Shown here: positions 1-57,857 of the stretch, in pieces
Numbering within the stretch: the first letter of the stretch is position 1
How the letters are laid out: the number at the start of each line of letters is the position of its first letter
DNA from: an uncultured bacterium
GTDB taxonomy: Bacteria; Joyebacterota; Joyebacteria; Joyebacterales; Joyebacteraceae
Length of the DNA stretch: 57,857 nucleotides
NCBI GenBank assembly: GCA_964399265.1
Contig: CAYNQF010000004.1
Span: forward strand, 1 to 57,857
Reading direction: 5' to 3'
Notes under the pieces: model-generated
The model's input: only the letters and a program-made list of their open reading frames with translations
Told to the model about the DNA's origin: nothing
The model's database searches: none
Made by a program: the position numbers and the translations under genes

Positions 1-2
1 GC

Positions 3-1367
3 AACGAGTCGCCGAGGTGGTTGGGACGCTGTCCGGGCTGCGGCGAGTGGAACACCTACGAGCAGCAGGCCGTCGTCGCGCCCACTCCTGGTCGGCACGA
101 GCGGCCCAGGCAGGATGCGGTCAGGCTCTCGGCCATCGAGGCCGAGGACCGCGGGCGCGTCGGGACCGGGCTGCCGGAACTCGACCGGGTCCTGGGCGGC
201 GGCATCGTCCCAGGCGTGGTCGTGCTGGTGGGCGGCGACCCGGGCATCGGCAAGTCGACGCTCCTGCTCCAGGCCAGCGACTCGCTGGCGGCGGCGGGCG
301 AGACGGTCCTGTACGCGAGCGCGGAGGAGTCGCGGACGCAGATCAAACTTCGCGCGCGGCGGCTCGGCATCGACTCGGACCGGATCATCGTCCTGGCCGA
401 CACCGACCTCGGTCGCGTGCTCGACGAGGCCGCGAAGCTCGAGCCGGGGGCACTGATACTCGACTCGATACAGGCGGTGGCCCAGGCCGACGCCGCGGGG
501 TCTGCAGGCAGCGTGTCCCAGGTCCGCGCGTGCGCGGCCGCCCTCGTCAGGCTCGCCAAAGAGACGGCGCTTCCCGTCTTCATCGTGGGGCACGTCACGA
601 AGCAGGGTTCCATCGCGGGCCCGAGGATCCTGGAGCACATGGTCGACACCGTGCTCTACTTCGAGGGCGACAAGCGTCTGCCCTACCGCATACTGCGCGC
701 CGTCAAGAACCGGTTCGGGTCGACCGACGAGATCGGCGTCTTCGAGATGACGTCGGGCGGTCTCGCGGAGGTCTCCGACCCGTCGGAGTTGTTCGTGACG
801 GAGGGGAGAGGGCCCGTCTCCGGCTCGATGGTCGTCGCGACCGTCGAGGGGACGCGGGCACTCATGGTCGAGATACAGGCTCTCACGGGCCTCTCGAACT
901 ACGCGGTCCCGCAGCGGTCCAGCTCGGGCGTCGACAGGGGGCGTCTGCCTCTCGTTCTTGCCGTGCTCGAGCGGCGAGGCGGCCTCAGCCTGGGCAACAG
1001 GGACGTGTTCGTCAACGTGGCGGGAGGAGTGAGGGTGGACGAGCCGGCCGCCGATCTCGGGATAGCTCTCGCGATCGCGTCGAGCTACAGGGACGTGCCG
1101 GTCGACACCAGGACTGCAGCCTTCGGTGAGATCGGCCTCGGAGGAGAGGTCCGCCGCGTCACGCTGGCGGGCAAGCGCGTCCAGGAGGCCGCGAGGCTCG
1201 GATACAGGAGAGTGGTCGTACCGCCGGGCGCCGTGCCCGTCGAAGAGCGTCCGAAGGGAGTGGAGTTCGTGGAGGTGCACTCCATCTCGGAGGCCGTCCG
1301 CGCCGTGCTCGGGACTCGCTCGCGAAGCGGCGGCAGGCAGGCCGCCGAGGAACTGGAGGAGGTGTGA
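3..1367 (+). CDS. radA: DNA repair protein RadA/Sms (5' end outside window)
   Basis: Second half of the Zn finger (CPGC), Walker A GGDPGIGKS, KNRFG motif, Lon-like C-terminal domain. The reading frame is open to the window edge. Confidence 0.97.
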   Translation, partial: NESPRWLGRCPGCGEWNTYEQQAVVAPTPGRHERPRQDAVRLSAIEAEDRGRVGTGLPELDRVLGGGIVPGVVVLVGGDPGIGKSTLLLQASDSLAAAGETVLYASAEESRTQIKLRARRLGIDSDRIIVLADTDLGRVLDEAAKLEPGALILDSIQAVAQADAAGSAGSVSQVRACAAALVRLAKETALPVFIVGHVTKQGSIAGPRILEHMVDTVLYFEGDKRLPYRILRAVKNRFGSTDEIGVFEMTSGGLAEVSDPSELFVTEGRGPVSGSMVVATVEGTRALMVEIQALTGLSNYAVPQRSSSGVDRGRLPLVLAVLERRGGLSLGNRDVFVNVAGGVRVDEPAADLGIALAIASSYRDVPVDTRTAAFGEIGLGGEVRRVTLAGKRVQEAARLGYRRVVVPPGAVPVEERPKGVEFVEVHSISEAVRAVLGTRSRSGGRQAAEELEEV

Positions 1368-2572
1368 ACGTGCCGCGCGTTGGAGCCGTCGTCGTAGCCG
1401 CCGGTTCGTCCACCAGAGCCGGAGGGGGAACGCCCAAGCAGTTCCGTATGCTCGGCACCAGGCCGATGTTCGTAGCGGCCGTCGAGCCGCTTCTCGAGGA
1501 CTGCGACGAGATCGTGATAGTCGTCCCCGCTGGAACGGAGTCGCGCGCAGCGTCCATGGCGCGCTCCGCGGGGATTCCCGAGGGGCGGGTGAAGCTCGTC
1601 GCGGGAGGCCCGCGGAGACAGGATTCCGTGGCGAACGGCGTGGCCGCGCTCTCCTCGGACGTGGGGATCGTGCTCGTCCACGACGCCGCCAGGCCGTTCG
1701 CGACCAGGGCCCTCGTCGCGCGCGTCATCGAGGCGGCAGCGGAGCACGGCGCGGCCGTGCCGGCGGTGCCCGCCACCGACAGCGTCAAGCGAGTGGAGAA
1801 CGGAGAGGTCGTCGCCTCGCTCGACCGCTCGGTGCTGGTCCTCACTCAGACGCCGCAGGGATTCAGGCGCGACGTGCTCGAACGCGCCATGGCGTCGTGC
1901 GCGGACACCGATGTGACCGACGATGCGCAGTGCGTCGAGATGTCGGGGCACGCAGTCGTCGTTGTCGCTGGAGAGCCCGGCAACGTCAAGCTGACGCACC
2001 CGTCGGACCTCGAGGCGGCCGTGACGAGGGCGGCCGAGGCCTCAGGGCTGGACAGACCGGCGCGCGTCGGGATAGGAAGCGACGTCCACAGGCTGACCGT
2101 CGGCAGGAAGCTCGTGCTGTGCGGGGTCGAGGTGCCGTTCGACAAGGGGCTGGACGGCTGGTCGGACGCCGATGTGGCCACTCACGCCGTGATGGACGCC
2201 CTCCTTGGCGCGGTCGCCGAGAGGGACATCGGCCATCACTTCCCGCCGGGCGAGGAGGAGTACAGGGGCGCGTCCAGCATCTCGCTGCTCAGGAAGGTGG
2301 TGAGGCTCCTGCGCTCCATGGGATACGTCCCGTCGAGCATCGACGTGACCATCGTGGCCGAGGCGCCCAGGCTCGCGCCGCACATCGACGCCATGCGGCA
2401 CACGCTCGCGGGGGCCACGGGCCTCTCGTCAGGCGACGTGTCGGTCAAGGCCACGACGACCGAGGGAACGGGTGCCGAGGGAGCGGGAGAGGCCATTTCG
2501 GCGAGCGCGGTCGCTGTCGTGCGGCCCACCGGCGATACGGACGTGGACGGGCAGGGGGAAGGGGTGGGATGA
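1364..2572 (+). CDS. ispDF: Bifunctional IspD/IspF (MEP cytidylyltransferase / MEcDP synthase)
   Basis: N-terminal AAGSSTR..PKQF, RQDSV, HDAARP and QTPQ (IspD). C-terminal GSDVHRL, SDADVATHA, DIGHHFP and VSVKATTTE (IspF). GTGA overlap with radA. Confidence 0.96.
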   Translation: MNVPRVGAVVVAAGSSTRAGGGTPKQFRMLGTRPMFVAAVEPLLEDCDEIVIVVPAGTESRAASMARSAGIPEGRVKLVAGGPRRQDSVANGVAALSSDVGIVLVHDAARPFATRALVARVIEAAAEHGAAVPAVPATDSVKRVENGEVVASLDRSVLVLTQTPQGFRRDVLERAMASCADTDVTDDAQCVEMSGHAVVVVAGEPGNVKLTHPSDLEAAVTRAAEASGLDRPARVGIGSDVHRLTVGRKLVLCGVEVPFDKGLDGWSDADVATHAVMDALLGAVAERDIGHHFPPGEEEYRGASSISLLRKVVRLLRSMGYVPSSIDVTIVAEAPRLAPHIDAMRHTLAGATGLSSGDVSVKATTTEGTGAEGAGEAISASAVAVVRPTGDTDVDGQGEGVG

Positions 2573-3804
2573 GCGCCTCGTGGCACAGATCGCATCTCGT
2601 CAACGTCTGCGTGGCGGTCGCCTCGACCGCCGTCGCCTACCTGGTCATGGAATTCGCCGTCTTACCGGCAGTGCTGCCGCACGTTCCGCTTGATAGACAG
2701 ATAGACATCCACGCCGGCATTCGGGCTCTGACGCAGAGTTCCAAGTCCGGCACTCTGCCACATGACTACGTGGCGCTCGTCGGCGACTCCTACGCACAGG
2801 GCTCGGGTGACTGGTTCCGGTCGGTCGACCACGGGCGAAACCCGCCGTACAACGTGACGCACCTCATCTACGAGAGAGAAGGCCGCGACTCGATCACGTT
2901 CGGCGCGAGCGGGGCAGGCAGCCTGCGCGGCCTCGTCACCGAGCCGCTGTCCCAGTACGAGTTCATGAAGGCCACGGGCCGGTTTCGCATCGGCCAGCCG
3001 GACGTGACCGTGGTCTACTTCTACGAGGGAAACGACCTCGACAACAACGTGCTTGATCTGGAGACCAGGTACGATGGGCCCTGGCGTTCTCCCGGCCGGG
3101 CGCCGGACCCGGTGGCCTTCGGCGCGTTCATGCGGGACAAGGTTCTGGGAGAGGACTCGCTCTTCGGGCAGGCGGAGGCGTTCAGGTGGTATGATAATGC
3201 CTTCGTCGCCGACTTCATCTACCGGACGATCAAACGGTCTGCGAGGTACTGGCTCCGCGGGCGAGAAGCCTACGAGTTTCCGCTGCCGGTCTTGCGCGAC
3301 GGCCCGAACAACCGCGCCGTGGTCGGCGGTGCGGTCGTGGCCATCCCGGAGGAACTCCAGGGCCCGGCGCTCGAGCTGAACGGAGACGAGATTGGGCTGG
3401 GCGTAGATGTGTTCGAGCGGGCGCTCGTCTTTCTACGCGACTGGTTCGCGGACTCGAGAGTCTGCGTCGTCTACATCCCCTCGCCGCTCTCGTGCTACGA
3501 GCCGGGGTCGCCGACCGTGAGCTGTCAGTCCTACCACGACCGTGAGTCGGTTCACCCCTCGTCGCTCGTCTGGGAGAGGAGCGACGAGATCGCGGGCATG
3601 GTGCGCGAGGTCGCGGAGCGGGCGGGCTGCCCGTTCGCGGACGCCCGTCCGGCCCTGAGGCGAGAGGCGGCGCGCGAGTTCATTCACGGCCCCTTGGACT
3701 GGCGGCACTTCAACAGGAACGGCCTGGAGACACTCGCTACCACGGTCATCGCGCTCGTCGACTCGGTAGGCGAGGCCGGACCGAGAGACGTGTGCGATGA
3801 GTGA
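2569..3804 (+). CDS. Membrane-anchored SGNH/GDSL hydrolase-family protein (possible polysaccharide O-acyl-modifying enzyme)
   Basis: N-terminal TM helix, block I GDSY, block III EGND, block V DWRH. ATG at 2569 overlaps the ispDF stop; the track's 1126 start is an artefact. Confidence 0.75.
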   Translation: MSASWHRSHLVNVCVAVASTAVAYLVMEFAVLPAVLPHVPLDRQIDIHAGIRALTQSSKSGTLPHDYVALVGDSYAQGSGDWFRSVDHGRNPPYNVTHLIYEREGRDSITFGASGAGSLRGLVTEPLSQYEFMKATGRFRIGQPDVTVVYFYEGNDLDNNVLDLETRYDGPWRSPGRAPDPVAFGAFMRDKVLGEDSLFGQAEAFRWYDNAFVADFIYRTIKRSARYWLRGREAYEFPLPVLRDGPNNRAVVGGAVVAIPEELQGPALELNGDEIGLGVDVFERALVFLRDWFADSRVCVVYIPSPLSCYEPGSPTVSCQSYHDRESVHPSSLVWERSDEIAGMVREVAERAGCPFADARPALRREAAREFIHGPLDWRHFNRNGLETLATTVIALVDSVGEAGPRDVCDE

Positions 3805-3868
3805 CCCCGCACGGAGCAGGGATCGCGTCCCGGGCAGGTCGGCCGGTGACGAGTGAGGAGAGCACCCT

Positions 3869-5329
3869 GTGAACGATCTGGTCAGAGTCAGATTCGCGCC
3901 GAGCCCGACCGGACATCTGCACGTCGGCGGGGCGCGCACGGCGCTCTTCAACTGGCTGTTCGCGAGGAGCCACGGCGGCGTGTTCGTCCTGAGGGTGGAG
4001 GACACCGACCTCGCGCGCTCGACGCCCGAGTCGGAGACCGCAGTCCTCACGGATCTGAAGTGGCTCGGCCTCGACTGGAACGAGGGACCCGACGTGGGCG
4101 GGCCCGTTGGCCCGTACCGTCAGTCCGAGCGGGCGAAGATCTACCGGAACCATGCTGACAGGCTCGTGGCCGCGGGGCTCGCGTACCCGTGCTTCTGCTC
4201 CGACGACGAGCTCGAGGCCAAGAGGAAGGCTGCGCTCTCGGAGGGCCGCGACCCGCGCTACGATGGTACGTGCAGGGGACTCACCGACAGCCGTCGCGAC
4301 GAGCTTCGCGCGGAGGGGCGCAGGCCCGCGCTCAGGTTCGTCTCCGGCGACCGCGGCGTTACGCTCGACGACATGGTCCGCGGGGATGTGTCGTTCGGGA
4401 GCGAGATGCTCGGTGACTTCGTTATCCTCAGGAACGACGGCAGGCCGACCTACAATTTCGCCGTGGTCGTCGACGACGCGCTCATGGCCATCACGCACGT
4501 CATACGTGCCGAGGAGCACCTGCCGAACACGATGAGACAGGTGCTGCTCTACGAGGCCCTGGGGTTCTCGCTTCCCAGGTTCGCGCACGTGTCCCTCATC
4601 GTCGACAAGGATCGGAGCAAGCTCTCCAAGCGCCGGGGCGCGACGTCGGTGGCCGAGTTCAGGGAGCGCGGTTACCTTCCGGGTGCGCTCCTGAACTACC
4701 TGGCGCTGCTCGGATGGTCGCCGCCGGACGACAAGGAACTCCTGTCGGTCGCGGAGATGGTCGAGTCGTTCGACATTCGGAGGGTCTCGGCGGCGCCGGC
4801 CGCATTCGACGAGGACAAGCTCGACTGGGTCAACGGGCACCACATTCGAGAGGAGCCGCTCGACCGGGTCGTCGCCCTGGCCCGGCCGTTCGCCGAGGCC
4901 GCCGGGCTCGTCGAGCACGACGATGCGCGCTTCGCCGCCATGATAGAACTCGTTCGCCCTCGCCTGAGCCGGCTCTCAGATGTGCCGCGGGAGATCGGCA
5001 TCTTCTTCGACGGAGCCTGGACCGCGGACGAGGAGGCGTGCGCCGCGCTTGAGTCGCCGGCCGCACGGAACGTCGTGCGCGCCGTCAAGGACGGTCTCGG
5101 GTCGGGAGGTCCGGCGCTCACCGCCGAAGCGTTCAAGCAGCTTCTGTCGTCCGTAGGAAAGGAACTGGGGGCGAAGGGAAAGGACCTCTACGCCCCGGTG
5201 CGCGCGGCCATGACGGGAGCGACGCACGGGCCGGGTCTCGGAGAGATAGCGGCCGTCCTCGGCCGTGAGAGGGTGGTCAGCAGGCTGAACGAGGCTCTCG
5301 GGGAGCCGCGCAAGGAGACCGCAAGGTGA
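3869..5329 (+). CDS. gltX: Glutamate--tRNA ligase
   Basis: RFAPSPTGHLHVGG (HIGH), LRVEDTD, YPCFC Zn site, KLSKR (KMSKS). Confidence 0.97.
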   Translation: MNDLVRVRFAPSPTGHLHVGGARTALFNWLFARSHGGVFVLRVEDTDLARSTPESETAVLTDLKWLGLDWNEGPDVGGPVGPYRQSERAKIYRNHADRLVAAGLAYPCFCSDDELEAKRKAALSEGRDPRYDGTCRGLTDSRRDELRAEGRRPALRFVSGDRGVTLDDMVRGDVSFGSEMLGDFVILRNDGRPTYNFAVVVDDALMAITHVIRAEEHLPNTMRQVLLYEALGFSLPRFAHVSLIVDKDRSKLSKRRGATSVAEFRERGYLPGALLNYLALLGWSPPDDKELLSVAEMVESFDIRRVSAAPAAFDEDKLDWVNGHHIREEPLDRVVALARPFAEAAGLVEHDDARFAAMIELVRPRLSRLSDVPREIGIFFDGAWTADEEACAALESPAARNVVRAVKDGLGSGGPALTAEAFKQLLSSVGKELGAKGKDLYAPVRAAMTGATHGPGLGEIAAVLGRERVVSRLNEALGEPRKETAR

Positions 5330-6468
5330 AGATCGCCGTTCTTTACGGAGGGGTGTCGACCGAGCGCCAGGTGTCGCTCGTAACGGGGCTTGCGGTCGGC
5401 ACGGCGCTGGCGGACAGGGAACACGATGTGCTCCTGGTCGACACGGCGGTGGGCGACTCGCCCGTGGGAGTCCGCGAGGCGAGGGCCGCCGCGGATCTGG
5501 TCGGGGCGCCTGCGACACCGGCCTTCGCCCCGGACAGCACGGCCAGGGCCGTTGCGGGCGAGGCCGTGACCTCGGCGGACGTCGTGTTCATAGCGCTGCA
5601 TGGAGCGACGGGGGAGAACGGGACCGTGCAGGGTCTGCTCGAGTGTTCGGGGAAGCCGTACACCGGCTCGGGCGTGTTCGCGAGCGCGCTCGCCATGGAC
5701 AAGCGGCTCTCGAAGCTTGCGTTCCGCGCGGCCGGCGTGCCGACGCCCGACTGGCGGGTGGTGGTGGTCAAGGGCGGCAGCGGTGATGCGCGAGTCGCCA
5801 CCGATGGGGGCGCGGGAGCGGCCGGAGCAGGCGCGGAAACGGCCGCCGGCGACGCGTGGAGCCGGCGCGACCAGGGACCCTCGTTCCCGGACGATCTTCC
5901 CGAGGAGAAGGCGTGGTCGGCTGTCGGGGACCTGGGCGGCTACCCCGTCATCGTGAAGCCCAACGACCAGGGCTCGACGGTCGGGCTCACGCTGGTCGAG
6001 AGCGAGGACGGACTCGCGGACGCGCTCCGGCTCGCCGGCAGGTTCGGGCGCAACGTCCTGATGGAGCGGTACGTGCCCGGCCGCGAGCTCACGGTAGCGG
6101 TGCTGGACGGCGACGCGCTGCCGGTCGTCGAGGTGTCACCGCACAAGGGCCTGTACGACTACGAGAGCAAGTACACGAAGGGCATGACCGACTACTCATG
6201 CCCGGCGGACATCCCCGAGGAGACGGCGGTCGCCCGTCGGGCGAACGGATTGGCTGCCTTCGCGGCCCTGGGCTGTAGCGGCTACGCGCGGGTCGACTAC
6301 CGGCTCGACCCGTCGGGTGCGTTCCGCTGCCTCGAGGCCAACACCGTCCCCGGCATGACGGAGTTCAGCCTCGTGCCGATGGCCGCACGGGCGGCGGGCA
6401 TCGATTTCGGCGACCTCTGCGAGCGCATCGTGGAGACGGCTCTCCGCGGCGGAAAAGCCCACTTATAG
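5326..6468 (+). CDS. ddl: D-alanine--D-alanine ligase with a Gly/Ala-rich insertion
   Basis: GGVSTERQVS, ALHGATGENG, MDK, VKPNDQGST, YDYESKY (Tyr-type omega loop), EANTVPGMT. Confidence 0.95.
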   Translation: MKIAVLYGGVSTERQVSLVTGLAVGTALADREHDVLLVDTAVGDSPVGVREARAAADLVGAPATPAFAPDSTARAVAGEAVTSADVVFIALHGATGENGTVQGLLECSGKPYTGSGVFASALAMDKRLSKLAFRAAGVPTPDWRVVVVKGGSGDARVATDGGAGAAGAGAETAAGDAWSRRDQGPSFPDDLPEEKAWSAVGDLGGYPVIVKPNDQGSTVGLTLVESEDGLADALRLAGRFGRNVLMERYVPGRELTVAVLDGDALPVVEVSPHKGLYDYESKYTKGMTDYSCPADIPEETAVARRANGLAAFAALGCSGYARVDYRLDPSGAFRCLEANTVPGMTEFSLVPMAARAAGIDFGDLCERIVETALRGGKAHL

Positions 6469-6489
6469 GCCCTGAACCGGGCCATTTGC

Positions 6490-6505
6490 TGGCACATTCG
6501 ATGCA
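6490..6505 (+). promoter_or_regulatory. sigma54 (-24/-12) promoter upstream of the EPS operon
   Basis: TGGCACATTCGATGCA = GG-N10-GC with a perfect TGGCAC; intergenic, 21 nt after the ddl stop. Confidence 0.7.
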
Positions 6506-6687
6506 GTACGAAGGGAGAAACACGGGCGTTTTCGTGTCGCCCGGACCCGTCCGTACGGCATGTACGACCCAGGGCGGTCCATCGGGCCGCTCTGTTAATT
6601 GTACGTGCGTGAATAGCTTAGGGGCGTGAGGCGTCCCAGGGGGAGCGGCGACCGTCGGAAAAGGCTACACTCGCCCTGCGAAACCTG

Positions 6688-6716
6688 TTGACCGGGGAGT
6701 GGGGTGCTAGTAGCTT
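6688..6716 (+). promoter_or_regulatory. Candidate sigma70 promoter upstream of wza
   Basis: TTGACC-N17-TAGCTT. Confidence 0.45.
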
Positions 6717-6861
6717 TCCGGAAGGGCCCCCACGGCAGCTGCAGTCGCCGTGGGTGAGTTCGTAAGTGCCCAGCAGCCGCACAATTGGTGGCTCCGCGCC
6801 TCCCGGCGAGGGTTTGGGGAAGGCGTCGCCGCGGACGTTTCAGTCAGTGGGGGAACAGCTG

Positions 6862-7884
6862 ATGTCGTACCGACGGGCGTTGCAGATTGCTCTAGTCGTC
6901 CTGGTAGTCGTTCTGCCGTTTGCCGAGGCGGCCTCACAGCAGCCTTCGGAGTACCAGATCGGTCCCGGGGACGTGCTGTCGATATCCGTGTGGCGTCACC
7001 CGGACCTCGACAGGAACGTCGTCGTGCGCTCGAACGGCGCCGTCACCTTCCCGCCCGTGGGCGACCTCACGGCGGCGGGACTGACGCCGACGGGGCTGGC
7101 GCGCGAGATCATGCAGCGTCTGCGTGACTACACGCGCGAGACGACCCAGGTCACCGTGTCGATGGCGCAGTTCAACAGCCGCGCGGTCTACCTGACCGGC
7201 CAGGTCGCGGCGCCGGGGAGATACAGCTTCGAGCAGCTTCCCGACCTGCTGCAGCTTCTGAGTCAGGCCGGCGGACCGCTGCCGGGCGCCGACCTCTCGT
7301 CGGTCTCGATCGTCAGGCCGGGGGCGGGCGGGGCGCAAGTGACCAAGGTCGATGTGGGAGCGTACATGAGGGGTCAGGTGTCGACGCCTCTTCCGACGCT
7401 GCAGCCGGGAGACACGGTCGACGTGCCGTCTCTCGCTCTCGGCGGCAGCGCGATGGGCGGCGGCGGACTGGTCTACATCCTGGGCGAGGTGACGACGCCG
7501 GGGGCATACCCGGCAGCCGACGGACTCGACATACTGCAGCTGATCGCGCTTGCCGGAGGCACAACGCCTCAGGCACGGCTCGACAACGTGGCGGTCGTGA
7601 TGAACGGCGACGGGAGCCAGGTCGTGGCCGCCGTCGACCTCAAGAACGTCATCGAACACGGCACGAGCGAGCCCTTCATGCTCGGGTCTGGGGACAGGGT
7701 CGTAGTGCAGGGATCGACCTCGAGCGTGCTCGCGCAGGCGCTCGGCATCACGTCGACGGTCCTGGGATACGGCCGTGACATTCTGTCATCGTACCTGCTC
7801 TATCTGAGCGTCGACAGGGAGCTGGCCGACCGCGAGGCGAGAGCGGCGGCGGAAGCGGCGGCAGCCAATGCGGCCGCCCAGTAG
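6862..7884 (+). CDS. wza: Polysaccharide export protein (Wza/OPX family; Poly_export + SLBB domains)
   Basis: EYQIGPGDVLSISVW, VRSNGAVTFPPVGD and two SLBB repeats (VYLTGQV..PG, VYILGEV..PG). Signal peptide has no lipobox Cys. Start taken at ATG 6862. Confidence 0.88.
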   Translation: MSYRRALQIALVVLVVVLPFAEAASQQPSEYQIGPGDVLSISVWRHPDLDRNVVVRSNGAVTFPPVGDLTAAGLTPTGLAREIMQRLRDYTRETTQVTVSMAQFNSRAVYLTGQVAAPGRYSFEQLPDLLQLLSQAGGPLPGADLSSVSIVRPGAGGAQVTKVDVGAYMRGQVSTPLPTLQPGDTVDVPSLALGGSAMGGGGLVYILGEVTTPGAYPAADGLDILQLIALAGGTTPQARLDNVAVVMNGDGSQVVAAVDLKNVIEHGTSEPFMLGSGDRVVVQGSTSSVLAQALGITSTVLGYGRDILSSYLLYLSVDRELADREARAAAEAAAANAAAQ

Positions 7885-7902
7885 TGGGGGAAGCTGACCG
7901 AC

Positions 7903-10170
7903 ATGAGACAGTCGGAACCGATGCACGAACAGGAAGTCAAGACGATGGACATACGCGCCTACGCCAAGGCCATCTGGCGTAGGAAGTGGCTGCTCCTGAT
8001 CCCGGTCGTGGCCGCAGCCATCGTGGGATACGTGTCCGGGCAGCTCCTGCCTCCAGTCTATGAGGCCAAGAGCACGGTCGTGGTGCGGGTGCAGGAGAGG
8101 CTCTCCGAGCCGCTGGCGAGGCTCGTCGGCAGTTCGCGGATCGAGGATCAGCTGTCCCGTCTCCAGGAGAGGGTGAAGAGCAGAACGTTTCTGATCGAAC
8201 TGGTGCGGAGTCTGGACATCGCCGACGACGAGGGTGTCAGGGCGTGGGCCAGGCGCGCGCACGAGAAGAACCCGTCGATCTCCGAGGAGGAACTGGCGGA
8301 GAGCAAGGCGGTCGAGTACCTGCAGAACCGCATCGCCATCGTTCGGACGTCGTCGAACGGCTTCCAGGTGGTGGCGCGCGACCTCGATCCCGACAGAGCG
8401 CTCCTCCTGGCGCAGCACATCACGAACGCGTTCGTGAGCGCGTCGAACCGCGAGCAGATCGAGGAGATCCGCGCGGTCCACGACTTCTCCGTCGAACAGC
8501 TCGTCATATACAGGCAGAAGCTGGACGAGGCCGAGGCGAGGCTACAGGAGTTCCAGTCCGACAACACGGCAGGCAGCATCGTCATGAACCCGGTGACGGC
8601 GGATAACGTCAACAAGGTCGACGTCCTCATCAGCCAGGCCATGGTCGATCGGCAGCGCGCCGAGGAGCGGACCACCGAGAAGCGGAACGCGCTCTTCAAT
8701 GTGTCGCCGCGCGACTACGACAAGCTCTCGAACCTCACCTCCGGGACGCTCGACTCGCTCTTCGACCAGCTCGTGTCGCTCGAGCGCGAGATCGCCTCGG
8801 TCCTCGTGAGGACGACCGAGAACGCCCCCGAGGCGACGACGCTCTTCGTGAACTCCGCCGAGAAGAAGGACAGGGTTCGCACCGAGGCGCGCGAGAGCGC
8901 CAGGCAGGCGGTCCCAGACGGCTCGCAGGCGCTCTACGAGGCGTACGCCGAACTCAAGGTGGCCGAGGTCGAGGAGCAGATGGCGGCCGAGCGCCGCAGG
9001 ATCCTGGGCAGGTTCATGTGGGACTACGCGCAGGGCAGGGCCAACGCGCCCGAGCGCGAGATGGAGTACACGCGTCTGCAGCAGGAGGTCGACAGCAACC
9101 GCGCCCTCTACGAGGCGTTCCTGCAGCAGTCCGCGGCCGGACAGATCACCGAGGCCCTCGAGGCCGCGCGGGCCGGCGGCAGGTTCGAGATCATAGAGCC
9201 TCCGACGCGCCCGACCGGGCCCGTCGCGCCGGACAAGACGATGATCCTGGGTCTCGCGATACTCGGCGGGCTGATCGTGGGTCTCGCCACGGTCCTGGTC
9301 GTCGAACAGGGCGACACCTCCTTCAAGGACGTCGACGACATCGAGCGGACGCTGGGGCTCCCGGCGCTCGCGACCATCCCCGAGGCCGACATCTTCAAGA
9401 CGATCGGCACCGAGGAGAAACGCAGGCGGAAGACGCGCGCCCAGGTGCGCCTCGACGGCAAGTCGCGACTGCTTCGCTACATGCTGAGGGAGACGCCCAT
9501 ATCCTTCGAGTTCCGCAGGCTGGCGAGGAAGCTCGGACACAGGTTCGGTGGCGAGATACCGGCGTCGATACTGGTCACAAGCTCGCACAGAGGTGAAGGC
9601 AAGACGACGGCGGCCGCGTGCCTCGCGATCACTCTCGCCAAGCACTACGGCAGGAAGACCGTTCTCGTCGACGCGGACCTGCGGAAGCCGAGAGTACACC
9701 AGCTGCTAGAGGTTCCGAGGGAACCCGGTCTCTCCGACGCGCTCGAGCGCGGGCACCTGCTCGGGTCCGATCTCAAACCTACCGCACTTCCGAACTTGCA
9801 GATACTACCGTGCGGTACACGAAGGGACCAGCCGACCTGGTTGCTGGAGTCGATGCCGGGGTCGCGCGTCCTCGAGGAACTGCTCTCGCAGTATGAACAC
9901 GTGGTGATAGACACCGCGCCGAACGTCGCCGTGCCCGACGCGATTCTGATCGGCAGCGCCGTCGACGGCGTCGTCATGGTTCTCAGGGCCGGCGTGACGC
10001 CCAGAGAGGTCATCACGAGAGGCATCGAGCTGCAGCTCGAGGAGACCAAGAACGTGCTCGGGCTCATCGTGAACAATCTGGCGCGCGTTCTGCCTTACTA
10101 CTACGACTACAAGTACTACCGCTACGATCGGCAGGAGCCGGCGGAGGACGCAGAACGAAGGGACGCGTGA
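7903..10170 (+). CDS. wzc: Wzc-type polysaccharide co-polymerase / BY tyrosine kinase
   Basis: Two TM helices flank a coiled-coil periplasmic region; Walker A GEGKTT, A' VDADLRKP, B IDTAP; C-terminal Tyr cluster YYYDYKYYRY. Confidence 0.93.
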   Translation: MRQSEPMHEQEVKTMDIRAYAKAIWRRKWLLLIPVVAAAIVGYVSGQLLPPVYEAKSTVVVRVQERLSEPLARLVGSSRIEDQLSRLQERVKSRTFLIELVRSLDIADDEGVRAWARRAHEKNPSISEEELAESKAVEYLQNRIAIVRTSSNGFQVVARDLDPDRALLLAQHITNAFVSASNREQIEEIRAVHDFSVEQLVIYRQKLDEAEARLQEFQSDNTAGSIVMNPVTADNVNKVDVLISQAMVDRQRAEERTTEKRNALFNVSPRDYDKLSNLTSGTLDSLFDQLVSLEREIASVLVRTTENAPEATTLFVNSAEKKDRVRTEARESARQAVPDGSQALYEAYAELKVAEVEEQMAAERRRILGRFMWDYAQGRANAPEREMEYTRLQQEVDSNRALYEAFLQQSAAGQITEALEAARAGGRFEIIEPPTRPTGPVAPDKTMILGLAILGGLIVGLATVLVVEQGDTSFKDVDDIERTLGLPALATIPEADIFKTIGTEEKRRRKTRAQVRLDGKSRLLRYMLRETPISFEFRRLARKLGHRFGGEIPASILVTSSHRGEGKTTAAACLAITLAKHYGRKTVLVDADLRKPRVHQLLEVPREPGLSDALERGHLLGSDLKPTALPNLQILPCGTRRDQPTWLLESMPGSRVLEELLSQYEHVVIDTAPNVAVPDAILIGSAVDGVVMVLRAGVTPREVITRGIELQLEETKNVLGLIVNNLARVLPYYYDYKYYRYDRQEPAEDAERRDA

Positions 10171-10177
10171 CGCCGAG

Positions 10178-11332
10178 ATGCTCAGGACCCTCTCCGTGTT
10201 CGGGACTCGTCCCGAGGCCATCAAGATGGCGCCGGTCGTGGCAGAGTTGGAGCGACGGCTCGGCAGCGTCGAATCGCACGTCTGTGTGACGGCCCAGCAC
10301 AGGGAGATGCTCGACCAGGTTCTGGACGTCTTCGGCATGAGGCCGGAGTACGATCTCGGCGTGATGAGGGCGGACCAGTCGCCGGGAGGCGTCACGGCCG
10401 CCGTCCTGCTCGGACTCGATCCCGTTCTCTCGGAGCTGGAGCCCGACCTAATTCTCGTTCACGGAGACACGACCACGACCATGGCGGCCTCACTGGCCGC
10501 CTTCTACCGCAAGGTTCCGGTCGGTCACGTCGAGGCGGGTCTCAGAACCCACGACCCGTATTCCCCTTTCCCGGAGGAGATGAACCGCGTCGTCACCGAC
10601 GCGCTCTCCACCTATCACTTCGCGCCGACGCGGACATCGCGCGAGAACCTGATCAGCGAAGGGGTGTCGCCGAGGTCGATCACCGTAACCGGCAACACCG
10701 TGATCGACGCGCTCAAGGGCGTGGCCGCGAGGGCGGGCACGCCGGAGACGTCTATACCGGAAGGGAAGAGGCTCGTTCTCGTGACCGCGCACCGAAGGGA
10801 GAACTTCGGCCCGCCGCTCGAGGACATCTGTCTGGGGCTGCGTGACGTGGCGGAGCGGTTCGACGACGTGTTCATCGTCTACCCGGTGCACCTGAACCCG
10901 AACGTCCAGAGGACGGCGAGGTCGGTGCTCGGCGGCCATCCCGGGATACTGCTCACCGACCCGCTCCCGTACATGGAGTTCGTCAGGCTCTTGAAGGCTT
11001 CCTACCTCGTCGTGACCGACTCGGGCGGCCTCCAGGAGGAGGCGCCCTCCCTGGGCAAGCCGGTGCTCGTGCTCAGGCGCGAGACCGAGCGGCCGGAGGC
11101 GGTCGAGGCCGGGACGGTGAGGGTGATCGGCACCGACAGGGATGACGTCGCGTTCGAGTGCTCGCGGCTCCTCACCGACGAGACCGCGTACAGGGACATG
11201 GCCGAGGCCGTGAACCCGTACGGCGACGGGCACGCCGCGGAGAGAATCGTCGACGCCATCCTGGCCGCGTTCGGCGAGCCCGGCGCGAAACGTCCGGCGG
11301 AGTTCGAGCCCTCGGACGCGGGAGGCAAGTGA
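10178..11332 (+). CDS. wecB: UDP-N-acetylglucosamine 2-epimerase (non-hydrolysing)
   Basis: GTRPEAIKMAP, TAQHREML, HGDTTT, GHVEAGLRT, FPEEMNR, TAHRREN, DSGGLQEEAP, NPYGDG. Confidence 0.95.
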   Translation: MLRTLSVFGTRPEAIKMAPVVAELERRLGSVESHVCVTAQHREMLDQVLDVFGMRPEYDLGVMRADQSPGGVTAAVLLGLDPVLSELEPDLILVHGDTTTTMAASLAAFYRKVPVGHVEAGLRTHDPYSPFPEEMNRVVTDALSTYHFAPTRTSRENLISEGVSPRSITVTGNTVIDALKGVAARAGTPETSIPEGKRLVLVTAHRRENFGPPLEDICLGLRDVAERFDDVFIVYPVHLNPNVQRTARSVLGGHPGILLTDPLPYMEFVRLLKASYLVVTDSGGLQEEAPSLGKPVLVLRRETERPEAVEAGTVRVIGTDRDDVAFECSRLLTDETAYRDMAEAVNPYGDGHAAERIVDAILAAFGEPGAKRPAEFEPSDAGGK

Positions 11333-12108
11333 TGCTGATCGTCCTGCTGCCGGCATACAACGAGGAAGGCTCCATAGGGCCGCTGCTCCGGGGACTCGGG
11401 GAGACGTTCCGCGGACTGGACTCGCCGGCCACCGTGCTCCTGGTGGACGACGGGAGCAGCGACGATACGATCCGTAGGGCCAGGGACGCGGCGAGCGAGT
11501 TCGGCGTTCCCATCGAGATCGAGCCGCACGGCACGAACAGAGGGCTGGGCGCCGCGCTCAGAACGGGATTCGAGCGGGCGAACAGCATGCTCGGCGGCTC
11601 CGGGGTCCTCGTCGGAATGGATGCCGACAACACGCACGACCCGTCGGTCATACCGTCGATGCTCGCAAAGCTCGAGGAGGGCAACGACGTCGTCATAGCG
11701 TCCAGGTATGCGCCCGGCGGCCGGGAGGTCGGCCTGTCGGCGATGCGCAGCCTGCTCTCGAAGGGCGCGAGCCTCACGATGAAGACGTTCCTTCCGGTGA
11801 GAGGGGCGAGGGACTACTCGTGCGGCTACCGCGCGTACGATGGTCGCGCTCTGGCGAAGGCGCTCGAAGTGTATGGTGACGAGTTCATAGTGGAGTCGGG
11901 CTTCGTGGCCTCGGCGGAGATACTCGTCAAGATGGCGTATCTCCCGAGCCGCGTCGCCGAGGTTCCGCTCGTTCTCAGATACGACAGGAAGGGCGGCGCC
12001 AGCAAGATGAACATCGGACGCACGATCGCGCGCTACATGAGGCTCATATCCGCGGGGAAACGCGCGATCGCGGCCAGGTCGAGAGCCGCGAAGGAGGAAG
12101 ACGCATGA
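11332..12108 (+). CDS. GT2 polyprenol-phosphate glycosyltransferase (DPM1/ArnC/GtrB-like)
   Basis: LLPAYNEE, VDDGSSD, DAD motif, ASRY; GGAGG RBS 6 nt before ATG 11332. Confidence 0.85.
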   Translation: MLIVLLPAYNEEGSIGPLLRGLGETFRGLDSPATVLLVDDGSSDDTIRRARDAASEFGVPIEIEPHGTNRGLGAALRTGFERANSMLGGSGVLVGMDADNTHDPSVIPSMLAKLEEGNDVVIASRYAPGGREVGLSAMRSLLSKGASLTMKTFLPVRGARDYSCGYRAYDGRALAKALEVYGDEFIVESGFVASAEILVKMAYLPSRVAEVPLVLRYDRKGGASKMNIGRTIARYMRLISAGKRAIAARSRAAKEEDA

Positions 12109-12464
12109 AGGGCATACCTCTCATCCTGTTCGCGGTGCTCCTCGGGGCCACGGGCCAGGTGATCATGAAGATGGGCATGAAGATCTATGGCCAGGTGAGC
12201 GCGACGAGCGTGTGGAGCCAGCTCGTCCCGATCCTCAAGGTCCCGCAGGTCTTCCTCGGGTTCGTCTGCTACGGGATCAGCGCCGTGCTGTGGATCGCCG
12301 TCGTGTCCAACGTCGACCTGAGTCTTGCGTATCCGATGGTGAGCCTCGCGTACGTGCTCGTCTTCCTGGCCTCGTGGCTCCTTCTGGGAGAGCACATCTC
12401 GGCCATGCGCATCGCGGGTCTTGTAATCATCGTGGCCGGCGTGCTCGTCATCTCGAGGAGCTAA
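12105..12464 (+). CDS. Small 4-TM SMR/EamA protein (ArnE/F-like lipid-linked sugar flippase)
   Basis: 119 aa, four hydrophobic helices, DLSLAYP motif; lies between the GT2 and GT-C genes. Confidence 0.75.
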   Translation: MKGIPLILFAVLLGATGQVIMKMGMKIYGQVSATSVWSQLVPILKVPQVFLGFVCYGISAVLWIAVVSNVDLSLAYPMVSLAYVLVFLASWLLLGEHISAMRIAGLVIIVAGVLVISRS

Positions 12465-12487
12465 CGTGCAGGGTGCGAGGTGAGCGG

Positions 12488-14251
12488 ATGAAGCGCTGGA
12501 CCGAAGCGGTACTGCTGACAGTCATTCTCATCCTGGCCGCGTGGCTGAGGGCGCGAGGCGTGGGATGGGGACTGCCGTACCCGTACCACCCCGACGAGGG
12601 GTCGATCCTCTTTCATTCGCTGGCGTTCGGGACGGGCGACCTGAACCCGCACTGGTTCAGGTGGCCGTCGCTTCTCATGTACGTGATGTTCGCAGTCTAC
12701 GGCGCCTACTACGTCGTCGGGAAACTGATGGGCGCCTTCGGTGCGCCGGTCGACCTCTTGAAGTCCTATCTTACCGACCTCTCGCCGTTCTGGCTGATGG
12801 GGCGGTGGGTCTCCGTAGCGGCGGGCGTGGGGACGGTGTGGGTGACGGAGAGGATCGGCAGGAGAGCGTTCGGCCCGCGCGCCGGGATCGCGGCGGCCCT
12901 GTTGCTCGCGGTCATGTACCTGCACGTAAGGGACTCGCACTACGCGACCCCGGACGTGGTGACGACCCTGCTCGGGTCGCTGTCGCTCCTCTCGGCCCTG
13001 CGGGCCTGCGACAACGGCCGGGCCTCGGACCTAGTGCTCTCCGGGCTGCTGGCGGGGTTGGCGGCGTCGGTGAAGTACCCCGGCGTGCTTGCGGGTGCGG
13101 GAACACTGGTCGCCTACGCCCATCTGGTCGCGACGCGAAAGGTGTCGCCGTGGTCGCTCGCCGGAGTGGCGGCCGCCGTCCTCGTCGGATTCGTGGTGGG
13201 GACGCCGTACAGCGTCCTCTCACTGCGTGAGTTCGTGAGGGACGTCGGAACGCAGTTCACGATGGTGAGCAGCTCAGGCGTGGCCCAAGGTCCCACGTCA
13301 TTTGGCGCGGGACTCAAGGAGGTCTTCGGGCGAACGGTGGCGCGCGGCATCGGGTATCCGATCTTCGCGCTGGCGGTCGTTGGGGCCCTGATGACGAACG
13401 CCAGGTCGGGAGTGCGGCGCGGCGTCGTCAGTGTCTACGCTCTGGCCGTGTTCGCGGTCGCCGTTCTGATCACGGTGAAGCGGTCGACCTATCTAACACC
13501 CGCGCTCCCCGCCTTGGCGGTCCTGGCGGGCGCCGGGATAGAGGGTCTCTTCCGGGCGTTGGGGAAGCGGTCCACGGGCGAGCGGGCGACGGGCGAGCAG
13601 TCGATCGGCGGGCGCGCGACGGGACCCCGTCGTGCTGCGGCCGCGGCGCTCACGATCGCCGTCGCGGCGCTCGCGGTCGTCCCCTCCGTGCGGTTCGACA
13701 ACGCGCTGGCCGCGGTCGACACGCGCACGCTGGCGAAGGAGTGGGTGGAGAGCGAGGTCGCTCCCGGAACACGTGTGGCGGTCGAGGACTACGGGCCCGT
13801 CCTGAACCCTCTGGCATCTCAGCTCGGCGCCTCCGTCGACCAGGACACGACCGGCGTCGACTCGTGGAAGTCGCCGAAGCGGAAGCTCAACGAACTCAAG
13901 CGAGAGGTCGGCACAGCGCGCACCCCGCAGTACGAGCTGTATGAGATCGGTCACGGCGCGCCTCCCTTCGAGCTTCCGGACGCCGGGGAGGACCCGGCCG
14001 GACTCGAGAAGGCGATCGATGAACTCGGCATCCGGGTGGTCGTCCTGAGCAGCAAGGCGGCGCCGTGGAGGCAGATGCCGGGCGCTGCGCCGCCCGCCGG
14101 TGGCGGTGAGAGCCGCTTCCGCGAGTGGCTGGAGGCGCACGGCTCCATGGTCGCGAGGTTCCAGGCCGAGAGGCCCGTACCACCGATAGACCGCGGCAAC
14201 GGGAGGTCGTTCCACAGCCCGGTGATAGAGGTCTACAGGTTGGAGAAGTGA
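12488..14251 (+). CDS. GT-C fold membrane glycosyltransferase (ArnT/PMT-like, GT39/GT83)
   Basis: HPDE acidic motif in the first loop, multiple TM helices, HYATPDV, KYPG, soluble C-terminal domain. Confidence 0.82.
   Translation: MKRWTEAVLLTVILILAAWLRARGVGWGLPYPYHPDEGSILFHSLAFGTGDLNPHWFRWPSLLMYVMFAVYGAYYVVGKLMGAFGAPVDLLKSYLTDLSPFWLMGRWVSVAAGVGTVWVTERIGRRAFGPRAGIAAALLLAVMYLHVRDSHYATPDVVTTLLGSLSLLSALRACDNGRASDLVLSGLLAGLAASVKYPGVLAGAGTLVAYAHLVATRKVSPWSLAGVAAAVLVGFVVGTPYSVLSLREFVRDVGTQFTMVSSSGVAQGPTSFGAGLKEVFGRTVARGIGYPIFALAVVGALMTNARSGVRRGVVSVYALAVFAVAVLITVKRSTYLTPALPALAVLAGAGIEGLFRALGKRSTGERATGEQSIGGRATGPRRAAAAALTIAVAALAVVPSVRFDNALAAVDTRTLAKEWVESEVAPGTRVAVEDYGPVLNPLASQLGASVDQDTTGVDSWKSPKRKLNELKREVGTARTPQYELYEIGHGAPPFELPDAGEDPAGLEKAIDELGIRVVVLSSKAAPWRQMPGAAPPAGGGESRFREWLEAHGSMVARFQAERPVPPIDRGNGRSFHSPVIEVYRLEK
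13571..13630 (+). repeat. 4 x 15-bp imperfect in-frame tandem repeat (STGER/ATGEQ/SIGGR/ATGPR)
   Basis: tccacgggcgagcgg gcgacgggcgagcag tcgatcggcgggcgc gcgacgggaccccgt. Confidence 0.6.
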
Positions 14252-15729
14252 TGGACGCTAACGGGAACGACAGAAGGACGCAGGCGCCGCTTCCCGCACC
14301 TCGGCCGGCCCAGGTGCCGCAGTACAGCTACGCCTGGCTGCCGTACGTCGCGGGGGCTCTGGTCGCGCTCGTCCTGGCGTTCATCGTGACGAGGCTGAAC
14401 TACGGTTACGCGCAGGCACCTCACCGCATCATCAAGATGATGCTCGGGGTCGTCTTCGTGCTCTTCACCGTGTTCAGGCCGAAGCTCGCGCTGCACCTCT
14501 GGCTGCTGGCGATGCCGGTCGTCGAGTGGCTGCCGGTCTCGGGCATCCCGGGCGTGAACGGGGCCAATCTGCTCTTCCTCGTCGCCCTGCTGGGTTGGGT
14601 CACACCCTGGATCCTGCATGGCGAGCAGCTATTCCCGCGGACGCGCATTGGAGCGCCGCTCGCCATCTTCATGACGGTCGTCCTGGCGTCTGTTATCAGG
14701 ACGATCCTGTTCCCGCCGCACGGAGCGTCCCATTCAGCGTCCACCCAGCTGCTGCAGATGTGGCAGCGTCTTCCGGGACTGGCCATCTTCTTCGTGGTCG
14801 TAGGCTCCGTGAAGTCCACGCAGCGGGTTCGCAATCTGCTGGTGACGTTCGCGGTGAGCGCCGCGCTGGCCGGGCTCATGGCCACGCGGCAGTTCATGCA
14901 CGCGTCCGAGACTCGCAGAATCGGAGTCGGCATGAACCCGAACGACTTCGCCGCATACGTGGCGATGTGCGCGACCGCGCTGATGGCCTACGTGTTCAGC
15001 TCAGGCTCTTTCAGCAGACTGAAGCAGGCCGTCGTGTGGGTCGGCGCCCTGCTGGCGTCGGTGGCCGTGCTTCTTCCGAAGTCGCGCGGAGGGTACGTCG
15101 GGTTCGCCGGCGGGCTCGCGACCGCCACCTACCTTGTGAGCAAGAAGGCGTTCGTCGTTTTCCTGCTGGTCCTGGCGGCCTCGCCCCTCTGGGCGCCCGG
15201 CTTCGTCAAGGACAGGGTGATGGAGACGGAGGTCGATTCGGTCCAGGCACAGATAGCGGGCGACATGACCGACAGGCTCGATCCGTCGGCGGCCGTGAGG
15301 ATCGAGATCTGGGGCATCGTGGCCTCACAGGTGGCGAGAAGCCCGATCTTCGGCTACGGCTTCGGCTCGGTGCCGCGGCTGACGGTCGGGCAGATCGGGC
15401 GTCCGTTCTCGGCGCACAGCCTGTACTTCGAGACGCTCGGTGACATGGGTCTCATCGGGATCGTTGCGCTCGCGTGGCTCCTGATCGCGTGCGTGAGGAG
15501 CGGCCTCGAGTTGATGAGGAGGGCGACGACGCCGCTCACCAGAGGACTGGCGGTCGGGTTTCTGTCCGCCACGGTCGTTCTTCTGCTTGCGAACATCTTC
15601 GGTCAGAGGTTCTTCCACAGGTCGATCGCGGGATCCTACTTCGTCCTCGCCGGCCTGGTTGAGAGGAGCATCATCATCGAACGCGGCGCTTCATCGCCCC
15701 CGAGCGCCGGGGAGGTAGTCGAGACATGA
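14251..15729 (+). CDS. O-antigen ligase / Wzy polymerase family protein
   Basis: About 12 TM helices; NPNDF, KSRGG, FGYGFG and AHSLY motifs of the Wzy_C family. Confidence 0.85.
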   Translation: MDANGNDRRTQAPLPAPRPAQVPQYSYAWLPYVAGALVALVLAFIVTRLNYGYAQAPHRIIKMMLGVVFVLFTVFRPKLALHLWLLAMPVVEWLPVSGIPGVNGANLLFLVALLGWVTPWILHGEQLFPRTRIGAPLAIFMTVVLASVIRTILFPPHGASHSASTQLLQMWQRLPGLAIFFVVVGSVKSTQRVRNLLVTFAVSAALAGLMATRQFMHASETRRIGVGMNPNDFAAYVAMCATALMAYVFSSGSFSRLKQAVVWVGALLASVAVLLPKSRGGYVGFAGGLATATYLVSKKAFVVFLLVLAASPLWAPGFVKDRVMETEVDSVQAQIAGDMTDRLDPSAAVRIEIWGIVASQVARSPIFGYGFGSVPRLTVGQIGRPFSAHSLYFETLGDMGLIGIVALAWLLIACVRSGLELMRRATTPLTRGLAVGFLSATVVLLLANIFGQRFFHRSIAGSYFVLAGLVERSIIIERGASSPPSAGEVVET

Positions 15730-17738
15730 GACGGCATCTCTGCTCAGTCGTGCTGGTCGCAGTCGTCGTTACGGCGTTGTTCGCGCAGGCTCAAGCGTAC
15801 CAGGTCGTGAGCGGACACCCCCGCCTCTTCTTCCGCGCGGGCGACCTGTCGGCGCTCCGGTCCAAGGCGACCGGGTCGCTCCTCGGCGACTACAACAAGA
15901 TGAAGTCGTATTGCGACGAGCACATGGGGGATTCCCTGCCCGTGTCTTCGACCGAGCTGGAGTGGCAGCTTCCGGCGTACAGCTTCGTGTGGCTCATGGG
16001 TCAGAACACCAACTACGCCGCCAGGGCAAAGGCCATCGCGCAGGCCGCCGTCTCATCCGGCTCGACCGGTTCGGAAGGCTGGATCAGGGGAGGCTCGCTC
16101 TTCTTCGACTGGTGCTACGACTACCTCACGCCCTCGGAGAGGCAGATGTTCGGGCTGGCGCTCGCCTCGGGGGGCAGCTCGTATCTCTCGAGCGAGAACT
16201 GGCCGAACATATCCTGTTTCCACGGCACGTTCTCACGGCTGCGCACCCTCATCTACCCGGGCCTTGCCATCTACGGGGAGGGCATCGACGACGCGGCCGC
16301 GCGGGGACTCTGCGACACCTATCACGACAACACCTACGGAGCCAACCGCGTCCTGTGCTGCATGGACGAGCTTGGCTACGACGGGTCCTGGTTCGAGGGT
16401 GACTACAACTTCAACGGCTACCTGTACCAGAGCGAGGGCTTCGAGCTGTGGGCCACCGCGACCGACGAGAACCCATACGACGTCTCGACCAACTATCACA
16501 ATCTGGCGACCTACTACATCTACGAGATGGGTCCGAGCAAGGGCACCTCGGGGATGCTCGGGTCGAAGCAGGGCGACTCGTTCAGACACTCCGCCCCGAC
16601 GCTGGCGTTCCGTCTCACGATGCTCAGGATCGCGTCGCGCTACCGTGACGGCCGCGCGCAGTGGCTCGCACAGGAGATCGTCGACCAGGACCTCGGGTAT
16701 GTGAACACGTACGACCGCTGGAAGCTCATAGTGTGGACCGACCAGTCGGTCGCCCCGACGCCGCCGACCGACCTGCCCGAGTCGTGGTACTTCAAGGGCG
16801 TCGGCACGGCTTACATGAGGTCGGGATTCAACCTCGATCCCACGAGCACCGATGTATACGCCGTGTTCCGATGCGAGAGGTTTCCCGACATGCACACGCA
16901 TGCTCACCAGAACCACCTCCTGATCGGGCGCGGGAGCGACATCCTGGCCGTCGACTCGGGCGCCTACGATTCCTCCTCCTCGAGCCATCACGACAACTAC
17001 TTCTCGAGAACGGTAGCCCACAACACGATCACGGTCTTCGATCCGAACGAGGCGACGTTCGGCAGCTATTCGAACGACGGCGGACAGAGGCGTCCGTCGC
17101 ACGAGAGCTATCCGACGCAATGCGGTGACCTCGATCTTCCGCAGTTCGACAGGGGCACGATCGTGGCGTTCGAGGACGCGGACAACTTCACCTACATGAA
17201 GGGAGACGCCACCGCGGCCTACTCGCCCGAGAAGGTGAGCCAGTTCACGAGGGAGGTCGTCTATCTCAAGCCCGACCTGTTCGTCGTGCTCGACCGCGTT
17301 ACCGCCACCTCCGCGTCGTTCAAGAAGCGCTGGCTGCTCCACTCGATCAACGAGCCGCAGGTCTCAGGGAACACCACCGTCGTCCAGCAGGGCGACTCGA
17401 AGCTATTCATCAAGACGCTGCTTCCGACGCCCTTCGAGATCGTGAAGGTCGGGGGGTCCGGACATCAGTTCGAGGTCAACGGCGTGAACTACCCGCCCTC
17501 GGGGGACGTGCCTAGCGACGCGGGCGCGTGGAGGATCGAGGTGTCGCCGAGCACGTCGAGCGCGGAGAACCTCTTCCTTCACGTTCTCTACGTGGCCGGG
17601 GCGAGCGTCACGTCGATGCCGGACGTGTCGCTCGTGGAGTCCGACGAGGTCGTCGGGGCCGAGATCGACGGGCATGTCGTGCTGTTCAGCAGGTCCGGCA
17701 TAGCGGTCGACTCCACCACGTACGAGTACGGGGAGTAG
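15726..17738 (+). CDS. Secreted heparinase II/III-like polysaccharide lyase
   Basis: Signal peptide, HPRLFF start, HTHAHQN, LAVDSGAY, RTVAHNTITV, DATAAYS..FTREVVYL, AWRIEVSP; resembles heparinase II-type alpha-toroid/beta-sandwich lyases. Confidence 0.78.
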   Translation: MRRHLCSVVLVAVVVTALFAQAQAYQVVSGHPRLFFRAGDLSALRSKATGSLLGDYNKMKSYCDEHMGDSLPVSSTELEWQLPAYSFVWLMGQNTNYAARAKAIAQAAVSSGSTGSEGWIRGGSLFFDWCYDYLTPSERQMFGLALASGGSSYLSSENWPNISCFHGTFSRLRTLIYPGLAIYGEGIDDAAARGLCDTYHDNTYGANRVLCCMDELGYDGSWFEGDYNFNGYLYQSEGFELWATATDENPYDVSTNYHNLATYYIYEMGPSKGTSGMLGSKQGDSFRHSAPTLAFRLTMLRIASRYRDGRAQWLAQEIVDQDLGYVNTYDRWKLIVWTDQSVAPTPPTDLPESWYFKGVGTAYMRSGFNLDPTSTDVYAVFRCERFPDMHTHAHQNHLLIGRGSDILAVDSGAYDSSSSSHHDNYFSRTVAHNTITVFDPNEATFGSYSNDGGQRRPSHESYPTQCGDLDLPQFDRGTIVAFEDADNFTYMKGDATAAYSPEKVSQFTREVVYLKPDLFVVLDRVTATSASFKKRWLLHSINEPQVSGNTTVVQQGDSKLFIKTLLPTPFEIVKVGGSGHQFEVNGVNYPPSGDVPSDAGAWRIEVSPSTSSAENLFLHVLYVAGASVTSMPDVSLVESDEVVGAEIDGHVVLFSRSGIAVDSTTYEYGE

Positions 17739-17768
17739 CGATACGCGCCGATGGGGGACGGCGACCAG

Positions 17769-18845
17769 ATGCGCATATGCTTCCTTGCACACGCGAGTTC
17801 GGCCAACACCCGCTCGTGGGCGAACCACCTCGCTGAAGTCCTGGGCCACGACGTCCACGTCGTGTCGCTCTGTCACGGTGACGGCCTCGGCCGCGGTGTT
17901 ACCCTGCACGTCATCCCACAGAGGACGTCGGGCGTCCTCGCGTACGCCACGGCGCTCCCCGCCGCGAAGAGGCTGGTGCGTGAGATACGTCCGGACGTCC
18001 TGGTCGGATACCGCATAGCCAGCTACGGGTTCCTGGCGGCAGCCACGGGGTTCCACCCACTCGTGCTGGCCGCTCAGGGCCGCGTGGTGACGTCTCCCAA
18101 CGCGCTTCTCAAGAAGTTCCTCGTGTCGTACGCCATCCCGCGGGCCGACCTCATCAACTCCTGGGCGCAGCACATGACGCTCCGCCTGGTGGAGCTGGGG
18201 GCCAGACCCGAGATTATCCTGACGACGCCGCGCGGCATAGACCTCGGGCTCTTCAGCCCCGGCGCACCGGACGCCGAGAGGACCGACACGGTCGCCGTCA
18301 CGCGTTCCATGCACCGCGGGTATCGTCACGAGGTGATGCTGCACGCGGTGGCCGCCGCGGCGCGCGAGGTGCCGGGCCTTGGGTGCGTCTTCGCCGGGGC
18401 CGGCGAGGCGATGGACGACCTCAAGGCGCTCGCGTCGAAGCTCGGTCTGTCGGACCGCGTTGAGTTCGAGGGGGAGATTCCCGCCGAGCGTCTGGCCGAG
18501 ATCCTCCGAGGTGTCCGCATCTACGCGTCGACCGTTCGTTCGGACGGCGTGTCGGCTTCGCTCCTCGAAGCAATGGCCTGCGGCTGCTTCCCCATCGTCG
18601 CCGACAACGACGCGAACCGGCTGTGGCTCGAGGACGGCGTCAACGGGTCGCTCGTAGACGCGGCGGACCCGACGGCCTACGCCGCCGCCATCGTCGGGGC
18701 GCTTCGCAACACGGAGAAGCGCGAGTCGGCCGCGAAGCGGAACCGCGAGATCGTCGAGAGCGAGGCCGACCTGGACAAGAACATGAGGGTCATAGAGAGC
18801 GCGTACGCCGAACTCGTGCGCTCGGCCCGGGGAGGCGCTGCGTGA
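17769..18845 (+). CDS. GT4 glycosyltransferase
   Basis: GT-B signature SDGVSASLLEAMACG; start ATG 17769 chosen from the RBS. Confidence 0.85.
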   Translation: MRICFLAHASSANTRSWANHLAEVLGHDVHVVSLCHGDGLGRGVTLHVIPQRTSGVLAYATALPAAKRLVREIRPDVLVGYRIASYGFLAAATGFHPLVLAAQGRVVTSPNALLKKFLVSYAIPRADLINSWAQHMTLRLVELGARPEIILTTPRGIDLGLFSPGAPDAERTDTVAVTRSMHRGYRHEVMLHAVAAAAREVPGLGCVFAGAGEAMDDLKALASKLGLSDRVEFEGEIPAERLAEILRGVRIYASTVRSDGVSASLLEAMACGCFPIVADNDANRLWLEDGVNGSLVDAADPTAYAAAIVGALRNTEKRESAAKRNREIVESEADLDKNMRVIESAYAELVRSARGGAA

Positions 18846-20284
18846 GTGGCCTCCTCGATCGCATATACGAGAACAGCCCGGTGGCGGTCCAGAATTTCCT
18901 CGTGTCGGCGTACGGACGCCGGATACTCGGGGAGAGGTTCGGCCCCGAGTTCGATCGTCTGAGCGGGTTCCTGGCCGCGTCGGAGAGGGCGACGCGCGAG
19001 GAGATGCGCGAGTACCAGAGTGAGCGTCTGAGGCTGGTCGTCGCGCACGCCTACGAGACGGTACCTTACTACCGGGAGCTGTGGGACAGAGAGGGCGTGC
19101 GCCCCTCGGACGTCGTCTCGATCGACGACATCGGGAAGCTGCCCGTCCTCACGCGTGAAGCCCTGATAGCCAACCGCGAGAGGCTGCTGTCGTCGAAGGC
19201 CGACAGGCGCGGGCTGCGCATGGCCACGACATCGGGAACGACCGGATATCCCGTGTCGGTCTACTGGGACAGCGCCGTGAGCGTGATGAACAACGCCTGC
19301 CTCTGGCGCGCGAGGGAGTGGTGCGGCGTCGGGTTCGGACGGCCGTACGCGACGCTCATGGGCCGCATGATCGTCCCCATGAGGCAGCGCAGGCCGCCGT
19401 TCTGGAGGTTCAACAAGACCTGGAACCAGCTCATCCTCTCCTCGTACCACCTGGACGACCGGACCGTGCACTACTACGTCGAGCAGATGCGCGACTCCGG
19501 CGTCGAGATGCTGGAGGCGTATCCGTCGGCCGCGTACATGCTGGCCAGGTACATGGAGATGAGTTCCGCGCGGATCCCGCTGCGTGCGGTGCTGACGTCG
19601 TCCGAGCCGCTTCTGCCCGTGCAGCGCGAGCTGATAAAGGACAGGTTCGAATGCCCCGTCTTCGACGCCTACAGCCAGGCGGAGAGGGTCGCGTTCGCGA
19701 GCGAGTGCGAGGCGCACGAGGGGATGCACGTGTTCGGCGAGTACGGCGTGCTCGAGGTCCTGGACGGCGACCTCGCGCCCGTGAGTCCAGGCGAGACCGG
19801 TCAGATCGTCGCCACGGGTCTTCACAACATGGCCATGCCGCTCGTTCGCTACGCCACCGGCGACACCGCCGCGCTCAAGCCGGGGACGTGTTCGTGCGGC
19901 AGGACGCTCCAGCTCCTGGAGACTCTGACCGGCAAGGCCGAGGACATCGTCGTCACGCCGTCCGGTCGGATGGTGCCGGGTCCGCTCCTGAGCTTCGCGT
20001 TCAAGGGCGTTCCCGGCGTCGTCAGATCGCAGCTCGTGCAGGACAAGCCCGAGGAACTCAGGGTCAGGCTGGTCCTGGGCGAGGGATTCCAGCAGCGCGA
20101 CGAGGCGCGCATACGTGCCGCGCTGCGGGAGAGGCTGCCGGGAGTGACGATTACGGTCGAGCACGTCGACGATATCCCGATGTCGTCTCGCGGGAAGTAC
20201 AGGTGGGTCGTCTCGAGCGTCCCGCTCCGATGGGGCAACGTAAGCACGTCGAACCTCTACGGCAAGGAGCGAGGGACCGGATGA
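18842..20284 (+). CDS. Phenylacetate-CoA ligase family / CapK-like adenylate-forming enzyme
   Basis: AYETVPYYR, TTSGTTG P-loop, YSQAE, MPLVRYATGD, GKAED, RGKYRWV. Confidence 0.85.
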   Translation: MSGLLDRIYENSPVAVQNFLVSAYGRRILGERFGPEFDRLSGFLAASERATREEMREYQSERLRLVVAHAYETVPYYRELWDREGVRPSDVVSIDDIGKLPVLTREALIANRERLLSSKADRRGLRMATTSGTTGYPVSVYWDSAVSVMNNACLWRAREWCGVGFGRPYATLMGRMIVPMRQRRPPFWRFNKTWNQLILSSYHLDDRTVHYYVEQMRDSGVEMLEAYPSAAYMLARYMEMSSARIPLRAVLTSSEPLLPVQRELIKDRFECPVFDAYSQAERVAFASECEAHEGMHVFGEYGVLEVLDGDLAPVSPGETGQIVATGLHNMAMPLVRYATGDTAALKPGTCSCGRTLQLLETLTGKAEDIVVTPSGRMVPGPLLSFAFKGVPGVVRSQLVQDKPEELRVRLVLGEGFQQRDEARIRAALRERLPGVTITVEHVDDIPMSSRGKYRWVVSSVPLRWGNVSTSNLYGKERGTG

Positions 20285-22641
20285 AGAAGGTCCTTCACAT
20301 CATACAGTCGCTCGACACGGGCGGAGCTGAGCGCGTCGTGGCGGAGTACGCACTCGCGCACGACCGAAAGCGGTACAGCCCGGAGGTCTGCTGTGTGCTG
20401 GAGGGCGGATATCTCGTCGGTCAGCTGGAGGAGGCGGGCGTGCCCGTGCACGTCCTGCGCCGGGGGAAGAGGCTGAACCTCTCGGCGCTCCTGCGACTGG
20501 CGCGCCTGATGGCGCGCGGCCGGTTCGACGTCGTACACAATCACAACTTCACCGCGCTCGCGATAGGCGTTCCGGCCGCCGTTCTGGCCGGCGTCAACGT
20601 CCTCGTCAGGACAGAGCACAACGTCACGAGAGGACGGCGCGGCGTAAGGGACATGCTGAGCCGGCTGGCCGCTCTCCGCGAGGACGCTCAGATAGCCGTA
20701 TCGGACGCTGTGCGCAGATCACACGTCGAAGCGCGGCGGCTTTCGCCCGGGCGCTTCGCGACCGTGAGGAATGGTATCGACGGGGCGCGTCTGGCGCTCG
20801 ACGGCGATCGCGCCGAGACCCGCCGGTCCGCGGGGTGGGCCCCGGACGCGTTCGTGTGCCTGAGCGTCGGTAGTCTCACGCGCCAGAAGGACTTCACCAA
20901 CCTTCTGGCCGCGGCCGCGAAGGTGGCCGCCGAGCGGCCGGACGTCCGGTTCGTTGTCGTGGGCGAGGGAGCCGAGGAACAGGCGCTCCTCTCGCTGCGC
21001 CACGACCTGGGACTGGACGAGCGCGTGAGCTTCGTGGGACGGAGCACCGACGTGCCGGGACTCCTCAAGGCGGCGGATGCGTTCGTGCTCCCTTCCGCGT
21101 GGGAGGGCCTCCCGATCACGATGCTCGAGGCCATGGCGGCGCGAGTTCCGTGCGTGGTCACGAGGGCGGGCGGCGTCGATGAGATACTGGAGGACGGCAA
21201 GAGCGGGCTGGTCGTGCCGGCGAGGGACCACGACGCCCTGGCGAACGCGATCCTGAGCCTGGCGAGCGACGAGAGCCTGCGGGCCGACCTGGCCGCAGCG
21301 GCGTCGGCGGTGTTCGACCGCCGGTGCACGGCGAAGGGCATGGCACGGCAGACAGAAGCGCTCTACGACCTCGCGGCGAGCGGAAGGGCGGACCTCGCGG
21401 CGGCCGGACCAATGAAAGTGCTGCTCGTCATCGGCCAGCTGTCCCTCGGAGGGGCGGAGCGGCAGGTGGCCGAGCTTGCGACTCGTCTGCCGCGCGACCG
21501 GTACGAGCCGGTCGTGTGCTGCTTCTCCGACGGAGGGCCGCTCAAGGAGGAGTTCGATAAGGCCGGCGTGCGTGTCGTCTGCATAGGCAAGCGGTCGGGC
21601 GTGGCATCCGGAGCGTCCTGCTCGCTTGGCAGGCTGATCCGTGAGGAGCGTCCTGCGATCGTGCACTCCTACCTCTTCTCCGCGAATTGGAGGACCGTGC
21701 TCGTCGGGCGCCTGATGAGGGTGCCTCTCGTCATCACGTCCGTCAGGAACGTCGACATCCACAGCGTGCCCGCCTTCGTGTGGATGGAGCGAATCCTGTC
21801 GGGAATGAACGATGTCGTCATAGCCAACGCGGAGGCCGTTCGCGAGTACGTGGCCAGGGCACACTGGATAGAGAGATCGAGGATCAAGGTGATCATGAAC
21901 GGTGTGGCGCCTGAGCGCGTCGGACGCCTGCTCAAGACCACTCCGCGCGAGGCGGGTCGCACCGTTCTGTTGGTGGCGAGTCTGACACCGAAGAAGGACC
22001 ACGCCACGTTCCTGAGAGCGGCGCGCGAGGTGGCGAGGCGCGTTCAAGAGGCGCGCTTCGTGCTCGTAGGAGACGGTCCGCTTCGGAGCCGGCTCGAGAG
22101 TCTGGCAGAGGACATGGGACTCGGTGACCGCGTCGAGTTCAGGGGAGAGATGTACGACATCGCAGGTGCTCTCGCCGAGGCCGACGTGTGCGCGCTCACC
22201 TCGGTCAAGGAGGGATGCTCCAACTTCCTGCTCGAGTCCATGCTGGCCGGCAGGCCGGTCGTGGCCACCGACGCCGGCGGCAATCGCGAACTCGTCGAAG
22301 AGGGACGAACCGGCTACGTCGTCCCGGTCGGCGACTCCGCGGCGGTCGCCGACAGGCTGGTGAGGCTGCTCGACGACCCTCCGCTTGCGCGACAGATGGG
22401 CGAGGCCGGACGCGAGTCGGCGCTTCGCAGGTTCACCGTCGAGCGGATGGTCGACGAGACGATGGCTGTCTACGAGGAGACTCTGCGCCTGCGTCTTCCC
22501 GGACTGGTCGAGTGGGGATACGCGAGGGCCGCGAGAGGGAGAGCGTCGGTCGGCGAGGTCGCACCATGTGTTTCGTCCGGCGGGACGCCCGTACCGGCCG
22601 GTCACACGGAGAGCGCGCGGGGGGAATCGATTGGGTCCTGA
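20281..22641 (+). CDS. Tandem double GT4 glycosyltransferase
   Basis: Two complete GT4 units, each starting with GGAER: EGLPITMLEAM and EGCSNFLLESM. ATG at 20281; the track's 19318 start is an artefact. Confidence 0.88.
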   Translation: MKKVLHIIQSLDTGGAERVVAEYALAHDRKRYSPEVCCVLEGGYLVGQLEEAGVPVHVLRRGKRLNLSALLRLARLMARGRFDVVHNHNFTALAIGVPAAVLAGVNVLVRTEHNVTRGRRGVRDMLSRLAALREDAQIAVSDAVRRSHVEARRLSPGRFATVRNGIDGARLALDGDRAETRRSAGWAPDAFVCLSVGSLTRQKDFTNLLAAAAKVAAERPDVRFVVVGEGAEEQALLSLRHDLGLDERVSFVGRSTDVPGLLKAADAFVLPSAWEGLPITMLEAMAARVPCVVTRAGGVDEILEDGKSGLVVPARDHDALANAILSLASDESLRADLAAAASAVFDRRCTAKGMARQTEALYDLAASGRADLAAAGPMKVLLVIGQLSLGGAERQVAELATRLPRDRYEPVVCCFSDGGPLKEEFDKAGVRVVCIGKRSGVASGASCSLGRLIREERPAIVHSYLFSANWRTVLVGRLMRVPLVITSVRNVDIHSVPAFVWMERILSGMNDVVIANAEAVREYVARAHWIERSRIKVIMNGVAPERVGRLLKTTPREAGRTVLLVASLTPKKDHATFLRAAREVARRVQEARFVLVGDGPLRSRLESLAEDMGLGDRVEFRGEMYDIAGALAEADVCALTSVKEGCSNFLLESMLAGRPVVATDAGGNRELVEEGRTGYVVPVGDSAAVADRLVRLLDDPPLARQMGEAGRESALRRFTVERMVDETMAVYEETLRLRLPGLVEWGYARAARGRASVGEVAPCVSSGGTPVPAGHTESARGESIGS

Positions 22642-23781
22642 GAAGGTAAGAGTTACGGTCAAGCGCCCGAGAGGAGTCAGGCGCATCGGTTCCGCCATAA
22701 GGAACTCGGTGCTCGCGAGGAAGCTCGTCGAGGCTGTGCCCGCGGACGCGTGCGTCGTCCTCCGGTACCACTCTGTCAACGACGACCCCGGATGGTCGGG
22801 GGACTACCTGCAGGACAGCCTCACGGTCGCGCCGCGGACATTCGACGCGCAGATGGACTTTCTGAAGCGGCAATACGACGTCGTCGGCCTGGGCGAGATC
22901 GTCGAGCGCGTGCGCTCGGGCCGTCCTCTGAACGGCAGACTCGCGGCTCTGACGTTCGACGACGGATACGAGGACAACTATCGCAACGCGCTCCCGATCC
23001 TGACGAAGCACGGCCTCACAGCTACGTTCTACGTGACGACGAGCGCTCTGGGGGACGTCTCGGTGCTCTGGACGGTGAAGCTCAGGCATTCGATCAGAAG
23101 GACGCGCAGAGACTCTCTGACGCTGCCCTTCGCGGGAGAGCGCGCCATAGACATATCGTCCGCGGACGCGAAGGAGCGGGCGATCCGCCTCGTGACTAGC
23201 GTCGTGAAGCGGTCGACGGTGCAGGAGGCCGACGACGCGATCCGGGTCGTGGAGGAGCAGTGCGAGGTCGGTTCGGCCCACATGGACAGACGTGTCATGA
23301 TGACCGAGGAGGAAGTGCGCGAGATGCATTCCGGAGGAATGGAGATCGGCGCGCACTCGGTCGGGCACTACAACCTGCCGTCCATCGACGAGACCTCTCT
23401 CAGGCGGGAGGTCGTCGAGTCCCGCGCGTTCCTCGAGAACACTCTCGGCGCGCCCGTGCGGCACATGGCCTATCCCGACGGGCGCACGGGCAGGCACTTC
23501 GACGCCCGCGTCGCGGTCGCCGCGGCGGAGGCGGGCTACCTGTCGGCCGCGACCTCGGTGAACGGTCCCGTGACGAGCAGGTACTCGGTCTACAGCCTGC
23601 CGAGGCTGGGTGTCGTGCCGAGGCACGACAGGGTGTCCAGGCTGGCGGCGGACATGCAGTACACGCGGATCTCGCGCCCCGCCGACGGCGTGTTCGAGGA
23701 GGTGCGCCTGGCGATCGGAGCGGGCGCAGCGAGTCCCGGGCACGGCGCGCCTCCGTCGCGGGTGCTGAGGGCGGGGGCGGA

Positions 23782-23785
<4 letters not shown>
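22631..23785 (+). CDS. CE4 polysaccharide deacetylase
   Basis: LRYHSV, TFDDGY, AHSVGH, YPDG. Probable TTG start at 22631 after GGGGGA. Confidence 0.85.
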
Positions 23786-24956
<1,171 letters not shown>

Positions 24957-24960
<4 letters not shown>

Positions 24961-26801
24961 GGATACTCCTTCTGACACAGTACTTCCCGCCCGAGACGGG
25001 CGCGGCACCCGCGAGGGCACGCCACTTCGCGGCGAACCTCGCGAGGCTGGGACACGACGTCACGGTCGTGACCGGCATGCCGAACCATCCGAGCGGGGTC
25101 AAGCACCCCGCATACAGGAGGTGTCTCTGGCGCCGTGAGAACGACGGCCCGGTGCGCATCGTGCGCTGCGCTCTCTACGCTTCCCCGCGCAAGACGTTCG
25201 CGACGAGGATGCTGAACCAGCTGAGCTTCGCGCTCACCTCGGTGTTCGGAGGGCTCCGCGCGGGGCCGTGCGACATCATACTGGTCAGCTCGCCTCCGCT
25301 CTTTCTGGGCGCGTCGGCGTGGCTGCTTGGCCTCGTGAAAGCCGCGCCCTTCGTTCTCGACCTCAGAGACTACTGGCCGCAGGCGGCGGTTGCGCTCGGA
25401 CAGCTGAACAGCAGGACGGCCGTGAAGCTGGCCACGGGGCTAGAGGAGTTCCTCTACAGGCGCACCGGCAGGATGGTGGCCGTCACGCCGGGGATGCGCA
25501 GGCTCATGCTCGAGCGCGGCATCCCCGCGCACAGGGTTGAGCTGGTTACCAACGGCGCCGACCTCGACCGCTTCCGTCCGGCCGGGGCCGGCGCAGCCGA
25601 CGGCGAAGAGTTCACGGTGCTCTACAGCGGCACCCATGGCCTGGTCCACGGTATGGGGGTCATACTCGACGCTGCGGAATCGCTCCGCGACGACGAGAGG
25701 ATCAGGTTCCTGCTCGTCGGGGATGGGGTCGCCAAGGACGATCTCGTCGCGGACGCCGAGCGGCGGGGACTCCGCAACGTCGAGTTCACACCCAGCGTGC
25801 CGCCCGAGGACCTCTCCGACATCATAGGCGGCGCGGACGTGTGTGTCGCCACCACGACCGCCGGCGCGTTCAGCGAGGGGACGATCCCCGTGAAGCTGTT
25901 CGATTACATGGCGTGCGGGCGGCCCGTCGTGGCCGCGGTGAACGGCGACGGCAGGCGGCTCATCGATGAGTCTGGCGCGGGGATCGTCGTCGAGCCGGGT
26001 GACGCCGAGGGACTCGCTCGGGCCATCCGCTCTCTCGCGGACGACAAGGCCGCCCGCGAGGCAATGGGTGCGAGCGGGGCGAGGTTCGTGGCCGAGAACT
26101 ACTCCAGGGAGCGACTGGCCGAGAGGCTCGCTGAGATCCTCGAGAACGTGGTGTCGCTCGAGCGGTCCGTCGACGTCGATGGGAGGAGGTTCAGGCGCTA
26201 CCTCGCGCTCAAGTACACGCTCGACGCCTCGTTCGCGCTCTTCTTTCTCGTCGCCACGCTGCCGGTCTCGGCCATCCTCGCTCTTCTCGTTCGGCTCGAT
26301 TCGCCGGGGCACGCGGTCTTCAGACAGCGCCGCATCGGCGTGCACTCGCACGAGTTCATGATCGCGAAGTTCAGGACGATGGACCGAGGAACGCCCGATC
26401 TCGCGACCGACATAATGGTGGACCAGCCGCGGAGCTACACGACGAGGATGGGGCGGTTCCTGAGGCGCACCAGTCTCGACGAGCTGCCGAACTTCTGGAA
26501 CATCCTGCGCGGCGAGATGAGCATAGTGGGCCCACGGCCGGCGCTCTTCAACCAGGACGAGCTGATAGAGCGGCGCAGGCTCCTGGGCGTCGACGTGATG
26601 AGACCCGGGCTCACCGGATGGGCCCAGATCAACGGGCGTGACTCCGTCACGCTCGACGAGAAGGTCAGGCTCGACGAGTTCTACGTCAGGAACTGCTCGT
26701 TCATGTTGGACCTAAGGATCATCCTGCGCACGGCGGGGGTGATGTCCAACCCGGACGACCTTCCGGTGCGTCCCGTTCGGCGGAAGGAGGAGTCCTCTTG
26801 A
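24957..26801 (+). CDS. Fusion of a WbuB-like GT4 and a C-terminal monotopic phosphoglycosyltransferase (PglC/WcaJ-like sugar transferase)
   Basis: N-terminal QYFPPE..MPNHPSG..IPVKLFDYMA; C-terminal KFRTM, SLDELP, GEMSIVGPRP, PGLTGWAQINGR. Confidence 0.88.
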
Positions 26802-27685
26802 TCTCGAACAAGAGAGACCTTCGCACTCCCGATGCTGCGGGACGCCGCATCGATCCGCGGATGATCGCCGCTGCGGTCATCCTGGTCGCGCTCATCGTGC
26901 TGGTCTACAGGCAGAGCTTCGCGATCCTGTTCAGGACATGGGAGGCGAACCCCGATTACTCCCACGGCTACCTCATTCCCCCCGTCGTCGTGTTCCTCTT
27001 CTGGAGGGAGTGGAAGAAGTTCGTGGCCGCCGTGGGGAGAGGGTCGATGTGGGGTCTCCTCCTGATCTTAGTGGCGCTCGCGGGGCACGTGCTCTCGATA
27101 CGGGCCGGCGTCTTCATGACCCAGGGCTACTCCTTCGTGCTGCTGCTCTTCGGACTTTCGCTGTTCGTTTTCGGCCGGCCGGCGACGCGCGCCATCTGGT
27201 TTCCTCTAGGCTACCTCGTGTTCATGCTGCCGATGCCGCCGTTGCTGGTGAACGTGGTCAGCTTCCAGCTCAAGGTCTTCGCGGCGAGGGCCGGAAGCGC
27301 CCTTGCGTTCAAGCTCGGGGTTCCGCTCGCGCGCTCGGGAATGACCATCCATCTCGCCGCGGGCTCGCTTCGTGTCGCCAACCCGTGCAGCGGGCTCAGG
27401 TCGCTCATCGCGCTCGTCGCGCTGGGCGCGCTCTTCGCGTACCTCTCGCACGGTCCCGTCTGGAAGCGCCTGGTGTTGTTCCTGTCAGCCGTGCCGCTGG
27501 CCGTGGCGGCCAACATCGTGAGGATCGCCGCGCTCTGCGTCGTGGCGAGCGTGTGGGGCATCGATGCCGCGCTCGGGTTCTTCCATGACTTCTCGGGCCT
27601 TCTGCTCTTCGTGATGGCGTTCCTCGGGCTGGTCGTAGTGCGCAAGCTGCTGCGCACCGACGCCAGCGGAGAGGAGGCCGCGTGA
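26798..27685 (+). CDS. xrt: Exosortase (EpsH/Xrt family)
   Basis: YSHGYLIP; catalytic Cys (NPCSGLRS), Arg (NIVRI) and His (FHDFSG) all present; multi-TM. Confidence 0.93.
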   Translation: MISNKRDLRTPDAAGRRIDPRMIAAAVILVALIVLVYRQSFAILFRTWEANPDYSHGYLIPPVVVFLFWREWKKFVAAVGRGSMWGLLLILVALAGHVLSIRAGVFMTQGYSFVLLLFGLSLFVFGRPATRAIWFPLGYLVFMLPMPPLLVNVVSFQLKVFAARAGSALAFKLGVPLARSGMTIHLAAGSLRVANPCSGLRSLIALVALGALFAYLSHGPVWKRLVLFLSAVPLAVAANIVRIAALCVVASVWGIDAALGFFHDFSGLLLFVMAFLGLVVVRKLLRTDASGEEAA

Positions 27686-28323
27686 ACGCCTACGTCAAGG
27701 TGGCGCTCGTGTCGATCCTGCTCGCGCTCACGGCGGCGTACGTGTATCTGAACCCGCCACCGGACATGGAGGTCGGTGAGGGGAGGCTTGCCTCGTTCCC
27801 GATGGTCCTCGACGGCTGGAGCGGCATGGACCTGAGCTTCGACGAGGTCGTGGTCGAGGAGCTGAACGCCGACGACATGCTGACACGGAGGTACACGCGC
27901 GGCGCCGACGAGGTCTGGTTCGTCGTGATCTTCCATCAGAACGAGAGATACGGGGCCCATGAGCCGCTGGTGTGCTACCGCTCCCAGGGATGGACGGTGA
28001 CGGATCAGGGCACCAGGACCCTGAGGAGAGAGGGCGGCGAGTTCGACGCCAACTGGGTGACCGTGGAGTCGAAGGGCCAGACCAGGCTCGCTCTCTACTG
28101 GTGGTACACGGCCGGCGACCTGGCCACCGGCGACCGCGACAAGTTCATGGCGCGGATGGCGACGTCCGGCATCGTGTCGAACGTCACGTTCGGCGCGTTC
28201 GTAAGGATCTCTACGGTGGTGAGAAACGGCGACCTGGCCGGGGCCATGGACACGGTCACCGGCTTCGCCGAGCAAGCGCTCGTCTATCTTCCCGCCCTCT
28301 TCGAGGCGGACGTGGGGGACTAG
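27682..28323 (+). CDS. epsI: EpsI family exosortase-associated protein
   Basis: FPMVLDGWSG, HEPLVCYRSQGW, YWWY; GTGA-coupled to the exosortase gene. Confidence 0.88.
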   Translation: MNAYVKVALVSILLALTAAYVYLNPPPDMEVGEGRLASFPMVLDGWSGMDLSFDEVVVEELNADDMLTRRYTRGADEVWFVVIFHQNERYGAHEPLVCYRSQGWTVTDQGTRTLRREGGEFDANWVTVESKGQTRLALYWWYTAGDLATGDRDKFMARMATSGIVSNVTFGAFVRISTVVRNGDLAGAMDTVTGFAEQALVYLPALFEADVGD

Positions 28324-28404
28324 GCCGGGAGCGGCGCTGGCCGCTCGCCGGGTCGTGCCGCTCGGCCAGAGGGCCGGCGCAGGCAGGCAACATCCGGAGG
28401 TGCG

Positions 28405-29268
28405 ATGGGGCTCCTTAGGCAGTTCAACTCGCTGATCTGGGCCTGGAGCGAAACGTTCCGGGCGGCCGGACGCGGGGCGGCGCTCTCGCCGTTCGCGATA
28501 TACGCGGCAGTCCAATGCGCGGTCCTGTTCGCGGTGGTCGGCTTCGCCTACGCGCCGCTGTCGGTTGTGGTGGCGCCGGTGCTCAGGTGGAGGTTCGGCG
28601 ACGCCGCGCTGCACTACCCGAGCAACCTGTTCGTGCTCCGGCCGGCGCTGGCGCAGGTGGACTCTATCCTGATAGTGCTGCTCGGGTCGGTCTTGACGGC
28701 CACGGCCATACACCTGTTCGGAACCTTCTTCGCGGGCAGGAGACGCTCGCTCTCCACGAGCTGGCGCGCGGCCGGGAGCCGTTACCTTCCCGTCGTGGCG
28801 GTGGCCGCCGTCGTCATGGTGATCACGCACTTCGTGGCGAGGGCACCGTTCTCGCTCGTGAGCGGACTCGCCGAGAGTTCGCCCTCGATCTTCCGCATCG
28901 TGAGGTTCGGCGCAGTCGGCATCGTGATCGTCGTGCAGACGCTGTTCGTCTACACGGTGCCGGGCCTCGTCATATCGCGCCTTGGCCTCAAGGGTGCGGT
29001 CGGGCGCAGCTTCAGGCTCGCGGCGACGACACCTATCACGAGCCTCCTGATCGTCGGCGTGCCCGCGGCTCTGGAACTCATTCCGATGTGGCTGTCCAGG
29101 CAGAGTGCCACGCTGGCGCTGACGCTGTCTCCGGAGTTCCTCATCTGGGTGATGCTCCTCTGGGTCGCGGTGATCCTCGCGGCGGCCTACCTGACGGCGG
29201 GCGCGGCGACCCGCTTCTTCCTGTTCTCGATCCAGGACGAGGACGGCGACACCGGGGGGAGGGACTGA
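28405..29268 (+). CDS. Hypothetical integral membrane protein (about 6 TM)
   Basis: GGAGG RBS and multiple hydrophobic helices; no recognised motif. Confidence 0.7.
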   Translation: MGLLRQFNSLIWAWSETFRAAGRGAALSPFAIYAAVQCAVLFAVVGFAYAPLSVVVAPVLRWRFGDAALHYPSNLFVLRPALAQVDSILIVLLGSVLTATAIHLFGTFFAGRRRSLSTSWRAAGSRYLPVVAVAAVVMVITHFVARAPFSLVSGLAESSPSIFRIVRFGAVGIVIVVQTLFVYTVPGLVISRLGLKGAVGRSFRLAATTPITSLLIVGVPAALELIPMWLSRQSATLALTLSPEFLIWVMLLWVAVILAAAYLTAGAATRFFLFSIQDEDGDTGGRD

Positions 29269-29271
29269 GCG

Positions 29272-30822
29272 ATGACGAGGAACACTTCGATCGTGATTCG
29301 AGAGGCCTTTCCGCGCGCGCTCAGGGTCTGCATCGTGGTCGCGCTGGCGTCGGTCGTCGCGGTCTCCCTGTGGGGTTGCGGTCCGCGGGGCGGGCTGTCG
29401 GACAGGTACGTCGCCGAGAAGATGGCGTGGAGAGCGCAGAAGCTCAGGCGGGCAATGGCCGAGAACCCGGACGTCGCCACCGAGCAGATGAAGCAGCGCG
29501 TGATGTCCGCCTACGCCGAGATCGTCAGGCTGTTCCCGCCTCCCACGGGTGACGGGTCGAACATGTCCGATGTCGAAGACGACGTCGCCGTGATATCCGG
29601 CATGAGCAGGCTCAGGCTCGCGGGTCTCTACGCGGACGCGGGGGACGCCGAGGAAGCGCAGAGGCTCTACTCATCGGTGGTCGACAGCTACGCGTTCAGC
29701 AGAAGCATGGCGGTCGAGGCAGCCACCGCGCTCGCAGCCTCGTACGAGGGGTCCGGCATGGTACAGGAGGCGGCTGACGTGCTCATGCAGACCGCTGAGA
29801 ACTGGGCGCCCGCCGCGACGCGGGACGATCCGCCCGATCAGCGCATTCTGAGGGCCCCGCTGCTCGCGGCGACGAGCCTCGCGGCCGCGGGTCTTGAGGC
29901 GACGCCCGCCGCGCTCGAGGGCGCCAGGGACTACTACCGCCGGATCGGCAACGAGTGGTCCGGAACGCCCACCGGAAGGTCCGCGCTCGCCACGATCGCC
30001 GAGTCCTACGAGCTGGAGGGACGTTGGGCCGACGCGGCGGGGACGTACGAGCGGCTCGACGAGGAGTACGGTACGCCGGAGACGCGCCCGTCGCTGCTTC
30101 TCAAGCTTGGGGACCTCTACTCCGGCAGGATGGGCGACGTGCCGCGCGCCACGGAATACTACGAGGACGTGGAGCGTCTCGCCCCGGAAGGCGAGGAGGG
30201 GGCGACCGCGTCGATAGAGCTGGCGCGATTCGACCTCGCGAAGCACAGATACGAGCAGGCGCGGAGGCGTCTGCAGTCGGTGCTCGACAGGTTCGCCGAC
30301 GAGAAGACGCTCGCGGCGACGGCGTCGCAGCTCCTTGCCTCTTCCTACGAGATGGAGGGGAGGCTGGACACGGCGATCGCGCGCTACGGGCAGCTCTCGG
30401 CGGCGTATCCGACGTCGCTCTACGGCCTCGCCGCGCCGATACACGTGGCGAAGTTGTACGCGACGATGGGTGAGGACGTGGCCTCCGCCACTGCTCTCGA
30501 CAGGGCGGTGGAGCAGTACGAGCGAGTGATCCGCGACTATGCGGACACTCCGGCCGAGATGGCTGCGAGGAGCTATCTCATAGCGGCTCGGAGCGAACTC
30601 GAGGACTGGAGCGACGTGGCTCCGCTCCTTGTCGAGACGGCGCTTCGGCAGCCGCAGGCGCAGGCGTCGGCAGGCATGCTGCTCAAGGCGGGCGACATCT
30701 ACGCGACCAAGCTCGGTGACCCGGACACGGCCTCCGACGTATTCCGGAGGGTCGTGGACACGTACGGAGGAAGCCCGGCTGCAGAGGAGGCGCAGAGGCG
30801 TCTCGAGCAGCTGACCAGGTGA
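29272..30822 (+). CDS. TPR-repeat lipoprotein
   Basis: Lipobox-like SLWGC; repeated Ala/Tyr/Leu helical TPR units. Confidence 0.8.
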   Translation: MTRNTSIVIREAFPRALRVCIVVALASVVAVSLWGCGPRGGLSDRYVAEKMAWRAQKLRRAMAENPDVATEQMKQRVMSAYAEIVRLFPPPTGDGSNMSDVEDDVAVISGMSRLRLAGLYADAGDAEEAQRLYSSVVDSYAFSRSMAVEAATALAASYEGSGMVQEAADVLMQTAENWAPAATRDDPPDQRILRAPLLAATSLAAAGLEATPAALEGARDYYRRIGNEWSGTPTGRSALATIAESYELEGRWADAAGTYERLDEEYGTPETRPSLLLKLGDLYSGRMGDVPRATEYYEDVERLAPEGEEGATASIELARFDLAKHRYEQARRRLQSVLDRFADEKTLAATASQLLASSYEMEGRLDTAIARYGQLSAAYPTSLYGLAAPIHVAKLYATMGEDVASATALDRAVEQYERVIRDYADTPAEMAARSYLIAARSELEDWSDVAPLLVETALRQPQAQASAGMLLKAGDIYATKLGDPDTASDVFRRVVDTYGGSPAAEEAQRRLEQLTR

Positions 30823-31961
30823 CGTTCCGTTCGATGACGAGAGGTTCCGGTGTGAGAGAACGCGAGAGAGACACGGACTGCCGTTCGGTCAGGCGCGCCG
30901 TCCTCTGCGGCCGCATGTTGGGCGCGTGCCCGAGCATGCTCGAGGTCTTCTTGCTCATGGAGCGAGCGGCCGAGTGTGACGCCGGGGTCGTCATAGTCGG
31001 AGAGTGCGGGACCGGGCGTGAGCTGGCCGCCCGCACCATACACGAACGGAGCGCGCGCCGGGGCGGCCCGTTCGTGTCGATCGACGCGGAGGCGTTCGAG
31101 CCCGAGCGATTGGAGCTGGAGCTTCTAGGTAGGAGCGGGACGGCGTCCCCGCACGGCGGGGGAGCGCTTCTGCAGGCGGACGGCGGCTCACTGCTTCTTG
31201 GAGGTCTCGGGCGGACCACGCCGGGCTTCCAGGAGAGGCTGCTCGCATACCTGCGGTCCGGCTGCTTCCAGCGATCGGTCGGCGGCGGTCACGTCGACGC
31301 CGACGTCCGCGTGATGGCGACGTCGGAGCGCAGCCTCGAGGCGGACGTCGAGTCCGGGTGTCTCAGAAGCGACCTGTTCTACGCGCTTGCCGTCCTCACG
31401 ATTGGCCTTCCTCCTCTGCGCGAGCGAAGAGGTGACGTGCCGCATCTCGCTCTCCACATCCTTCGCGACCTCGCGGGTGACGGGGCCTCCGGCATCGAAG
31501 GCTTCACGAGAGGGGCAGTGTCGGCGATGGTGTCGTACGACTGGCCGGGCAACGTTAGCGAGATGGAGAACCGCATTCGGAGGGCCGCCATAGTCGCCGA
31601 GGGCGGGAGGATAGCCGAGGCCGATCTCGGTCTCGACGTCCCCGACGAGCGCTCCGAGACGACGCTCAGAGAAGCACTCGACCGGCTCACGAAGGAGATG
31701 GTCGAGGACTCGCTGCGAAGGACGCTCGGCAACGTATCCAGGGCCGCGCGCTCGATAGGAGTGAGCCGACCCGCGATGTACGACATGATACGTAAGCACG
31801 ACATCGATGTTCGGCGCTTCAAGCACGAGCGGACGGCCCGCCGCCGTCGCTCGCCGGATACGCAGCCCTCCGCGGGGCAGCGGGCCGGCTCAACAGGGGG
31901 GTCGCTTGACACCCCAGCCCCCATGGACCTAAAATCCGGTCGAACCGACGCGCAGGAGTAG
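30819..31961 (+). CDS. Degenerate sigma54 enhancer-binding protein (PrsR-like AAA+ / Fis-HTH), no receiver domain, ATPase motifs substituted
   Basis: GECGTGRE, QADGGSLLLGG, RSDLFYAL, WPGNVSEMEN; HTH GNVSRAARSIGVSRPAMYDMI. Confidence 0.85.
   Translation: MTFRSMTRGSGVRERERDTDCRSVRRAVLCGRMLGACPSMLEVFLLMERAAECDAGVVIVGECGTGRELAARTIHERSARRGGPFVSIDAEAFEPERLELELLGRSGTASPHGGGALLQADGGSLLLGGLGRTTPGFQERLLAYLRSGCFQRSVGGGHVDADVRVMATSERSLEADVESGCLRSDLFYALAVLTIGLPPLRERRGDVPHLALHILRDLAGDGASGIEGFTRGAVSAMVSYDWPGNVSEMENRIRRAAIVAEGGRIAEADLGLDVPDERSETTLREALDRLTKEMVEDSLRRTLGNVSRAARSIGVSRPAMYDMIRKHDIDVRRFKHERTARRRRSPDTQPSAGQRAGSTGGSLDTPAPMDLKSGRTDAQE
31906..31935 (+). promoter_or_regulatory. Candidate sigma70 promoter for the PEGA/lipoprotein pair
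   Basis: TTGACA-N18-TAAAAT inside the low-complexity 3' tail of the preceding ORF. Confidence 0.5.
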
Positions 31962-31997
31962 TGGCTCGTTCCAACGCAACACCGTAAGGAGCCTCGC

Positions 31998-32744
31998 ATG
32001 GCATCGAGAACGTTAGGTCTGCTAGTCTGCGTCGCCGCCGTGGCGGGACTGCTCCCGCTGGCCGCGCTGGCGCAGGGCCAGGGCGTTGTGGTCGACTCCG
32101 CTCCTCCGGGGGCGGTGGTCGAACTGATAGGTCAGACGGTCTACAGAGGCGTGACGCCCTGGAAGCTCGACAGGGGGATCTCCGGCGCCTACGAGGTGCG
32201 CGCGTACAAGGCGGGGTACGATGAGTGGGACGGGTACGTGCTCCTCTCGGCGGCGAGGAAGGATTCGCTCTTCATCCGTCTGTCCAGAAAGACTCCCCTG
32301 GGGGCCGGTCTCCGCTCGGCCATCGTGCCCGGTTGGGGTCAGTACTACACGGGTCAGAAGGCGAAGGGCACGCTGTTCCTGGCGGCGGAACTCGGCGCAC
32401 TTGCCGGCGTCCTGTGGACGAACGAGAAGAGGGACGACGCCCAGAGCGACTACACCGCGGCCAGGCTCGAGTACCTCGCGGCGGATCAGGTCGACGAGAT
32501 CGAGAGCAAGTACCTGGCTATGAAGAGCGCCTTCAACGAGCTGGACCGCTGGCACGAGAAACGCAAGCAGTGGAGCTATGCGGCGGCTGCGATCTGGCTG
32601 GCCAACGTGCTGGACGCCACGATCCTCTTCCCGGCGCCGTCGCAGGGAGCGGGCTATTCGTCCCTGCCGCCCGGCGAAGAGTCGGGGTTTTTCGCTTCCA
32701 TCGAGCCCGACCGGACAGCGGCGGGTCTCGTCATCCGGTTCTAG
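31998..32744 (+). CDS. Secreted PEGA-domain / DUF5683-like protein
   Basis: Signal peptide, VDSAPPGAVV..GVTP (PEGA), LRSAIVPGWGQYY (DUF5683-like), terminal aromatic residue (IRF). Confidence 0.75.
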   Translation: MASRTLGLLVCVAAVAGLLPLAALAQGQGVVVDSAPPGAVVELIGQTVYRGVTPWKLDRGISGAYEVRAYKAGYDEWDGYVLLSAARKDSLFIRLSRKTPLGAGLRSAIVPGWGQYYTGQKAKGTLFLAAELGALAGVLWTNEKRDDAQSDYTAARLEYLAADQVDEIESKYLAMKSAFNELDRWHEKRKQWSYAAAAIWLANVLDATILFPAPSQGAGYSSLPPGEESGFFASIEPDRTAAGLVIRF

Positions 32745-32768
32745 GCCGCAGCTCACGGAGGTCATCAG

Positions 32769-34385
32769 ATGACACGGAATCGAGCACTGATACTGCTGGC
32801 GGCCGCGATCATGCTGACGGCGCTGTCCGGATGTTTCGACACGCTGTCGCAGCCGGACAGGGACAACGCGGCCGACCCGCTCAATCCGGACACCTCGTCG
32901 CGCGTTCCGCCCAGACCGACGGCGCTCGGTGCCGTCGTGTCGGATAGGAACGTCGTGCTGACATGGTACGTCAGCGACACGTCGAGGGTCGACCACTACA
33001 ACGTGTACCGCTGGGAGGTGGAGGACGCGAACAAGGAAGACTACGAACTCCTGGATACGGCCGACTCGATGACCTTTGAGGACGAGGGCGTCCGCAACGG
33101 TCAGGAGTACCGATACAAGGTGTCCTGCGTGAACGGCCTGAGCCTCGAGGGGAAGCTCTCGACGGCTAGGAGCGTGGTCCCGCGTCCGTTCAGCGTGGCG
33201 ATCGAGCAGGGACGCCCTAAGACTGGGTCGAGGAGCGTCACTCTTACCCTGGCCGCTTCGGGCGCCGCGGCGCTAATGCAGGTCTCCAACGAGAGCGACC
33301 TCTCTTCGGCCCCGTGGTTCACGTTCCAGACCTCGTACTCATGGCAGCTCACGGCGGGCGATGGAGAAAAGACCGTCTACGCGAGGTTCAGAGACTCCGA
33401 GGACAACGAGTCGGACATCGTTAGTGACTCGATCGAACTGGACACGCGGGCCGTCATCCTGTCCCTGACGGAGGACACAGGCGGCGCCGTCCGGTACGCC
33501 GGCGACGTGATCCACTTCTCGCTCGACTCTGGCGAGACCGACGGGGTCGCGACGGTCAGCGTCGGCAACGCCGCCACCGGCATCACGCTGTACGACGACG
33601 GGACCGAAGGCGACGAGGTTGCGGACGACGGCGTGTACGAACGCGACTACGTCGTGGAGTACGGGGTGGAGGTCGTCGACGCGCTCGTAATCGGCGATTT
33701 CACCGACGAGGTTGGTAACGACGCCGACCCGCTGCAGGCCAATGGAACGGTCACGATCTACGAGCCGCCGGTTCCCGTCACGATGAACGTCCCGGTCGTG
33801 CTCTCCGAGCGTAGGATGGCTCTCTCCTGGTCGAGGAGCACCGACGCGGACTTCGATGCGTACGAGCTGTACAGGTCCTACGTGCCGGGCGTGGACACAT
33901 CATCCGACAGGGAACTCATCGCGAACATCCAGTCGGTGTCGCAGACCAACTACACGGACTCCGCGCTCGACCCGGACTCGACGTACTACTATGCGGTTTA
34001 CGTGGTGGACGATGTGGGTCTCCGTGAGATCAGCAACGAGGTGTCCGGAACCACGCTGGCGAACACGCCGCCGGAGCCCGTCGAGCTGTACGCTCCGTGG
34101 GCGCCCGATTCGACCTCTCTCATGATTAGCTGGTCGGAGAGCGACGCCGAGGACTTCCGCCAGTACGAGCTCGTGGGGTGGGAGCAGGATCCGCCGAACC
34201 CGCCGGACAGTGCCGGCAAGCATGTTCTTGCCCGGTTCAGCTCGCCGGGGGAGACGTTCTACACGCACTCGTCGCTGCTGGATACGCTCGTCTACTGGTA
34301 TCAGGTGGCGGTCAAGGATTCCTTCGGAGCGGTCGCCCTGTCGGACAGCGTCTCCGGCACGCCGAGGACGGCAGCACGCCGCTAG
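32769..34385 (+). CDS. Fibronectin type III lipoprotein with a choice-of-anchor X-like acidic motif
   Basis: Lipobox ALSGC, DRDNAADP, several FN3 units (W..YNVYR..YKV), LYDDGTEGDEVADDGVY. Confidence 0.78.
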   Translation: MTRNRALILLAAAIMLTALSGCFDTLSQPDRDNAADPLNPDTSSRVPPRPTALGAVVSDRNVVLTWYVSDTSRVDHYNVYRWEVEDANKEDYELLDTADSMTFEDEGVRNGQEYRYKVSCVNGLSLEGKLSTARSVVPRPFSVAIEQGRPKTGSRSVTLTLAASGAAALMQVSNESDLSSAPWFTFQTSYSWQLTAGDGEKTVYARFRDSEDNESDIVSDSIELDTRAVILSLTEDTGGAVRYAGDVIHFSLDSGETDGVATVSVGNAATGITLYDDGTEGDEVADDGVYERDYVVEYGVEVVDALVIGDFTDEVGNDADPLQANGTVTIYEPPVPVTMNVPVVLSERRMALSWSRSTDADFDAYELYRSYVPGVDTSSDRELIANIQSVSQTNYTDSALDPDSTYYYAVYVVDDVGLREISNEVSGTTLANTPPEPVELYAPWAPDSTSLMISWSESDAEDFRQYELVGWEQDPPNPPDSAGKHVLARFSSPGETFYTHSSLLDTLVYWYQVAVKDSFGAVALSDSVSGTPRTAARR

Positions 34386-34420
34386 TCACGGGGCCCGGAC
34401 GGTCCCACAGGCAGAGTCAA

Positions 34421-34458
34421 AGGCCCCGGCCGCACTGCGCGGCCGGGGCTTCTCGTTG
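34421..34458 (+). terminator. Rho-independent terminator
   Basis: AG-GCCCCGGCCGC-ACTGC-GCGGCCGGGGC-TT followed by CTCGTTG. Confidence 0.65.
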
Positions 34459-34580
34459 TGCCCCTCCTTTAGCCCCCGGCGGGGTCCCGATCCGGCCCCC
34501 GGGTCTCTCGCCACACTCCCTGTCCGGCCCCCGGAAACTCCCTTGCAGGACCCCTCTTGCTGTCCTTGTTACTTTCTAAC

Positions 34581-34596
34581 TGGCATAGATTGTGCA
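34581..34596 (+). promoter_or_regulatory. sigma54 (-24/-12) promoter
   Basis: TGGCATAGATTGTGCA = GG-N10-GC, preceded by an AT-rich tract. Confidence 0.7.
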
Positions 34597-34647
34597 TTCT
34601 AGCGAGTACGGCTCCAGCCACGAGACTACATCGGAGCCCTCGTAACA

Positions 34648-34784
34648 GGGATTCGCGGGGACCGGCGGGCTATAAAGAAGCCTCGGTCATTCTGGGTCGG
34701 AAGCATTCCCCCACGCACGCCGGCCCAGCGGTCTTCCACCGCAAGGCAACCCCCTACGCACCGGCCTCCGGCCCCGCGGATCCC
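34648..34784 (+). other. Predicted multibranch RNA structure in the 5' leader (unassigned)
   Basis: GGGATTCGCGGGG (34648-34660) pairs with CCCCGCGGATCCC (34772-34784) and encloses three hairpins. Confidence 0.5.
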
Positions 34785-34816
34785 GATGACTCCCAAGTCT
34801 CCCGAAAGGTGGCCGG

Positions 34817-37393
34817 ATGCCTGATCGAGCAGCACGAGCGGGTCTTCGAGCGGCGGCCGCCTCGACAGCGGCCGTCGTCTTCGTGCTGCTGTGCGCGGCG
34901 CCGTCATGGTGCGCCGCGGGCGACCGCGCCACCACCGAACACGTCCTGATCGGGCTCACACCGAACGCCGGGTTCGAGGTGAGCGTTAACGGGCAGCCGC
35001 TCGAGGGCGGACCGGTCGTGACCAGCGAACTCGGCATTGCCTCCTTTGGCGTCGACGAGGGCGCGTTCTCCGAGGGAACGAGATACGTGGTCATCGGCGA
35101 CCCGGGCGACCTCATGATATCGAACGTGTTCGTCGACGGCGTCACGGCCGCGGGGGCAACGGTGCACTGGACCACCAACCTGCCGTCCAACTCCGGAGTG
35201 ACATACGGTCCGACGACGGATTACGGCTCCGAAGCGGGCCCCGACCCGGCGCTCGCGATGACCCACGTCGTCGCGCTGTCCGGTCTGACTCCGGGGACCA
35301 CCTATCATTACATGGTTACGAGCGACGACGGTCAGGGGCACGCCGCCTCGTCGGGCGACGGCGTGTTCGCCACCTCTCAGGTTCCACTGGCCATCGAGAA
35401 CGTGTCGGTCGACAGTGTCGGTCAGATGTGGGCGGCGGTCAGCTGGACCACGAATCGCCCCTCCAACTCCGTGGTGGAGTACGGTCTCACGGCGGAGTAC
35501 GGAGACTCGACCGAGGTCGATCCTGCTCTCGTCGAGACGCACAGTGTTGTCGTAGACGGCCTCTCTCCGGGCACCGTCTATCACATGAGGGTTCGTTCGT
35601 CCGACGGCGGGATACCGCCTGCGGTCTCCGGCGACGCCGAGTTCTCGACGGCTCTCGCGCCGCTGTCGCTGACCGGCGTCGAGGTAGCGGAGACGGGTGA
35701 CACGTGGGCCGTGATCCGCTGGACCACCGATCGCGCCGCCGACTCGCGCGTCGAGTACGGACTTTCCATTCAGTACGGGGACTCGTCCGCGACCGACCCT
35801 CGGCTGGTAACCGCCCACGAGATAACACTCTCGGACCTCGAGCCCGGGGTCGGCTACCACTTCCGGGCGTGGAGCGACGATGGGTCCGCCGCACCGGCGG
35901 CGTCGGACGACCAGGAGTTCTCCACGATCGTCAACGAACTCGAGATGTCGGGCCTCACCGTGGGGCCCATAGGGCAGACCTGGGCGGTCGTGAGCTGGTC
36001 CACGAACCGGCCCGCTGCGACATACGTGGCGTATGGGGAGAGCGATGCCTACGGTCAGTTTGCCAGCCCCGGTGATGGCTTCGCCACCGAGCACTCGGCG
36101 ACGCTCGCGGGACTTGCACAGGGGACGCTCTATCACTTCAGGGCGGTCTCGTTCGACCAGGACCTGCAGAGCGTTTCGTCTCCGGACTCGACCCTCGTGA
36201 CGATGCAGGGCGACGTGACCGGTCCACCCCAAATGGAGGGCGTGGACCTGGACGCCGTCTCTGCCACGTCTGTGGTCGTGACCTGGACGACCGACAGGCC
36301 CGCGACGTCGCAGGTCGTGTACGGGACCGATGGCGTGTTCGACTGCGAGACCCGTGCCGACACGACGCTCGTCACGGAGCACAGCGTCATCGTGTGGCCG
36401 GTGGTCCCCAGGCTCGAATACTCATTCGTGGCGCTGAGCGCCTGCGGATGCGACACGACCTCCTGCAGTCCGCTGGTCTTCTCGACGTCGCCTCCGGCCG
36501 CCGCAAGTCTCACGGTCAAGCCGCTCGACCTCATCAAGATCATAGTGACGCCCAACGACGACTCGTCGGCCTTGATCATCTGGGCAAGCGACAGGCCTTG
36601 CTCGACCTGGGTCGACTACGGCGAGGCTCAGGACTACGGAGAGAGCGCTCCGGGGATGCCTCTCGGCAACGCCGCGTACCAGGCCGAGCTCCCGGACCTC
36701 GAGCCGGGAGCGCGCTACCACATCCGTGTGAGCGGCTGGGACGCGCCGGGGGGAGAGGTCACCGGCGAGGACATCCTCTTCGAGATGGTCGAGCCTCCGG
36801 ATCACCAGGCGCCGGCGCGCCCGACGGGTGTCGCCTGCTCGCTCAGCGAGGCCGGGGTCGAGGTGCGATGGGATTCGAACACGGAGTCCGACCTTGCGGG
36901 GTACAACGTCTACAGAGCGCGGAGCAGGCCGGGGTGGATCGACTGGTCGAGAGCGGTGATGCTGAATTCCACGCCGGTTACCGAGTCGAGATACGTGGAC
37001 TCGTCCATCGAACAGGGCGCGGCCTACGCCTACGCGGTGACCGCCGTCGACGGGTCCGACAACGAGAGCCTTTGGTCTGAGAACGCCACGATCGAGACGA
37101 GTCCGGTCGAGCCCGGTCTGTTCCGTCTCGCTGCATACCCCAACCCCGTCCGCGACGACGCCAACTTCGCGTTCGCGCTGCCGGCGGGTGTCTCGTCGGC
37201 GCGACTCCGGGTGCTGTCGCTCAGCGGACGCGTCGTGATGGACACCGAGGTCGCCTACAGGTCCTCGGGTGAGCAGTCTCTCACGTGGGACGCCCGCGAC
37301 CCGTCGGGCTGGCCCGTCGGCGACGGCGTCTACCTCTGCGAGCTGCGCGCGGGCGGGTCGGTCGCCCGCACGAAGCTCACCGTCCTTCGCTAG
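34817..37393 (+). CDS. Secreted FN3-array protein with a C-terminal T9SS type A / FlgD-like sorting domain
   Basis: Signal peptide; six ~90-aa FN3 repeats (W(T/S)T(N/D)RP...YG...H...L.PG..YH) plus one classical FN3; C-terminal YPNP..LSGRVV..TWDARD..GVYL..TKLTVLR. Confidence 0.85.
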   Translation: MPDRAARAGLRAAAASTAAVVFVLLCAAPSWCAAGDRATTEHVLIGLTPNAGFEVSVNGQPLEGGPVVTSELGIASFGVDEGAFSEGTRYVVIGDPGDLMISNVFVDGVTAAGATVHWTTNLPSNSGVTYGPTTDYGSEAGPDPALAMTHVVALSGLTPGTTYHYMVTSDDGQGHAASSGDGVFATSQVPLAIENVSVDSVGQMWAAVSWTTNRPSNSVVEYGLTAEYGDSTEVDPALVETHSVVVDGLSPGTVYHMRVRSSDGGIPPAVSGDAEFSTALAPLSLTGVEVAETGDTWAVIRWTTDRAADSRVEYGLSIQYGDSSATDPRLVTAHEITLSDLEPGVGYHFRAWSDDGSAAPAASDDQEFSTIVNELEMSGLTVGPIGQTWAVVSWSTNRPAATYVAYGESDAYGQFASPGDGFATEHSATLAGLAQGTLYHFRAVSFDQDLQSVSSPDSTLVTMQGDVTGPPQMEGVDLDAVSATSVVVTWTTDRPATSQVVYGTDGVFDCETRADTTLVTEHSVIVWPVVPRLEYSFVALSACGCDTTSCSPLVFSTSPPAAASLTVKPLDLIKIIVTPNDDSSALIIWASDRPCSTWVDYGEAQDYGESAPGMPLGNAAYQAELPDLEPGARYHIRVSGWDAPGGEVTGEDILFEMVEPPDHQAPARPTGVACSLSEAGVEVRWDSNTESDLAGYNVYRARSRPGWIDWSRAVMLNSTPVTESRYVDSSIEQGAAYAYAVTAVDGSDNESLWSENATIETSPVEPGLFRLAAYPNPVRDDANFAFALPAGVSSARLRVLSLSGRVVMDTEVAYRSSGEQSLTWDARDPSGWPVGDGVYLCELRAGGSVARTKLTVLR

Positions 37394-37501
37394 TGTTACG
37401 CTGAGAGAGCAGGACGTCTGGCTCCCCTCACACGCACCACACCGAACAGGACGGATGTCATGCACACCCGCCCCAGCGTGTGGGCGTTCTCTCACGCGTC
37501 C

Positions 37502-37530
37502 TTGACGCTCCGGCGCAGACCCGATATAAT
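37502..37530 (+). promoter_or_regulatory. sigma70 promoter of PEP-CTERM gene 1
   Basis: TTGACG-N17-TATAAT, near-perfect consensus. Confidence 0.75.
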
Positions 37531-37600
37531 CCCCGCCGTCACGGGTCGAAGTGAGACCCGATCCAGGCTGACAATTGCTGCGTAGCGGGAGCACCGACGT

Positions 37601-38422
37601 ATGAGAATCGCAACAGCCATCGCGATGATGGTGGTCGCCGTGATGTTCGCGTCCACCGCCTCGGCCAGCTACACCACCGAGGTCATGTTCTCCGGAGACG
37701 GATGGTATCTGGGTGACGCCGGCGCTAAGCCGGCGGGGGGATACGGTCTGTTCGAGGAGCTGACAACGTTCTACACCGTCCAGTCCGACATGCCATCGGG
37801 CTCGCACTACCTGTACTTCGCTCCGGACATCTCTCTTGTCTACCGTTTCGAGACGCCCGGCGACCCATCCGCCCCGGGACACTACGTCACCATCGACGAG
37901 AACGGGATCGACTTCGACGGTCAGGCGACTGCCTGGAATACGATGGGTCTCATCTGGGCCGACGGGTACGGTCTGGCGCTTGGCCAGCACGACGTGCCGG
38001 AGCTGAATCCCGGCGCGGTCGTCGGCGATCACGCATGGGATCTTGACGGAGGAGGCGCGGACTTCACCGCCACGGTCTGGGCGGCAAAGGGCCCCCAGGT
38101 TGTGTCTGCGGCGCTTCCGTTCAGGTCGGACTTCGCCATGCACAGATCCCTGACGTGGCTGTCGGGGCAGGAGATAGGAACCTGGTTCGGCGGCGGGCTG
38201 TCGCCGCTTCTGGGCGGGCTGCCTCTCGAAGGGCTGGGAGAGGCACTCAACGCGTTCGGGCCGTCGCTCCGGGAGTGGGACCCGGGCTACTACAACATCC
38301 AGTACGACGGCTCAATGAAGCTCAGGGCTGTCTCGGACCCGGTTCCTGAGCCGTCGACCATTCTGCTGTTGACCGGGGGCCTGGCGGCGCTCGTTGCCGT
38401 CAGACGGCGCCGGAGAGCCTAA
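37601..38422 (+). CDS. PEP-CTERM sorting domain protein
   Basis: Signal peptide; C-terminal VPEPST + hydrophobic helix + RRRRRA. Confidence 0.93.
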   Translation: MRIATAIAMMVVAVMFASTASASYTTEVMFSGDGWYLGDAGAKPAGGYGLFEELTTFYTVQSDMPSGSHYLYFAPDISLVYRFETPGDPSAPGHYVTIDENGIDFDGQATAWNTMGLIWADGYGLALGQHDVPELNPGAVVGDHAWDLDGGGADFTATVWAAKGPQVVSAALPFRSDFAMHRSLTWLSGQEIGTWFGGGLSPLLGGLPLEGLGEALNAFGPSLREWDPGYYNIQYDGSMKLRAVSDPVPEPSTILLLTGGLAALVAVRRRRRA

Positions 38423-38458
38423 TCTGTTGCGGTAAAGCACGTTAGGCCGCTTTTGGGG

Positions 38459-38490
38459 ACGGCCTCCCTTGCGGGGGCCGTTTCTCTTTG
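38459..38490 (+). terminator. Rho-independent terminator
   Basis: ACGGCCTCC-CTTGC-GGGGGCCGT followed by TTCTCTTTG. Confidence 0.7.
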
Positions 38491-38514
38491 TGTTGGTTAC
38501 CCAGAACTTTCGAC

Positions 38515-38543
38515 TTGTCAAGGGGAGTGGGAGATGGTACCAT
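38515..38543 (+). promoter_or_regulatory. Candidate sigma70 promoter of PEP-CTERM gene 2
   Basis: TTGTCA-N17-TACCAT with TGn extended -10. Confidence 0.55.
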
Positions 38544-38603
38544 TAGAAGTGGAGGAGGTCATATCTGGGTTTCACTTCGCAGGCAGTCTTCCGGAGGTGG
38601 GTC

Positions 38604-39377
38604 ATGAAGCTACTCGTTCTCTTGGGTGTGACCGCGCTCATGATGGGGCTCGCGGCCCCGGCGGGCGCTACGCTGCTTTCCGACATGTTCGGCGTGACGC
38701 TGTCGGTCGACGCCACGGGTTCATTCGACAACTCGTGGGCGCCAATCCGTTCCACCACGGACTACCTGGTGGACGACAACTTCAGCCTGCACTTCATGAG
38801 GGCTCCGTACGGCGGCGAGCTGTTCGATATCGAGGCGATCTACTTCGATGACGACGCCGACAACGCATACGTCGCAGTCGTGGGCTCATTCCCGGTGCCT
38901 ATGGGGGCGGACTTTCTCGGGTTGACGATCGCGCCCGGAGACCTTGGCATAGACCTCGGGGCCGGGGCGCTCGACCTTGGAGTCGACGTCGACGGCGCCA
39001 CGGGCCTCGTGGCGGACACGGCGCCCGGTGACTGGTATCAGAGCAGCACCTTCTTCATCGCCGAGACCGGTCCGACCAACTTCGCCGGGGGCGTGGCGCT
39101 CGGCTACGCGTCGCTCGATATGTACGACTACGGACTCGTCGAGCGGGGTAACGGGACCTACGTCTTCGAGATGACGATCGACAAGGGCCTGCTCGGATCG
39201 CCGACCGTTGGCGATTACATCGGTCTCGACTGGACGATGGGTTGCAGGAACGACGTCATACACCTGGACGGCGACTTCGACGGTGACACACCGCCCGTCC
39301 CGGAGCCGAGCACGCTGCTTCTCCTGGGCAGCGGCATCATCGGCGCCGTCGGATTCGTTCGCAGGCGGAGGAAGTAG
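38604..39377 (+). CDS. PEP-CTERM sorting domain protein
   Basis: GGAGG RBS, signal peptide, acidic body, C-terminal VPEPST + hydrophobic helix + RRRRK. Confidence 0.93.
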   Translation: MKLLVLLGVTALMMGLAAPAGATLLSDMFGVTLSVDATGSFDNSWAPIRSTTDYLVDDNFSLHFMRAPYGGELFDIEAIYFDDDADNAYVAVVGSFPVPMGADFLGLTIAPGDLGIDLGAGALDLGVDVDGATGLVADTAPGDWYQSSTFFIAETGPTNFAGGVALGYASLDMYDYGLVERGNGTYVFEMTIDKGLLGSPTVGDYIGLDWTMGCRNDVIHLDGDFDGDTPPVPEPSTLLLLGSGIIGAVGFVRRRRK

Positions 39378-39409
39378 TCGGAGGCGACAGCGGGCATCGG
39401 AGAATCGAC

Positions 39410-39443
39410 ACGGGCCGGGACGCGTTCCCGGCCCGTTCTTCTT
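39410..39443 (+). terminator. Rho-independent terminator
   Basis: ACGGGCCGGGA-CGCGT-TCCCGGCCCGT followed by TCTTCTT. Confidence 0.7.
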
Positions 39444-39448
39444 GCGGC

Positions 39449-39478
39449 GCGGCGCCTATTGCGGCGCCTATTGCGGCG
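39449..39478 (+). repeat. 12-bp tandem repeat (GCGGCGCCTATT x2.5)
   Basis: GCGGCGCCTATT GCGGCGCCTATT GCGGCG, read directly from the sequence. Confidence 0.85.
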
Positions 39479-39507
39479 GGAGGAGGCGGCGTTGTACATT
39501 CGGCCGC

Positions 39508-40734
39508 ATGAGGGTTCTCTTCCTGTCCGACAACTTCCCGCCCGAGACCAATGCGCCGGCTGTGCGTACGTTCCAGCACACCCGAACCTGGGTCGAGGAG
39601 GGGCACGACGTAACGGTCGTGACATGTGCGCCGAACTTCCCGACGGGGCGAGTGTACGAGGGGTATCGCAACGCCCCGTACTCGGTGGAATACGTCTCCG
39701 GCGTGCGTTTGATCAGGGTCTGGTCCTACATGGCCGCGAACGCCGGGACCTTCCGCCGCTCTCTCGATTTTCTGAGCTTCATGCTTAGCGCCGTGCCGGC
39801 CTCCCTCATGCAGAGGAGGCCCGACGTCGTGATAGGCACGTCTCCGCAGCTCTTCGCCACGCTCGGAGCCTGGGTCGTGGCGAGGGCGTTCCGGGTGCCA
39901 TGCGTCTTCGAGCTTCGTGACCTGTGGCCGGAGTCTATCGTCGCGGTCGGAGCGGCGAGCGACGGAGCCGTGGTACAGGGCCTCTCGCGGCTCGCGCACT
40001 TTCTCTATCGGCACGTCGACCACATCGTGTCCGTGACCGAGTCGTTCGTCTCGATACTCGGGGAGCGAGGCATCCCCGCGGCCAAGATGTCGGTCGTTCG
40101 CAACGGCGTCGACCTCGACCAGTTCAAACCCGGGCCTCCGGACGAAGAATTCCGCAGGAGCGTCGGGGCCGGTCCCGGCGACATGCTCGTGACCTACCTG
40201 GGGACCGTGGGCATGGCCCACGGGCTGCGCCACGTTCTGGACGCGGCCGAGTTGGGCGGTGACTCCGGGGTGCGCTTCCTGATCGTGGGAGAGGGCGCCG
40301 AGAAGGCGGCTCTTAAGAGCGAGGCCGCAGCGCGGGGGGTCACCGGCGTGACGTTCCTCGAGGGACAGCCGCGCGAGCGTGTGCCGGCCATTCTAGCGTC
40401 GAGCGACGCGGTGCTCGTACACCTGCGCGACGACCCGTTGTTCGACTCCGTGATCCCCTCGAAGATCTTCGAGGCCATGGCGATGGCCAGACCGATCATT
40501 CTGGGCGTGCGCGGGGAGAGCGCCCGGCTCGTAGAGCGCACGGGTTCGGGCCTTACCGTCGAACCCGAAGACCCACGGGCCCTCCTCGAAGCCATCACGA
40601 CCCTGCGGAACGACGCGGAGACGAGGCGCCGCCTTGGAGAGAACGGACGCCGCTCGGCAGAGAGCGAGTTCTGCCGGCGCGCGGCCGCTCTCAGGATGTT
40701 GGATGTGCTCGTGCGAGTTGCGAATACGCGGTGA
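39508..40734 (+). CDS. WbuB-like GT4 glycosyltransferase
   Basis: DNFPPETNAPA, APNFPTG, RDLWPES, IPSKIFEAMA; paralogous to the N-terminal part of 24957-26801. Confidence 0.88.
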   Translation: MRVLFLSDNFPPETNAPAVRTFQHTRTWVEEGHDVTVVTCAPNFPTGRVYEGYRNAPYSVEYVSGVRLIRVWSYMAANAGTFRRSLDFLSFMLSAVPASLMQRRPDVVIGTSPQLFATLGAWVVARAFRVPCVFELRDLWPESIVAVGAASDGAVVQGLSRLAHFLYRHVDHIVSVTESFVSILGERGIPAAKMSVVRNGVDLDQFKPGPPDEEFRRSVGAGPGDMLVTYLGTVGMAHGLRHVLDAAELGGDSGVRFLIVGEGAEKAALKSEAAARGVTGVTFLEGQPRERVPAILASSDAVLVHLRDDPLFDSVIPSKIFEAMAMARPIILGVRGESARLVERTGSGLTVEPEDPRALLEAITTLRNDAETRRRLGENGRRSAESEFCRRAAALRMLDVLVRVANTR

Positions 40735-40848
40735 CCGCGGCCTGTGATGCCGGATGTGCTCAGGCGAGCAGCGAACGCAGGGTGACCATCGTCCGCGCGG
40801 GTGCGTCGGGAGGCCTGCCTGGTTTGCAACGGTGGGCGGGCCCGACGA

Positions 40849-41607
40849 TCACTCGTCCTTCCAGCCCTGCCTGTCCAGAAGCTGCTCTTCGGGCACGTCG
40901 CGGACGACCCTCGCGGGTACGCCGATCATGACCTTACCCGGGGGAGCGTCGACCGTCAGCACGGCGCCCGCCGCGACGACGGCGTCCTCGCCCACGGTCC
41001 TGCCGGGCAGCAGCGTCGCGCCGGCGCCTATGCGCCCGCCGCGCCTGACCGTCACACCCTTGAAGTGCTTGAAGCGCTCTTCCGTGCGGCCGATGTAGTT
41101 GTCGTTCGACGTCGAGACTCCGGGAGCCACGAACACGCGGTCCTCGAGCGTCGAGTAGGCGGTGATGTAGCACTCGCTCTCGAGTTTGCAGTACTTGCCG
41201 ATCGTGCACTTGTTCTCGACGGTGACGCCCCTGCCTATGATCGTGTGGTGTCCGACGGTCACGCCCTCCCTGACGGAGGCAAGGTCCGCGACCAGCGTGT
41301 GGTGTCCCAGCTCGCACCCCGCGTAGACCACGGTGTTTGCGCCTATGATGCACCCGTCGCCCACGATGGCCGGAGGCACCGAGGCCCCGTCGGTCGTCGC
41401 CGAGATGGCGGCCTTCATCGGGAGCTTGCCGACCACCGCTCCGTCATCGATCCGGACGCCGTCGCCGATGTGCGTCCCGTCATGGATCACCACGCAGTTG
41501 CCTATCGTGCAGTTGTCTCCCAAGGTGACGCCCGCCGAGATCACCGAGAACCTGCCCACGGTCGTATCGCGACCCAGCGACGCCGTCTCGTGCACGTACC
41601 TCTCCAT
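40849..41607 (-). CDS. Hexapeptide-repeat sugar N-acetyltransferase (WbpD/WlbB-like)
   Basis: Left-handed beta-helix repeats (IGDGV, VGDGC, IGRGV, IGAGA), SNDNY, VAAGAVLT, GVPARVV. Confidence 0.82.
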   Translation of the reverse strand: MERYVHETASLGRDTTVGRFSVISAGVTLGDNCTIGNCVVIHDGTHIGDGVRIDDGAVVGKLPMKAAISATTDGASVPPAIVGDGCIIGANTVVYAGCELGHHTLVADLASVREGVTVGHHTIIGRGVTVENKCTIGKYCKLESECYITAYSTLEDRVFVAPGVSTSNDNYIGRTEERFKHFKGVTVRRGGRIGAGATLLPGRTVGEDAVVAAGAVLTVDAPPGKVMIGVPARVVRDVPEEQLLDRQGWKDE

Positions 41608-41669
41608 CGGTCGTTCCTTTCGAGGTCTGGTCTGCCTGGGCTATTCCGGCTGGAACCGGCGTCGGCCCG

Positions 41670-42674
41670 CTAGAGGGAGACGGGGGCGCCTCCCGAGCGC
41701 AGCGAGCGCTGAGCCGCCTCGAGCACCCGCACGACCCTGAGGCCGTCGCGCCCGTCCGAACGGGGCGTCGAACGCGTCTTCACGCACTCGACGAAGTGCT
41801 CGCACTCCAGGCGGAGCGGCTCGACCATGTTGAGCACCGGCACGGCGACCTCTCCGAACCGGAGTGTCGGGGCGTCGGCATAGTCGGCGAACTGCCCGTT
41901 GTGCTCGACTCCCTTGTTGTAGATCCGTATCTTCTCGGCGGTCTGCATGTCGTCGAATACCACCATCTTTTTGCTTCCGACGAGCGTCGTCCGCCTGATC
42001 TTGTGCGGGTCCAGCCAGGAGACGTGCACCTGTGCCAGCTTGTTGCCGGGGAAGAGCATCCACATGAACGCCACGTCCTCTATGCCCGGCTGTATGTAGG
42101 CGGCGCCCCTGGCGGCCACCTCAACGGGTTCCTCGCCCAGCAGGTACAGTATTATTGAGACGTCGTGCGGAGCGAAGCTCCAGAGCGCGTTCTCGTCGCT
42201 GCGGATCCTGCCCAGGTTGACCCTCTCAGAGTAGAGATAGTACGGATCTCCGACCTCGCCGCTTGCGAGCAGGTCCCGCATCGCGTTGACGGCCGGATGG
42301 TACTCGAGCAGGTGCCCCACCATGAGGACCCGGCCCTCGCGTTCGGCCACCCCGACCAGGCTCTCCGCATCGGCGAGGGAGAGCGTCATGGGCTTCTCGA
42401 CGAAGACGTCTTTGCCCGCGGCCATGGCCCTCGACGCGAGGTCGAAGTGCGTCACGGCAGGTGTGGCGATGACGATGGCGTCGATGTCAGGAGAGTCGAT
42501 GACCTCGTTCGGGTCGTAGCATCTCTGGACATTCTTGAACCCGTTGGCGGTCTTGTCGCAACGGCCGGGCTCCGTGTCGCAGCACATCACGAGGTCCGCG
42601 CTGCGGAGATGAGCCAGGTTCCTGAGGAGGTTCCGTCCCCAGGCGCCCGCGCCTATGAGCGCTAGCTTGGTCAC
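41670..42674 (-). CDS. Gfo/Idh/MocA NAD-dependent oxidoreductase (WbpB/WlbA-like)
   Basis: LIGAGAWG, VEKP, VGHLLEYHP, FAPHD; GTG start 9 nt after AGGAAGG. Confidence 0.88.
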   Translation of the reverse strand: MTKLALIGAGAWGRNLLRNLAHLRSADLVMCCDTEPGRCDKTANGFKNVQRCYDPNEVIDSPDIDAIVIATPAVTHFDLASRAMAAGKDVFVEKPMTLSLADAESLVGVAEREGRVLMVGHLLEYHPAVNAMRDLLASGEVGDPYYLYSERVNLGRIRSDENALWSFAPHDVSIILYLLGEEPVEVAARGAAYIQPGIEDVAFMWMLFPGNKLAQVHVSWLDPHKIRRTTLVGSKKMVVFDDMQTAEKIRIYNKGVEHNGQFADYADAPTLRFGEVAVPVLNMVEPLRLECEHFVECVKTRSTPRSDGRDGLRVVRVLEAAQRSLRSGGAPVSL

Positions 42675-42858
42675 TGCCCCCACCCTTCCTTTTCGTTGTC
42701 TGCCCGGACCGACTTCGTGGGAGTCCGGGTGCGGTGTCGTCTCGCGAGATGCCTTTGGATCGGGTGCTCAGGCAGAGGTTCCGCCGGACCGTGTGCCCGG
42801 GCGGAAGCTCCGCGAGATTCTAGAGGGTCTCGGGGGCATCCCGCAACCGCGAATGAAA

Positions 42859-42874
42859 TGCAAGATGCGTACCA
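42859..42874 (-). promoter_or_regulatory. sigma54 (-24/-12) promoter of the minus-strand sugar-biosynthesis pair
   Basis: Minus strand reads TGGTACGCATCTTGCA, one mismatch to TGGCAC-N5-TTGCW. Confidence 0.7.
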
Positions 42875-42911
42875 GCGCCGCGCGGAGGCGGGGAGGCCCA
42901 CTCTCTCGGCC

Positions 42912-42940
42912 TTGACGCCGGGGGCGCGGCGTTCTAGACT
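42912..42940 (+). promoter_or_regulatory. sigma70 promoter of the M42-btpA-mbx operon
   Basis: TTGACG-N17-TAGACT. Confidence 0.65.
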
Positions 42941-43031
42941 GATTTCTATTCCCGATTCACAGTTCCGCGAGCGGGGTCGACCACCGCCGGCCGACCGACG
43001 CGGTGGTACCTCTCTCCACAAGGAGGCTGCG

Positions 43032-44099
43032 TTGGACAAGACTGAACTCATGTTCAAGGAACTCACAGAGGCCAACGGCATCTCGGGCTTCGAAGACGAG
43101 GTCGCCGACCTGATGGCGACCTACGTGAAGGACGTCGCCGACGTGCGCTACGACAACCTCGGCAGCCTCGTCGCGGAGAAGCGCGGCAAGAGCGCGAGCC
43201 CACGTGTCATGATCGCCGGCCACATGGACGAGATCGGCTTCATGGTGAAGACCGTGACGAAGGAGGGATTCATCAAGTTCCTTCCGATCGGCGGTTGGTG
43301 GGGGCACGTGGCTCTGTCGCAGCGGGTTCTCGTCAAGACCAGGAAGGGTGAGTTCCTGGGCGTCATCGGTTCGAAGGCGCCGCACATCCTGAAGGCGGAG
43401 GAGAGGTCGAAGGTCCTCGACATCTCGGACATGTACATCGACGTCGGCGCGACCGGCAAGTTCGACGTCGGGAAGACGCTCGGCGTCCGTCCCGGCGATC
43501 CCATCACTCCGATCTCCGAGTTCACCATCCTCGGCAACAAGAAGACGTATGCGGCGAAGGCCTGGGACGATCGTATCGGCGTCGCCGCGGTGATCGACGT
43601 GCTGCACAAGGTCGGCAAGAGTCATCCCAACACGCTGTTCGGCGTGGGAACGGTCCAGGAGGAGGTGGGGCTCCGCGGCGCCAGGACGAGCGCGAGCCTC
43701 GTCGACCCCGACGTCGCCTTCGCCATCGACGTGACGATCGCCACCGACACGCCCGGCTGCGACGGAGCGGGAGAGGATCTGGGCTCCGGCGTGGGCATCA
43801 TGGTGCTGGACGGCAGCGCGATTCCGAGCCGCCGGCTGCGCGACTTCGTCATCGAAGTCGCCGAGAAGGACAAGATCCCGTACGTCCTGACGGCGCTCGC
43901 CAGGGGCGGCACGGACAGCGGCACAATCCAGTTCAACAAGTCCGGCGTTCCCTGCCTGACGTTCGTCGTGCCGACGCGCTACATACACGGTCACGTCGGC
44001 GTGATCCACCGGAAGGATTACGACAGTCTCGTCAAGCTTCTGACCTCCGTCGTGAAGAGGCTCGACGCGAAGACGGTGGCGACCTTCCGCAGAGGTTAG
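43032..44099 (+). CDS. M42 family metallo-aminopeptidase (TET/FrvX-like)
   Basis: AGHMDEIG, KAWDDRIG, QEEVGLRGA, AIDVT, RYIHG; TTG start after AAGGAGG. Confidence 0.92.
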   Translation: MDKTELMFKELTEANGISGFEDEVADLMATYVKDVADVRYDNLGSLVAEKRGKSASPRVMIAGHMDEIGFMVKTVTKEGFIKFLPIGGWWGHVALSQRVLVKTRKGEFLGVIGSKAPHILKAEERSKVLDISDMYIDVGATGKFDVGKTLGVRPGDPITPISEFTILGNKKTYAAKAWDDRIGVAAVIDVLHKVGKSHPNTLFGVGTVQEEVGLRGARTSASLVDPDVAFAIDVTIATDTPGCDGAGEDLGSGVGIMVLDGSAIPSRRLRDFVIEVAEKDKIPYVLTALARGGTDSGTIQFNKSGVPCLTFVVPTRYIHGHVGVIHRKDYDSLVKLLTSVVKRLDAKTVATFRRG

Positions 44100-44213
44100 C
44101 CTGAGAACGCAAACGGGCCCGCTCTCGGGCCTTCGCTGGTTCGGAGCCTGCCGGGACGTCCGTGGTCCCGGCAGCTCCGCTGTCCCTGTGGCCCCGGCCA
44201 AAGGAGTCGCGAC

Positions 44214-45023
44214 GTGGCGTTCGTCCAGGACGTGTTCGGCGTCGAGAAGGCGCTCATAGGCGTCGTCCACCTGCTGCCGCTGCCCGGGAGTCCGCTATGG
44301 GGCGGCGACATGGGCGCGGTGATGCGAAGGGCACTGGCGGACGCCTCGGCCCTGAGCGGTGCGGGCTTCGACGGCATCATACTGGAGAACTTCGGCGACG
44401 TCCCGTTCGCCCGGGGGTTCGCCGGGCGGGGCGCGGTCGCCGCGCTGGCGGCCGTCGGGTCGAGGGTCGCCGAGGCGGTCGATGCGCCGCTCGGGGTCAA
44501 CGTCCTCCGAAACGACGCCCTCTCCGCGGTGGGCGTGGGGGTGGCGATCGGGGCCGCCTTCGTTCGTGTGAACGTCCACGTCGGCGCGGCCGTATGCGAT
44601 CAGGGCATCGTGCAGGGCGGCGCCATGGAGACCATGCGCGCCGTGCGGGACATGGGCCCCGCGCTCCGCGTCGTGGCAGACGTGGACGTGAAGCACGCAT
44701 CCTCGCTGAGCGCCAGAGGCATCGAGGAGGAAGCGAAGGATGCCGTTGAGAGAGGGCTCGCGTCGGCGCTTATCGTGACCGGGAAGGCAACGGGAGCGTC
44801 CGTCGACGCGCACGACCTCGAGCGCGTGAAGGGGGCCGTCCCAGGCACGTCGGTCCTCGCGGGCAGCGGCGTCACCAGGGATACTCTGGGCGGAATCCTC
44901 ACGGGGTGTGACGGCATCATAATCGGCAGTAATGTTATGAAGGGCGGAAGGGCGGGCAACCAGGTCGACGCAGCGCGCGCGGCCGCTCTCGCGTCCACGT
45001 TCATGAACGAGGCCGGCCGTTGA
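44214..45023 (+). CDS. btpA: BtpA/SgcQ family protein
   Basis: GVVHLLPLPGSP, ENFGDVPF, GVNVLRND, ADVDVKH, IVTGKATG. Confidence 0.9.
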   Translation: MAFVQDVFGVEKALIGVVHLLPLPGSPLWGGDMGAVMRRALADASALSGAGFDGIILENFGDVPFARGFAGRGAVAALAAVGSRVAEAVDAPLGVNVLRNDALSAVGVGVAIGAAFVRVNVHVGAAVCDQGIVQGGAMETMRAVRDMGPALRVVADVDVKHASSLSARGIEEEAKDAVERGLASALIVTGKATGASVDAHDLERVKGAVPGTSVLAGSGVTRDTLGGILTGCDGIIIGSNVMKGGRAGNQVDAARAAALASTFMNEAGR

Positions 45024-45565
45024 GCAAGCGCAAGCCGAAGACCACACCGCGGTCGACCGAATCCACCGGCTCGTGGAGGCCCGTTGCGTGCTGGAGCGTG
45101 GCCCTGTTCGTGCTCTGGCTCATCCTGACTCGCAGTCTCGACCCGCAGGAACTGATGGTCGGCGCCGTGGCCTCGGTGCTCGTCTCGCTGCTCGTCCGGC
45201 AGGTGGCGGCCCGGCTCATCCTGTGCGGGGCCAGCTGGCCGAGACGCAGCGCATACCTGCTCGCGTACGTGCCCTACCTGTTCTGGAACATCGTCAAGTC
45301 CAACATCGACGTAGCGTCGCGCGTCGTGAACCCGCGACTGCCCATACGGCCCGGGATCGTGCGCGTCAAGACCAGGCTCAAGAGCCCACTCGGTCGGCTC
45401 CTCCTGACGAGTTCCATCACGCTGACGCCCGGGACCCTGACGGTCGACATCGAGGGCGACGATCTCTTCATTCATTGGATCGACGTCGAGGGCACCGACA
45501 CCGAGGCAATGTCGCGCAGGATCGTCGGGGGCTTCGAGCGATATCTGGAGGTGATCTTTGGCTAG
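45020..45565 (+). CDS. mnhE: MnhE/MrpE-like subunit (MbxA)
   Basis: IVKSNIDVA, IRPGIVRV, SITLTPGTLTVD, LFIHWID. Confidence 0.9.
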   Translation: MSKRKPKTTPRSTESTGSWRPVACWSVALFVLWLILTRSLDPQELMVGAVASVLVSLLVRQVAARLILCGASWPRRSAYLLAYVPYLFWNIVKSNIDVASRVVNPRLPIRPGIVRVKTRLKSPLGRLLLTSSITLTPGTLTVDIEGDDLFIHWIDVEGTDTEAMSRRIVGGFERYLEVIFG

Positions 45566-45818
45566 CCCGCTCATCGTCGCAGCCGCCGTCTTCGGCATGG
45601 CGGCGGTGGTCCTGTCGATGCTCCGGATGTTCCGCGGACCGACGGCGACCGACAGGGCTGTGGCGCTGGACGTGGTCACGCTGGTCCTGATGCCGACCAT
45701 GGTCGGTCTGGCCGTGTTCACCGGCCGCGTCATCTACATCGACGTCGCGCTGGTCTACGGACTTCTATCGTTCCTCGGCGTGATGTCGCTCGCGCGGTAC
45801 CTGGACAGGGGGCTCTGA
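45558..45818 (+). CDS. mnhF: MnhF/MrpF-like subunit (MbxB)
   Basis: RGPTATDRAVALD, DVALVY, LARYL. Confidence 0.9.
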   Translation: MASPLIVAAAVFGMAAVVLSMLRMFRGPTATDRAVALDVVTLVLMPTMVGLAVFTGRVIYIDVALVYGLLSFLGVMSLARYLDRGL

Positions 45819-45824
45819 GCCGGC

Positions 45825-46190
45825 ATGGCGGTCCTTCAGGTCATAGGCGGTGTAGTGGCGTTGGTGGGGTCGGCCTTCCTCTTCTTGGGGGCGCTGGGCA
45901 TCGTGCGCATGCCCGACCTCTACAACCGCATGCAGGCCGGCACGAAGGCGACGACGCTCGGATGCCTGCTCACACTGACCGGGCTCGGGCTGTACCAGCC
46001 GACGTGGCTGCCGAAGATCCTGCTCCTCGCACTGTTCGTACTCCTTACGAACCCCATCTCTTCACACGCGCTGGCGCGGTCGGCCCACAGGGCGGGTATC
46101 CCTCTCGTCCGTAAGTCGGTGGTCGACGCGCTTTCCGAGAGGGACGGCGGCGGTTCAGCCGCCGGCGGCGTCGACGAGGAGGAGCTGTGA
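45825..46190 (+). CDS. mnhG: MnhG/MrpG-like subunit (MbxC)
   Basis: GIVRMPDLYNRMQAGTKATTLG, TNPISSHALAR. Confidence 0.9.
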   Translation: MAVLQVIGGVVALVGSAFLFLGALGIVRMPDLYNRMQAGTKATTLGCLLTLTGLGLYQPTWLPKILLLALFVLLTNPISSHALARSAHRAGIPLVRKSVVDALSERDGGGSAAGGVDEEEL

Positions 46191-46423
46191 TAGTCGCCGA
46201 CGTCATCATCTGCGCGCTCATGCTGGCCGCTGCCGTGGCGGCGGTGGTGGTCAGAGGGCTCCTCTCGGCGATCATCCTGGTCGGCGTGGTGAGCCTGTTC
46301 GTGTCGTATCTCTTCCTCAGAATGGGCGCGCCCGACGTCGCGATGACGGAGGCGGCCATCGGCGCGGCGCTCAGCACGGTCGTGTTCCTGATAGCCCTCC
46401 GGCGCACCAGGAGGAAGGCATGA
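46187..46423 (+). CDS. DUF4040 / MbhD-like subunit (MbxD)
   Basis: APDVAMTEAAIGA motif; three TM helices. Confidence 0.85.
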   Translation: MIVADVIICALMLAAAVAAVVVRGLLSAIILVGVVSLFVSYLFLRMGAPDVAMTEAAIGAALSTVVFLIALRRTRRKA

Positions 46424-47124
46424 CACGGCGCCTCGTGACCATAGCCGTTCTCATCGGACTGGCGCTCGTGTGCTGGCAGATCGTGGCCGCCGGAACGCCG
46501 GCCGACCTTGGCGGTGTCAGCCGTCACTACGTCGAGCACGGCGTACAGGAGAACCGCGGCGCCAACCTCGTGACGTCCGTCGTGGTGAACTACCGAGGCC
46601 TCGACACGCTGGGCGAGGTCGCCGTCCTGTTCCTGTCGGTGAGCGGCGTCGCGTTCGTCCTGCGGAGGTTCCGCGGCGAGCCGGCGGCGAAGCCCACGCG
46701 GTCGAGCGAGATCGTGCAGACCGGCGCGCGACTGCTGGTCGGGCCGATGCTGCTCTTCGGGATCTACATCTTCGTCCACGGGCATCTGACGCCCGGAGGA
46801 GGTTTCCAGGGCGGAGCGGTCGTGGCGTCCGCCGTCCTCTTGCTGCTCCTGGCCGAGCGCGACAGACCTCTTCCGCACGCCTTCCTCTCGTGGCTCGAGT
46901 CGACCTCCGGCGCCGGGTTCGTCATCGTCGGGCTCATCGGGCTGGCGGTCGCCGGCTCGTTCCTGGCGAACAGGGGCGTCATCGGTCTCGGGGAGTGGAA
47001 CCGTCTCTTCTCGGCAGGCGTGATTCCCATCGTGTACACGCTCACGGGCCTCAAGGTCGGCTCCGAGCTGGCGACGCTCCTCGACGTGATGATGAGGGGC
47101 GAGGGGAAGGAGGGGGGCCGATGA
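46420..47124 (+). CDS. mnhB: MnhB/MrpB-like subunit (MbxF)
   Basis: NLVTSVVVNYRGLDTLGE, HGHLTPGGGFQGG. Confidence 0.9.
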   Translation: MTRRLVTIAVLIGLALVCWQIVAAGTPADLGGVSRHYVEHGVQENRGANLVTSVVVNYRGLDTLGEVAVLFLSVSGVAFVLRRFRGEPAAKPTRSSEIVQTGARLLVGPMLLFGIYIFVHGHLTPGGGFQGGAVVASAVLLLLLAERDRPLPHAFLSWLESTSGAGFVIVGLIGLAVAGSFLANRGVIGLGEWNRLFSAGVIPIVYTLTGLKVGSELATLLDVMMRGEGKEGGR

Positions 47125-47501
47125 ACCCCGGCGGCCTCTATCTCGCCAGCGGAGCCGCGCTCATCGTGATCGGCATCGCCTGCGCGGTTCTCAAGAGGAA
47201 CCTGCTCAGGATGGTGCTCGGCTTTGCCATACTGGACGCCGGCGTGCACCTCTTCATCGCCGCGATGGGCTATCTGCCTGGGCGCACGGCCCCGATCGTC
47301 GACGAGGCCAACATGTTCAGCGACGTGGCGACGATGGCGGTCGACCCGACGCGCTTCGTCGACCCGGTGCCTCAGGCGCTCGTGCTGACCGCCATCGTCA
47401 TCGGCGTCGGCGTGACCGCGCTCATGCTGGCGTACGTCGTGCGGCTCTACGCACGCGAGGGTACGCTCGACGTCCGTGAGTTCAGGAGGCTCAAGTGGTG
47501 A
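47121..47501 (+). CDS. mnhC: MnhC/MrpC-like subunit (MbxG)
   Basis: DPVPQALVLTAIVIG, LDVREFRRLKW; ATG at 47121. Confidence 0.9.
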   Translation: MNPGGLYLASGAALIVIGIACAVLKRNLLRMVLGFAILDAGVHLFIAAMGYLPGRTAPIVDEANMFSDVATMAVDPTRFVDPVPQALVLTAIVIGVGVTALMLAYVVRLYAREGTLDVREFRRLKW

Positions 47502-50500
47502 GTCCCGTCCTCTTCGTGGCGATACCTCTGGCCACCGCCTTCCTGCTCCCGCTCGTGACCTCCGGTCGCCGCGGAAGCGGCCGGGCGCGAGCGGTCCAGG
47601 CGGTCGTGCTTGCCGCGGTGCTGGCGGGAGTCGCGTATCTCGTTCCTCCGCTGCTTCGCGGCGGCGCGCCGATCGAGGTCACCACGGGCGGCTGGCCTCC
47701 TCCGCTCGGCATCAACCTGCGTTTCGGACCCGCCGAGGCGGCCCTACTGGCACTCGCAGCGGCGACCGCTCTCGGAGCGGCGCTGCGTGGGGCGGCGCGC
47801 GTCGGACGCGGCGACCGCCCGTCTTCGTCGCGCGGACGCGGGCGCGACCTCGACGATGACGCGGTGGCCGCAGGTACGGCCGACAGGGCGCCGGTGCTGG
47901 AACTCCTGATGTTCGTAGGCGCGGCGGGCCTAATCATGACCCGCGACATCTTCAACACGTTCGTGTTCCTCGAGATCGCGTCGATATCGACCTACGCGCT
48001 CGCGGTCGCGGGGCGGGAGCGCTCCGGTCTCGAGGCCGGGTTCAAGTACATGTTCCTGGGCGCCGTCTCGTCCGCCCTGATGCTCATGGCCATCGCGGTG
48101 CTCTACCGGCTGACGGGCACGCTCAACATCGACGGCATGAGCGAGGCGCTACTGCGCATTTCGACGCCGGCCTTCCCTGTCCCCGCGCTTCAGGTCGCGC
48201 TGGCGTTCCTGCTCGTGGCCTTCTTCGTGGAACTCAAGGTCTTCCCACTGAACGGTCCCGCGCTGGACATGTACGCGGGCGTTGAGCCCGGCGTCATGGC
48301 TCTGGTCGGCGGAACGACCCTCATGGCGGCGGTGTTCGCATTCTGGAAGGTGCTTCCGTTCTTTCACGGGGCGGCCTGGTCGACCGTGGTGATGGCGGTC
48401 GGGGCGTTGAGCTTCCTGGTCGGCAACGGTTTCGGCACGAGGCAGCGCAGCGTCAGGCGCATGCTCGGCTACTCGACGTCCGCCCAGGTCGGGCTCGTCG
48501 TGATGCTCCTGCCGCTCGTGGTGAGGGGAGTGGTCGGGCCCGAGATCCCCGTCATCCTGCTGGCGAGCCACGTGCTCGGCAAGACGGGCGTCCTCTGGCT
48601 GGTCGGCAGGCACGGAGGAGAGACCCTGGACGACTGGCGCGGGGCGTTCGCCGGCTCGCCGCTCGCGAGATTCTCGCTGACCACGCTCGTGCTGACGCTG
48701 GCCTGTCTGCCACCGTTCCCCGGGTTCTGGGGCAAGTGGTACGCGCTCAGCTCGCTATCCAGAACCGGGCACGTGTGGCTCGTGGCGGCCGTGCTCCTGG
48801 GCTCTTTCTTCGAGTTCGTCTACATGTTCGGATGGTTGAGGAGAGTGCACTCGCCGGCCCCCGAGGCGGACTCCGCAGGGCAGGCGACCCGGAACGCGAC
48901 CGACATCGAGCGCGCGACCAACGACGAGCCCGAACTCGAGGCCGCCGGTCCGGACGACAGACCGGTCGTCTTCGTCCACGTCTTCGCGTTCGCCTCACTG
49001 GCCATAGGTTTCCTCATGATGCGGGGGCAAGCGTTGCTTCCGCCGGCGCCGGTGATGCTGCTCGCGGGCGCGGGGCTCGCGCTCCTGGCGTTGCGCGCGC
49101 TCCCCGGCCGCGCGCGCGAGGCCCTCGTGCTGCTCACCGTGGTCGGCGTGGGCTGGATGCTCTCGAGTTCGGGGCTTCTGTCCCTCGCCGACGTGCGCGG
49201 GCTCTTCACCGCGGTCGTCCTTCTCGGCGGCACGCTGGCGGCGCTCTCATCGTACGCCGTCCCCGCCCCGGGCCGGTCGTACGATGGGCTCTTCCTCATT
49301 CTGATGTCCTCGCTCGTGATGCTCGTCCGCGCCGAGTCGTTGCTCATCTTCTTCCTGGCGTGGGAGGCGATGACCTGGACGTCCTACCTCCTGGTCGCGG
49401 GCGGACGGCGCGGAGCAGCCCCGGCGTACTCGTACATGCTGTTCTCCGGAGCGGCCGGGTTCCTCGTCATGGGCGGGCTCATGATAGCGGCCGGCCGCGG
49501 CATCACGTCGATCACCGACGTGTCGATGCTCACGGGCTCCGCCGCCGCGTGGGCGGCGGTGCTCCTGGGCGCCGGGTTCGCGATCAAGGCGGCGTCGGCC
49601 GGAGCGCACATCTGGGCGCCGGGCGCCTACGCCGAGGCTCCGGACGTCTTCTCGGCGTTCATCTCAGGCGTGCTGTCCAAGATGCCGCTCTTCGGCATCG
49701 TCGTGTTCGCCGCCCGTCTGGTCGCGGGCCCGGGGGTCCCGAGGTTCTGGGGAGTCGAGCCTTCCTACGTGCTCGCGTGGCTCGGCGCCATCACGGCCTT
49801 CGGCATGACGCTCCTGGCCGCGCTGCAGGAGGACGCGAAGCGCCTCCTCGCGTACTCGTCGGTCGGGCAGATCGGCTACGCGGTCGTGGGACTCGCGCTC
49901 TTCACGCCGCTCGGATGGACCGCGGCGCTCTACCACGTCGTCAACCACTTCCTCATCAAGATGCTGCTCTTCCTGGCCGTGGCCGGCGTCGTCTACCGTA
50001 CAGGCACGACCGACATGCATCGCATGGGCGGGCTCATCAAGAAGATGCCGGCGTCGTACATCTCGGTCCTGATCGGTATCATCGCCCTCTCGGGCGTGCC
50101 GCCGCTCTCGGGCTTCGCGGGGAAGTGGCTGCTCTACTCGGCGCTGCTGGAGAAGGGATGGTACTTCGTCGCGGGGCTGTCGATGTTCGCCTCGGTGATA
50201 GCGTTCCTGTACCTCTTCAGGCTGATACACTCGATCTTCCTAGGACAGCTCAAGCCCGAGCACCGCAACGTCAAGGAGGCGCCGCTTCCCATCGTCACCG
50301 CCCAGGCCATACTCGTGTTGGGCATCATGGGCATCTCGGCGTTCCCGCAGGCCGTGCTTCGGCCCGTGGCCGGGATCGTGGAGAGGGCGCTCGGCTCTCC
50401 CGGCATACTGCTCGCGGCAGACGGCTCGCTCCAGGTCGGCTACGGCTACCTGAACGCGTTCGCCGTGATGGCGCTCGTCATGGTGCTCTTCGCGATCTTC

Positions 50501-50812
50501 TTCGCGTTCCTCCTGTTCCTCGGCCCGAAGACGAGGAAGGTGAAGCAGCTCGACATCGTGTACGCCGGCGAGATGCCTCCGGCGCCCCAGGAAATACACC
50601 ACGCATACGACTTCTACCGTCCATACAAGAGGGCGTTCTCGCCGCTCCTGCGCGTGTCCGCCGGGCGCGGATGGGGCCGGACCTCCGCCTGGGCGGGGAG
50701 GGCCGCCGAGGTCGGGCGGCGCATGTACACGGGTGACGGGCAGTCCTATCTGGTCTACGCGCTGGCGTTCGCCGTGCTCCTCGCGGTGGTGAGGGTGTGG
50801 TTCCTGAGATGA
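47498..50812 (+). CDS. Fused double antiporter-like subunit (MbxH + MbxH'; MrpD/NuoM-L family)
   Basis: Two complete proton-antiporter modules in one ORF: FLEIAS/ELKVFP/LGYSTSAQ/PPFPGFWGK and AWEAM/IKAAS/LAYSSVGQ/HFLIK/PPLSGFAGK. Confidence 0.85.
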   Translation: MSPVLFVAIPLATAFLLPLVTSGRRGSGRARAVQAVVLAAVLAGVAYLVPPLLRGGAPIEVTTGGWPPPLGINLRFGPAEAALLALAAATALGAALRGAARVGRGDRPSSSRGRGRDLDDDAVAAGTADRAPVLELLMFVGAAGLIMTRDIFNTFVFLEIASISTYALAVAGRERSGLEAGFKYMFLGAVSSALMLMAIAVLYRLTGTLNIDGMSEALLRISTPAFPVPALQVALAFLLVAFFVELKVFPLNGPALDMYAGVEPGVMALVGGTTLMAAVFAFWKVLPFFHGAAWSTVVMAVGALSFLVGNGFGTRQRSVRRMLGYSTSAQVGLVVMLLPLVVRGVVGPEIPVILLASHVLGKTGVLWLVGRHGGETLDDWRGAFAGSPLARFSLTTLVLTLACLPPFPGFWGKWYALSSLSRTGHVWLVAAVLLGSFFEFVYMFGWLRRVHSPAPEADSAGQATRNATDIERATNDEPELEAAGPDDRPVVFVHVFAFASLAIGFLMMRGQALLPPAPVMLLAGAGLALLALRALPGRAREALVLLTVVGVGWMLSSSGLLSLADVRGLFTAVVLLGGTLAALSSYAVPAPGRSYDGLFLILMSSLVMLVRAESLLIFFLAWEAMTWTSYLLVAGGRRGAAPAYSYMLFSGAAGFLVMGGLMIAAGRGITSITDVSMLTGSAAAWAAVLLGAGFAIKAASAGAHIWAPGAYAEAPDVFSAFISGVLSKMPLFGIVVFAARLVAGPGVPRFWGVEPSYVLAWLGAITAFGMTLLAALQEDAKRLLAYSSVGQIGYAVVGLALFTPLGWTAALYHVVNHFLIKMLLFLAVAGVVYRTGTTDMHRMGGLIKKMPASYISVLIGIIALSGVPPLSGFAGKWLLYSALLEKGWYFVAGLSMFASVIAFLYLFRLIHSIFLGQLKPEHRNVKEAPLPIVTAQAILVLGIMGISAFPQAVLRPVAGIVERALGSPGILLAADGSLQVGYGYLNAFAVMALVMVLFAIFFAFLLFLGPKTRKVKQLDIVYAGEMPPAPQEIHHAYDFYRPYKRAFSPLLRVSAGRGWGRTSAWAGRAAEVGRRMYTGDGQSYLVYALAFAVLLAVVRVWFLR

Positions 50813-51750
50813 ACGCGGTCTTGGACATAGACCTCCGCATCGTCGTTGCCGCCGCGCTCAGCGTGGTCGGCGGCATCGCGTACGGACTCCTGATCGGCGG
50901 CGCCATCCGTGTCGTGATGGCGCGCATCCAGAGCCGCATCGGTCCGCCGATCTGGCAGCCGTACATCGACCTCGCCAAGATCTTCTTCCAGAGGACGTCG
51001 ATCAGGCACGGGATGATGTTCTACCTGGCGCCGGCCTTCAGGATGACGGGAGGCGTGGGGCTCTACCTCCTCATACCGGTGGTCGTCGGCGTTCCCGGCC
51101 TGTCCGGCTTCTCGTTCTCGGGCGACCTACTGCTCGTGCTCTACTTCATGTTCTTCGGCTGCCTGGGCATGGCCCTGGGCGCGGGCGAGAGCGGACACCC
51201 ACACGCAGTGCTGGCGGTGTCGAGGGGCCTCTCGCAGATGTCCTCGTACGAGCTTCCGTTCTCGCTGGCGGTGATCGCGCTGGCGGCGCACGCGGGGACG
51301 TTCTCGATAGCGGGCATTGTCGAGGCGCAGACCGGCGGCGTGTCGCACTGGTTCCTCTTCGCGAACCCGTTCGCGGCCGTCGCGGGACTCCTCGCGTTCC
51401 TCGGCATGCAGATGTACTCGCCGTTCGACATCGTGCTCGCTCCCCAGGAGATCCCGATCGGCCCGCCGACCGAGTACAACTCGGCGTTCATGACGCTCAT
51501 GATGTCGGGCCGGGCCATCTTCGGCGTCGCGAAGTGCGTGCTCTACATGGACCTCTTCCTGGGCGGCGCAGGCAGCGTGCCCGAGGCGATGCTGAAGGTC
51601 TTCCTGCTCTACTTGTGGCCGGTGTTCGTGGGCGCCGTCTTCCCGCGCTTCAGGGCCGAGCAGTCGGTGCGTTTCTTCCTGAAGTGGCCGACCATCGCCG
51701 GCGTGCTGGCCATCGTGTTCGGGATCGTGATGAGGGGGAGGATGGGATGA
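50809..51750 (+). CDS. mbxM: NuoH-like membrane anchor (MbxM)
   Basis: RIQSRIGPPIWQPYIDLAK, SYELP, SPFD..APQEI..GPPTEY. Confidence 0.88.
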   Translation: MNAVLDIDLRIVVAAALSVVGGIAYGLLIGGAIRVVMARIQSRIGPPIWQPYIDLAKIFFQRTSIRHGMMFYLAPAFRMTGGVGLYLLIPVVVGVPGLSGFSFSGDLLLVLYFMFFGCLGMALGAGESGHPHAVLAVSRGLSQMSSYELPFSLAVIALAAHAGTFSIAGIVEAQTGGVSHWFLFANPFAAVAGLLAFLGMQMYSPFDIVLAPQEIPIGPPTEYNSAFMTLMMSGRAIFGVAKCVLYMDLFLGGAGSVPEAMLKVFLLYLWPVFVGAVFPRFRAEQSVRFFLKWPTIAGVLAIVFGIVMRGRMG

Positions 51751-52478
51751 GCGACGACAGGACGAAGAGAGACGACGGACCGCCCGTCGGCGGCGTGCGC
51801 GGCGACGGATCGACTGAGGGCGGCGTGAGCGCCGACGGACCGCCCGTGAGCCCGGTCATGGGCCCGTACGAGCCGGTCGAGGCGCCTCCACTTCCGGAGT
51901 TCGACTCGTACTGCTATCTGGGCGCCGACGAAGCGCCGCAGCCGCTCGAGTACCGGGAGGCGTTTGCGAAGATCAAGAACTGGTGTCGCGCGAACTCGCT
52001 CTGGATCATGGCGTACGGCACGGGCTGTGGCGCCATCGAGCTCCGTCCGCTCATGACGAGCCGGTTCGACATCGCAAGGTTCGGGATGGCTCCGAGGCCC
52101 ACTCCGCGACAGTCGAACGTTCTCATCATCGGCGGATACCTGTCGCTCAAGACCCTGAAGAGGGTGATCCGTTCGTACGAGCAGATGCCTGCGCCGAAGT
52201 GGGTCGTGGCGCTGGGCTCGTGCACGATCAACGGCGGCATGTACTGGGACTCGTACTACACCATCAACAGGCTCGACCTCTACCTGCCGGTCGACGTCTA
52301 CGTGTCGGGCTGCATGCCCAGGCCGGAGGCGGTGATCGCGGGGTTCCAGAGTCTGATGGACAAGATCAAGCGCGGAGAGGCGAACGGGTGGAACGAGTAC
52401 CTGGAGAACCTCGCCGAGTACAAGGCGAACCAGAAACGCGCGATCCGCGACTGGAACATGCCGGACTACAACTGGTAG
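51747..52478 (+). CDS. mbxJ: NuoB-like Fe-S small subunit (MbxJ)
   Basis: TGCGAIE, LMTSRFD, PRQ, GSCTINGG, VDVYVSGCMPRPE. Confidence 0.88.
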   Translation: MSDDRTKRDDGPPVGGVRGDGSTEGGVSADGPPVSPVMGPYEPVEAPPLPEFDSYCYLGADEAPQPLEYREAFAKIKNWCRANSLWIMAYGTGCGAIELRPLMTSRFDIARFGMAPRPTPRQSNVLIIGGYLSLKTLKRVIRSYEQMPAPKWVVALGSCTINGGMYWDSYYTINRLDLYLPVDVYVSGCMPRPEAVIAGFQSLMDKIKRGEANGWNEYLENLAEYKANQKRAIRDWNMPDYNW

Positions 52479-52555
52479 GCGGGGAGGCGCCGCCCGCGGT
52501 CTGACCGGTCGAGGCCGGTGCGGGGCGGCCGGCGGGTCGCTCGAGGGAGCACGAA

Positions 52556-53098
52556 GTGGCTGACGACATCCTGAAGGAACTCCAGCGCAGGTTCAAGCTC
52601 TCGAACGCGGAGACGAAGCGGCCCGACCTCCGGGCGGCGGCGGTGCGCCCGGGCGCGGTTCGCGACGTCCTCGAGTGGCTCAGGCGGGAGAGCGGCCACA
52701 TGCAGCTCACGCTCGTCTCCGCGGTCGACTGGATCGAGGACGGCGAGTTCGAGATCGTATGGCTCGTGACCGACCCGAACGCGCACACGACCCTCATGCT
52801 CTCGACCAGGGTGGCTCGCGACAGGGCCTCGCTTCCCACGGTCCACGACCTGTGGCCGCAGGCGGTCACGTACGAACAGGAACTGAACGAGATGTTCGGC
52901 ATCCTCTTCGAGGGGAGCCCGAGACAGGGCGTGCCGTTCATACTAGAGGGCTGGCGCGACCTTCCGCCGATGCGGCGCGACTTCGACACGGCGGCCTACT
53001 CGCTCTCGCACTACGAGGGCAGGCCGGGCAGGCGCTACATCGACGCCAGGACGTTCATAGGTGAGAAGAGCGGCGAGAAGGGCTACTCGAATGAGTGA
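52556..53098 (+). CDS. mbxK: NuoC-like subunit (MbxK)
   Basis: AVDWIE, TYEQELNEMFGILFEG, PPMRRDF. Confidence 0.88.
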   Translation: MADDILKELQRRFKLSNAETKRPDLRAAAVRPGAVRDVLEWLRRESGHMQLTLVSAVDWIEDGEFEIVWLVTDPNAHTTLMLSTRVARDRASLPTVHDLWPQAVTYEQELNEMFGILFEGSPRQGVPFILEGWRDLPPMRRDFDTAAYSLSHYEGRPGRRYIDARTFIGEKSGEKGYSNE

Positions 53099-54278
53099 GC
53101 GCGAACCGAAGCGGCCGACCGGGGACACGGCCCCCAGCGGGGCGGCGCCGCGGGCCGGGGCCCCCGACCCCACGAAGGAGGTCCATCTCTGGTTCGGGCC
53201 CCAGCACCCGGGCGTGACCGGCAACATGTCGGTAGAGGCCTGGTTGCAGGGCGACACCATCCTTCGCGGCATCACGCACGTCGGCTATCTCCACAGGGGA
53301 TTCGAAAAGCTGATGGAGCGCCGCACGTTCATACAGTCGTTCCCGATCGTCTGCCGCATATGCGTTCCGGAGCCGGACACCAACGAGTACCTGCTCGCGG
53401 CCGGTGTCGAAGAGATCTCGGGGCTCGCGGCCGAGGTGCCCGAGCGCGCAAGATGGCTCCGCACGCTCACGCTCGAGATGTCGCGTCTCAGCGCGACGCT
53501 CATGGTGCTCGGCGGCCACATCGGCTCGATGGGTCTCGGACCCGTGCCGCAGTGGATGATGACGCTCCGTGACTTCGTCCTCGACAGCTTCGAGGAACTC
53601 TCCGGCCACCGCATCTATCACATGTACATCGTCTACGGCGGCGTGAGGCGGGGTGTGCCCGACGGCTTCGGGCAGAGGCTCGAGACCACGCTCCGGGCCA
53701 TCGAGGAGAGGCTGCCCTGGATCGACCGCCTCATGTTCGACTCGGCCGTGTTCCGCAAGCGCGCGATCGGCGTGGGCTACGTGCCGCCCGAGTGGGCCGA
53801 CGAGATGGCGATAACCGGCCCTGTCCTGCGCGCGATGGGCGTGGCCCGCGACCTGCGCAAGGACAGCCCCTACGAGATGTACGGGAGGCTCGAGTTCGAC
53901 GTGGTGACCGAGACCGGTTCCGACATCTTCACGCGCGCGCTCGTGAGGCGCCGCGAGATCGAGCAGTCCGTGGGCCTCATCCGACAGATGCTCGAGATGA
54001 TGCCGAAAGAAGGGCCCGTGGCCGCGCGCGTCCCGAACTTCATGAACTGGCGGGTGGCTCCCGGCATGACCTACGTGAGGGCCGAGGCGAGCCGCGGGGA
54101 GATGGGATACTTCGTGGTGACGGACGGCTCCGACAAGCTCCGTCGCGTCAACGTGCGCGGACCTTCGTACGTCAATGGGGTGAGTCTCCTCGAGCGACTG
54201 CTGCCCGGGACCAACATCTCGGACCTGGCGCCGCTCATGGTCTCCCTCCAGACGTGTCCCCCCGAGATAGAGAGGTGA
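53091..54278 (+). CDS. mbxL: NuoD-like large subunit of Mbx/Mbs type (MbxL)
   Basis: GPQHPG, GYLHRGFEK, RICVPE and TCPPEIER (2 of the 4 NiFe Cys retained), EASRGEMG. Confidence 0.88.
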   Translation: MSEREPKRPTGDTAPSGAAPRAGAPDPTKEVHLWFGPQHPGVTGNMSVEAWLQGDTILRGITHVGYLHRGFEKLMERRTFIQSFPIVCRICVPEPDTNEYLLAAGVEEISGLAAEVPERARWLRTLTLEMSRLSATLMVLGGHIGSMGLGPVPQWMMTLRDFVLDSFEELSGHRIYHMYIVYGGVRRGVPDGFGQRLETTLRAIEERLPWIDRLMFDSAVFRKRAIGVGYVPPEWADEMAITGPVLRAMGVARDLRKDSPYEMYGRLEFDVVTETGSDIFTRALVRRREIEQSVGLIRQMLEMMPKEGPVAARVPNFMNWRVAPGMTYVRAEASRGEMGYFVVTDGSDKLRRVNVRGPSYVNGVSLLERLLPGTNISDLAPLMVSLQTCPPEIER

Positions 54279-54282
54279 CGGG

Positions 54283-56055
54283 ATGAGCCTCAAGCACGTC
54301 ATATCCCCGTTCTCGGCGTGGGTCAGGGCGTTCACCAAGCCCTACACGGTCCCCAAGGCCAAGACGATGAGGCCGGGCGCGCAGCGCTACCGCGGATGGC
54401 ACGTGAACGACACCGACAAGTGCGTCGGCTGCGGCACGTGCGCGAGCATATGCCAGAACGAGGCGATCGACATGGTCGAGGTCGAGTCTCCCGAGACCGG
54501 GGACTCCGGGCTCCGCCCGCGAGTCGACTACGGCCGCTGCTGCTGGTGCGCGCTCTGCGTCGACGTGTGTCCGTCGGGCTCGCTCGGCATGTCGAACGAG
54601 TACAACTGGGTGGACGCCGACGCCGACGTCTTCCGGTACACGCCGGGCGTCGAGGAGAAGCCGTGGGACTCGCACGACAAGGGTTGGAGGCAGAGCGGTG
54701 ACGAGTTCAGCGTCTTCGATCCCTCGCGCGTCCCCATGCCGATGCTCCCGGCGGAGGAACGGACCGGGAGCTGGGCCGAGGTCGTGCTCGGATACGCCGA
54801 GGATGAGGCGCGCAGGGAAGCCTCACGCTGCGTCCAGTGCGGCATCTGTGTTGCCGCCTGTCCCGCCCACATGCACATACCGGATTACATCGCCGCGATC
54901 AGGGACGGGAACTACGCCGAGGCGGTGCGCGTCATATACGACAACAACCCGATGCCGGAGATGTGCGGCATGGTCTGCACACGGAAGTGCGAGACCGTCT
55001 GCAGCGTGGGACTCAAGGGGGACCCCATCGCGATCCGTTGGCTCAAGCGGTTCGCCACGGAGCGGTTCGACGACCTGCGCTCCGTCATCGACACGAAGGC
55101 GAGCGAGGTGGGGAAGGGACATTCGGTCGCGGTCGTCGGAGGCGGTCCATCCGGGTTCACTGTCGCGCATTACCTGGCGCTCCGCGGGTTCGACGTGACG
55201 ATCTATGAGCGCCTGCCGAAGCTGGGCGGCGCCACGTACTCGGGCATACCGCGCTACCGGTTCCCCACACCGTCGCTCGACAAACAGGTCGCGCTCCTCG
55301 AAGGCCTCGGGGTCAGGATCGTGACGGACCACGAGGTCGACGAGAAGGAGTTCGCGAGGCTCAGAGAGGAGAACCTGGCGGTCTTCGTCGGCACGGGGCT
55401 CATGAAGCCGTACTATCTGAACGTCCACGGTGAGGACCTGCCGGGCGTCATCTACGCGCTCGACCTGCTTCGCGACGTCAATCTGGGCAAGGACGTCGAA
55501 GTGGGGAAGAAGGTCGTGGTGGTCGGCGGCGGCAACGTCGCCATCGACGCGGCCCGCGTGAGCAGGCGGCTCGGCGCGGCGGTCACGATCGCCTACAGGC
55601 GCAGGCATGAGGACATGCCCGCCGACGACGAGGAGATCGAGGACGCCGAGGCGGAGGGCGTCGAGATCATCACCCAGAGCATCCCGCTCGAGGTGAAGCA
55701 GACAGAGGACGGACGTCTCAACATGGTCTGGGGTCCGGCCAAGATGCTTCCGGCGGAGCCCGGCAAGCGTCCGAGGCCTCAGCTCATTGAGGGCGTTCGG
55801 AACGACATGGTGGTCGACCGCGTCATCGTCGCGATCGGTCAGGGTCCCGACCTCTCCTGGATGGGAGACGGCCCGGCGGGCGAGATATCGGAGGACCGGG
55901 GCTGGATCAAGGTCGACGAGCACGGCGAGACGCCGCTCTCGGGCGTGTTCGCCGGTGGCGACCTCGTGAACTCGGTCGCGGACGCGATCTCCGCCATAGC
56001 CGATGGACTGCGAGCCGTCGACGGCATAACAGGACTTGCGGAGAAACGCCGCTGA
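54283..56055 (+). CDS. Fusion of a NuoI/MbxN-like 2x[4Fe-4S] ferredoxin and a GltD/NfnB/SudA-like FAD-NAD(P)H oxidoreductase
   Basis: CVGCGTCASICQ, CCWCALCVDVCP, then CVQC..CPAH..CGMVC..C, GGGPSG, GGGNVAIDAA, YRR, FAGGD. Confidence 0.9.
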   Translation: MSLKHVISPFSAWVRAFTKPYTVPKAKTMRPGAQRYRGWHVNDTDKCVGCGTCASICQNEAIDMVEVESPETGDSGLRPRVDYGRCCWCALCVDVCPSGSLGMSNEYNWVDADADVFRYTPGVEEKPWDSHDKGWRQSGDEFSVFDPSRVPMPMLPAEERTGSWAEVVLGYAEDEARREASRCVQCGICVAACPAHMHIPDYIAAIRDGNYAEAVRVIYDNNPMPEMCGMVCTRKCETVCSVGLKGDPIAIRWLKRFATERFDDLRSVIDTKASEVGKGHSVAVVGGGPSGFTVAHYLALRGFDVTIYERLPKLGGATYSGIPRYRFPTPSLDKQVALLEGLGVRIVTDHEVDEKEFARLREENLAVFVGTGLMKPYYLNVHGEDLPGVIYALDLLRDVNLGKDVEVGKKVVVVGGGNVAIDAARVSRRLGAAVTIAYRRRHEDMPADDEEIEDAEAEGVEIITQSIPLEVKQTEDGRLNMVWGPAKMLPAEPGKRPRPQLIEGVRNDMVVDRVIVAIGQGPDLSWMGDGPAGEISEDRGWIKVDEHGETPLSGVFAGGDLVNSVADAISAIADGLRAVDGITGLAEKRR

Positions 56056-56072
56056 GCGCCGGAGGAAGAGTC

Positions 56073-57482
56073 ATGCTCAGGATCTACGACACGCTGGATG
56101 CCAGGAAGAAGGAATTCGTCCCGGTCAACGAGGGCAAGGTCGGGATGTACTTCTGCGGAATGACCGTCCAGTCCGAGCCGCACGTGGGGCACATGCGCGT
56201 GGCGGTAGTGTCCGACCTCTTCAAGAGGTACCTGACGTTCAAGGGCTACGACGTCACCCTGGTCATCAATTTCACAGACATAGACGACAAGATCATCGAG
56301 AAGGCACGAGAGCAGGGCGTCGGCTACCTTGAGATCGCCCAGCGCAACATAGACAAGTTCATGGCGTTCCTCCACTTCCTGGGCGCCGAGGAGGCCGACC
56401 ACTACCCGAGGGCGACCGAGTTCATCTCCGAGATCATCGCACTCGTGAAGGACCTGGAGGGGAAGGGCTACGCCTACGAGTCGGGCGGAGATGTCTACTT
56501 CGAAGTGAAGAAGTGGCCGAGCTACGGCAAGCTCTCGAAGAGGAACCTGGACGACCTCCTGGCCGGCGCGAGCCAGAGGGTCGACATCGACGACAAGAAG
56601 CGCAACCCCGAGGACTTCGCGCTCTGGAAGAAGGCCAAGGAAGGCGAGCCCGCCTGGAAGAGCCCGTGGGGGATGGGGCGTCCGGGCTGGCACATCGAGT
56701 GCTCGGCGATGTCGACCAAGTACCTTGGAGAGCATTTCGACATACACTGCGGCGGGACGGAGCTCATCTTCCCGCACCATGAGAACGAGATAGCCCAGTC
56801 CGAGGCATCCACGGGGAAGCCGTACGTGAACCATTGGGTGCACCACGGACTCGTGAACCTCGTCGGTGAGAAGATGTCGAAGTCGACCGGCCACTTCAAG
56901 ACGATGGAGGAGATCGCGTCGAAGTTCCCGCCCGACGTCGTCCGCTTCTACCTGCTCTCGACCCACTACAGAACGCAGATCGAGTTCTCCGACGAGCGAC
57001 TCGCGGAGGCCGCGGCGTCGATAGAGCGCTTCCAGAACCTGTTCCGGACGCTCTCCCGTCTGGTGGGTCCGGAGGGAGTAGGGGAGTCGGCGGCCTCGCC
57101 GTCTCCGGAGATGCAGGATGTTCGAACGAAGTTCATTGAAGCGATGGACGACGATCTGAACACCGCTCAGGCGATCGGACATCTGTTCGACGCGGTGCGG
57201 GTGCTGAACCAGGAAATCGAGTCCGGCGCGGACGCGACCGCTCTGCGGGCCGACAGGGCGACTCTCAGGGAGCTTCTTGACGTGCTGGGACTTCTGTCGA
57301 CGCTCAAGGGCGGGGAGGACGACGTGCCGGAGCAGATCGTCGATTTAGTGAACGCACGCTCAGCAGCCAGGGCCGCTAAGGACTGGGCGAAAGCGGATGA
57401 ACTGCGCTCAGCAATCGAGGCAGCGGGCTACACCGTCGAGGACACCCCAGAGGGACCCGTGGCCCACAAGGCGGCCGCCTAG
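56073..57482 (+). CDS. cysS: Cysteine--tRNA ligase
   Basis: CGMTV..PHVGH, DFALWK, GRPGWHIECS, PHHENE, KMSKS. Confidence 0.97.
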   Translation: MLRIYDTLDARKKEFVPVNEGKVGMYFCGMTVQSEPHVGHMRVAVVSDLFKRYLTFKGYDVTLVINFTDIDDKIIEKAREQGVGYLEIAQRNIDKFMAFLHFLGAEEADHYPRATEFISEIIALVKDLEGKGYAYESGGDVYFEVKKWPSYGKLSKRNLDDLLAGASQRVDIDDKKRNPEDFALWKKAKEGEPAWKSPWGMGRPGWHIECSAMSTKYLGEHFDIHCGGTELIFPHHENEIAQSEASTGKPYVNHWVHHGLVNLVGEKMSKSTGHFKTMEEIASKFPPDVVRFYLLSTHYRTQIEFSDERLAEAAASIERFQNLFRTLSRLVGPEGVGESAASPSPEMQDVRTKFIEAMDDDLNTAQAIGHLFDAVRVLNQEIESGADATALRADRATLRELLDVLGLLSTLKGGEDDVPEQIVDLVNARSAARAAKDWAKADELRSAIEAAGYTVEDTPEGPVAHKAAA

Positions 57483-57568
57483 AGGGCAGGCGAGGAGCGT
57501 CCCCGCCGCCTCAAAGAGGCCTACTGGGGCGCTGTTTCGCCATGCGCATACATCGAGCCTCTTTTGAG

Positions 57569-57597
57569 TTGACATTGCCGCCTTCCGTGAGTAGACT
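57569..57597 (+). promoter_or_regulatory. sigma70 promoter of the tRNA cluster
   Basis: TTGACA-N17-TAGACT. Confidence 0.75.
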
Positions 57598-57662
57598 CTC
57601 AAGTTTGTGGCTGGGAGTATCGAGAGGAGGCCCCTTTCCGAGGGGTACTCTGTGAGGCTTGA

Positions 57663-57737
57663 GCTGGCGTAGCTCAACGGTAGAGCGCCTCACTTGTAAT
57701 GAGGGGGTTGGGGGTTCGATTCCTCTCGCCAGCTCCA
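57663..57737 (+). tRNA. tRNA-Thr (TGT)
   Basis: Full cloverleaf: GCTGGCG/CGCCAGC acceptor stem, GCTC/GAGC D-stem, CCTCA-CTTGTAA-TGAGG anticodon arm, TTCGA loop, encoded CCA. Confidence 0.97.
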
Positions 57738-57799
57738 GAAAAGCATGGAGAGGCCCGATGCTCGCCAGGCAGGGCCGATCCGGCAAAGCGGTACAGGAC

Positions 57800-57857
57800 G
57801 GGGGGGTTCCCGAGCGGTCAAAGGGAACAGACTGTAAATCTGTCGGCGAAGCCTTCG
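57800..57857 (+). tRNA. tRNA-Tyr (GTA), truncated by the window end
   Basis: GGGGGGGTTCCCGAGCGGTCAAAGGG..CAGA-CTGTAAA-TCTG; Thr(TGT)-Tyr(GTA) order typical of the tuf-associated tRNA cluster. Confidence 0.93.

Follow-up and report, generated by a model that had tools for sequence, protein, structure and literature searches.

The window, a stretch of 57,857 nucleotides, carries a surface-polysaccharide/exosortase locus of an uncultured bacterium of Candidatus Eisenbacteria. Gene calls combined with NCBIfam and Pfam scans delineated a co-directional EPS/exosortase operon of ~27.5 kb (6863..34385, + strand). Its products comprise a Wza-like exporter, a co-polymerase/kinase resembling Wzc, WecB, glycosyltransferases, a Wzy-like protein, a heparinase-like lyase, the priming PGT, exosortase, EpsI and a TPR protein, followed by a pseudo-PrsR and by proteins with PEGA/DUF5683 and FN3 domains. 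The first start codon, ATG 6863, is conserved together with its Shine-Dalgarno sequence, GGGGGA, and the operon ends at a terminator-like hairpin of the intrinsic type with a T-rich tail (34421..34459, +), equivalent to a GC-rich hairpin in most orthologous loci. Downstream lie a gene for a secreted multi-FN3 protein with a FlgD_ig-type C-terminal domain (34817..37393, +; Pfam, NCBIfam), two genes (37601-38422 and 38604-39377) with PEP-CTERM domains in NCBIfam and Pfam scans, and, on the minus strand, a pair encoding a WbpB-like UDP-GlcNAc 3-dehydrogenase (41670-42683) and a WbpD/NeuD-like hexapeptide acetyltransferase (40849-41607), both assigned by NCBIfam.

A sequence-only reading had proposed three sigma-54 promoters in this locus. 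The -24/-12 motifs are indeed present: TGGCACATTCGATGCA at 6490-6505 (+), TGGCATAGATTGTGCA at 34581-34596 (+) and TGGTACGCATCTTGCA at 42874-42859 (-), hereafter P1, P2 and P3. All three are intergenic and oriented toward the next gene, starting at ATG 6863, ATG 34817 and GTG 42683, respectively. Sigma-54 initiation would occur ~12 nt after the GC, and the predicted distances from +1 to start codon (~347, 210 and 165 nt) agree with the leaders of 350, 210 and 170 nt proposed earlier. Genome-wide, TGGYAY-N6-TGCW matched 40 times, with 28 matches in the intergenic ~9% of the DNA, and every classifiable match (26/26) pointed to a downstream gene; with the spacer shifted by one base, only 6 matches were obtained, 0-1 of them intergenic. 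A weight matrix (PWM) trained solely on 25 sites outside the window scored P1, P2 and P3 at 17.0, 17.4 and 21.3 bits, in the range of genuine promoters: among the 29 genome matches that reach at least 16 bits, 28 were intergenic. The genome-wide density predicts 0.61 sites for a stretch of 57.9 kb, and the window holds three (Poisson P ~0.02). Moreover, each promoter is retained at the orthologous position in 8 Eisenbacteria genera, with invariant GG/GC cores and divergent flanks. Chance matches or functionless relics would explain neither the intergenic enrichment, the uniform orientation and the spacer specificity nor the scores from an independent matrix, and the conservation of the cores across 8 genera amid diverging flanks effectively refutes this reading, whose probability we regard as very small. 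By these sequence-based measures, the three motifs were confirmed as genuine sigma-54 promoters. As anticipated, the genome also encodes a full-length RpoN (492 aa), in which region I and the RpoN box are both present.

P1 (6490..6505, +; GG 6491-92, GC 6503-04; predicted +1 ~6516) is kept in 26 of 27 orthologous loci from 8 genera, and TGGCAC and TGCA are invariant in the 27 genomes aligned. Just 22 nt of non-coding DNA lie upstream of it. A short hairpin, GGCCC-N6-GGGCC followed by ATTTGC (6468..6483, +), overlaps the ddl stop codon and abuts the -24 element; judging from its position and from an equivalent GGCCCT..AGGGCC hairpin 5' of P1 in most of the 27 loci, it is likely a weak ddl terminator. 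About 200 nt downstream of P1 we found a tandem sigma-70-type promoter, TTGACC-N17-TAGCTT (6688..6716, +), with GTTGAC and TA invariant in 27 genomes and a predicted +1 at ~6723, some 140 nt ahead of ATG 6863. A conserved box, CGTCGGAAAAGGCTACACT (6653..6671, +; family consensus TGTCGGnAAnnnnTACAcTT, i.e. TGT-N11-ACA), is centred ~61 nt 5' of this predicted start. Its columns GTCG and ACA.T are invariant or nearly so in the alignment of 24-27 genomes, and it is effectively unique within the host genome, making it a candidate transcription-factor site. Given P1 and the conserved housekeeping-type promoter, the EPS operon would therefore be transcribable by either holoenzyme.

The sigma-70-type elements described here were defined by consensus matches and conservation, and their starts are predictions. 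The class is well delimited in the host genome: TTGACn-N17-TAnnnT matched 154 times, 137 of them intergenic, against 5-16 matches for other spacings, giving a sharp peak at spacer 17/18. Five of the 33 genomic sigma-54 promoters have a tandem partner of this type, two of those five being P1 and P3. The earlier description of plain long leaders thus did not hold: the P1 and P3 leaders contain a second, conserved sigma-70-type promoter and the P2 leader a conserved structured RNA.

P3 (42859..42874, -; 21.3 bits; predicted +1 ~42848) was found in all 26 aligned orthologous loci from 8 genera, with GG..AC....TTGC invariant. Its tandem partner (42817..42846, -; predicted +1 ~42810) consists of TTGCGG (42846-42841), an 18-nt spacer and TAGAAT (42822-42817), with invariant TTGC and T.A...T columns in 26 genomes. 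The -35 hexamer begins 13 nt after the P3 -12 element, and two holoenzymes would therefore compete for overlapping DNA. Unactivated sigma-54 holoenzyme is known to form long-lived closed complexes. It could thus be imagined that the sigma-54 sites at P1, and especially at P3, are mainly docking sites and not productive promoters, a stable closed complex occluding or interfering with the neighbouring sigma-70-type promoter and thereby modulating it; that no UAS was found at the promoters would fit this idea. However, P2 is equally conserved without a sigma-70-type partner, the two P1 promoters are too far apart (~200 nt) for occlusion, and the sites score at full promoter level, on a par with other sigma-54 promoters in the genome. 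We therefore consider a docking role improbable. Upstream of P3, a conserved block (AGTCTAG..GTCAAG on the P3 strand) is accounted for by the divergent sigma-70-type promoter of an M42 peptidase gene, TTGACG-N17-TAGACT (42912..42940, +).

P2 (34581..34596, +; predicted +1 ~34607) is retained at ~21 loci, with TGGCA.A..TTGTGCA invariant in 18 aligned genomes. TGTTAC (34567..34572, +), 9-14 nt 5' of the -24 element, likewise corresponds to invariant or nearly invariant columns in these 18 genomes. No sigma-70-type match was present in the P2 leader, and for the FN3/CTD gene no promoter other than P2 was detected. The leader contains a conserved, covarying structured RNA of 138 nt (34648..34785, +), in which a closing helix encloses a multi-stem junction; its invariant single-stranded parts are AGCCUCGGU, CCCCCAC and GGCAACCCCCUAYGCAC. 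Of its 33 pairs, 8 show double-sided compensatory changes. Paired cells amount to 97% in the alignment against 27-50% when it is slid, and compensatory cells number 18 against 5.2 in shuffles (0 of 500). The own-sequence MFE is -97.3 kcal/mol (z = -3.45). Of 31 family genomes, 27 carry the RNA, each of them once. It probably imposes a second checkpoint after initiation, perhaps as a riboswitch or as a leader that binds a protein, and possibly through the ribosome-binding site.

Are the three promoters parts of one regulon, as the sequence-only reading had suggested? The claim was right in that the promoters are genuine and that their targets belong to the same syntenic surface-glycan/exosortase locus, but a single shared activator found no support in the DNA. 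A common upstream motif did not emerge: neither an 8-mer nor a dyad (half-sites of 4-6 nt) is common to the three promoters between -250 and +200, the phylogenetic footprints upstream of P2 and P3 have no conserved block in common, and no enhancer (UAS) was identified for P1, P2 or P3. The -12 regions also differ (GATGCA, TGTGCA and TTGCA), each being invariant among its own orthologs. Co-regulation by a single activator is therefore an assumption. The whole pattern is probably best explained by long-kept RpoN promoters within one locus that serve three differently built control regions. At the EPS operon, P1 would act directly behind the ddl terminator hairpin, followed by a housekeeping-type promoter with its own upstream box; at the wbpB/wbpD-like pair, P3 and a conserved sigma-70-type promoter would operate nearly back to back; and at the FN3/CTD gene, P2 would act alone, the 210-nt leader with its covarying RNA then providing a second checkpoint. 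The ATPase would be supplied by one or more of the intact EBPs encoded elsewhere.

The genome encodes about six EBPs that are intact, having both the Walker motifs and a GAFTGA-type loop, against roughly 30-37 sigma-54 promoters, so activator sharing is expected. Together with the co-conservation of the three promoters in 8 genera, their single syntenic locus and their related targets, this leaves some room for one regulon, whose promoters would be switched together by a single PrsR-like EBP encoded elsewhere. For one of the intact EBPs (C78:5775-7157), which is encoded beside a kinase, PrsR was the top-scoring NCBIfam family (333 bits). However, none of the EBPs reaches the NCBIfam PrsR cut-off, and neither a canonical PrsR nor PrsK was found in the genome, a MAG in 195 contigs that is 96% complete, so that an EBP or a kinase could be absent from the assembly. 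With the distinct -12 regions and the lack of any common upstream element also against it, we regard a single regulon as possible but doubtful.

The EPS operon itself encodes an EBP-like protein (30819..31961, +), a receiver-less, catalytically dead PrsR ortholog that consists of an AAA+ core, a lid and an HTH_8 domain. Its Walker A is GTGRE and its Walker B LLLGG, GAFTGA is deleted, and GNVSEMEN stands in place of GNVRELEN. Neither GAFTGA nor Walker B nor the sensor-II arginine is retained by the orthologs of any genus examined, and in many genera the Walker A lysine is replaced by arginine; orthologs in 6 genera are equally degenerate, with a strongly conserved HTH. The host genus has additionally lost the receiver and the PrsK kinase, whereas the receiver is retained in genera g3 and g4, and a true PrsK lies directly upstream of the PrsR ortholog in three sister genera (g2, g3 and g6). 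Since the ATPase motifs and the sigma-54-contact loop are gone, this protein would now be a DNA-binding regulator only; being catalytically dead, it cannot be the activator, which must therefore be encoded elsewhere, in agreement with the initial proposal.

In the proteobacterial PEP-CTERM system, a region with a "PEP-CTERM box" (motif 1) and a sigma-54 motif (motif 2) is accompanied by PrsK/PrsR/PrsT (Haft et al. 2006, PMC1569441), and RpoN-dependence was shown for Aquincola pepA (PMC9850573). The Eisenbacteria locus is similar in that exosortase, EpsI and PEP-CTERM cargo adjoin a large EPS locus, sigma-54 promoters lie within it, a PrsR-family gene follows a TPR-protein gene and, in three sister genera, a true PrsK stands beside the PrsR ortholog. 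Yet the PEP-CTERM cargo genes, classical PrsR/sigma-54 targets, here have sigma-70-type promoters (TTGACG-N17-TATAAT at 37502..37530, +, for 37601-38422; 38515-38543, +, for 38604-39377), with no sigma-54 PWM match of at least 8 bits near either gene. The sigma-54 promoters instead lie ahead of the EPS operon, the sugar-modification pair and an FN3/CTD gene that is not of the PEP-CTERM type; the EPS genes of Aquincola reportedly do not depend on RpoN. The system further differs in lineage (Eisenbacteria versus Proteobacteria), in leader length (165-347 nt versus a mean of ~71 nt), in that no motif-1-like enhancer was found at the Eisenbacteria promoters, in its ATPase-dead PrsR without GAFTGA in every genus examined, and in the host genus lacking PrsK and the PrsR receiver.

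Sigma-54 control of such a surface locus is a familiar kind of regulation, sigma-54 having been called a "central controller of the bacterial exterior" (Francke et al. 2011, PMC3162934). Consistent with this theme, sigma-54 promoters precede genes for EPS export and biosynthesis, nucleotide-sugar modification and a surface protein, and other sigma-54 targets in the host genome likewise belong to the envelope or to signalling (Poly_export, PilB/GspE and GGDEF proteins). The theme is general; the phylum, the tandem sigma-54/sigma-70 layout and the leader RNA lie outside its coverage. Atypical, sigma-54-independent EBPs include the EPS master regulator VpsR of Vibrio cholerae, TyrR, PhhR, HupR, HsfA and NtrX (PMC6158489). 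Like VpsR, the in-locus PrsR ortholog has an EBP fold without GAFTGA, a non-consensus Walker B and a retained HTH, and it is associated with a polysaccharide locus, being encoded inside it. Moreover, the TGT-N11-ACA box lies just 5' of the sigma-70-type EPS promoter, as a VpsR site lies 5' of the PvpsL -35. The ortholog is more decayed than VpsR: many genera show the Walker A K-to-R change, the sensor-II arginine is gone and, in the host genus, so is the receiver. Sigma-54 promoters are absent from VpsR targets, but the Eisenbacteria locus retains three.

Tandem sigma-70/sigma-54 promoters are known from E. coli glnAp1/glnAp2. The Eisenbacteria arrangement resembles them in combining a housekeeping and an enhancer-dependent sigma-54 promoter on one operon for basal plus inducible expression, but the order is reversed, the sigma-54 promoter being upstream, and sites for an activator or repressor were not identified. 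Cis-regulatory RNAs of EPS and surface-protein genes include c-di-GMP riboswitches and the Bacillales eps-associated RNA EAR. The P2 leader RNA is likewise a conserved, covarying structure, located 5' of a surface-protein coding sequence in an EPS locus; unlike these RNAs, it occurs once per genome, had no Rfam family match even at E = 10, and its composite pattern was confined to Eisenbacteria among the ~185,000 species searched.

Downstream of ddl (5326-6468), the window carries a co-directional EPS/exosortase operon of ~27.5 kb (6863-34385). It encodes a Wza-like exporter, a Wzc-like protein, WecB, several glycosyltransferases, a Wzy/O-ligase-like protein, a heparinase-like lyase, a GT4-PGT fusion, an exosortase and EpsI (197 bits to TIGR02602 and 90 bits to TIGR02914, respectively, in profile searches), a TPR protein, a protein resembling enhancer-binding proteins (EBPs, the ATP-hydrolysing activators of sigma-54), a PEGA/DUF5683 protein and an FN3 protein. 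It is followed by a gene for a multi-FN3 protein with a FlgD_ig-type C-terminal domain (34817-37393), by the two genes of the window with PEP-CTERM domains (37601-38422 and 38604-39377), by a glycosyltransferase gene and, on the minus strand, by a pair encoding a hexapeptide acetyltransferase and a UDP-GlcNAc-3-dehydrogenase-like protein (the wbpB/wbpD-like pair, 40849-42683). Many relatives have the entire arrangement in synteny on one contig.

The sequence-only reading had placed three sigma-54 promoters at this locus, serving the EPS operon (P1), the FN3 gene (P2) and the wbpB/wbpD-like pair (P3), and had joined them into one regulon under an activator encoded elsewhere. The three motifs were found exactly where it had put them, TGGCACATTCGATGCA at 6490-6505 (+), TGGCATAGATTGTGCA at 34581-34596 (+) and TGGTACGCATCTTGCA at 42874-42859 (-). 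With gene calls based on codon usage (91% coding), all three are indeed intergenic and face the next gene, and in each the GG-N10-GC lies in a TGGCAC-N5-TTGCW-like context. In the 2.66-Mb MAG (195 contigs, 65.5% G+C), TGGYAY-N6-TGCW has 40 matches, 28 of them non-coding, and all 26 classifiable matches point toward the downstream gene; when the spacer was changed by one base (N5/N7), 6 matches were left and 0-1 were intergenic. A PWM trained on 25 genome sites, window sites excluded, scored P1, P2 and P3 at 17.0, 17.4 and 21.3 bits; of the 29 genome matches that reach 16 bits, 28 are intergenic. The scan found no further strong sigma-54 site in the window; three in 57.9 kb compare with 0.61 expected from genome density (Poisson P ~0.02).

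Conservation was followed in 31 genomes of the phylum, all from a single family of 8 genera, after first locating the orthologous genes. Exactly one same-strand P1 match was present in 26 of 27 loci, 340-380 nt 5' of the exporter gene, the exception being a locus that a contig end truncates. The columns TGGCAC and TGCA of P1 are invariant in the aligned orthologous loci. A single same-strand P2 match precedes ~21 FN3-gene orthologs, with TGGCA.A..TTGTGCA invariant in all 18 aligned sequences. For P3, the core GG..AC....TTGC is invariant in 26/26 alignable loci, and the -24 element occurs as TGGTAC, CGGCAC or TGGAAC among relatives. The flavour of the -12 element is specific to each promoter and kept across genera (GATGCA for P1, TGTGCA for P2, TTGCA for P3). 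Because the flanks diverge freely, the cores must be under selection. The three promoters are thus a genuine observation.

The promoters had also been said to be followed by long leaders. The lengths hold; plain leaders they are not, since the alignments reveal conserved elements inside. About 200 nt 3' of P1, an invariant GTTGAC (6687-6692) is followed after 17 nt by a conserved TAgCtT (6711-6716). Genome-wide, TTGACn-N17-TAnnnT has 154 matches (137 intergenic) and the N18 form 68, spacers of 14-16 and 19-20 giving only 5-16. Because a match of this housekeeping class lies at 6688-6716, the EPS operon is predicted to have tandem promoters, sigma-54 at ~-347 and sigma-70-type at ~-140 from the ATG at 6863. 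Likewise, an invariant TTGC(GG) starts thirteen nt after the -12 element of P3 and TAGAnT follows 17-18 nt further, forming a conserved housekeeping-class promoter in tandem (-35 at 42846-42841, -10 at 42822-42817). In the whole genome 5 of 33 sigma-54 promoters have a sigma-70-type tandem partner, and these are two of the five. Since the EPS operon and the sugar-supply pair both have a housekeeping promoter as well, sigma-54 probably provides a conditional boost over basal expression; alternatively, at P3, Eσ54 may compete with Eσ70.

Between P1 and the sigma-70-type promoter lies a conserved DNA box of the TGT-N11-ACA type, TGTCGGnAAnnnnTACAcTT (own copy at 6653-6671), centred ~61 nt 5' of the predicted sigma-70-type start. 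The genome has in effect no other copy: the sole other strict match, on the opposite strand before an unrelated ribonucleotide-reductase gene, is most likely due to chance. The box is a candidate site for the EBP-like protein of the operon, or a downstream enhancer. RNAalifold detected no conserved RNA structure between P1 and the sigma-70-type promoter (-0.8 kcal/mol), and an E. coli-type IHF site (WATCAA-N4-TTR) between P1 and the box was matched in one sister genus (g5) only and was discarded. A terminator-like hairpin of 11 bp (6570-6594), followed by TTAATTGTAC, lies ~55 nt into the predicted P1 transcript; similar hairpins occur within this genus, with no family-wide consensus structure. 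On the other side of P1, only 22 nt of non-coding DNA are found, mostly a small hairpin ending ddl.

Upstream of P3, the conserved block is the reverse complement of the divergent M42-peptidase promoter, TTGACG-N17-TAGACT (42912-42940). The stretch separating P3 from the M42 peptidase gene also holds a palindrome restricted to the genus, ACCACCGC-N-GCGGTGGT (42975-43010), ~100-130 nt 5' of the -24 element. It may serve as an enhancer particular to this genus, or form a hairpin in the 5' UTR of the peptidase mRNA.

No sigma-70-type element was found in the leader of the FN3 gene. Instead, 138 of its 210 nt (34648-34785) form a conserved segment with a mean column identity of 69% and long invariant runs. 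RNAalifold predicts 33 pairs for it, arranged as a multi-stem junction enclosed by a helix (34648-34660 with 34772-34784); at 8 of the pairs both partners have changed in a compensatory way. Paired cells amount to 97.1%, versus 27-50% when the partners are slid; compensatory cells number 18, versus 5.2 in shuffles (0/500), and the covariation score is 0.229 versus 0.174 (0/500). Covariation thus supports a conserved secondary structure of the kind found in cis-regulatory RNAs. The leader of this genome folds at -97.3 kcal/mol (z = -3.45), and in this own-sequence prediction leader segments pair with the GGUGG ribosome-binding site. A covariance model found exactly one copy in 27 of the 31 genomes (20/20 of those of high quality), always before the FN3 gene, and an exact composite pattern of the invariant parts occurs in 22 of ~185,000 species genomes, all Eisenbacteria-type MAGs. 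In Rfam 15 the leader matched no family at the gathering threshold and nothing credible at E <= 10; the sole gathering-level match in the window is a tRNA gene (57663-57734). We therefore describe it as a lineage-specific candidate cis-regulatory RNA. The FN3 protein appears to be strictly sigma-54-dependent and would further be gated by its leader RNA. TGTTAC at 34567-34572, 9-14 nt 5' of the P2 -24 element, is also invariant in 18/18 aligned genomes; it is not a classical enhancer because it lies too close to the -24 element.

The PEP-CTERM genes are two single-gene units with their own terminators (38455-38485 and 39410-39436) and strong sigma-70-type promoters, TTGACG-N17-TATAAT at 37502-37530 and a second at 38515-38543; the sigma-54 PWM scan gave no match before either gene (37601 and 38604). 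Proteobacterial PEP-CTERM genes are preceded by a PrsR site and by a sigma-54 promoter ~71 nt from the start codon, and are accompanied by PrsK, PrsR and PrsT (PMC1569441). In Aquincola, RpoN-dependence and a transcription start site have been shown for one PEP-CTERM gene, whereas the EPS genes are apparently not RpoN-dependent (PMC9850573). Compared with the proteobacterial regulon, the distribution is reversed here: the PEP-CTERM genes have sigma-70-type promoters without a sigma-54 site, and sigma-54 serves the EPS operon, the sugar-modification pair and a surface protein that is not PEP-CTERM. Like the PrsK/PrsR/PrsT regulon (Haft 2006), the locus has an exosortase, EpsI and PEP-CTERM cargo, but PrsR at cut-off and PrsK were not found in the genome, the TPR protein of the operon does not match PrsT, and the combination of motif 1 with sigma-54 is missing before the PEP-CTERM genes.

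Use of the three promoters would require sigma-54 holoenzyme to bind them and an ATP-hydrolysing EBP to be supplied from elsewhere in the genome. The rpoN gene, on which the sequence-only reading depended, is present and full length, a 492-aa ORF that includes region I and the RpoN box (Sigma54_DBD, 202.9 bits). Seven proteins with strong Sigma54_activat matches are encoded outside the window. A loop of the GAFTGA type, which contacts sigma-54, is present in six of them (GAFTGA, GSFTGA, GAYTGA and, three times, GAFTDA), as is the DE of Walker B, though in two of these six Walker A ends in a non-consensus way (GVGKG, GVGKD). The intact prsR and prsK also looked for were not found. No EBP of the genome reaches the PrsR cut-off of 502.6 bits (best scores, 408 and 404), and the best PrsK match, 93 bits, stays below the TIGR02916 cut-off of 300. 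For one of the EBPs (C78:5775-7157), PrsR is the best-scoring model, with 333 bits. As to PrsT (TIGR02917), the TPR protein adjacent to the in-locus PrsR ortholog (29272-30822) matched only YbgF, BamD, PorW and CpoB at E <= 1e-5.

The in-locus ortholog itself, which we call pseudo-PrsR (30819-31961), is the EBP-like protein of the operon. It scores 231 bits against TIGR02915 (PrsR; cut-off 502.6), covering model positions 125-444 only, and has the Sigma54_activat, AAA_lid_14 and HTH_8 domains and no receiver. Aligned with the other EBPs of the genome, it reads GTGRE at Walker A, LLLGG in place of FLDE at Walker B and GNVSEMEN in place of GNVRELEN, and has a four-residue deletion at GAFTGA. None of its 11 syntenic orthologs, from 6 genera, has GAFTGA, the Walker B acidic pair or the GNVRELEN arginine, and their best-conserved segment is the HTH GNVSRAARSIGVSRPTMYDLIRKH. 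Because orthologs from six genera are equally degenerate, the decay is not recent. The receiver is kept in the orthologs of g3 and g4 (sister genera in the family), and in g2, g3 and g6 the gene directly 5' of the PrsR ortholog encodes a full-length PrsK that scores at or close to the TIGR02916 cut-off; this genus appears to have lost both receiver and PrsK.

As its catalytic and sigma-54-contact motifs are lost and its HTH is kept, pseudo-PrsR is an atypical EBP. It shows the EBP fold without GAFTGA, the non-consensus ATPase motifs and the retained HTH by which such proteins are recognized, and in this sense resembles VpsR, TyrR, HupR, PhhR, HsfA and NtrX (PMC6158489). To judge from these motifs, it would be unable to energise sigma-54, and it can be ruled out as the activator of P1, P2 and P3. 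The activator was thus rightly placed elsewhere, since pseudo-PrsR is dead, although probably not for the reason which that reading had in view. Most likely, pseudo-PrsR acts as a plain DNA-binding regulator, and by analogy with VpsR its best candidate target would be the conserved box at ~-61 of the sigma-70-type EPS promoter. A second atypical EBP of the genome is the paralog at C36:8740-10131 (REC-AAA+-HTH), which retains both Walker motifs but has lost the GAFTGA loop (GWGGG---GDG).

The one-regulon interpretation, with one activator for all three promoters, is only partly supported. When -260..-1 of P1, P2 and P3 were compared for a common activator site, not one 8-mer recurred exactly, and the near-matches were GC-rich and of low complexity. 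Dyads were searched exhaustively (half-sites of 4-6 nt, spacers of 0-20, -250..+200), and none was common to even two of the three promoters; random triples share 0.16. Phylogenetic footprints revealed no conserved block common to the upstream regions, and no upstream enhancer was found 5' of any of the three, the sole conserved TGT-N11-ACA box lying ~150 nt downstream of P1.

A broader reading, to which we give a rather low probability taken as a whole, is that Eisenbacteria have rewired the PrsK/PrsR regulation of exosortase loci. PrsR, deprived of ATP hydrolysis and sigma-54 contact, may now be a VpsR-like, sigma-70-directed regulator at the TGT-N11-ACA box; in some genera PrsK may still exert phospho-control over it; an unrelated EBP may supply the sigma-54 input; and the gene relying on sigma-54 alone may additionally be gated by a new, lineage-specific riboswitch class.

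Sigma-54 control of exopolysaccharide/exosortase loci is well established, so the promoters are of moderate interest, a solid annotation rather than a discovery. They nevertheless provide a clean map of sigma-54 and housekeeping promoters, obtained by comparative genomics in an uncultured phylum without genetics. What deserves follow-up is the pairing of pseudo-PrsR with PrsK and the new leader RNA. The former suggests that PrsR, its ATPase dead, can persist as a DNA-binding protein, in some genera still with PrsK as its partner, at a locus that retains its sigma-54 promoters; this is a natural experiment in how enhancer-binding proteins change jobs. The latter is a new candidate family of cis-regulatory RNA tied to a surface-protein gene. 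The promoter map, the dead PrsR and the leader RNA are all directly testable in heterologous systems.

That sigma-54 governs the cell exterior is an established theme (PMC3162934), and the other sigma-54 targets of the genome fit it: a second Poly_export gene, a PilB/GspE ATPase, a GGDEF-REC protein, PAS/GAF sensors and a Spy/ZraP-like protein. On contig C1, three strong sigma-54 promoters lie within 2.4 kb (54974-57342) before uncharacterised genes. The site before the second Poly_export gene (C147:634) scores 25 bits, and the genome therefore probably has a second sigma-54-controlled polysaccharide locus.

Follow-up and report, generated by a model that had tools for sequence, protein, structure and literature searches.

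Activation of sigma54-dependent transcription by bEBPs requires six motif classes, namely, GAFTGA, Walker A, Walker B, sensor I, arginine fingers, and sensor II, as established by mutagenesis of PspF and NtrC. Besides the activators that carry these motifs, a class of GAFTGA-less, sigma54-independent bEBPs is recognised, which comprises TyrR, DhaR, HupR, PhhR, HsfA, NtrX, NtrC of Rhodobacter and Caulobacter, and VpsR (PMC6158489, PMC3162934, bioRxiv 10.1101/2023.06.06.543975). Among these, VpsR lacks GAFTGA, carries ND in Walker B, has no ATPase activity, and works with sigma70 to activate EPS genes (PMC6158489). [quoted passage not shown] In Proteobacteria, these genes have sigma54 promoters according to PMC1569441, which also gives the TTTACA end of the PrsR box predicted by Haft.

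In the 57.9-kb window (by which we mean the whole stretch of DNA analysed), a PrsR-type bEBP gene is located within an exosortase locus, in the following surroundings:

26798-27685, + strand: exosortase EpsH
27682-28323, + strand: EpsI
28405..29268, + strand: conserved polytopic membrane protein of unassigned family, invariably encoded between EpsI and the TPR protein
29272..30822, + strand: TPR protein gene directly upstream of the bEBP gene, in the position of PrsT beside PrsK/PrsR
30852..31961, + strand: degenerate PrsR-type bEBP gene (369 aa), delimited by the gene caller and orthologue alignment
31998-32744, + strand: PEGA/DUF5683 protein, downstream of the bEBP gene
32769-34385, + strand: fn3 protein, following the PEGA/DUF5683 gene

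The TPR protein fell short of every PrsT model, and a YbgF-like TPR model, scored under the cut-off, was its top NCBIfam match. Judging from the gap of 37 nt, the PEGA/DUF5683 and fn3 genes are co-transcribed with the bEBP gene in the window. The bEBP frame (30819..31961, +) is unbroken and encodes 380 aa if counted from the first GTG. However, GTG 30852, which is used by the gene caller and by all orthologues and yields a protein beginning with MRERER, is likely the start codon. A metagenome contig (L109) was 99.96% identical to the window over 2334 bases, including the whole bEBP gene, which argues against an assembly error. A lookup of contigs encoding the exact window protein found no record.

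Pfam searches of the protein detected Sigma54_activat (PF00158, 9e-30), AAA_lid_14 (PF25601, 2e-18), and HTH_8 (2e-5, which exceeds its cut-off). Motifs were called from alignments to ZraR (1ojl), NifA, and relatives. All of the following features are on the + strand:

30852..30914: remnant of a receiver domain, ~21 residues, from alignment to orthologues
30918..31403: AAA+ (Sigma54_activat) core by Pfam, with catalytic and sigma54-contact motifs all changed
30999-31022: Walker A, GECGTGRE, K to R
31128-31160: L1 loop, GRSGTASPHGG in place of GAFTGA, shorter and unrelated, with gaps against ZraR and NifA
31191-31205: Walker B, LLLGG, DE to GG
31317-31328: sensor I, AATN to ATSE, Asn to Glu
31362-31388: arginine-finger region, LRSDLFYAL, second Arg to Ala
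31419..31661: AAA+ lid domain by Pfam, which carries sensor II
31542-31562: sensor II, WPGNVSE, Arg to Ser
31692..31796: Fis-type HTH (HTH_8) by Pfam, with the recognition helix GVSRPAMYDMIRK at 31758-31796
31797..31958: basic C-terminal tail from alignment and AF2, of low confidence in the model

With only ~21 residues preceding the AAA+ domain, the window protein has no receiver domain. Its AF2 model had a mean pLDDT of 88.2, with values of at least 90 at 282 of the 369 residues and above 90 in the AAA+ core. In Foldseek searches, it matched the AAA+ domains of NtrC1, ZraR, PspF, FleQ, and FlrC with TM values (normalised to the target) of 0.85 to 0.90 at an rmsd of 2 to 3 Å, and GAFTGA-less NtrX over the full length. 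The bEBP-type AAA+ fold, lid, and Fis-type HTH are thus confidently modelled as retained. In the C-terminal tail, FK after the HTH is invariant across the clade described below, and LDTPxPxDLxSGRxxAQE is common to the window protein and its closest orthologue. An earlier note on this DNA had reported an intact frame, kinship with PrsR, retention of the fold and HTH, absence of a receiver, and changes in Walker A, GAFTGA, Walker B, the arginine-finger region, and sensor II. All of these observations held, and the change in sensor I, which it had overlooked, has to be added.

Since all five scored motifs were intact in 192 of 232 relatives, the losses in the window protein exceed chance. They are shared by a clade of ~32 protein clusters at 90% identity (14 representatives at 50% identity), all of them metagenome-derived, which was monophyletic in a neighbor-joining tree (one that carries no support values) with the motif columns left out. 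GAFTGA and the sensor II Arg were absent from 32/32 clusters and the Walker B DE from 31/32. Across the clade, the residues serving hydrolysis (Walker B, sensor I, arginine finger, and sensor II) and those contacting sigma54 (L1 GAFTGA and the L2 region) have disappeared. The Walker A residue was K in 22 and R in 10, and the glycine frame of the P-loop, GE.GTG[K/R], was kept. A profile search of genome contigs with the clade alignment yielded, among the matches listed, only generic bEBPs of at most 40% identity and no orthologue. The window protein has the AAA+ fold and lid of a functional sigma54 activator but none of its six motif classes in canonical form, and it is predicted to be incapable of both ATP hydrolysis and sigma54 open-complex formation. 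Homology to bEBPs and the sigma54 promoters nearby could still suggest a working sigma54 activator with non-canonical residues. We regard this as extremely improbable: every required motif class is changed, the replacing residues vary freely inside the clade, and single F or T changes in GAFTGA already abolish activation (PMC3162934).

An AAA+ domain without functional GAFTGA together with a retained DNA-binding domain places the window protein among the atypical bEBP homologues as defined in PMC6158489 and PMC3162934. With VpsR of Vibrio cholerae, which was matched in a PDB search (7v2b), it shares the missing GAFTGA, a nonconsensus Walker B, the retained HTH, and a connection to EPS genes. 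In contrast, VpsR keeps its receiver, responds to c-di-GMP, is no PrsR orthologue, and has no exosortase link; for the window protein, there is no case to be made for a c-di-GMP site. NtrX of Brucella, Caulobacter, and Sinorhizobium is likewise GAFTGA-less with a shortened L1 loop and acts independently of sigma54, and its structures (5m7n/o/p) were among the top full-length matches. However, NtrX keeps a receiver, its kinase NtrY, and ATP binding (it was crystallised with ATP/ADP), whereas the window protein is without receiver, kinase, and Walker B. TyrR, PhhR, DhaR, HupR, and the NtrC proteins of Rhodobacter and Caulobacter also lack a functional GAFTGA and activate or repress sigma70 promoters, but they have other sensory domains, and none is tied to PEP-CTERM/exosortase loci. 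Several of them still need ATP binding or hydrolysis, and Walker A and Walker B mutants of Caulobacter NtrC are nonfunctional. FleQ of Pseudomonas aeruginosa, the AAA+ domain of which superposes closely on that of the window protein, can both repress and activate promoters of EPS genes (pel/psl) without needing ATP hydrolysis; unlike the window protein, it retains GAFTGA and ATPase, and sigma54 promoters of flagellar genes are activated by it as well. The c-di-GMP residues of FleQ are R144, R185/N186, and the ExxxR motif. A site of this type in the window protein was considered but seems unsupported, as the Arg following Walker A is generic to bEBPs and the FleQ-specific Asn is replaced by Thr, Ala, or Val.

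The NCBIfam model scoring best with the window protein was TIGR02915 (PrsR), at 231 bits against a cut-off of 502.6, which a full-length clade member (P0401) did not reach either (378 bits). The recognition helix was near-identical to that of canonical PrsR, GVSRPTMYDLI[KR]K. Gene order, running from GT, priming GT, EpsH, EpsI, membrane protein, and TPR to EBP, PEGA/DUF5683, and fn3, was identical in six loci (L001, L002, L086, L088, L150, and L151). In L151, L135, and L089, a PrsK gene lies between the TPR and EBP genes, so that these basal clade members directly follow a bona fide PrsK gene as in PrsR/PrsK/PrsT systems; the PrsK of L151, the one that was scored, reached 338 bits on TIGR02916 (cut-off, 300). 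Only EBPs next to PrsK kept the receiver residues DD/D/T/K, which were intact in 12 basal clade members, and orthologues in general had either full receivers or receiver stubs of 47 to 90 residues. In the window, neither PrsK (by tblastn) nor any histidine kinase (by Pfam scans) was detected. The window protein thus has the position of a PrsR equivalog, with a TPR gene as its neighbor in an EPS locus of the PEP-CTERM/exosortase type, but stays below the bit-score cut-off and has neither a receiver with phospho-acceptor Asp nor a nearby PrsK, and it differs further from PrsR in lacking GAFTGA and the hydrolysis residues. As judged from sequence, Candidatus Eisenbacteria have their PrsR orthologue in this clade. 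The basal state would have been an intact receiver paired with an adjacent PrsK kinase. In the lineage of the window, the kinase gene was probably lost first, after which the receiver would have dropped its phosphorylation residues and shrunk to a stub, and Walker A Lys would have turned into Arg.

Compared with its two closest orthologues, the bEBP gene showed a pN of 0.22 to 0.27, a pS of 0.58 to 0.62, and a dN/dS of ~0.24 to 0.25, and neighboring genes in the cluster had dN/dS values of 0.11 to 0.22; as dS is saturated, these ratios are only rough. L109, which differs by one mismatch over 2334 bases, is too similar to give an unsaturated estimate. When constraint was measured as mean top-residue frequency in the clade versus 94 canonical relatives, it was 0.57 versus 0.78 in the AAA core, 0.64 versus 0.64 in the lid, and 0.75 versus 0.64 in the HTH, and the loss of constraint fell precisely on the positions of L1, Walker B, the L2 helix, sensor I, and sensor II. 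By this computation, selection is shown to have eased on the ATPase core while becoming tighter on the HTH.

The bEBP gene evolves fastest in the cluster (60% amino acid identity to L001 versus 68 to 80% for its neighbors) and has a slightly lower GC3 (0.81 versus 0.85 to 0.92). These values, together with the progressive truncation of the receiver, might point to a decaying relic, i.e., a functionless pseudogene in the making that is open by chance. Such decay is very improbable, since the frame is unbroken in ~32 diverged clusters, pN is far under pS, conservation extends to the HTH and the P-loop frame, AF2 models the protein with confidence, and the degeneracy is older than the split of lineages only 41 to 45% identical. 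The earlier note had asked whether the substitutions are shared by orthologues and whether dN/dS is below 1, and had named intact orthologues with neutral decay of this copy as the outcome that would speak against it. Both checks came out in its favor (dN/dS, ~0.25) and that outcome was not found; hence, its reading of the gene as repurposed rather than decaying stands. With neither a broken frame nor neutral evolution, and with a conserved group of ~32 such proteins in EPS gene clusters, the gene is, on all sequence criteria applied, a repurposed regulator and no pseudogene.

The strictly kept arrangement alongside the TPR and membrane-protein genes in all loci, together with the loss of the signalling input (PrsK and receiver), could also fit a nontranscriptional, architectural role, in which the protein would be a partner of the TPR and membrane proteins, for instance in an exosortase/EPS scaffold, and DNA binding would be incidental. 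We consider this improbable, given that conservation within the protein peaks in the HTH, above the level of canonical PrsR, and that synteny with a TPR gene is also usual in ordinary PrsK/PrsR systems.

The following promoters were located in the window:

6490..6505, + strand: sigma54-type promoter TGGCACATTCGATGCA, ~260 nt before wza, with which the EPS locus begins
34567..34596, + strand: TGTTAC box plus sigma54-type -24/-12 promoter TGGCATAGATTGTGCA, before the fn3/FlgD_ig gene (promoter, 34581-34596)
37502..37530, + strand: sigma70 consensus promoter TTGACG-N17-TATAAT, before PEP-CTERM gene 37601
42859..42874, - strand: sigma54-type promoter TGGTACGCATCTTGCA, before the oxidoreductase/acetyltransferase operon, conserved in L002

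The three sigma54-type promoters, which had been announced previously, are all intergenic and face genes, and two of them recur at the orthologous position in other lineages, although the count of such sites is insignificant by number alone (4 found versus 1.5 expected). Matches to TGGCACGAGAAnCGCA inside the PEGA gene were rejected as promoters, being part of a conserved coding motif, RWHEKRK. At the fn3/FlgD_ig gene, the promoter core was invariant in 6 lineages, and a TGT(T/A)AC box was present 8 to 9 nt upstream of the -24 element in all 6; in the aligned 160 nt upstream, only the core promoter and this box were conserved. No palindromic operator or UAS (half-sites of 5 to 7 nt, spacers up to 14) was common to three or more of five sigma54 promoter regions, no motif common to the promoter regions of the locus was found, and an Rfam search of a conserved leader RNA returned no family. 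The 41 canonical PrsR loci from metagenomes contained three sigma54-like sites, two of them intragenic, so that no PrsR box motif could be derived from them. The TGT(T/A)AC box is similar to TTTACA at the end of the PrsR box predicted by Haft, a likeness that we take as only a lead. The PEP-CTERM genes of the window locus have sigma70 in place of sigma54 promoters: besides the consensus promoter above, a weaker TTGTCA-N17-TACCAT (38515-38543) precedes PEP-CTERM gene 38604. In 7 other loci, the PEGA and fn3 genes possess a sigma70 consensus promoter of their own, CTTGACA-N17-TAnAAT before the PEGA gene.

As the locus keeps sigma54-type promoters, among them one that is invariant in 6 lineages, the protein may be linked to sigma54 transcription. 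The protein might be an anti-activator or repressor of these promoters, acting through ancestral PrsR sites, through the TGT(T/A)AC box, or by co-assembly with an intact bEBP encoded elsewhere. This tentative reading would agree with the near-canonical recognition helix, with the box abutting the -24 element, and with the finding that the 57.9-kb window does not encode an intact bEBP; moreover, the retained AAA+ fold, as modelled, could still enter a ring. On balance, we nevertheless hold it to be unlikely. Of the three sigma54 promoters, just one has the box, a partner bEBP is not known, and the arginine-finger and sensor II residues, which aid nucleotide-dependent ring assembly, are lost. 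In addition, the PEP-CTERM genes have switched to sigma70 promoters, and known GAFTGA-less bEBPs work on promoters of that type. Repression, enhancer occupancy, and poisoning of activator hexamers, as proposed in the earlier note, found no support, the TGT(T/A)AC box being the only conserved enhancer-like site. A more specific and distinctly doubtful version sees in the clade a dedicated natural "dead-ring" sigma54 antagonist with PrsR DNA specificity at or near conserved sigma54 promoters, which, for example from the box at approximately -38, would gate an intact activator by occlusion or by mixed inactive oligomers. If true, it would be a naturally evolved dominant-negative bEBP, and the stepwise loss of kinase and receiver would be a readable path from activator to anti-activator.

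The best explanation, to which we assign a probability of roughly 60%, is that a PrsR orthologue, once a sigma54 activator, has become a DNA-binding regulator that is ATP-hydrolysis-dead and sigma54-blind. In this case, the HTH would bind DNA, with the protein forming a dimer or higher oligomer on an inert AAA+ scaffold. The scaffold possibly holds unhydrolysed nucleotide, a binding capacity that we infer from P-loop conservation alone. By analogy to VpsR, NtrX, and TyrR, the protein most likely acts as a sigma54-independent regulator, in the manner of these atypical bEBPs and HupR. It would control sigma70 promoters of the locus, such as those of the PEP-CTERM genes and, in relatives, of the PEGA-fn3 operon, by either activation or repression. 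Such control would require no ATP turnover and, in the window lineage, no phosphorylation input either.

The earlier note's suggestion of a possibly undescribed regulatory mode goes too far for the class as such, GAFTGA-less bEBPs being recognised already; it is the clade derived from PrsR, together with the stepwise disappearance of its kinase and receiver, that looks undescribed so far. Clade proteins are automatically annotated as "sigma 54-interacting transcriptional regulator" or as "NtrC family response regulator." On sequence grounds they can perform neither function, and EPS/exosortase regulon predictions based on these names would thus be wrong for Eisenbacteria. The clade forms a series that starts from PrsK and an intact receiver combined with a dead AAA+ domain and leads, via a degenerate receiver without kinase and a truncated receiver, to the Walker A K-to-R change. 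It would show in which order the parts of a sigma54 activator are lost while DNA binding persists, and this dismantling coincides with sigma70 in place of sigma54 promoters at the PEP-CTERM genes. The series may therefore be useful for learning what an inert AAA+ domain still gives to a transcription factor, and it would offer a first handle on the regulation of biofilm-matrix genes in an uncultured phylum.

The degenerate PrsR-type homologue of sigma54 activators (bEBPs) encoded in the window, here called the EBP, lies in a reading frame (30819..31961, +) that is open throughout. GTG 30852 is the start in the database gene call and in all orthologues; it is closely preceded by a GAGAGG stretch and gives a protein of 369 aa beginning MRERER. 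Pfam matches were Sigma54_activat (9e-30), AAA_lid_14 (2e-18), and HTH_8 (2e-5, exceeding the cut-off). Since only ~21 residues precede the AAA+ domain, the EBP is without a receiver. [quoted passage not shown] An earlier note on this DNA had described an intact frame, a missing receiver, a retained HTH, and a series of motif changes. The first three points held, and residue-level alignments against ZraR (1ojl), NifA, and relatives bore out every listed change and added one, at sensor I.

Motif changes in the EBP, from alignments
Walker A: GECGTGRE, Lys to Arg
GAFTGA loop: shorter GRSGTASPHGG instead
Walker B: LLLGG, DE to GG
Arginine-finger region: LRSDLFYAL, second Arg to Ala
Sensor II: WPGNVSE, Arg to Ser
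Sensor I: ATSE versus AATN in relatives, Asn to Glu (absent from the earlier list)

The five tested motifs were all intact in 192 of 232 relatives scored. Across the EBP gene a second metagenome contig (L109) was 99.96% identical, which speaks against an assembly artefact. In the AlphaFold2 model, mean pLDDT was 88.2 and exceeded 90 across the AAA+ core, lid, and HTH, weak parts being limited to the N-terminal stub, linker, and C-terminal tail. The model matched bEBP AAA+ domains (NtrC1, ZraR, PspF, FleQ, FlrC) with target-normalised TM scores of 0.85-0.90 and rmsd of 2-3 Å, and GAFTGA-less NtrX was among its full-length structural matches. At the sequence level the EBP fell outside functional bEBPs and the PrsR equivalog and within the definition of atypical bEBPs. 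By these computations, neither sigma54 contact nor ATP hydrolysis as known from working bEBPs would be open to the EBP. A still-active sigma54 activator is unlikely.

The same losses were present in the closest relatives (63, 60, 56, 45, 45, and 41% identity). Profile searches (1.84 billion representatives; 90% clusters) and motif tables defined a clade of ~32 clusters that share GNVSRAAR(S/A)IGVSRPTMYDLIRK as their HTH signature. GAFTGA and the sensor II arginine were absent in 32/32, and the Walker B DE in 31/32, where GG, DG, EG, EH, HS, PG, KD, ES, ED, RD, AN, or PD stood instead. Walker A carried Lys in 22 clusters and Arg in 10, the latter scattered over several lineages; this change would have had several separate origins. 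In a neighbor-joining tree (motif columns left out; no support values), 14 clade representatives were monophyletic, with the receiver-truncated proteins as a subclade. Outside the clade, GAFTGA has been lost many times among PrsR-like response regulators (P0013, P0146, P0151, P0161, P0172, P0174, P0179, P0190, P0193, P0196, P0202, P0219, P0222, P0225, P0245, and others); ~37 of the 232 relatives scored were without it, many of them with Walker B and sensor II intact.

Pairwise Nei-Gojobori comparison of the EBP with its two closest orthologues gave pN of 0.22-0.27 and pS of 0.58-0.62, hence a dN/dS of ~0.24-0.25, a rough figure because dS is saturated; neighbouring genes in the same-genome comparison gave 0.11-0.22, equally rough for the same reason. 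GC3 was somewhat lower in the EBP gene (0.81 versus 0.85-0.92). Although the fastest evolving of the cluster, the gene is clearly constrained. With 94 canonical PrsR-like proteins as the reference, clade columns were less conserved in the AAA+ core (0.57 versus 0.78), equally conserved in the lid (0.64 in both), and more conserved in the HTH (0.75 versus 0.64). Near-invariant canonical positions freed in the clade were those of the helix and loop surrounding GAFTGA; D, E, and I of Walker B; the VK..R..Q helix plus the Arg in the L2 region; the sensor I Asn; and the sensor II Arg. Selection thus acts on the EBP, most strongly on the DNA-binding domain; a non-transcriptional scaffold role is unlikely. 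Losses common to the clade, a dN/dS below 1, and an HTH tighter than the canonical one speak for repurposing, as the earlier note had proposed, and make it unlikely that the EBP is a decaying relic. The P-loop glycine frame GE.GTG[K/R] was retained in 29/32 clusters, which suggests that a phosphate-bearing ligand may still be bound.

The window-encoded GltX is 72% identical to proteins from MAGs named Candidatus Eisenbacteria, and one such NCBI MAG (GCA_043815815.1) encodes an EBP orthologue (P0389, 52% identity) annotated as 'sigma 54-interacting transcriptional regulator'. The EPS/exosortase locus of ~36 kb (6766 to ~42683), flanked on both sides by housekeeping genes, encodes Wza and Wzc, enzymes that modify sugars, numerous GT4s, a priming glycosyltransferase, the exosortase EpsH together with EpsI, a polytopic membrane protein, a TPR protein, and the EBP; further downstream are genes for a PEGA/DUF5683 protein, two each of fn3 and PEP-CTERM proteins, and others. 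Neither a histidine kinase nor an intact bEBP is encoded within the window. The order GT4 - priming GT - EpsH - EpsI - membrane protein - TPR - EBP - PEGA/DUF5683 - fn3 recurred in every related metagenome locus of sufficient length (L001, L002/L003, L086, L088, L121/L133, L135, L150, L151). Three further features of the window were recorded:

28405-29268: 287-aa polytopic membrane protein with ~6-7 hydrophobic segments, without a Pfam or NCBIfam match; since its gene lies between those for EpsI and TPR in every orthologous locus, the exosortase system may include it as a component not described before
1126-3804: longest ORF of this stretch (892 aa), without a Pfam match, overlapping ispDF in another frame
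2572-3857: stretch without an assigned gene, between ispDF and gltX

In L151, a 703-aa gene for the partner kinase PrsK (TIGR02916, 338 bits, cut-off 300) lies between the TPR and EBP genes, and TIGR02915 is the top model for the L151 EBP at 378 bits. In tblastn, L135 and L089 also had PrsK at this position; no PrsK was found anywhere in the window, L001, L002, L085, L086, L088, L121/L133, or L150. The receiver residues DD, D, T, and K were kept in 12 clade members, including all three PrsK loci checked. Another 11 had a receiver of full length whose catalytic residues had degenerated (ER[DG] in the acidic pocket, Thr gone, Lys to Arg/Gly/Met, and in some the phospho-acceptor Asp to Glu or Ala), and 9, including the window protein, had a receiver stub of only 21-90 residues. 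Synteny, adjacent PrsK, TIGR02915 match, and receiver state together identify the clade as the PrsR orthologue of these bacteria, in keeping with the PrsR-like HTH described in the earlier note. The AAA+ domain would have been inactivated first, with kinase and receiver still present, followed by loss of the PrsK gene, receiver decay, and receiver truncation.

The earlier note had placed three sigma54 promoters in this locus. All three elements are intergenic and face genes, and two have counterparts in other lineages; by count, the sigma54-type matches were not significant (4 observed versus 1.5 expected).

6490-6505: sigma54-type -24/-12 element ahead of wza
34581-34596: sigma54-type -24/-12 element ahead of the fn3/FlgD_ig gene, core invariant in six lineages
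42874-42859: sigma54-type -24/-12 element ahead of the oxidoreductase operon, also found in L002

Because two are conserved, sigma54 very probably works in the locus, with its activator encoded elsewhere. A TGT(T/A)AC box (34567-34572), 8-9 nt 5' of the -24 element, was invariant in six lineages (orthologous sites in L150, L002, L133, L135, and L151); outside box and core, the fn3/FlgD_ig upstream region was not alignable across them. The box is similar to the TTTACA end of the PrsR box that Haft predicted. A search of the promoter regions of the locus and relatives found no EBP binding site. Retained sigma54 promoters, a canonical-like recognition helix, and a conserved box near a promoter would all suit an EBP acting there as anti-activator or repressor, as the earlier note had proposed; we regard this main rival as rather improbable.

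Between the sigma54-type element at 34581-34596 and the fn3/FlgD_ig gene, a conserved non-coding leader was observed (34597-34816, core ~34650-34800; counterparts L150 13898-14123, L002 12841-13066, L133 from 8072, L135 from 7151, L151 14091-14380). Blocks in it such as AGAAGCCTCGGTC, GGTCTTCCAC, and GGCAACCCCCTAYGCACC were invariant in six lineages, whereas the proteins there are only 45-60% identical. RNAalifold predicted a closed fold of several stems, containing 9 compensatory pairs; the z-score for the single sequence was -2.4, and no Rfam family matched. The leader is a candidate for a novel structured RNA or an element of the riboswitch type. The gene itself (34817-37393) encodes an 858-aa fn3/purple-acid-phosphatase-N repeat protein with a C-terminal FlgD_ig/T9SS type A sorting domain (TIGR04183, 24.8 bits, cut-off 23), so that a single exosortase (PEP-CTERM) locus contains two distinct sorting signals.

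Of the two PEP-CTERM genes in the window, the first is preceded by a consensus sigma70 promoter (TTGACG-N17-TATAAT, 37502-37530) and the second by a weaker one; in seven other loci CTTGACA-N17-TAnAAT precedes the PEGA gene. Comparison of window 31962-31997 with L001 9431-9571, L002 9898-10012, L086, L088, L089, L150, and L151 revealed that the terminator-like hairpin and consensus sigma70 promoter found ahead of the PEGA gene in all other lineages have been lost in the window and in L085, its closest relative. This loss fused PEGA-fn3 to the EBP operon; the window PEGA gene starts 37 nt after the EBP gene. Ahead of the PEP-CTERM gene in the basal, PrsK-containing L151 (15840-15900), GTTACATGT-TG-TGGCACAGTGACACA resembles a decayed TGTTAC-box/sigma54 promoter that has lost the -12 GC and is followed by sigma70-like hexamers; it may have been left behind when the promoter switched from sigma54 to sigma70.

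Homologues of bEBPs that lack GAFTGA and work with sigma70 are a recognised class, including TyrR, DhaR, HupR, PhhR, HsfA, NtrX, Rhodobacter and Caulobacter NtrC, and VpsR (PMC3162934; PMC6158489; bioRxiv 10.1101/2023.06.06.543975); Francke et al. counted ~110 deviant homologues among roughly 5000 (PMC3162934). The closest functional analogue of the EBP, VpsR, is without GAFTGA, has ND at Walker B and no detectable ATPase, and activates exopolysaccharide genes with sigma70 (PMC6158489). The "undescribed regulatory mode" suggested earlier was therefore overstated. What does seem undescribed in the literature searched is such a PrsR-derived clade, its confinement, per named sources, to Candidatus Eisenbacteria sediment metagenomes, and the graded loss of PrsK and receiver. 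The EBP is probably a sigma54-independent DNA-binding regulator of its locus that, in the window lineage, operates without phosphorylation input; its inert AAA+ domain would provide a scaffold for oligomerisation or for holding a ligand. In Proteobacteria, PEP-CTERM genes are predicted sigma54/PrsR targets (PMC1569441), one of them shown to be RpoN-dependent (PMC9850573); a switch of target genes to sigma70 alongside a sigma54-blind PrsR would form a coherent picture.

Follow-up and report, generated by a model that had tools for sequence, protein, structure and literature searches.

The closest solved relative of the complex described here is MBS of the hyperthermophilic archaeon P. furiosus, which has two antiporter-like pumps and an Mrp module, a 208-amino-acid ferredoxin-accepting subunit N, and in subunit J a [4Fe-4S] cluster with three cysteine ligands that has been proposed as the catalytic site (PMC7684303). 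In bacteria, "mbx-like" operons of Thermotoga and proteobacteria have been described in which a GltD-like flavoprotein takes the position of NuoI, alongside an Mrp module and Nuo-like B, C, D and H proteins (Degli Esposti 2015, PMC4758237); the L subunits of these operons and of T. maritima Mbx have vestigial NiFe cysteines, and pipelines label the genes Nuo or Mrp. T. maritima mbxA rises 4.4-fold upon addition of S0 (PMC9431562), and we found no purified or assayed bacterial Mbx in the literature searched. Complex I (NDH-1) is homologous in its J/K/L/M/N core and also has antiporter-like pumps and an FeS wire fed by a flavoprotein that oxidises a nucleotide, and "Ehr" is a loose umbrella term for complexes related to group 4 hydrogenases that are without NiFe ligands and that HydDB keeps out of the hydrogenases. 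In its core the locus analysed here is most like MBS, and in its input module it is like the bacterial operons.

It lies in a 57,857-nucleotide stretch of DNA (the window) from a bacterium with about 67% G+C, probably a member of Candidatus Eisenbacteria. ORF calls and Pfam matches give twelve close-set ORFs between 45020 and 56055 that correspond to MbxA-B-C-D-F-G-H/H'-M-J-K-L-N (Table 1), the subunit set and order of MBS and the complete Mbx/Mbs-type set that the first-pass annotation had recognized. Neighbouring ORFs overlap by 4–8 nt or are separated by 4–6 nt, except for a 77-nt gap between J and K. We scanned about 47 larger ORFs, which cover most of the 57-kb window apart from the regions 2573–3868, 21342–22384 and 23786–24956. 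Among the ORFs scanned there are no hyp maturation genes, no nuoA/J/L-type membrane subunits, no NuoE/F/G NADH module, no NfnA-like partner (FAD/[2Fe-2S], PyrK-like) and no sulfur-metabolism genes flanking the complex, and there is no GltB partner gene near N. The earlier statement that hyp and nuoA/J/K/E/F are missing is thus correct for these ORFs except for nuoK, whose homologue is present as subunit G.

Table 1. Features of the Mbx-type locus (positions in the window).
Feature	Position	Strand	Evidence
Subunit A, MnhE/MrpE-like	45020..45565	+	PF01899 MNHE, E=1.4e-43
Subunit B, MrpF-like	45558..45818	+	PF04066, E=5.6e-15
Subunit C, MnhG-like	45825..46190	+	PF03334, E=6.9e-26
Subunit D, MbhD family	46187..46423	+	PF13244, E=3e-22
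Subunit F (MbsE equivalent), MbhE + MnhB domains	46420..47124	+	PF20501, PF04039
Subunit G, NuoK/MrpC family	47121..47501	+	PF00420, E=5.6e-25
H-H' fusion, two antiporter-like pump subunits	47495..50812	+	two Proton_antipo_M domains
Subunit M, NuoH-like membrane anchor	50809..51750	+	PF00146
Subunit J, NuoB-like, proximal [4Fe-4S]	51744..52478	+	NuoB family (Pfam); 6u8y_J match
Subunit K, NuoC-like	52556..53098	+	PF00329
Subunit L, NuoD / NiFe large-subunit homologue	53091..54278	+	NuoD family (Pfam); 6u8y_L match
Subunit N, whole ORF	54283..56055	+	single ORF
N, N-terminal domain, NuoI/MbsN-like 2x[4Fe-4S]	54283..54642	+	Fer4 (Pfam); 6u8y_N match
N, C-terminal domain, NfnB/SudA/GltD-like flavoprotein	54727..56055	+	Pfam Fer4_20 + Pyr_redox_2

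Chains of P. furiosus MBS are the closest solved matches of H, H', M, J, K, L and the N-terminal part of N. Subunit L is 41% identical to MbsL and matches 6u8y_L over its full length with 302.5 bits (219.5 for Nqo4, 116.1 for HycE and 114.9 for MbhL). The motifs RICVPE and TCPPE and the EIER end read from the DNA earlier are indeed present in the translated ORF, as C88-R-I-C91-V-P-E94 and, at its end, C389-P-P-E392-I-E-R-stop (TCPPEIER), so the second Cys of both NiFe pairs is Glu; of the four NiFe cysteines L is left with only two, and it has neither a NiFe site nor a C-terminal extension. L shares RICVPEPD with MbsL, which likewise ends in CPP(E/D)I(E/D)R but lacks the extra Cys of the locus motif (CRIC). 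These vestigial cysteines vary across the family, and about half of the loci have Tyr in place of the C-terminal one. In a neighbor-joining tree (372 columns, 200 bootstraps; references MbsL, MbhL, HycE, Nqo4 and E. coli NuoD, with FpoD and EchE left out), L falls into a clade of MbsL and bacterial proteins with 100% bootstrap support, apart from a NuoD clade (96%) and from the hydrogenases, which form the outgroup. This is the outcome expected by the first-pass annotation, which had proposed such a tree as a check, and it places the locus more precisely than the term Ehr does.

Subunit J matches 6u8y_J without gaps over 162 amino acids (214 bits; 143 for the next-best solved family) and with equal loop length, and its Cys95, Cys160 and Cys190 align with C28, C93 and C123, the three cluster ligands of MbsJ. 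The position of the spare, non-ligand C25 of MbsJ is Gly in J, which also has an N-terminal extension of about 70 amino acids that is absent from the P. furiosus protein. By this alignment J is predicted to carry a [4Fe-4S] cluster with three Cys ligands only, as MBS does, and nearly all of 80 related loci have its motif G(T/S)GCG / GSCTINGG / GCMPRPE. The best solved matches of K and M are 6u8y_K (86.6 bits; runner-up 42 bits) and 6u8y_M (134.5 bits; next NuoH, 50.7 bits), and M is predicted to form part of the substrate chamber. The solved-structure matches, the L tree and the three-Cys J together give good support to the original assignment to Mbx/MBS, against both a NiFe hydrogenase and complex I.

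Subunits A to G are identified by Pfam only (F also matches the NCBIfam "cation/H+ antiporter subunit B" model with 190 bits). Both pump subunits named in the earlier reading are present; what it missed is that, in contrast to P. furiosus MBS, they form one polypeptide, a 1105-amino-acid ORF with no stop codon between the halves. Residues 5–306 match MbsH (6u8y_H, whole-chain score 175.7 bits, to which a cross-match with the second half contributes), and residues 562–1097 match MbsH' (6u8y_X, 220 bits; 155 for the next-best solved family). The WE, SGVLSK, H..NH and GKW motifs, which we take to be the pump-residue positions of H and H', are identical in the alignment with MBS.

Subunit N departs from that of MBS. 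It is not a plain NuoI-like subunit but a single ORF of 590 amino acids that joins an MbsN-like domain to an NAD(P)H-dependent flavoprotein of the NfnB/GltD type, a fusion that the earlier reading missed and that likely changes the electron partner. Residues 8–108, with the motifs CVGCGTCASIC and CWCALCVDVCP, match 6u8y_N with 77.6 bits (next-best solved family 46) and the NCBIfam NuoI model with 90 bits. Residues 149–583 align end to end with the NfnB/SudA/GltD family, with 270 bits to T. maritima NfnB (4ylf_B), 262 bits to the large subunit of P. furiosus NfnI (5jca_L) and 196 bits to the glutamate synthase [NADPH] small chain (6s6s_G). This module has the motifs CVQCGICVAACP, CGMVCTRKCETVC, GGGPSG, GGGNVAID and YRR; the eight cluster cysteines, GxGxxG, GGGNVAID and YRR are all conserved, and FAD, NAD(P)H and two [4Fe-4S] clusters are its predicted cofactors. 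A 35-amino-acid linker leads from the N-terminal part directly into the FeS domain of the flavoprotein, an arrangement that points to one linear electron wire in N; N may in addition have a ferredoxin site. Unlike NfnB, NfnI and the glutamate synthase small chain, this flavoprotein is covalently joined to a membrane-complex subunit and has no NfnA or GltB gene nearby, and unlike the "mbx-like" operons as they have been described, the locus has retained and fused the NuoI-like domain rather than replaced it. Complex I differs in that its input module is NuoEFG with FMN, not a GltD-type protein with FAD, and in having no Mrp-type distal module.

This architecture is neither rare nor peculiar to this bacterium; the fused N is the bacterial norm. 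Relatives of the complex occur in more than 593 species-level genomes, gene order is syntenic in all 80 of the related genome loci, and N is fused in 67 of the 70 loci with enough downstream DNA to tell, in many bacterial lineages including aerobes; a short MBS-like N was seen in only two loci, both from Sulfurovaceae. H and H' are fused in 48 of 59 related loci. The retention of fusion and gene order in 67 of 70 loci speaks for one functional unit. Cultured Rhodobacterales (Aliiruegeria, Sinisalibacter and Tropicimonas) carry the fused complex, as do fermenter lineages and metagenome-assembled genomes that bear the labels Methylococcales, Gallionellaceae and Thiodiazotropha. Rhodobacterales and other carrier lineages are generally taken to be aerobic, and Rhodobacterales, Methylococcales and Gallionellaceae are not known as sulfur respirers.

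On balance we consider it somewhat probable that this bacterial form of Mbx/MBS, a complex-I-like membrane oxidoreductase, works as an ion-translocating reductase that is linked to NAD(P)H and whose acceptor is a compound other than quinone, possibly sulfane sulfur. In such an enzyme the fused flavoprotein would take the role of NuoEFG of complex I, and electrons would pass between NAD(P)H, FAD, the four [4Fe-4S] clusters of N and the three-Cys cluster of J, where a non-quinone substrate would be reduced in the L/J/M chamber; with this redox step the complex would move H+ or Na+ by way of H, H' and the Mrp module. Which acceptor is used and which way the electrons flow are both inferred; by analogy with MBS, a sulfane-sulfur or polysulfide-type compound would be the most likely substrate. 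NAD(P)H has a potential near −320 mV and polysulfide one of about −260 to −270 mV, so the drop between them is small and the reaction may be reversible. So small a drop, in a complex with two pumps and an Mrp module, counts against this reading, as do the carriers in Rhodobacterales, Methylococcales and Gallionellaceae, the lack of sulfur genes among the window ORFs scanned, the varying vestigial Cys of L and the possible ferredoxin site on N; the induction of T. maritima mbxA by S0 (PMC9431562) counts in its favour. The first-pass conclusion that the organism respires sulfane sulfur was drawn by analogy and overlooks the flavoprotein on N, and it goes beyond what the locus shows.

A more tentative suggestion, which we consider possible but unlikely, is that the widespread bacterial Mbx::GltD complex is no sulfur respirer but converts energy reversibly in a reaction that is linked to NAD(P)H and acts on a non-quinone substrate at an open-iron [4Fe-4S] site. 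If so, in lithotrophs and aerobes it might make NADPH at the expense of the ion gradient or split NADPH electrons to give reduced ferredoxin, and it would be a second, unrecognised analogue of complex I in which a GltD-type protein serves as input module.

Among the alternatives to an NAD(P)H-linked reductase, an Rnf-like ion-translocating ferredoxin:NAD(P)+ oxidoreductase, with electrons going from ferredoxin through the N clusters and the GltD-like module to NAD(P)+, is unlikely, though the most probable. It is the original Mbx model, it was proposed for the Thermotoga and proteobacterial operons (Degli Esposti 2015, PMC4758237), and a Mesotoga preprint takes Mbx to be an NADP:ferredoxin oxidoreductase; the locus retains the domain that accepts ferredoxin in MBS, and the Rex regulators that flank the operon in six relatives point to NAD(P)H balance. 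Such a route would run through N alone, however, and would give no net turnover at the J cluster or in the L/J/M chamber, where conservation is highest and where complex-I-type enzymes couple redox chemistry to pumping; moreover, the P. furiosus enzyme that was first given this model proved to reduce polysulfide.

That the complex is a plain ferredoxin-dependent MBS respiring polysulfide as in Thermococcales, which was the first reading of the locus, is improbable. The likeness of every core subunit to MBS and the retained three-Cys cluster agree with it, but a complete NAD(P)H/FAD/2x[4Fe-4S] module is attached to N here and in nearly all relatives, the short N is confined to the two Sulfurovaceae loci, and the carriers include cultured Rhodobacterales and other supposed aerobes, with no sulfur genes near the complex in the ORFs scanned. 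We give equally little weight to an alternative NAD(P)H:quinone oxidoreductase, that is, a form of complex I whose input module is of the GltD type. Many carriers are quinone-using respirers, the M/J/L chamber shares its ancestry with the quinone chamber, and L scores 360 bits against the NCBIfam NuoD model, exactly its cut-off (277 bits against the FpoD model, whose cut-off is 600). On the other hand, the Nqo4 quinone ligands H38 and Y87 align with Thr and Val in L, J has G-C in place of the tandem C-C of the complex I N2 motif and three ligands only, L goes with MbsL and not with NuoD in the tree, and there is no NuoA/J/L-type subunit among the scanned ORFs.

Still less probable is a membrane-bound flavin-based electron-bifurcating enzyme, in which N would replace NfnA and electrons from NADPH would part at the NfnB-type FAD, some going by the two clusters of the flavoprotein to ferredoxin and the others by way of the N and J clusters to an acceptor of higher potential. 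The N module is indeed nearer to bifurcating NfnB (4ylf_B, 5jca_L and 5vj7_A, about 262–270 bits) than to glutamate synthase small chains (about 190 bits), and lithotroph and methanotroph carriers would, we reason, have a use for low-potential ferredoxin; but no sequence signature tells bifurcating from non-bifurcating members, no NfnA-like partner is encoded among the scanned ORFs, and the linker speaks for a single linear wire. A group 4 membrane-bound [NiFe] hydrogenase would fit the overall MBH-like architecture and the homology of L to MbhL and HycE, but as far as metal binding goes it is already refuted by the motifs, both of which have Glu in place of their second Cys. The score of only 115 bits to MbhL, the position of L outside the hydrogenase branch and the lack of hyp genes among the scanned ORFs also speak against it, and its probability is negligible.

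Since the fused form is common and has been noted before in bacteria, the locus is a further copy of a known bacterial kind, an ordinary intact example of a complex that is present in at least several hundred bacterial species under Nuo and Mrp labels; the source names and NCBIfam hits show the mislabelling that the first-pass annotation foresaw. Its interest lies in the contrast between a Q-site equivalent that resembles the site of the sulfur-reducing MBS and an input module that is predicted to bind NAD(P)H. With the substrate and the flow direction established for a single cultured carrier, all carrier genomes could be annotated correctly, and it would become clear how complex-I-type machines swap input modules. 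In metabolic reconstructions of Candidatus Eisenbacteria the locus should be counted neither as complex I, nor as a hydrogenase, nor as proof of sulfur respiration.

At the borders of the operon, the stop codon of btpA is overlapped by 4 nt by the start of subunit A, and cysS follows N directly with 17-nt spacing. The operon does not end in the rubrerythrin gene that is a frequent, though not obligatory, feature of the "mbx-like" operons, from which the host also differs in lineage; a rubrerythrin-like gene is found at 21 of the related loci.

Twelve plus-strand ORFs make up the operon at 45020-56055, with junctions that are either 4–8 nt overlaps or 4–6 nt gaps, apart from a single larger gap of 77 nt between J and K, and with a G+C content equal to that of the remainder of the window. 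Their Pfam assignments (table) give the order A-B-C-D-F-G-H/H'-M-J-K-L-N, and the two Cys-to-Glu replacements in L lie in C88-R-I-C91-V-P-E94 and in C389-P-P-E392-I-E-R-stop, the latter being the terminus, without a C-terminal extension; the gene order, the replacements and the absent extension are therefore all as the first-pass annotation described them. In the fused H/H' protein, a single ORF that the first-pass annotation had not noted, the match to MbsH covers residues 5-306 and that to MbsH' covers residues 562-1097 and takes in the C-terminal part of MbsH'; the motifs taken as holding the pump residues are identical in alignment to those of MBS. The first half of the H-H' fusion has an Arg/Gly/Asp/Ser-rich low-complexity insertion at about aa 100-130 of H, and no such insertion was seen among the relatives inspected. 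Promoter and terminator scans gave no signal exceeding shuffled background.

Features of the window and subunits of the operon, with bit scores against MBS chains and the next-best family
Feature	Positions	Assignment (Pfam for subunits) or content	MBS chain (bits)	Next-best family (bits)
IspD-IspF	1364-2572	bifunctional fusion		
Polysaccharide export and exosortase locus	6766-41098	Wza/Wzc-like genes, many glycosyltransferases, O-antigen-ligase-like gene		
Fibronectin-III/FlgD-Ig proteins	within 6766-41098			
EpsH	26798-27685	exosortase		
DUF3485	27682-28323			
Sigma-54 activator	30819-31961			
PEP-CTERM proteins (two)	37601-38422, 38604-39377			
M42 aminopeptidase	42696-44099	~150-aa N-terminal extension		
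BtpA/SgcQ-family gene	44214-45023	ends 4 nt inside subunit A start		
A		MnhE		
B		MrpF		
C		MnhG		
D		MbhD		
"F" (MbsE equivalent)		MbhE+MnhB		
G		NuoK family		
H/H'	47495-50812	two Proton_antipo_M domains, one 1105-aa protein	220 (H')	155 (H')
M		NuoH family	134	51
J		NuoB family	214	143
J N-terminal extension	51744-51960	aa 1-73		
J extension motif	51903-51923	DSYCYLG		
K		NuoC family	87	42
L		NuoD family	302	219 (Nqo4); MbhL 115; HycE 116
L extra Cys	53352-53378	C88-R-I-C91 (CxxC)		
L C-terminal Cys	54255-54275	Cys389		
N		590 aa, 2x[4Fe-4S] domain first		
tRNA-Thr(TGT)	57663-57737	3' of cysS		

L, J, M, K and H' each score higher against an MBS chain than against the next-best family. In a neighbour-joining tree of L (372 columns, 200 bootstraps) built from the window sequence, 25 bacterial relatives and references other than FpoD and EchE, namely MbsL, MbhL, HycE, Nqo4 and E. 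coli NuoD, one clade holds MbsL, the window sequence and all of the bacterial relatives (100% bootstrap), NuoD and Nqo4 form a separate clade (96%), and the hydrogenases lie outside; L also scores far under the cut-off of the NCBIfam FpoD model. Among the references in the tree, L groups with neither NuoD nor the group 4 hydrogenases, and the proposed homology to Mbx/MBS is correct by both the chain scores and the tree. J aligns with MbsJ without gaps and keeps exactly the three proximal-cluster cysteines of MBS (C28/C93/C123, here Cys95/160/190), and the spare non-ligand C25 of the P. furiosus protein is Gly. The MBS structure paper proposes that polysulfide is reduced at this cluster, which has three Cys ligands and one open iron, and that the two remaining MbsL cysteines are non-catalytic (PMC7684303).

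The two L Glu residues are retained across the family while the extra Cys of the CxxC and Cys389 vary. Both cysteines were considered as a new redox or metal site and rejected as a family-wide feature; Bacteroidales and Chlorobiota have TS(I/V)RMC at the former, and the latter is Tyr (HTYPPEIER) in about half of the related loci. Unlike P. furiosus MbsJ, J carries an N-terminal extension of about 70 aa, whose motif is usually aromatic-Cys. Its Cys was rejected as the fourth ligand that the cluster lacks: 45 of 70 bacterial relatives keep it, while the rest have Ser or Leu at this position or lack it altogether, so it is not essential. Because none of these L and J cysteines is conserved throughout the family, we assign no family-wide role to any of them.

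Residues 8-108 of N match MbsN (6u8y_N, 77.6 bits). Further along the same ORF, residues 149-583 match T. maritima NfnB (4ylf_B, 270 bits), the P. furiosus NfnI/SudA large subunit (5jca_L, 262 bits) and, at 187-196 bits, small chains of glutamate synthase; the Pfam domains of this C-terminal part are Fer4_20 and Pyr_redox_2. All eight cysteines of both NfnB-type clusters are kept, and an FAD motif, GGGPSG, and a dinucleotide motif, GGGNVAID, followed by YRR, are present. With an MbsN-like domain plus these NfnB-type motifs, N bears four [4Fe-4S] cluster motifs as well as those for FAD and NAD(P)H. N is no plain NuoI-like subunit: a flavoprotein is fused behind its 2x[4Fe-4S] N-terminal domain, which the first-pass annotation missed. 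A full-length NCBIfam model covers the fused protein but names it no more closely than "putative oxidoreductase", and no exact match to N was found in public assemblies. The remark that automated annotation would mislabel such genes is borne out by the source names, "NADH-quinone oxidoreductase subunit D" for L and "glutamate synthase small chain" or "FAD-dependent oxidoreductase" for N.

A scan with the L alignment, one genome per species, matched at least 600 stretches, at least 593 of them confirmed relatives, and the best 80 of these were compared as loci. These 80 include Acidobacteriota (Thermoanaerobaculia, Aminicenantes), Gammaproteobacteria (Thiodiazotropha, Thioalkalivibrio, Chromatiaceae, Methylococcales, Lysobacterales), Gallionellaceae, cultured Rhodobacterales (Aliiruegeria, Sinisalibacter, Tropicimonas), Bacteroidales, Spirochaetes, Cloacimonadota, Chlorobiota/Ignavibacteria (Melioribacter), Calditrichaceae, Marinimicrobia, Hydrothermota and Sulfurovum. 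Gene order is identical in all 80, H and H' form one protein in 48 of 59, and the N-flavoprotein fusion occurs in 67 of the 70 for which sufficient DNA lies downstream. Of the three exceptions, loci L072 and L073 (Sulfurovaceae / Sulfurovum) encode an N of 126 aa that lacks the flavoprotein domain, and L007 was scored as split. L072 and L073 are the bacterial loci most like the archaeal ferredoxin-type MBS among those compared.

A gltD-related flavoprotein has been described at the NuoI position in the "mbx-like" operons of Thermotoga and proteobacteria; the same paper noted their vestigial cysteines and the rubrerythrin gene with which they frequently end, and proposed ferredoxin:NAD(P)+ activity (Degli Esposti 2015, PMC4758237). 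In T. maritima, mbxA rises 4.4-fold once S0 is added, and a role as sulfur reductase was proposed there (PMC9431562). In a Mesotoga study Mbx figures as an NADP:ferredoxin oxidoreductase; in metagenome papers related complexes go by the name "Ehr", with a role given as unknown or needing experimental testing, and HydDB leaves Ehr out of the hydrogenases because it does not metabolize H2. The literature searched gave no account of a bacterial Mbx enzyme being purified or assayed. Judged from its sequence, the locus is a bacterial flavoprotein-fused form of the Mbx/MBS family, widespread and described before.

What the sequence establishes is a complete Mrp-type module with two pump subunits, an L/J/M chamber that resembles that of MBS and has neither NiFe nor quinone ligands, and motifs for a three-Cys cluster in J and four further clusters leading to an FAD and NAD(P)H site. 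A single wire would connect NAD(P)H and the J cluster, and for that reason the fused flavoprotein would be the counterpart of NuoEFG. The substrate of the J cluster would be a non-quinone compound, with sulfane sulfur the first candidate by analogy with MBS. In standard potential, polysulfide lies only slightly above NAD(P)H, so the enzyme may pump few ions or run reversibly; this would fit its presence in lineages of sulfur- and iron-oxidizing lithotrophs, which would have to drive electrons in the reverse direction. The main rival, ion-translocating ferredoxin:NAD(P)+ oxidoreduction, is supported in the literature, but it would leave the J cluster and chamber, the most conserved part, without turnover. 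Quinone reduction is less likely; the complex I quinone ligands H38 and Y87 of Nqo4 are replaced in L by Thr and Val. Flavin-based bifurcation, with N standing in for NfnA, and a plain ferredoxin-dependent MBS, which would have to accommodate the fused flavoprotein, are also less likely, and a NiFe hydrogenase is ruled out by the motifs. Sulfur respiration by this organism, put forward in the first-pass annotation, is a hypothesis rather than a finding.

Our ORF scan took in about 47 larger ORFs, most of the window apart from 2573-3868, 21342-22384, 23786-24956 and smaller ORFs. None of these 47 or so is hyp, nuoA/J, nuoE/F/G, NfnA or a sulfur-metabolism gene; the claimed absence of hyp and nuoA/J/K/E/F thus stands for all but nuoK, since G belongs to the NuoK family. 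The scanned ORFs encode RadA, IspDF, GltX, Ddl, an exosortase/PEP-CTERM polysaccharide locus, an M42 peptidase, a BtpA-family protein and CysS, and tRNA and Rfam scans found nothing beyond the downstream tRNA-Thr. Genes for rubrerythrin-like and dihydroorotate-dehydrogenase-like proteins, Rex, Crp/Fnr and CBS-domain proteins are absent from the window. Among the relatives, a rubrerythrin/ferritin-like gene (~160 aa) lies directly downstream of N in 21 loci (e.g. L002, L003, L006-L009, L019, L027), and Rex (6 loci), Crp/Fnr (11) and CBS-domain genes (7) also neighbor the operon. A dihydroorotate-dehydrogenase-like flavoprotein (~330 aa) is encoded downstream of N in 12 loci (e.g. L018, L035, L042, L045, L049), mainly from Bacteroidales, with some Ignavibacteria-type and unclassified MAGs; together with N it would give every domain type of dihydropyrimidine dehydrogenase. 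Because the end of btpA overlaps the start of subunit A by 4 nt, btpA may be co-translated with the operon, an arrangement that among the related loci is shared only with the nearest relative, L001. The best named relative of CysS, at 84% identity, is labelled Candidatus Eisenbacteria, and the window probably derives from this candidate phylum. The closest locus among the matches listed is from an uncultured bacterium MAG (contig CAZEXP010000002.1; L at 78%) and shares the M42 peptidase, btpA, operon and cysS flanks.

Follow-up and report, generated by a model that had tools for sequence, protein, structure and literature searches.

The closest described relatives of the locus considered here are the membrane-bound complexes of the MBS and Mbx type. 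In the MBS of Pyrococcus furiosus, three cysteines hold the proximal cluster, whose free iron has been proposed to reduce polysulfide; ferredoxin-fed polysulfide reduction has been established for this enzyme only (PMC7684303). Among bacteria, Degli Esposti (2015) described mbx-like operons in which a gltD-type subunit replaces NuoI (PMC4758237), a study of Mesotoga named the complex NADP:ferredoxin oxidoreductase (10.1101/322537), and mbxA of Thermotoga maritima has been found to be up 4.4-fold on S0 (PMC9431562).

The window, by which we mean the whole stretch of 57,857 nucleotides that was analysed (contig CAYNQF010000004.1 of an uncultured member of the Joyebacteraceae), carries a 13-gene MBS/Mbx-type operon at 45020-56055, with all genes on the same strand (Table 1). 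Its last gene encodes a fusion of an MbsN-like subunit with an NfnB/GltD-type flavoprotein. As in the mbx-like operons, genes of the Mrp and NuoH/B/C/D types are accompanied by a gltD-related flavoprotein in place of the NuoI-type subunit, although here the antiporter-like subunits form one 1105-aa frame (NuoN-like at residues 125-451 and NuoM-like at 566-1102) and the downstream gene is cysS, where the mbx-like operons have a rubrerythrin gene (PMC4758237). The initial annotation had regarded the fusion as something apart from the GltD-like mbx subunit of the Thermotogae, a distinction that we could not maintain, since the same replacement of NuoI had already been described. A gene for an M42 aminopeptidase and a BtpA gene lie directly upstream of the operon.

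Table 1. Features of the MBS/Mbx-type operon and of its terminal fusion gene (positions in the window)
Feature	Position	Strand	Basis
MnhE	45020-45565	+	Pfam
MrpF	45558-45818	+	Pfam
MnhG	45825-46190	+	Pfam
MbhD	46187-46423	+	Pfam
MbhE+MnhB	46420-47124	+	Pfam
NuoK-like	47121-47501	+	Pfam
Two antiporter-like modules (MbsH'/MbsH type), one 1105-aa frame	47495-50812	+	Proton_antipo_M, two stretches
MbsM-like (NuoH-family) membrane anchor	50797-51750	+	NADHdh, E 7.7e-47
MbsJ-like (NuoB-family) subunit	51747-52478	+	6u8y_J, E 7.5e-63
MbsK-like (NuoC-family) subunit	52556-53098	+	Complex1_30kDa, E 1.9e-22
MbsL-like (NuoD-family) subunit	53061-54278	+	6u8y_L, E 4e-89
Fusion gene, MbsN-like 2x[4Fe-4S] subunit + NfnB/GltD-type Fe-S flavoprotein	54283-56055	+	590 aa; Pfam, PDB, NCBIfam, model
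MbsN-like domain, residues 1-108, with N-terminal helix	54283-54606	+	Best PDB match 6u8y_N
Linker between modules, residues 109-148	54607-54726	+	Without Pfam domain
GltD/NfnB-type Fe-S domain, Fer4_20, residues 163-262	54769-55068	+	Pfam, E 1.7e-29
FAD + NAD(P)H Rossmann domains, Pyr_redox_2, residues 281-575	55123-56007	+	Pfam, E 3.4e-31
NAD(P)H-binding stretch, GGGNVA (415-420) to YRR (438-440)	55525-55602	+	YRR aligned to NfnB

The fusion gene is a single gene of 590 open codons. Its ATG, preceded by a Shine-Dalgarno-like GAGAGG, lies 4 nt past the stop codon of the MbsL-like gene, and cysS starts 17 nt downstream of its stop, with no terminator-like site found between the two. The window has a G+C content of 67%, at which long spurious frames are common; we nevertheless rejected the possibility of a chance open reading frame, because full-length homologues of about 590 aa number in the thousands and the AlphaFold2 model is confident (68 homologues as input, mean pLDDT 89.9, pTM 0.84). 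The N-terminal 2x[4Fe-4S] domain (Pfam dicluster at residues 43-99) is thus continuous with the GltD-type flavoprotein within one frame, as initially annotated, and matches in Pfam and the PDB cover both parts. In the model the linker is mostly without secondary structure, and the flavoprotein part superimposes on NfnL (5jca_L; TM 0.87, rmsd 2.0 A) and on GltD (6s6s_E; TM 0.87), both TM values being normalised to the target. For two of the upstream genes the start is less definite: the MbsJ-like frame is already open from 51534, so that its coordinates in Table 1 imply no fixed start, and a later codon may be the true start of the MbsL-like gene.

Judged by its matches to solved structures, the N-terminus of the fusion protein resembles MbsN more than it does MbhN or NuoI, residues 8-108 matching 6u8y_N (MbsN) at 4.9e-22, 6cfw_N (MbhN) at 5e-12 and 2fug_9 (NuoI) at 1.1e-10. 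The two-cluster pattern of MbsN, CxxCxxCxxxC followed by CxxCxxCxxxCP, is present, with C47/C50/C53/C57 and C86/C89/C92/C96 aligning with MbsN C61/64/67/71 and C96/99/102/106. By correspondence with the ligand numbering of the MbsN clusters (PMC8165549), C47/C50/C53/C96 would bind the distal cluster and C57/C86/C89/C92 the medial one. In 62 full-length homologues, with 44-88% identity to the fusion protein, all 17 of its cysteines are invariant, the seventeenth being an extra residue, C87, where archaeal MbsN has threonine; a second alignment, of 68 sequences, gave the same conservation pattern. The archaeal MbsN is a protein of 208 aa without a flavoprotein and takes ferredoxin as its donor, whereas the N subunit here has, in addition, FAD, a predicted NADP(H) site and two more clusters. 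It would appear that a complete module of the NfnB/GltD type was added to the C-terminal end of the MbsN part.

The remaining peripheral subunits point to the same family. Among solved structures, the three peripheral subunits compared match MbsL, MbsJ and MbsN of P. furiosus best, and these matches, together with the Mrp-like subunits upstream, bear out the MBS/Mbx context proposed at the outset. In the MbsL-like protein, the quinone-binding H38 and Y87 of Nqo4 give way to T53 and V102, while two of the four NiFe cysteines remain as C101 and C399, which correspond to MbsL C85 and C385. The MbsJ-like protein has only three cluster cysteines (C43, C108 and C138), which are invariant across the fusion loci, and the position of the non-ligating C25 of archaeal MbsJ is occupied by glycine, both here and in 55 of 55 sequences. 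The P. furiosus MBS likewise lacks the quinone-binding residues, keeps two of the four NiFe cysteines and has a three-cysteine proximal cluster. Because the quinone residues are replaced, two NiFe cysteines are kept and the MbsJ cluster is of the three-cysteine kind, the operon is, on the evidence of these residues, of the MBS/Mbx type and is neither a hydrogenase nor a quinone reductase.

The same observations bear on the possibility that the complex is an NADPH:quinone oxidoreductase, that is, an analogue of complex I with a GltD-type N-module. A flavin, a chain of clusters and a chamber do follow the logic of complex I, and six genes for UbiA-family prenyltransferases in the assembly leave a quinone possible. 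However, the T/V replacement of Nqo4 H38/Y87 extends throughout the family, the MbsJ cluster is not of the tandem-cysteine N2 type, and the MbsL match, which runs through the last residue of 6u8y_L, stands far above that of any NuoD (4e-89 against 6e-64; 6.4e-64 for Nqo4), so that we regard this possibility as very improbable. The NuoD-family and NuoH-family genes found in the assembly number one each, and both are inside the operon. All 30 relatives from the phylum also have a NuoD of 390 aa, and the absence of a second complex from this assembly may for this reason reflect a gap in it.

The flavoprotein module resembles NfnB/NfnL (T. maritima 4YLF/4YRY; P. furiosus 5JCA), with which it shares 37-38% identity, the fold, eight Fe-S cysteines, the FAD site and the YRR pocket. 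For residues 148-583, the matches to NfnB/NfnL and to the Bfu-type NfnA have E values of about 1e-79; GltD (Azospirillum brasilense 6S6S) has the same fold (TM 0.87) and domain order but gives a weaker sequence match (9e-57). The eight invariant cysteines of the Fer4_20 domain (C183, C186, C189, C193, C228, C232, C236 and C240) match, in the PDB alignment, the two clusters of the NfnB/GltD type, and the FAD motif GGGPSG is found at residues 286-291. At the cluster next to the bifurcating FAD, T. maritima NfnB has a glutamate ligand, E117, whereas the fusion protein has an invariant lysine, K255; a lysine is also found at this position in the Bfu-type NfnA 9N5U. Since the glutamate at the cluster by the FAD is replaced, bifurcation of the Nfn kind is not indicated. 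We considered it and did not adopt it, there being, besides this replacement, no second acceptor by the FAD and unfavourable energetics with polysulfide.

The initial annotation had also read a preference for NADP(H) from the motifs GGGNVA and YRR. Both are present, and the preference is upheld as a prediction. The first is kept as GGGN(V/T)A across the 62 homologues, with a single exception (GGGDVA), and YRR occurs in 62 of 62. In T. maritima NfnB, Y310-R311-R312 accommodate the 2'-phosphate of NADPH, and the same positions in DsrL distinguish enzymes specific for NADP(H) from those specific for NAD(H) (PMC7596348). Because Y438-R439-R440 of the fusion protein align with this pocket, it is reasonable to predict that the protein uses NADP(H).

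NfnB/NfnL has a partner in NfnA, whereas the fusion protein has none. Neither gltB nor nfnA is found beside the gene, whose neighbours are the MbsL-like gene and cysS, in agreement with the initial annotation. An unlinked GltB or NfnA had been named there among the findings that would overturn its proposal, and we inspected the assembly (2.66 Mb in 195 contigs, 96% complete) for one. Its CysS is 84% identical to that of a MAG named Candidatus Eisenbacteria, and on this evidence the assembly is Eisenbacteria-like. No GltB was found in it, the single match to PF01645 being a cross-hit on an IMPDH-family protein. Three other GltD-type genes are present, each with its own partner: an 807-aa fused NfnAB (contig C40), a Bfu-type protein of 1212 aa preceded by a NuoF-like gene (contig C59) and a PreT/PreA-like pair (contig C16). 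The remaining DHODB_Fe-S_bind domains belong to a PyrK adjoining PyrD and to an FNR-like protein (contig C87) beside a molybdopterin oxidoreductase. The assembly thus contains no NfnA partner ([2Fe-2S] plus a second FAD) for the fusion protein, its NfnA-type domains being already paired, and nothing in it points to an unlinked partner, so that the initial proposal withstands this check.

A third kind of candidate partner came from the comparison of loci. In 13 of them (Calditrichaceae, Melioribacteraceae and Bacteroidales), a DHO_dh-like gene directly follows the fusion gene, and the genome of the window has a homologue, 45% identical, on contig C144. In this phylum, however, 28 of 31 genomes have the DHO_dh-like gene, whether they carry the fusion or not, and it lies far from the fusion gene; we rejected it as a partner here because it is unlinked and present regardless of the fusion. 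These data address the more general suggestion that the GltD-type module is served by an unlinked GltB, NfnA or DHOD-like FMN protein, the fusion being incidental. The C144 homologue and the FNR/NfnA-like gene on contig C87 are the candidates for such a partner; yet the latter adjoins the molybdopterin oxidoreductase, the assembly is without GltB, and the fusion is conserved, together with its gene order, from phylum to phylum. We consider this suggestion extremely improbable.

On balance, and with only somewhat better than even confidence, we take the fusion gene to encode the electron-entry subunit of a bacterial complex-I-like ion pump of the MBS/Mbx type, fed by NADPH and probably reducing sulfane sulfur. 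NADPH would reduce the FAD of the flavoprotein module, from which single electrons would pass through the two GltD-type clusters to the two MbsN-type clusters, assuming that a wire connects the modules, and on to the [4Fe-4S] cluster that MbsJ binds through three cysteines at the MbsJ/L/M chamber. By likeness to the P. furiosus MBS, the acceptor in the chamber would most likely be sulfane sulfur (polysulfide), its reduction being coupled to translocation of H+ or Na+ through the Mrp-like membrane arm. The flavoprotein would then be a functional analogue of the NuoEFG N-module of complex I, and ferredoxin may remain a second donor. We favour NADPH:sulfane sulfur oxidoreduction because the invariance of the three-cysteine MbsJ cluster argues that electrons pass to or from the MbsJ/L/M chamber.

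The direction of electron flow could also be the opposite. In the older Mbx model, the complex is an ion-translocating ferredoxin:NADP+ oxidoreductase and the flavoprotein is its output rather than its input. The Thermotogae complex is treated in this way in the literature (10.1101/322537; PMC4758237), and modules of the NfnB type are reversible. The genome contains five genes for 2-oxoacid:ferredoxin oxidoreductases of the POR_N type, and so makes reduced ferredoxin; the host is probably, from its gene content, an anaerobic, ferredoxin-based, fermenter-like organism using peptides. Complex-I-type enzymes have their coupling site in the NuoB/D/H chamber. A flow from ferredoxin to FAD by way of the N subunit alone would leave that chamber aside, yet the MbsJ cysteines never vary and conservation of the MbsL motifs is high, CRICVPEPD and CPPEIER being retained in most of the fusion loci. 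Moreover, the encoded Rnf complex and the fused NfnAB already cover the exchange between ferredoxin and pyridine nucleotides. A ferredoxin:NADP+ oxidoreductase is therefore an unlikely, if still serious, alternative to the NADPH-fed pump.

The energetics of an NADPH-fed sulfur reductase are tight. NADPH has an E0' of about -320 mV and polysulfide one of about -260 mV, which we estimate to be a small driving force for two pump modules. Because this gap is small, the enzyme may operate near equilibrium, or in reverse in those sulfur oxidisers that carry the fusion. Applied to the present organism, such reversal would mean that electrons from sulfide, sulfane sulfur or some other donor bound in the chamber are pushed uphill to NADP+ by the ion gradient, yielding NADPH for biosynthesis. 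Close homologues in the same operon are found in sulfur-oxidising Chromatiaceae symbionts (Candidatus Thiosymbion), and the closeness of the two couples' potentials would make the reaction reversible; the genome, however, looks like that of an anaerobic, ferredoxin-based fermenter, and reverse operation here seems to us quite improbable.

The architecture search for the fusion that the initial annotation had proposed found it in many other bacteria. A protein search, in which 8000 candidates were scored, gave 6480 matches; among the best 120 of these, nearly all are of about 590 aa with an identical Pfam set, and the named sources include Acidobacteria, Myxococcota, Planctomycetota, Deltaproteobacteria, Caldithrix, Cloacimonetes and Marispirochaeta. 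When each species was represented by one genome, a scan yielded 64 loci with a near-full-length relative in more than 10 phyla, adding Thermoanaerobaculia, Krumholzibacteria, Calditrichia, Melioribacteraceae, Bacteroidales, Leptospira and Turneriella MAGs, Sphaerochaeta, Chromatiaceae symbionts, Fermentibacteraceae, Caldisericaceae and others. At all those loci for which upstream DNA is available, the fusion gene stands behind MbsL-K-J-M, antiporter-like and Mrp-like genes in the same order. In the nearest relative (locus L010), a frame of 1016 aa that appears to join the fusion gene to cysS is the product of a run of N and is no real fusion. The best DNA match of the fusion gene among sequencing runs came from a salt-marsh metagenome, probably the sample from which the assembly was derived.

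The fused architecture also has an existing model in NCBIfam, NF010590 (PRK13984, an equivalog of 611 positions), whose positions 7-604 align with residues 2-584 of the fusion protein, that is, over the full length. The score of 563.6 bits is under the cut-off of 946, suggesting that the fusion protein belongs to a more distant branch with the same architecture. The initial annotation had called this a biochemically uncharacterised variant. Our literature search for the enzymology or structure of a fused bacterial form found no study, so the first part of that description stands, but a form found at 64 loci in more than 10 phyla is not a distinct variant. The fusion is a common and catalogued architecture, already discussed in the literature, and the locus adds no new principle.

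Within the phylum, the fusion is present in 12 of 31 genomes, the window's genome included (10 of the 20 of good quality), and in all 11 of the others that carry it the MbsL-like gene adjoins it. Four genomes of the phylum have a second subfamily, of 628-637 aa and about 42% identity, which keeps all of the cysteines, K255 and GGGNVA and has SLE in place of YRR; two genomes within one genus carry different types. A pattern of S/T-x-x at the YRR position is found in the NAD(H)-specific DsrL-1 enzymes (PMC7596348). SLE fits this pattern and would be a signature of the NADH type. As far as we could see, the switch between YRR and SLE is new and has not been described in the literature. The two subfamilies are in effect a natural experiment in nucleotide specificity, and the value of the present locus is as one more clean and intact example that, with the SLE subfamily, provides material for such a comparison.

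A broader proposal, which we offer tentatively and think less probable than not, is that the flavoprotein is an independently evolved N-module that makes a sulfur reductase of the MBS type into an ion pump driven by pyridine nucleotides, or into a reversible one, its nucleotide specificity having been switched in nature between the YRR and SLE forms. If the mechanism holds, many phyla, with sediment lineages such as the present Eisenbacteria-like one among them, would own a complex-I-like pump fed with NADPH through a flavoprotein unrelated to NuoEFG, and this would be a second, independent way to plug pyridine nucleotides into a complex-I-like machine. Anoxic sediments would then have, in this complex, a widespread but so far unrecognised point at which the NADPH pool, sulfur compounds and the membrane potential are coupled, and with it a route of energy-conserving sulfur reduction that genome-based models assign to ferredoxin or omit.

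Within the phylum of the organism studied here, four genomes (G006, G007, G021 and G022; loci L116-L118) encode fusion proteins of a second subfamily, whose members are 628-637 aa long and about 42% identical to the fusion protein of the window. All of the cysteines, K255 and the GGGNVA motif are retained in this subfamily, while YRR is replaced by SLE, a signature of the NADH type. Within one genus, two genomes differ in this respect, one having the YRR type and the other the SLE type.

An extra cysteine of the fusion protein, C87 (window 54541-54543), lies in the motif RCCWC. It is invariant across both subfamilies and falls outside the set of eight canonical cluster ligands; P. furiosus MbsN has a threonine at this position.

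Several other features of the operon and its surroundings are collected in the table below. No stop separates the two antiporter-like modules, whereas in archaeal MBS the corresponding two subunits are encoded by separate genes. In the MbsJ-like subunit of the window, even residue C25 of P. furiosus MbsJ, which is non-ligating, is replaced by glycine, as it is in 55 of 55 homologues. The M42 aminopeptidase and BtpA-family genes are immediately 5' of the first Mbs gene, and the end of the BtpA frame meets the start of the MnhE-like frame (45020-45023). At the other end, a promoter-like site (57569-57597) precedes the tRNA-Thr gene.

Features of the operon, its flanks and related loci (L-numbers, compared loci containing the fusion gene)
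Feature	Position	Remark
M42 aminopeptidase and BtpA-family genes	42696-45023	same strand as operon
Antiporter-like subunits, MbsH'/MbsH type	47495-50812	single 1105-aa continuous frame
MbsJ-like subunit	51747-52478	three cluster cysteines only
tRNA-Thr gene, anticodon TGT	57663-57737	downstream of cysS
DHO_dh-family gene, example	L033:11232-12248	adjoins fusion gene
Rubrerythrin/ferritin-like gene, example	L020:3281-3898	directly 3' of fusion gene

A 390-aa NuoD-family gene is present in all 30 relatives, besides any MbsL-like gene, whereas the only NuoD- and NuoH-family genes in the whole assembly containing the window are those of the Mbs operon. Either this part of the genome is missing from the assembly, or a second complex has truly been lost.

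We also considered the genes that follow the fusion gene elsewhere. A rubrerythrin/ferritin-like gene is immediately 3' of it in 24 loci from many phyla, a neighbor already remarked upon by Degli Esposti (2015); in the window, this position is occupied by cysS, without a rubrerythrin/ferritin-like gene. A divergent gene of the DHO_dh family (FMN barrel) begins no more than about 20 nt downstream of the fusion gene in 13 loci (L029-L034, L036, L039, L042, L043, L049, L051, L058, L073), which belong to Calditrichaceae, Melioribacteraceae and Bacteroidales. The DHO_dh-family gene is near-universal in the window's phylum, but unlinked to the fusion gene, and a 45% identical homologue is found on another contig of the window's assembly (C144). 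In those 13 loci, the DHO_dh-family gene and the GltD-type module together resemble the composition of PreT/PreA or DPD.
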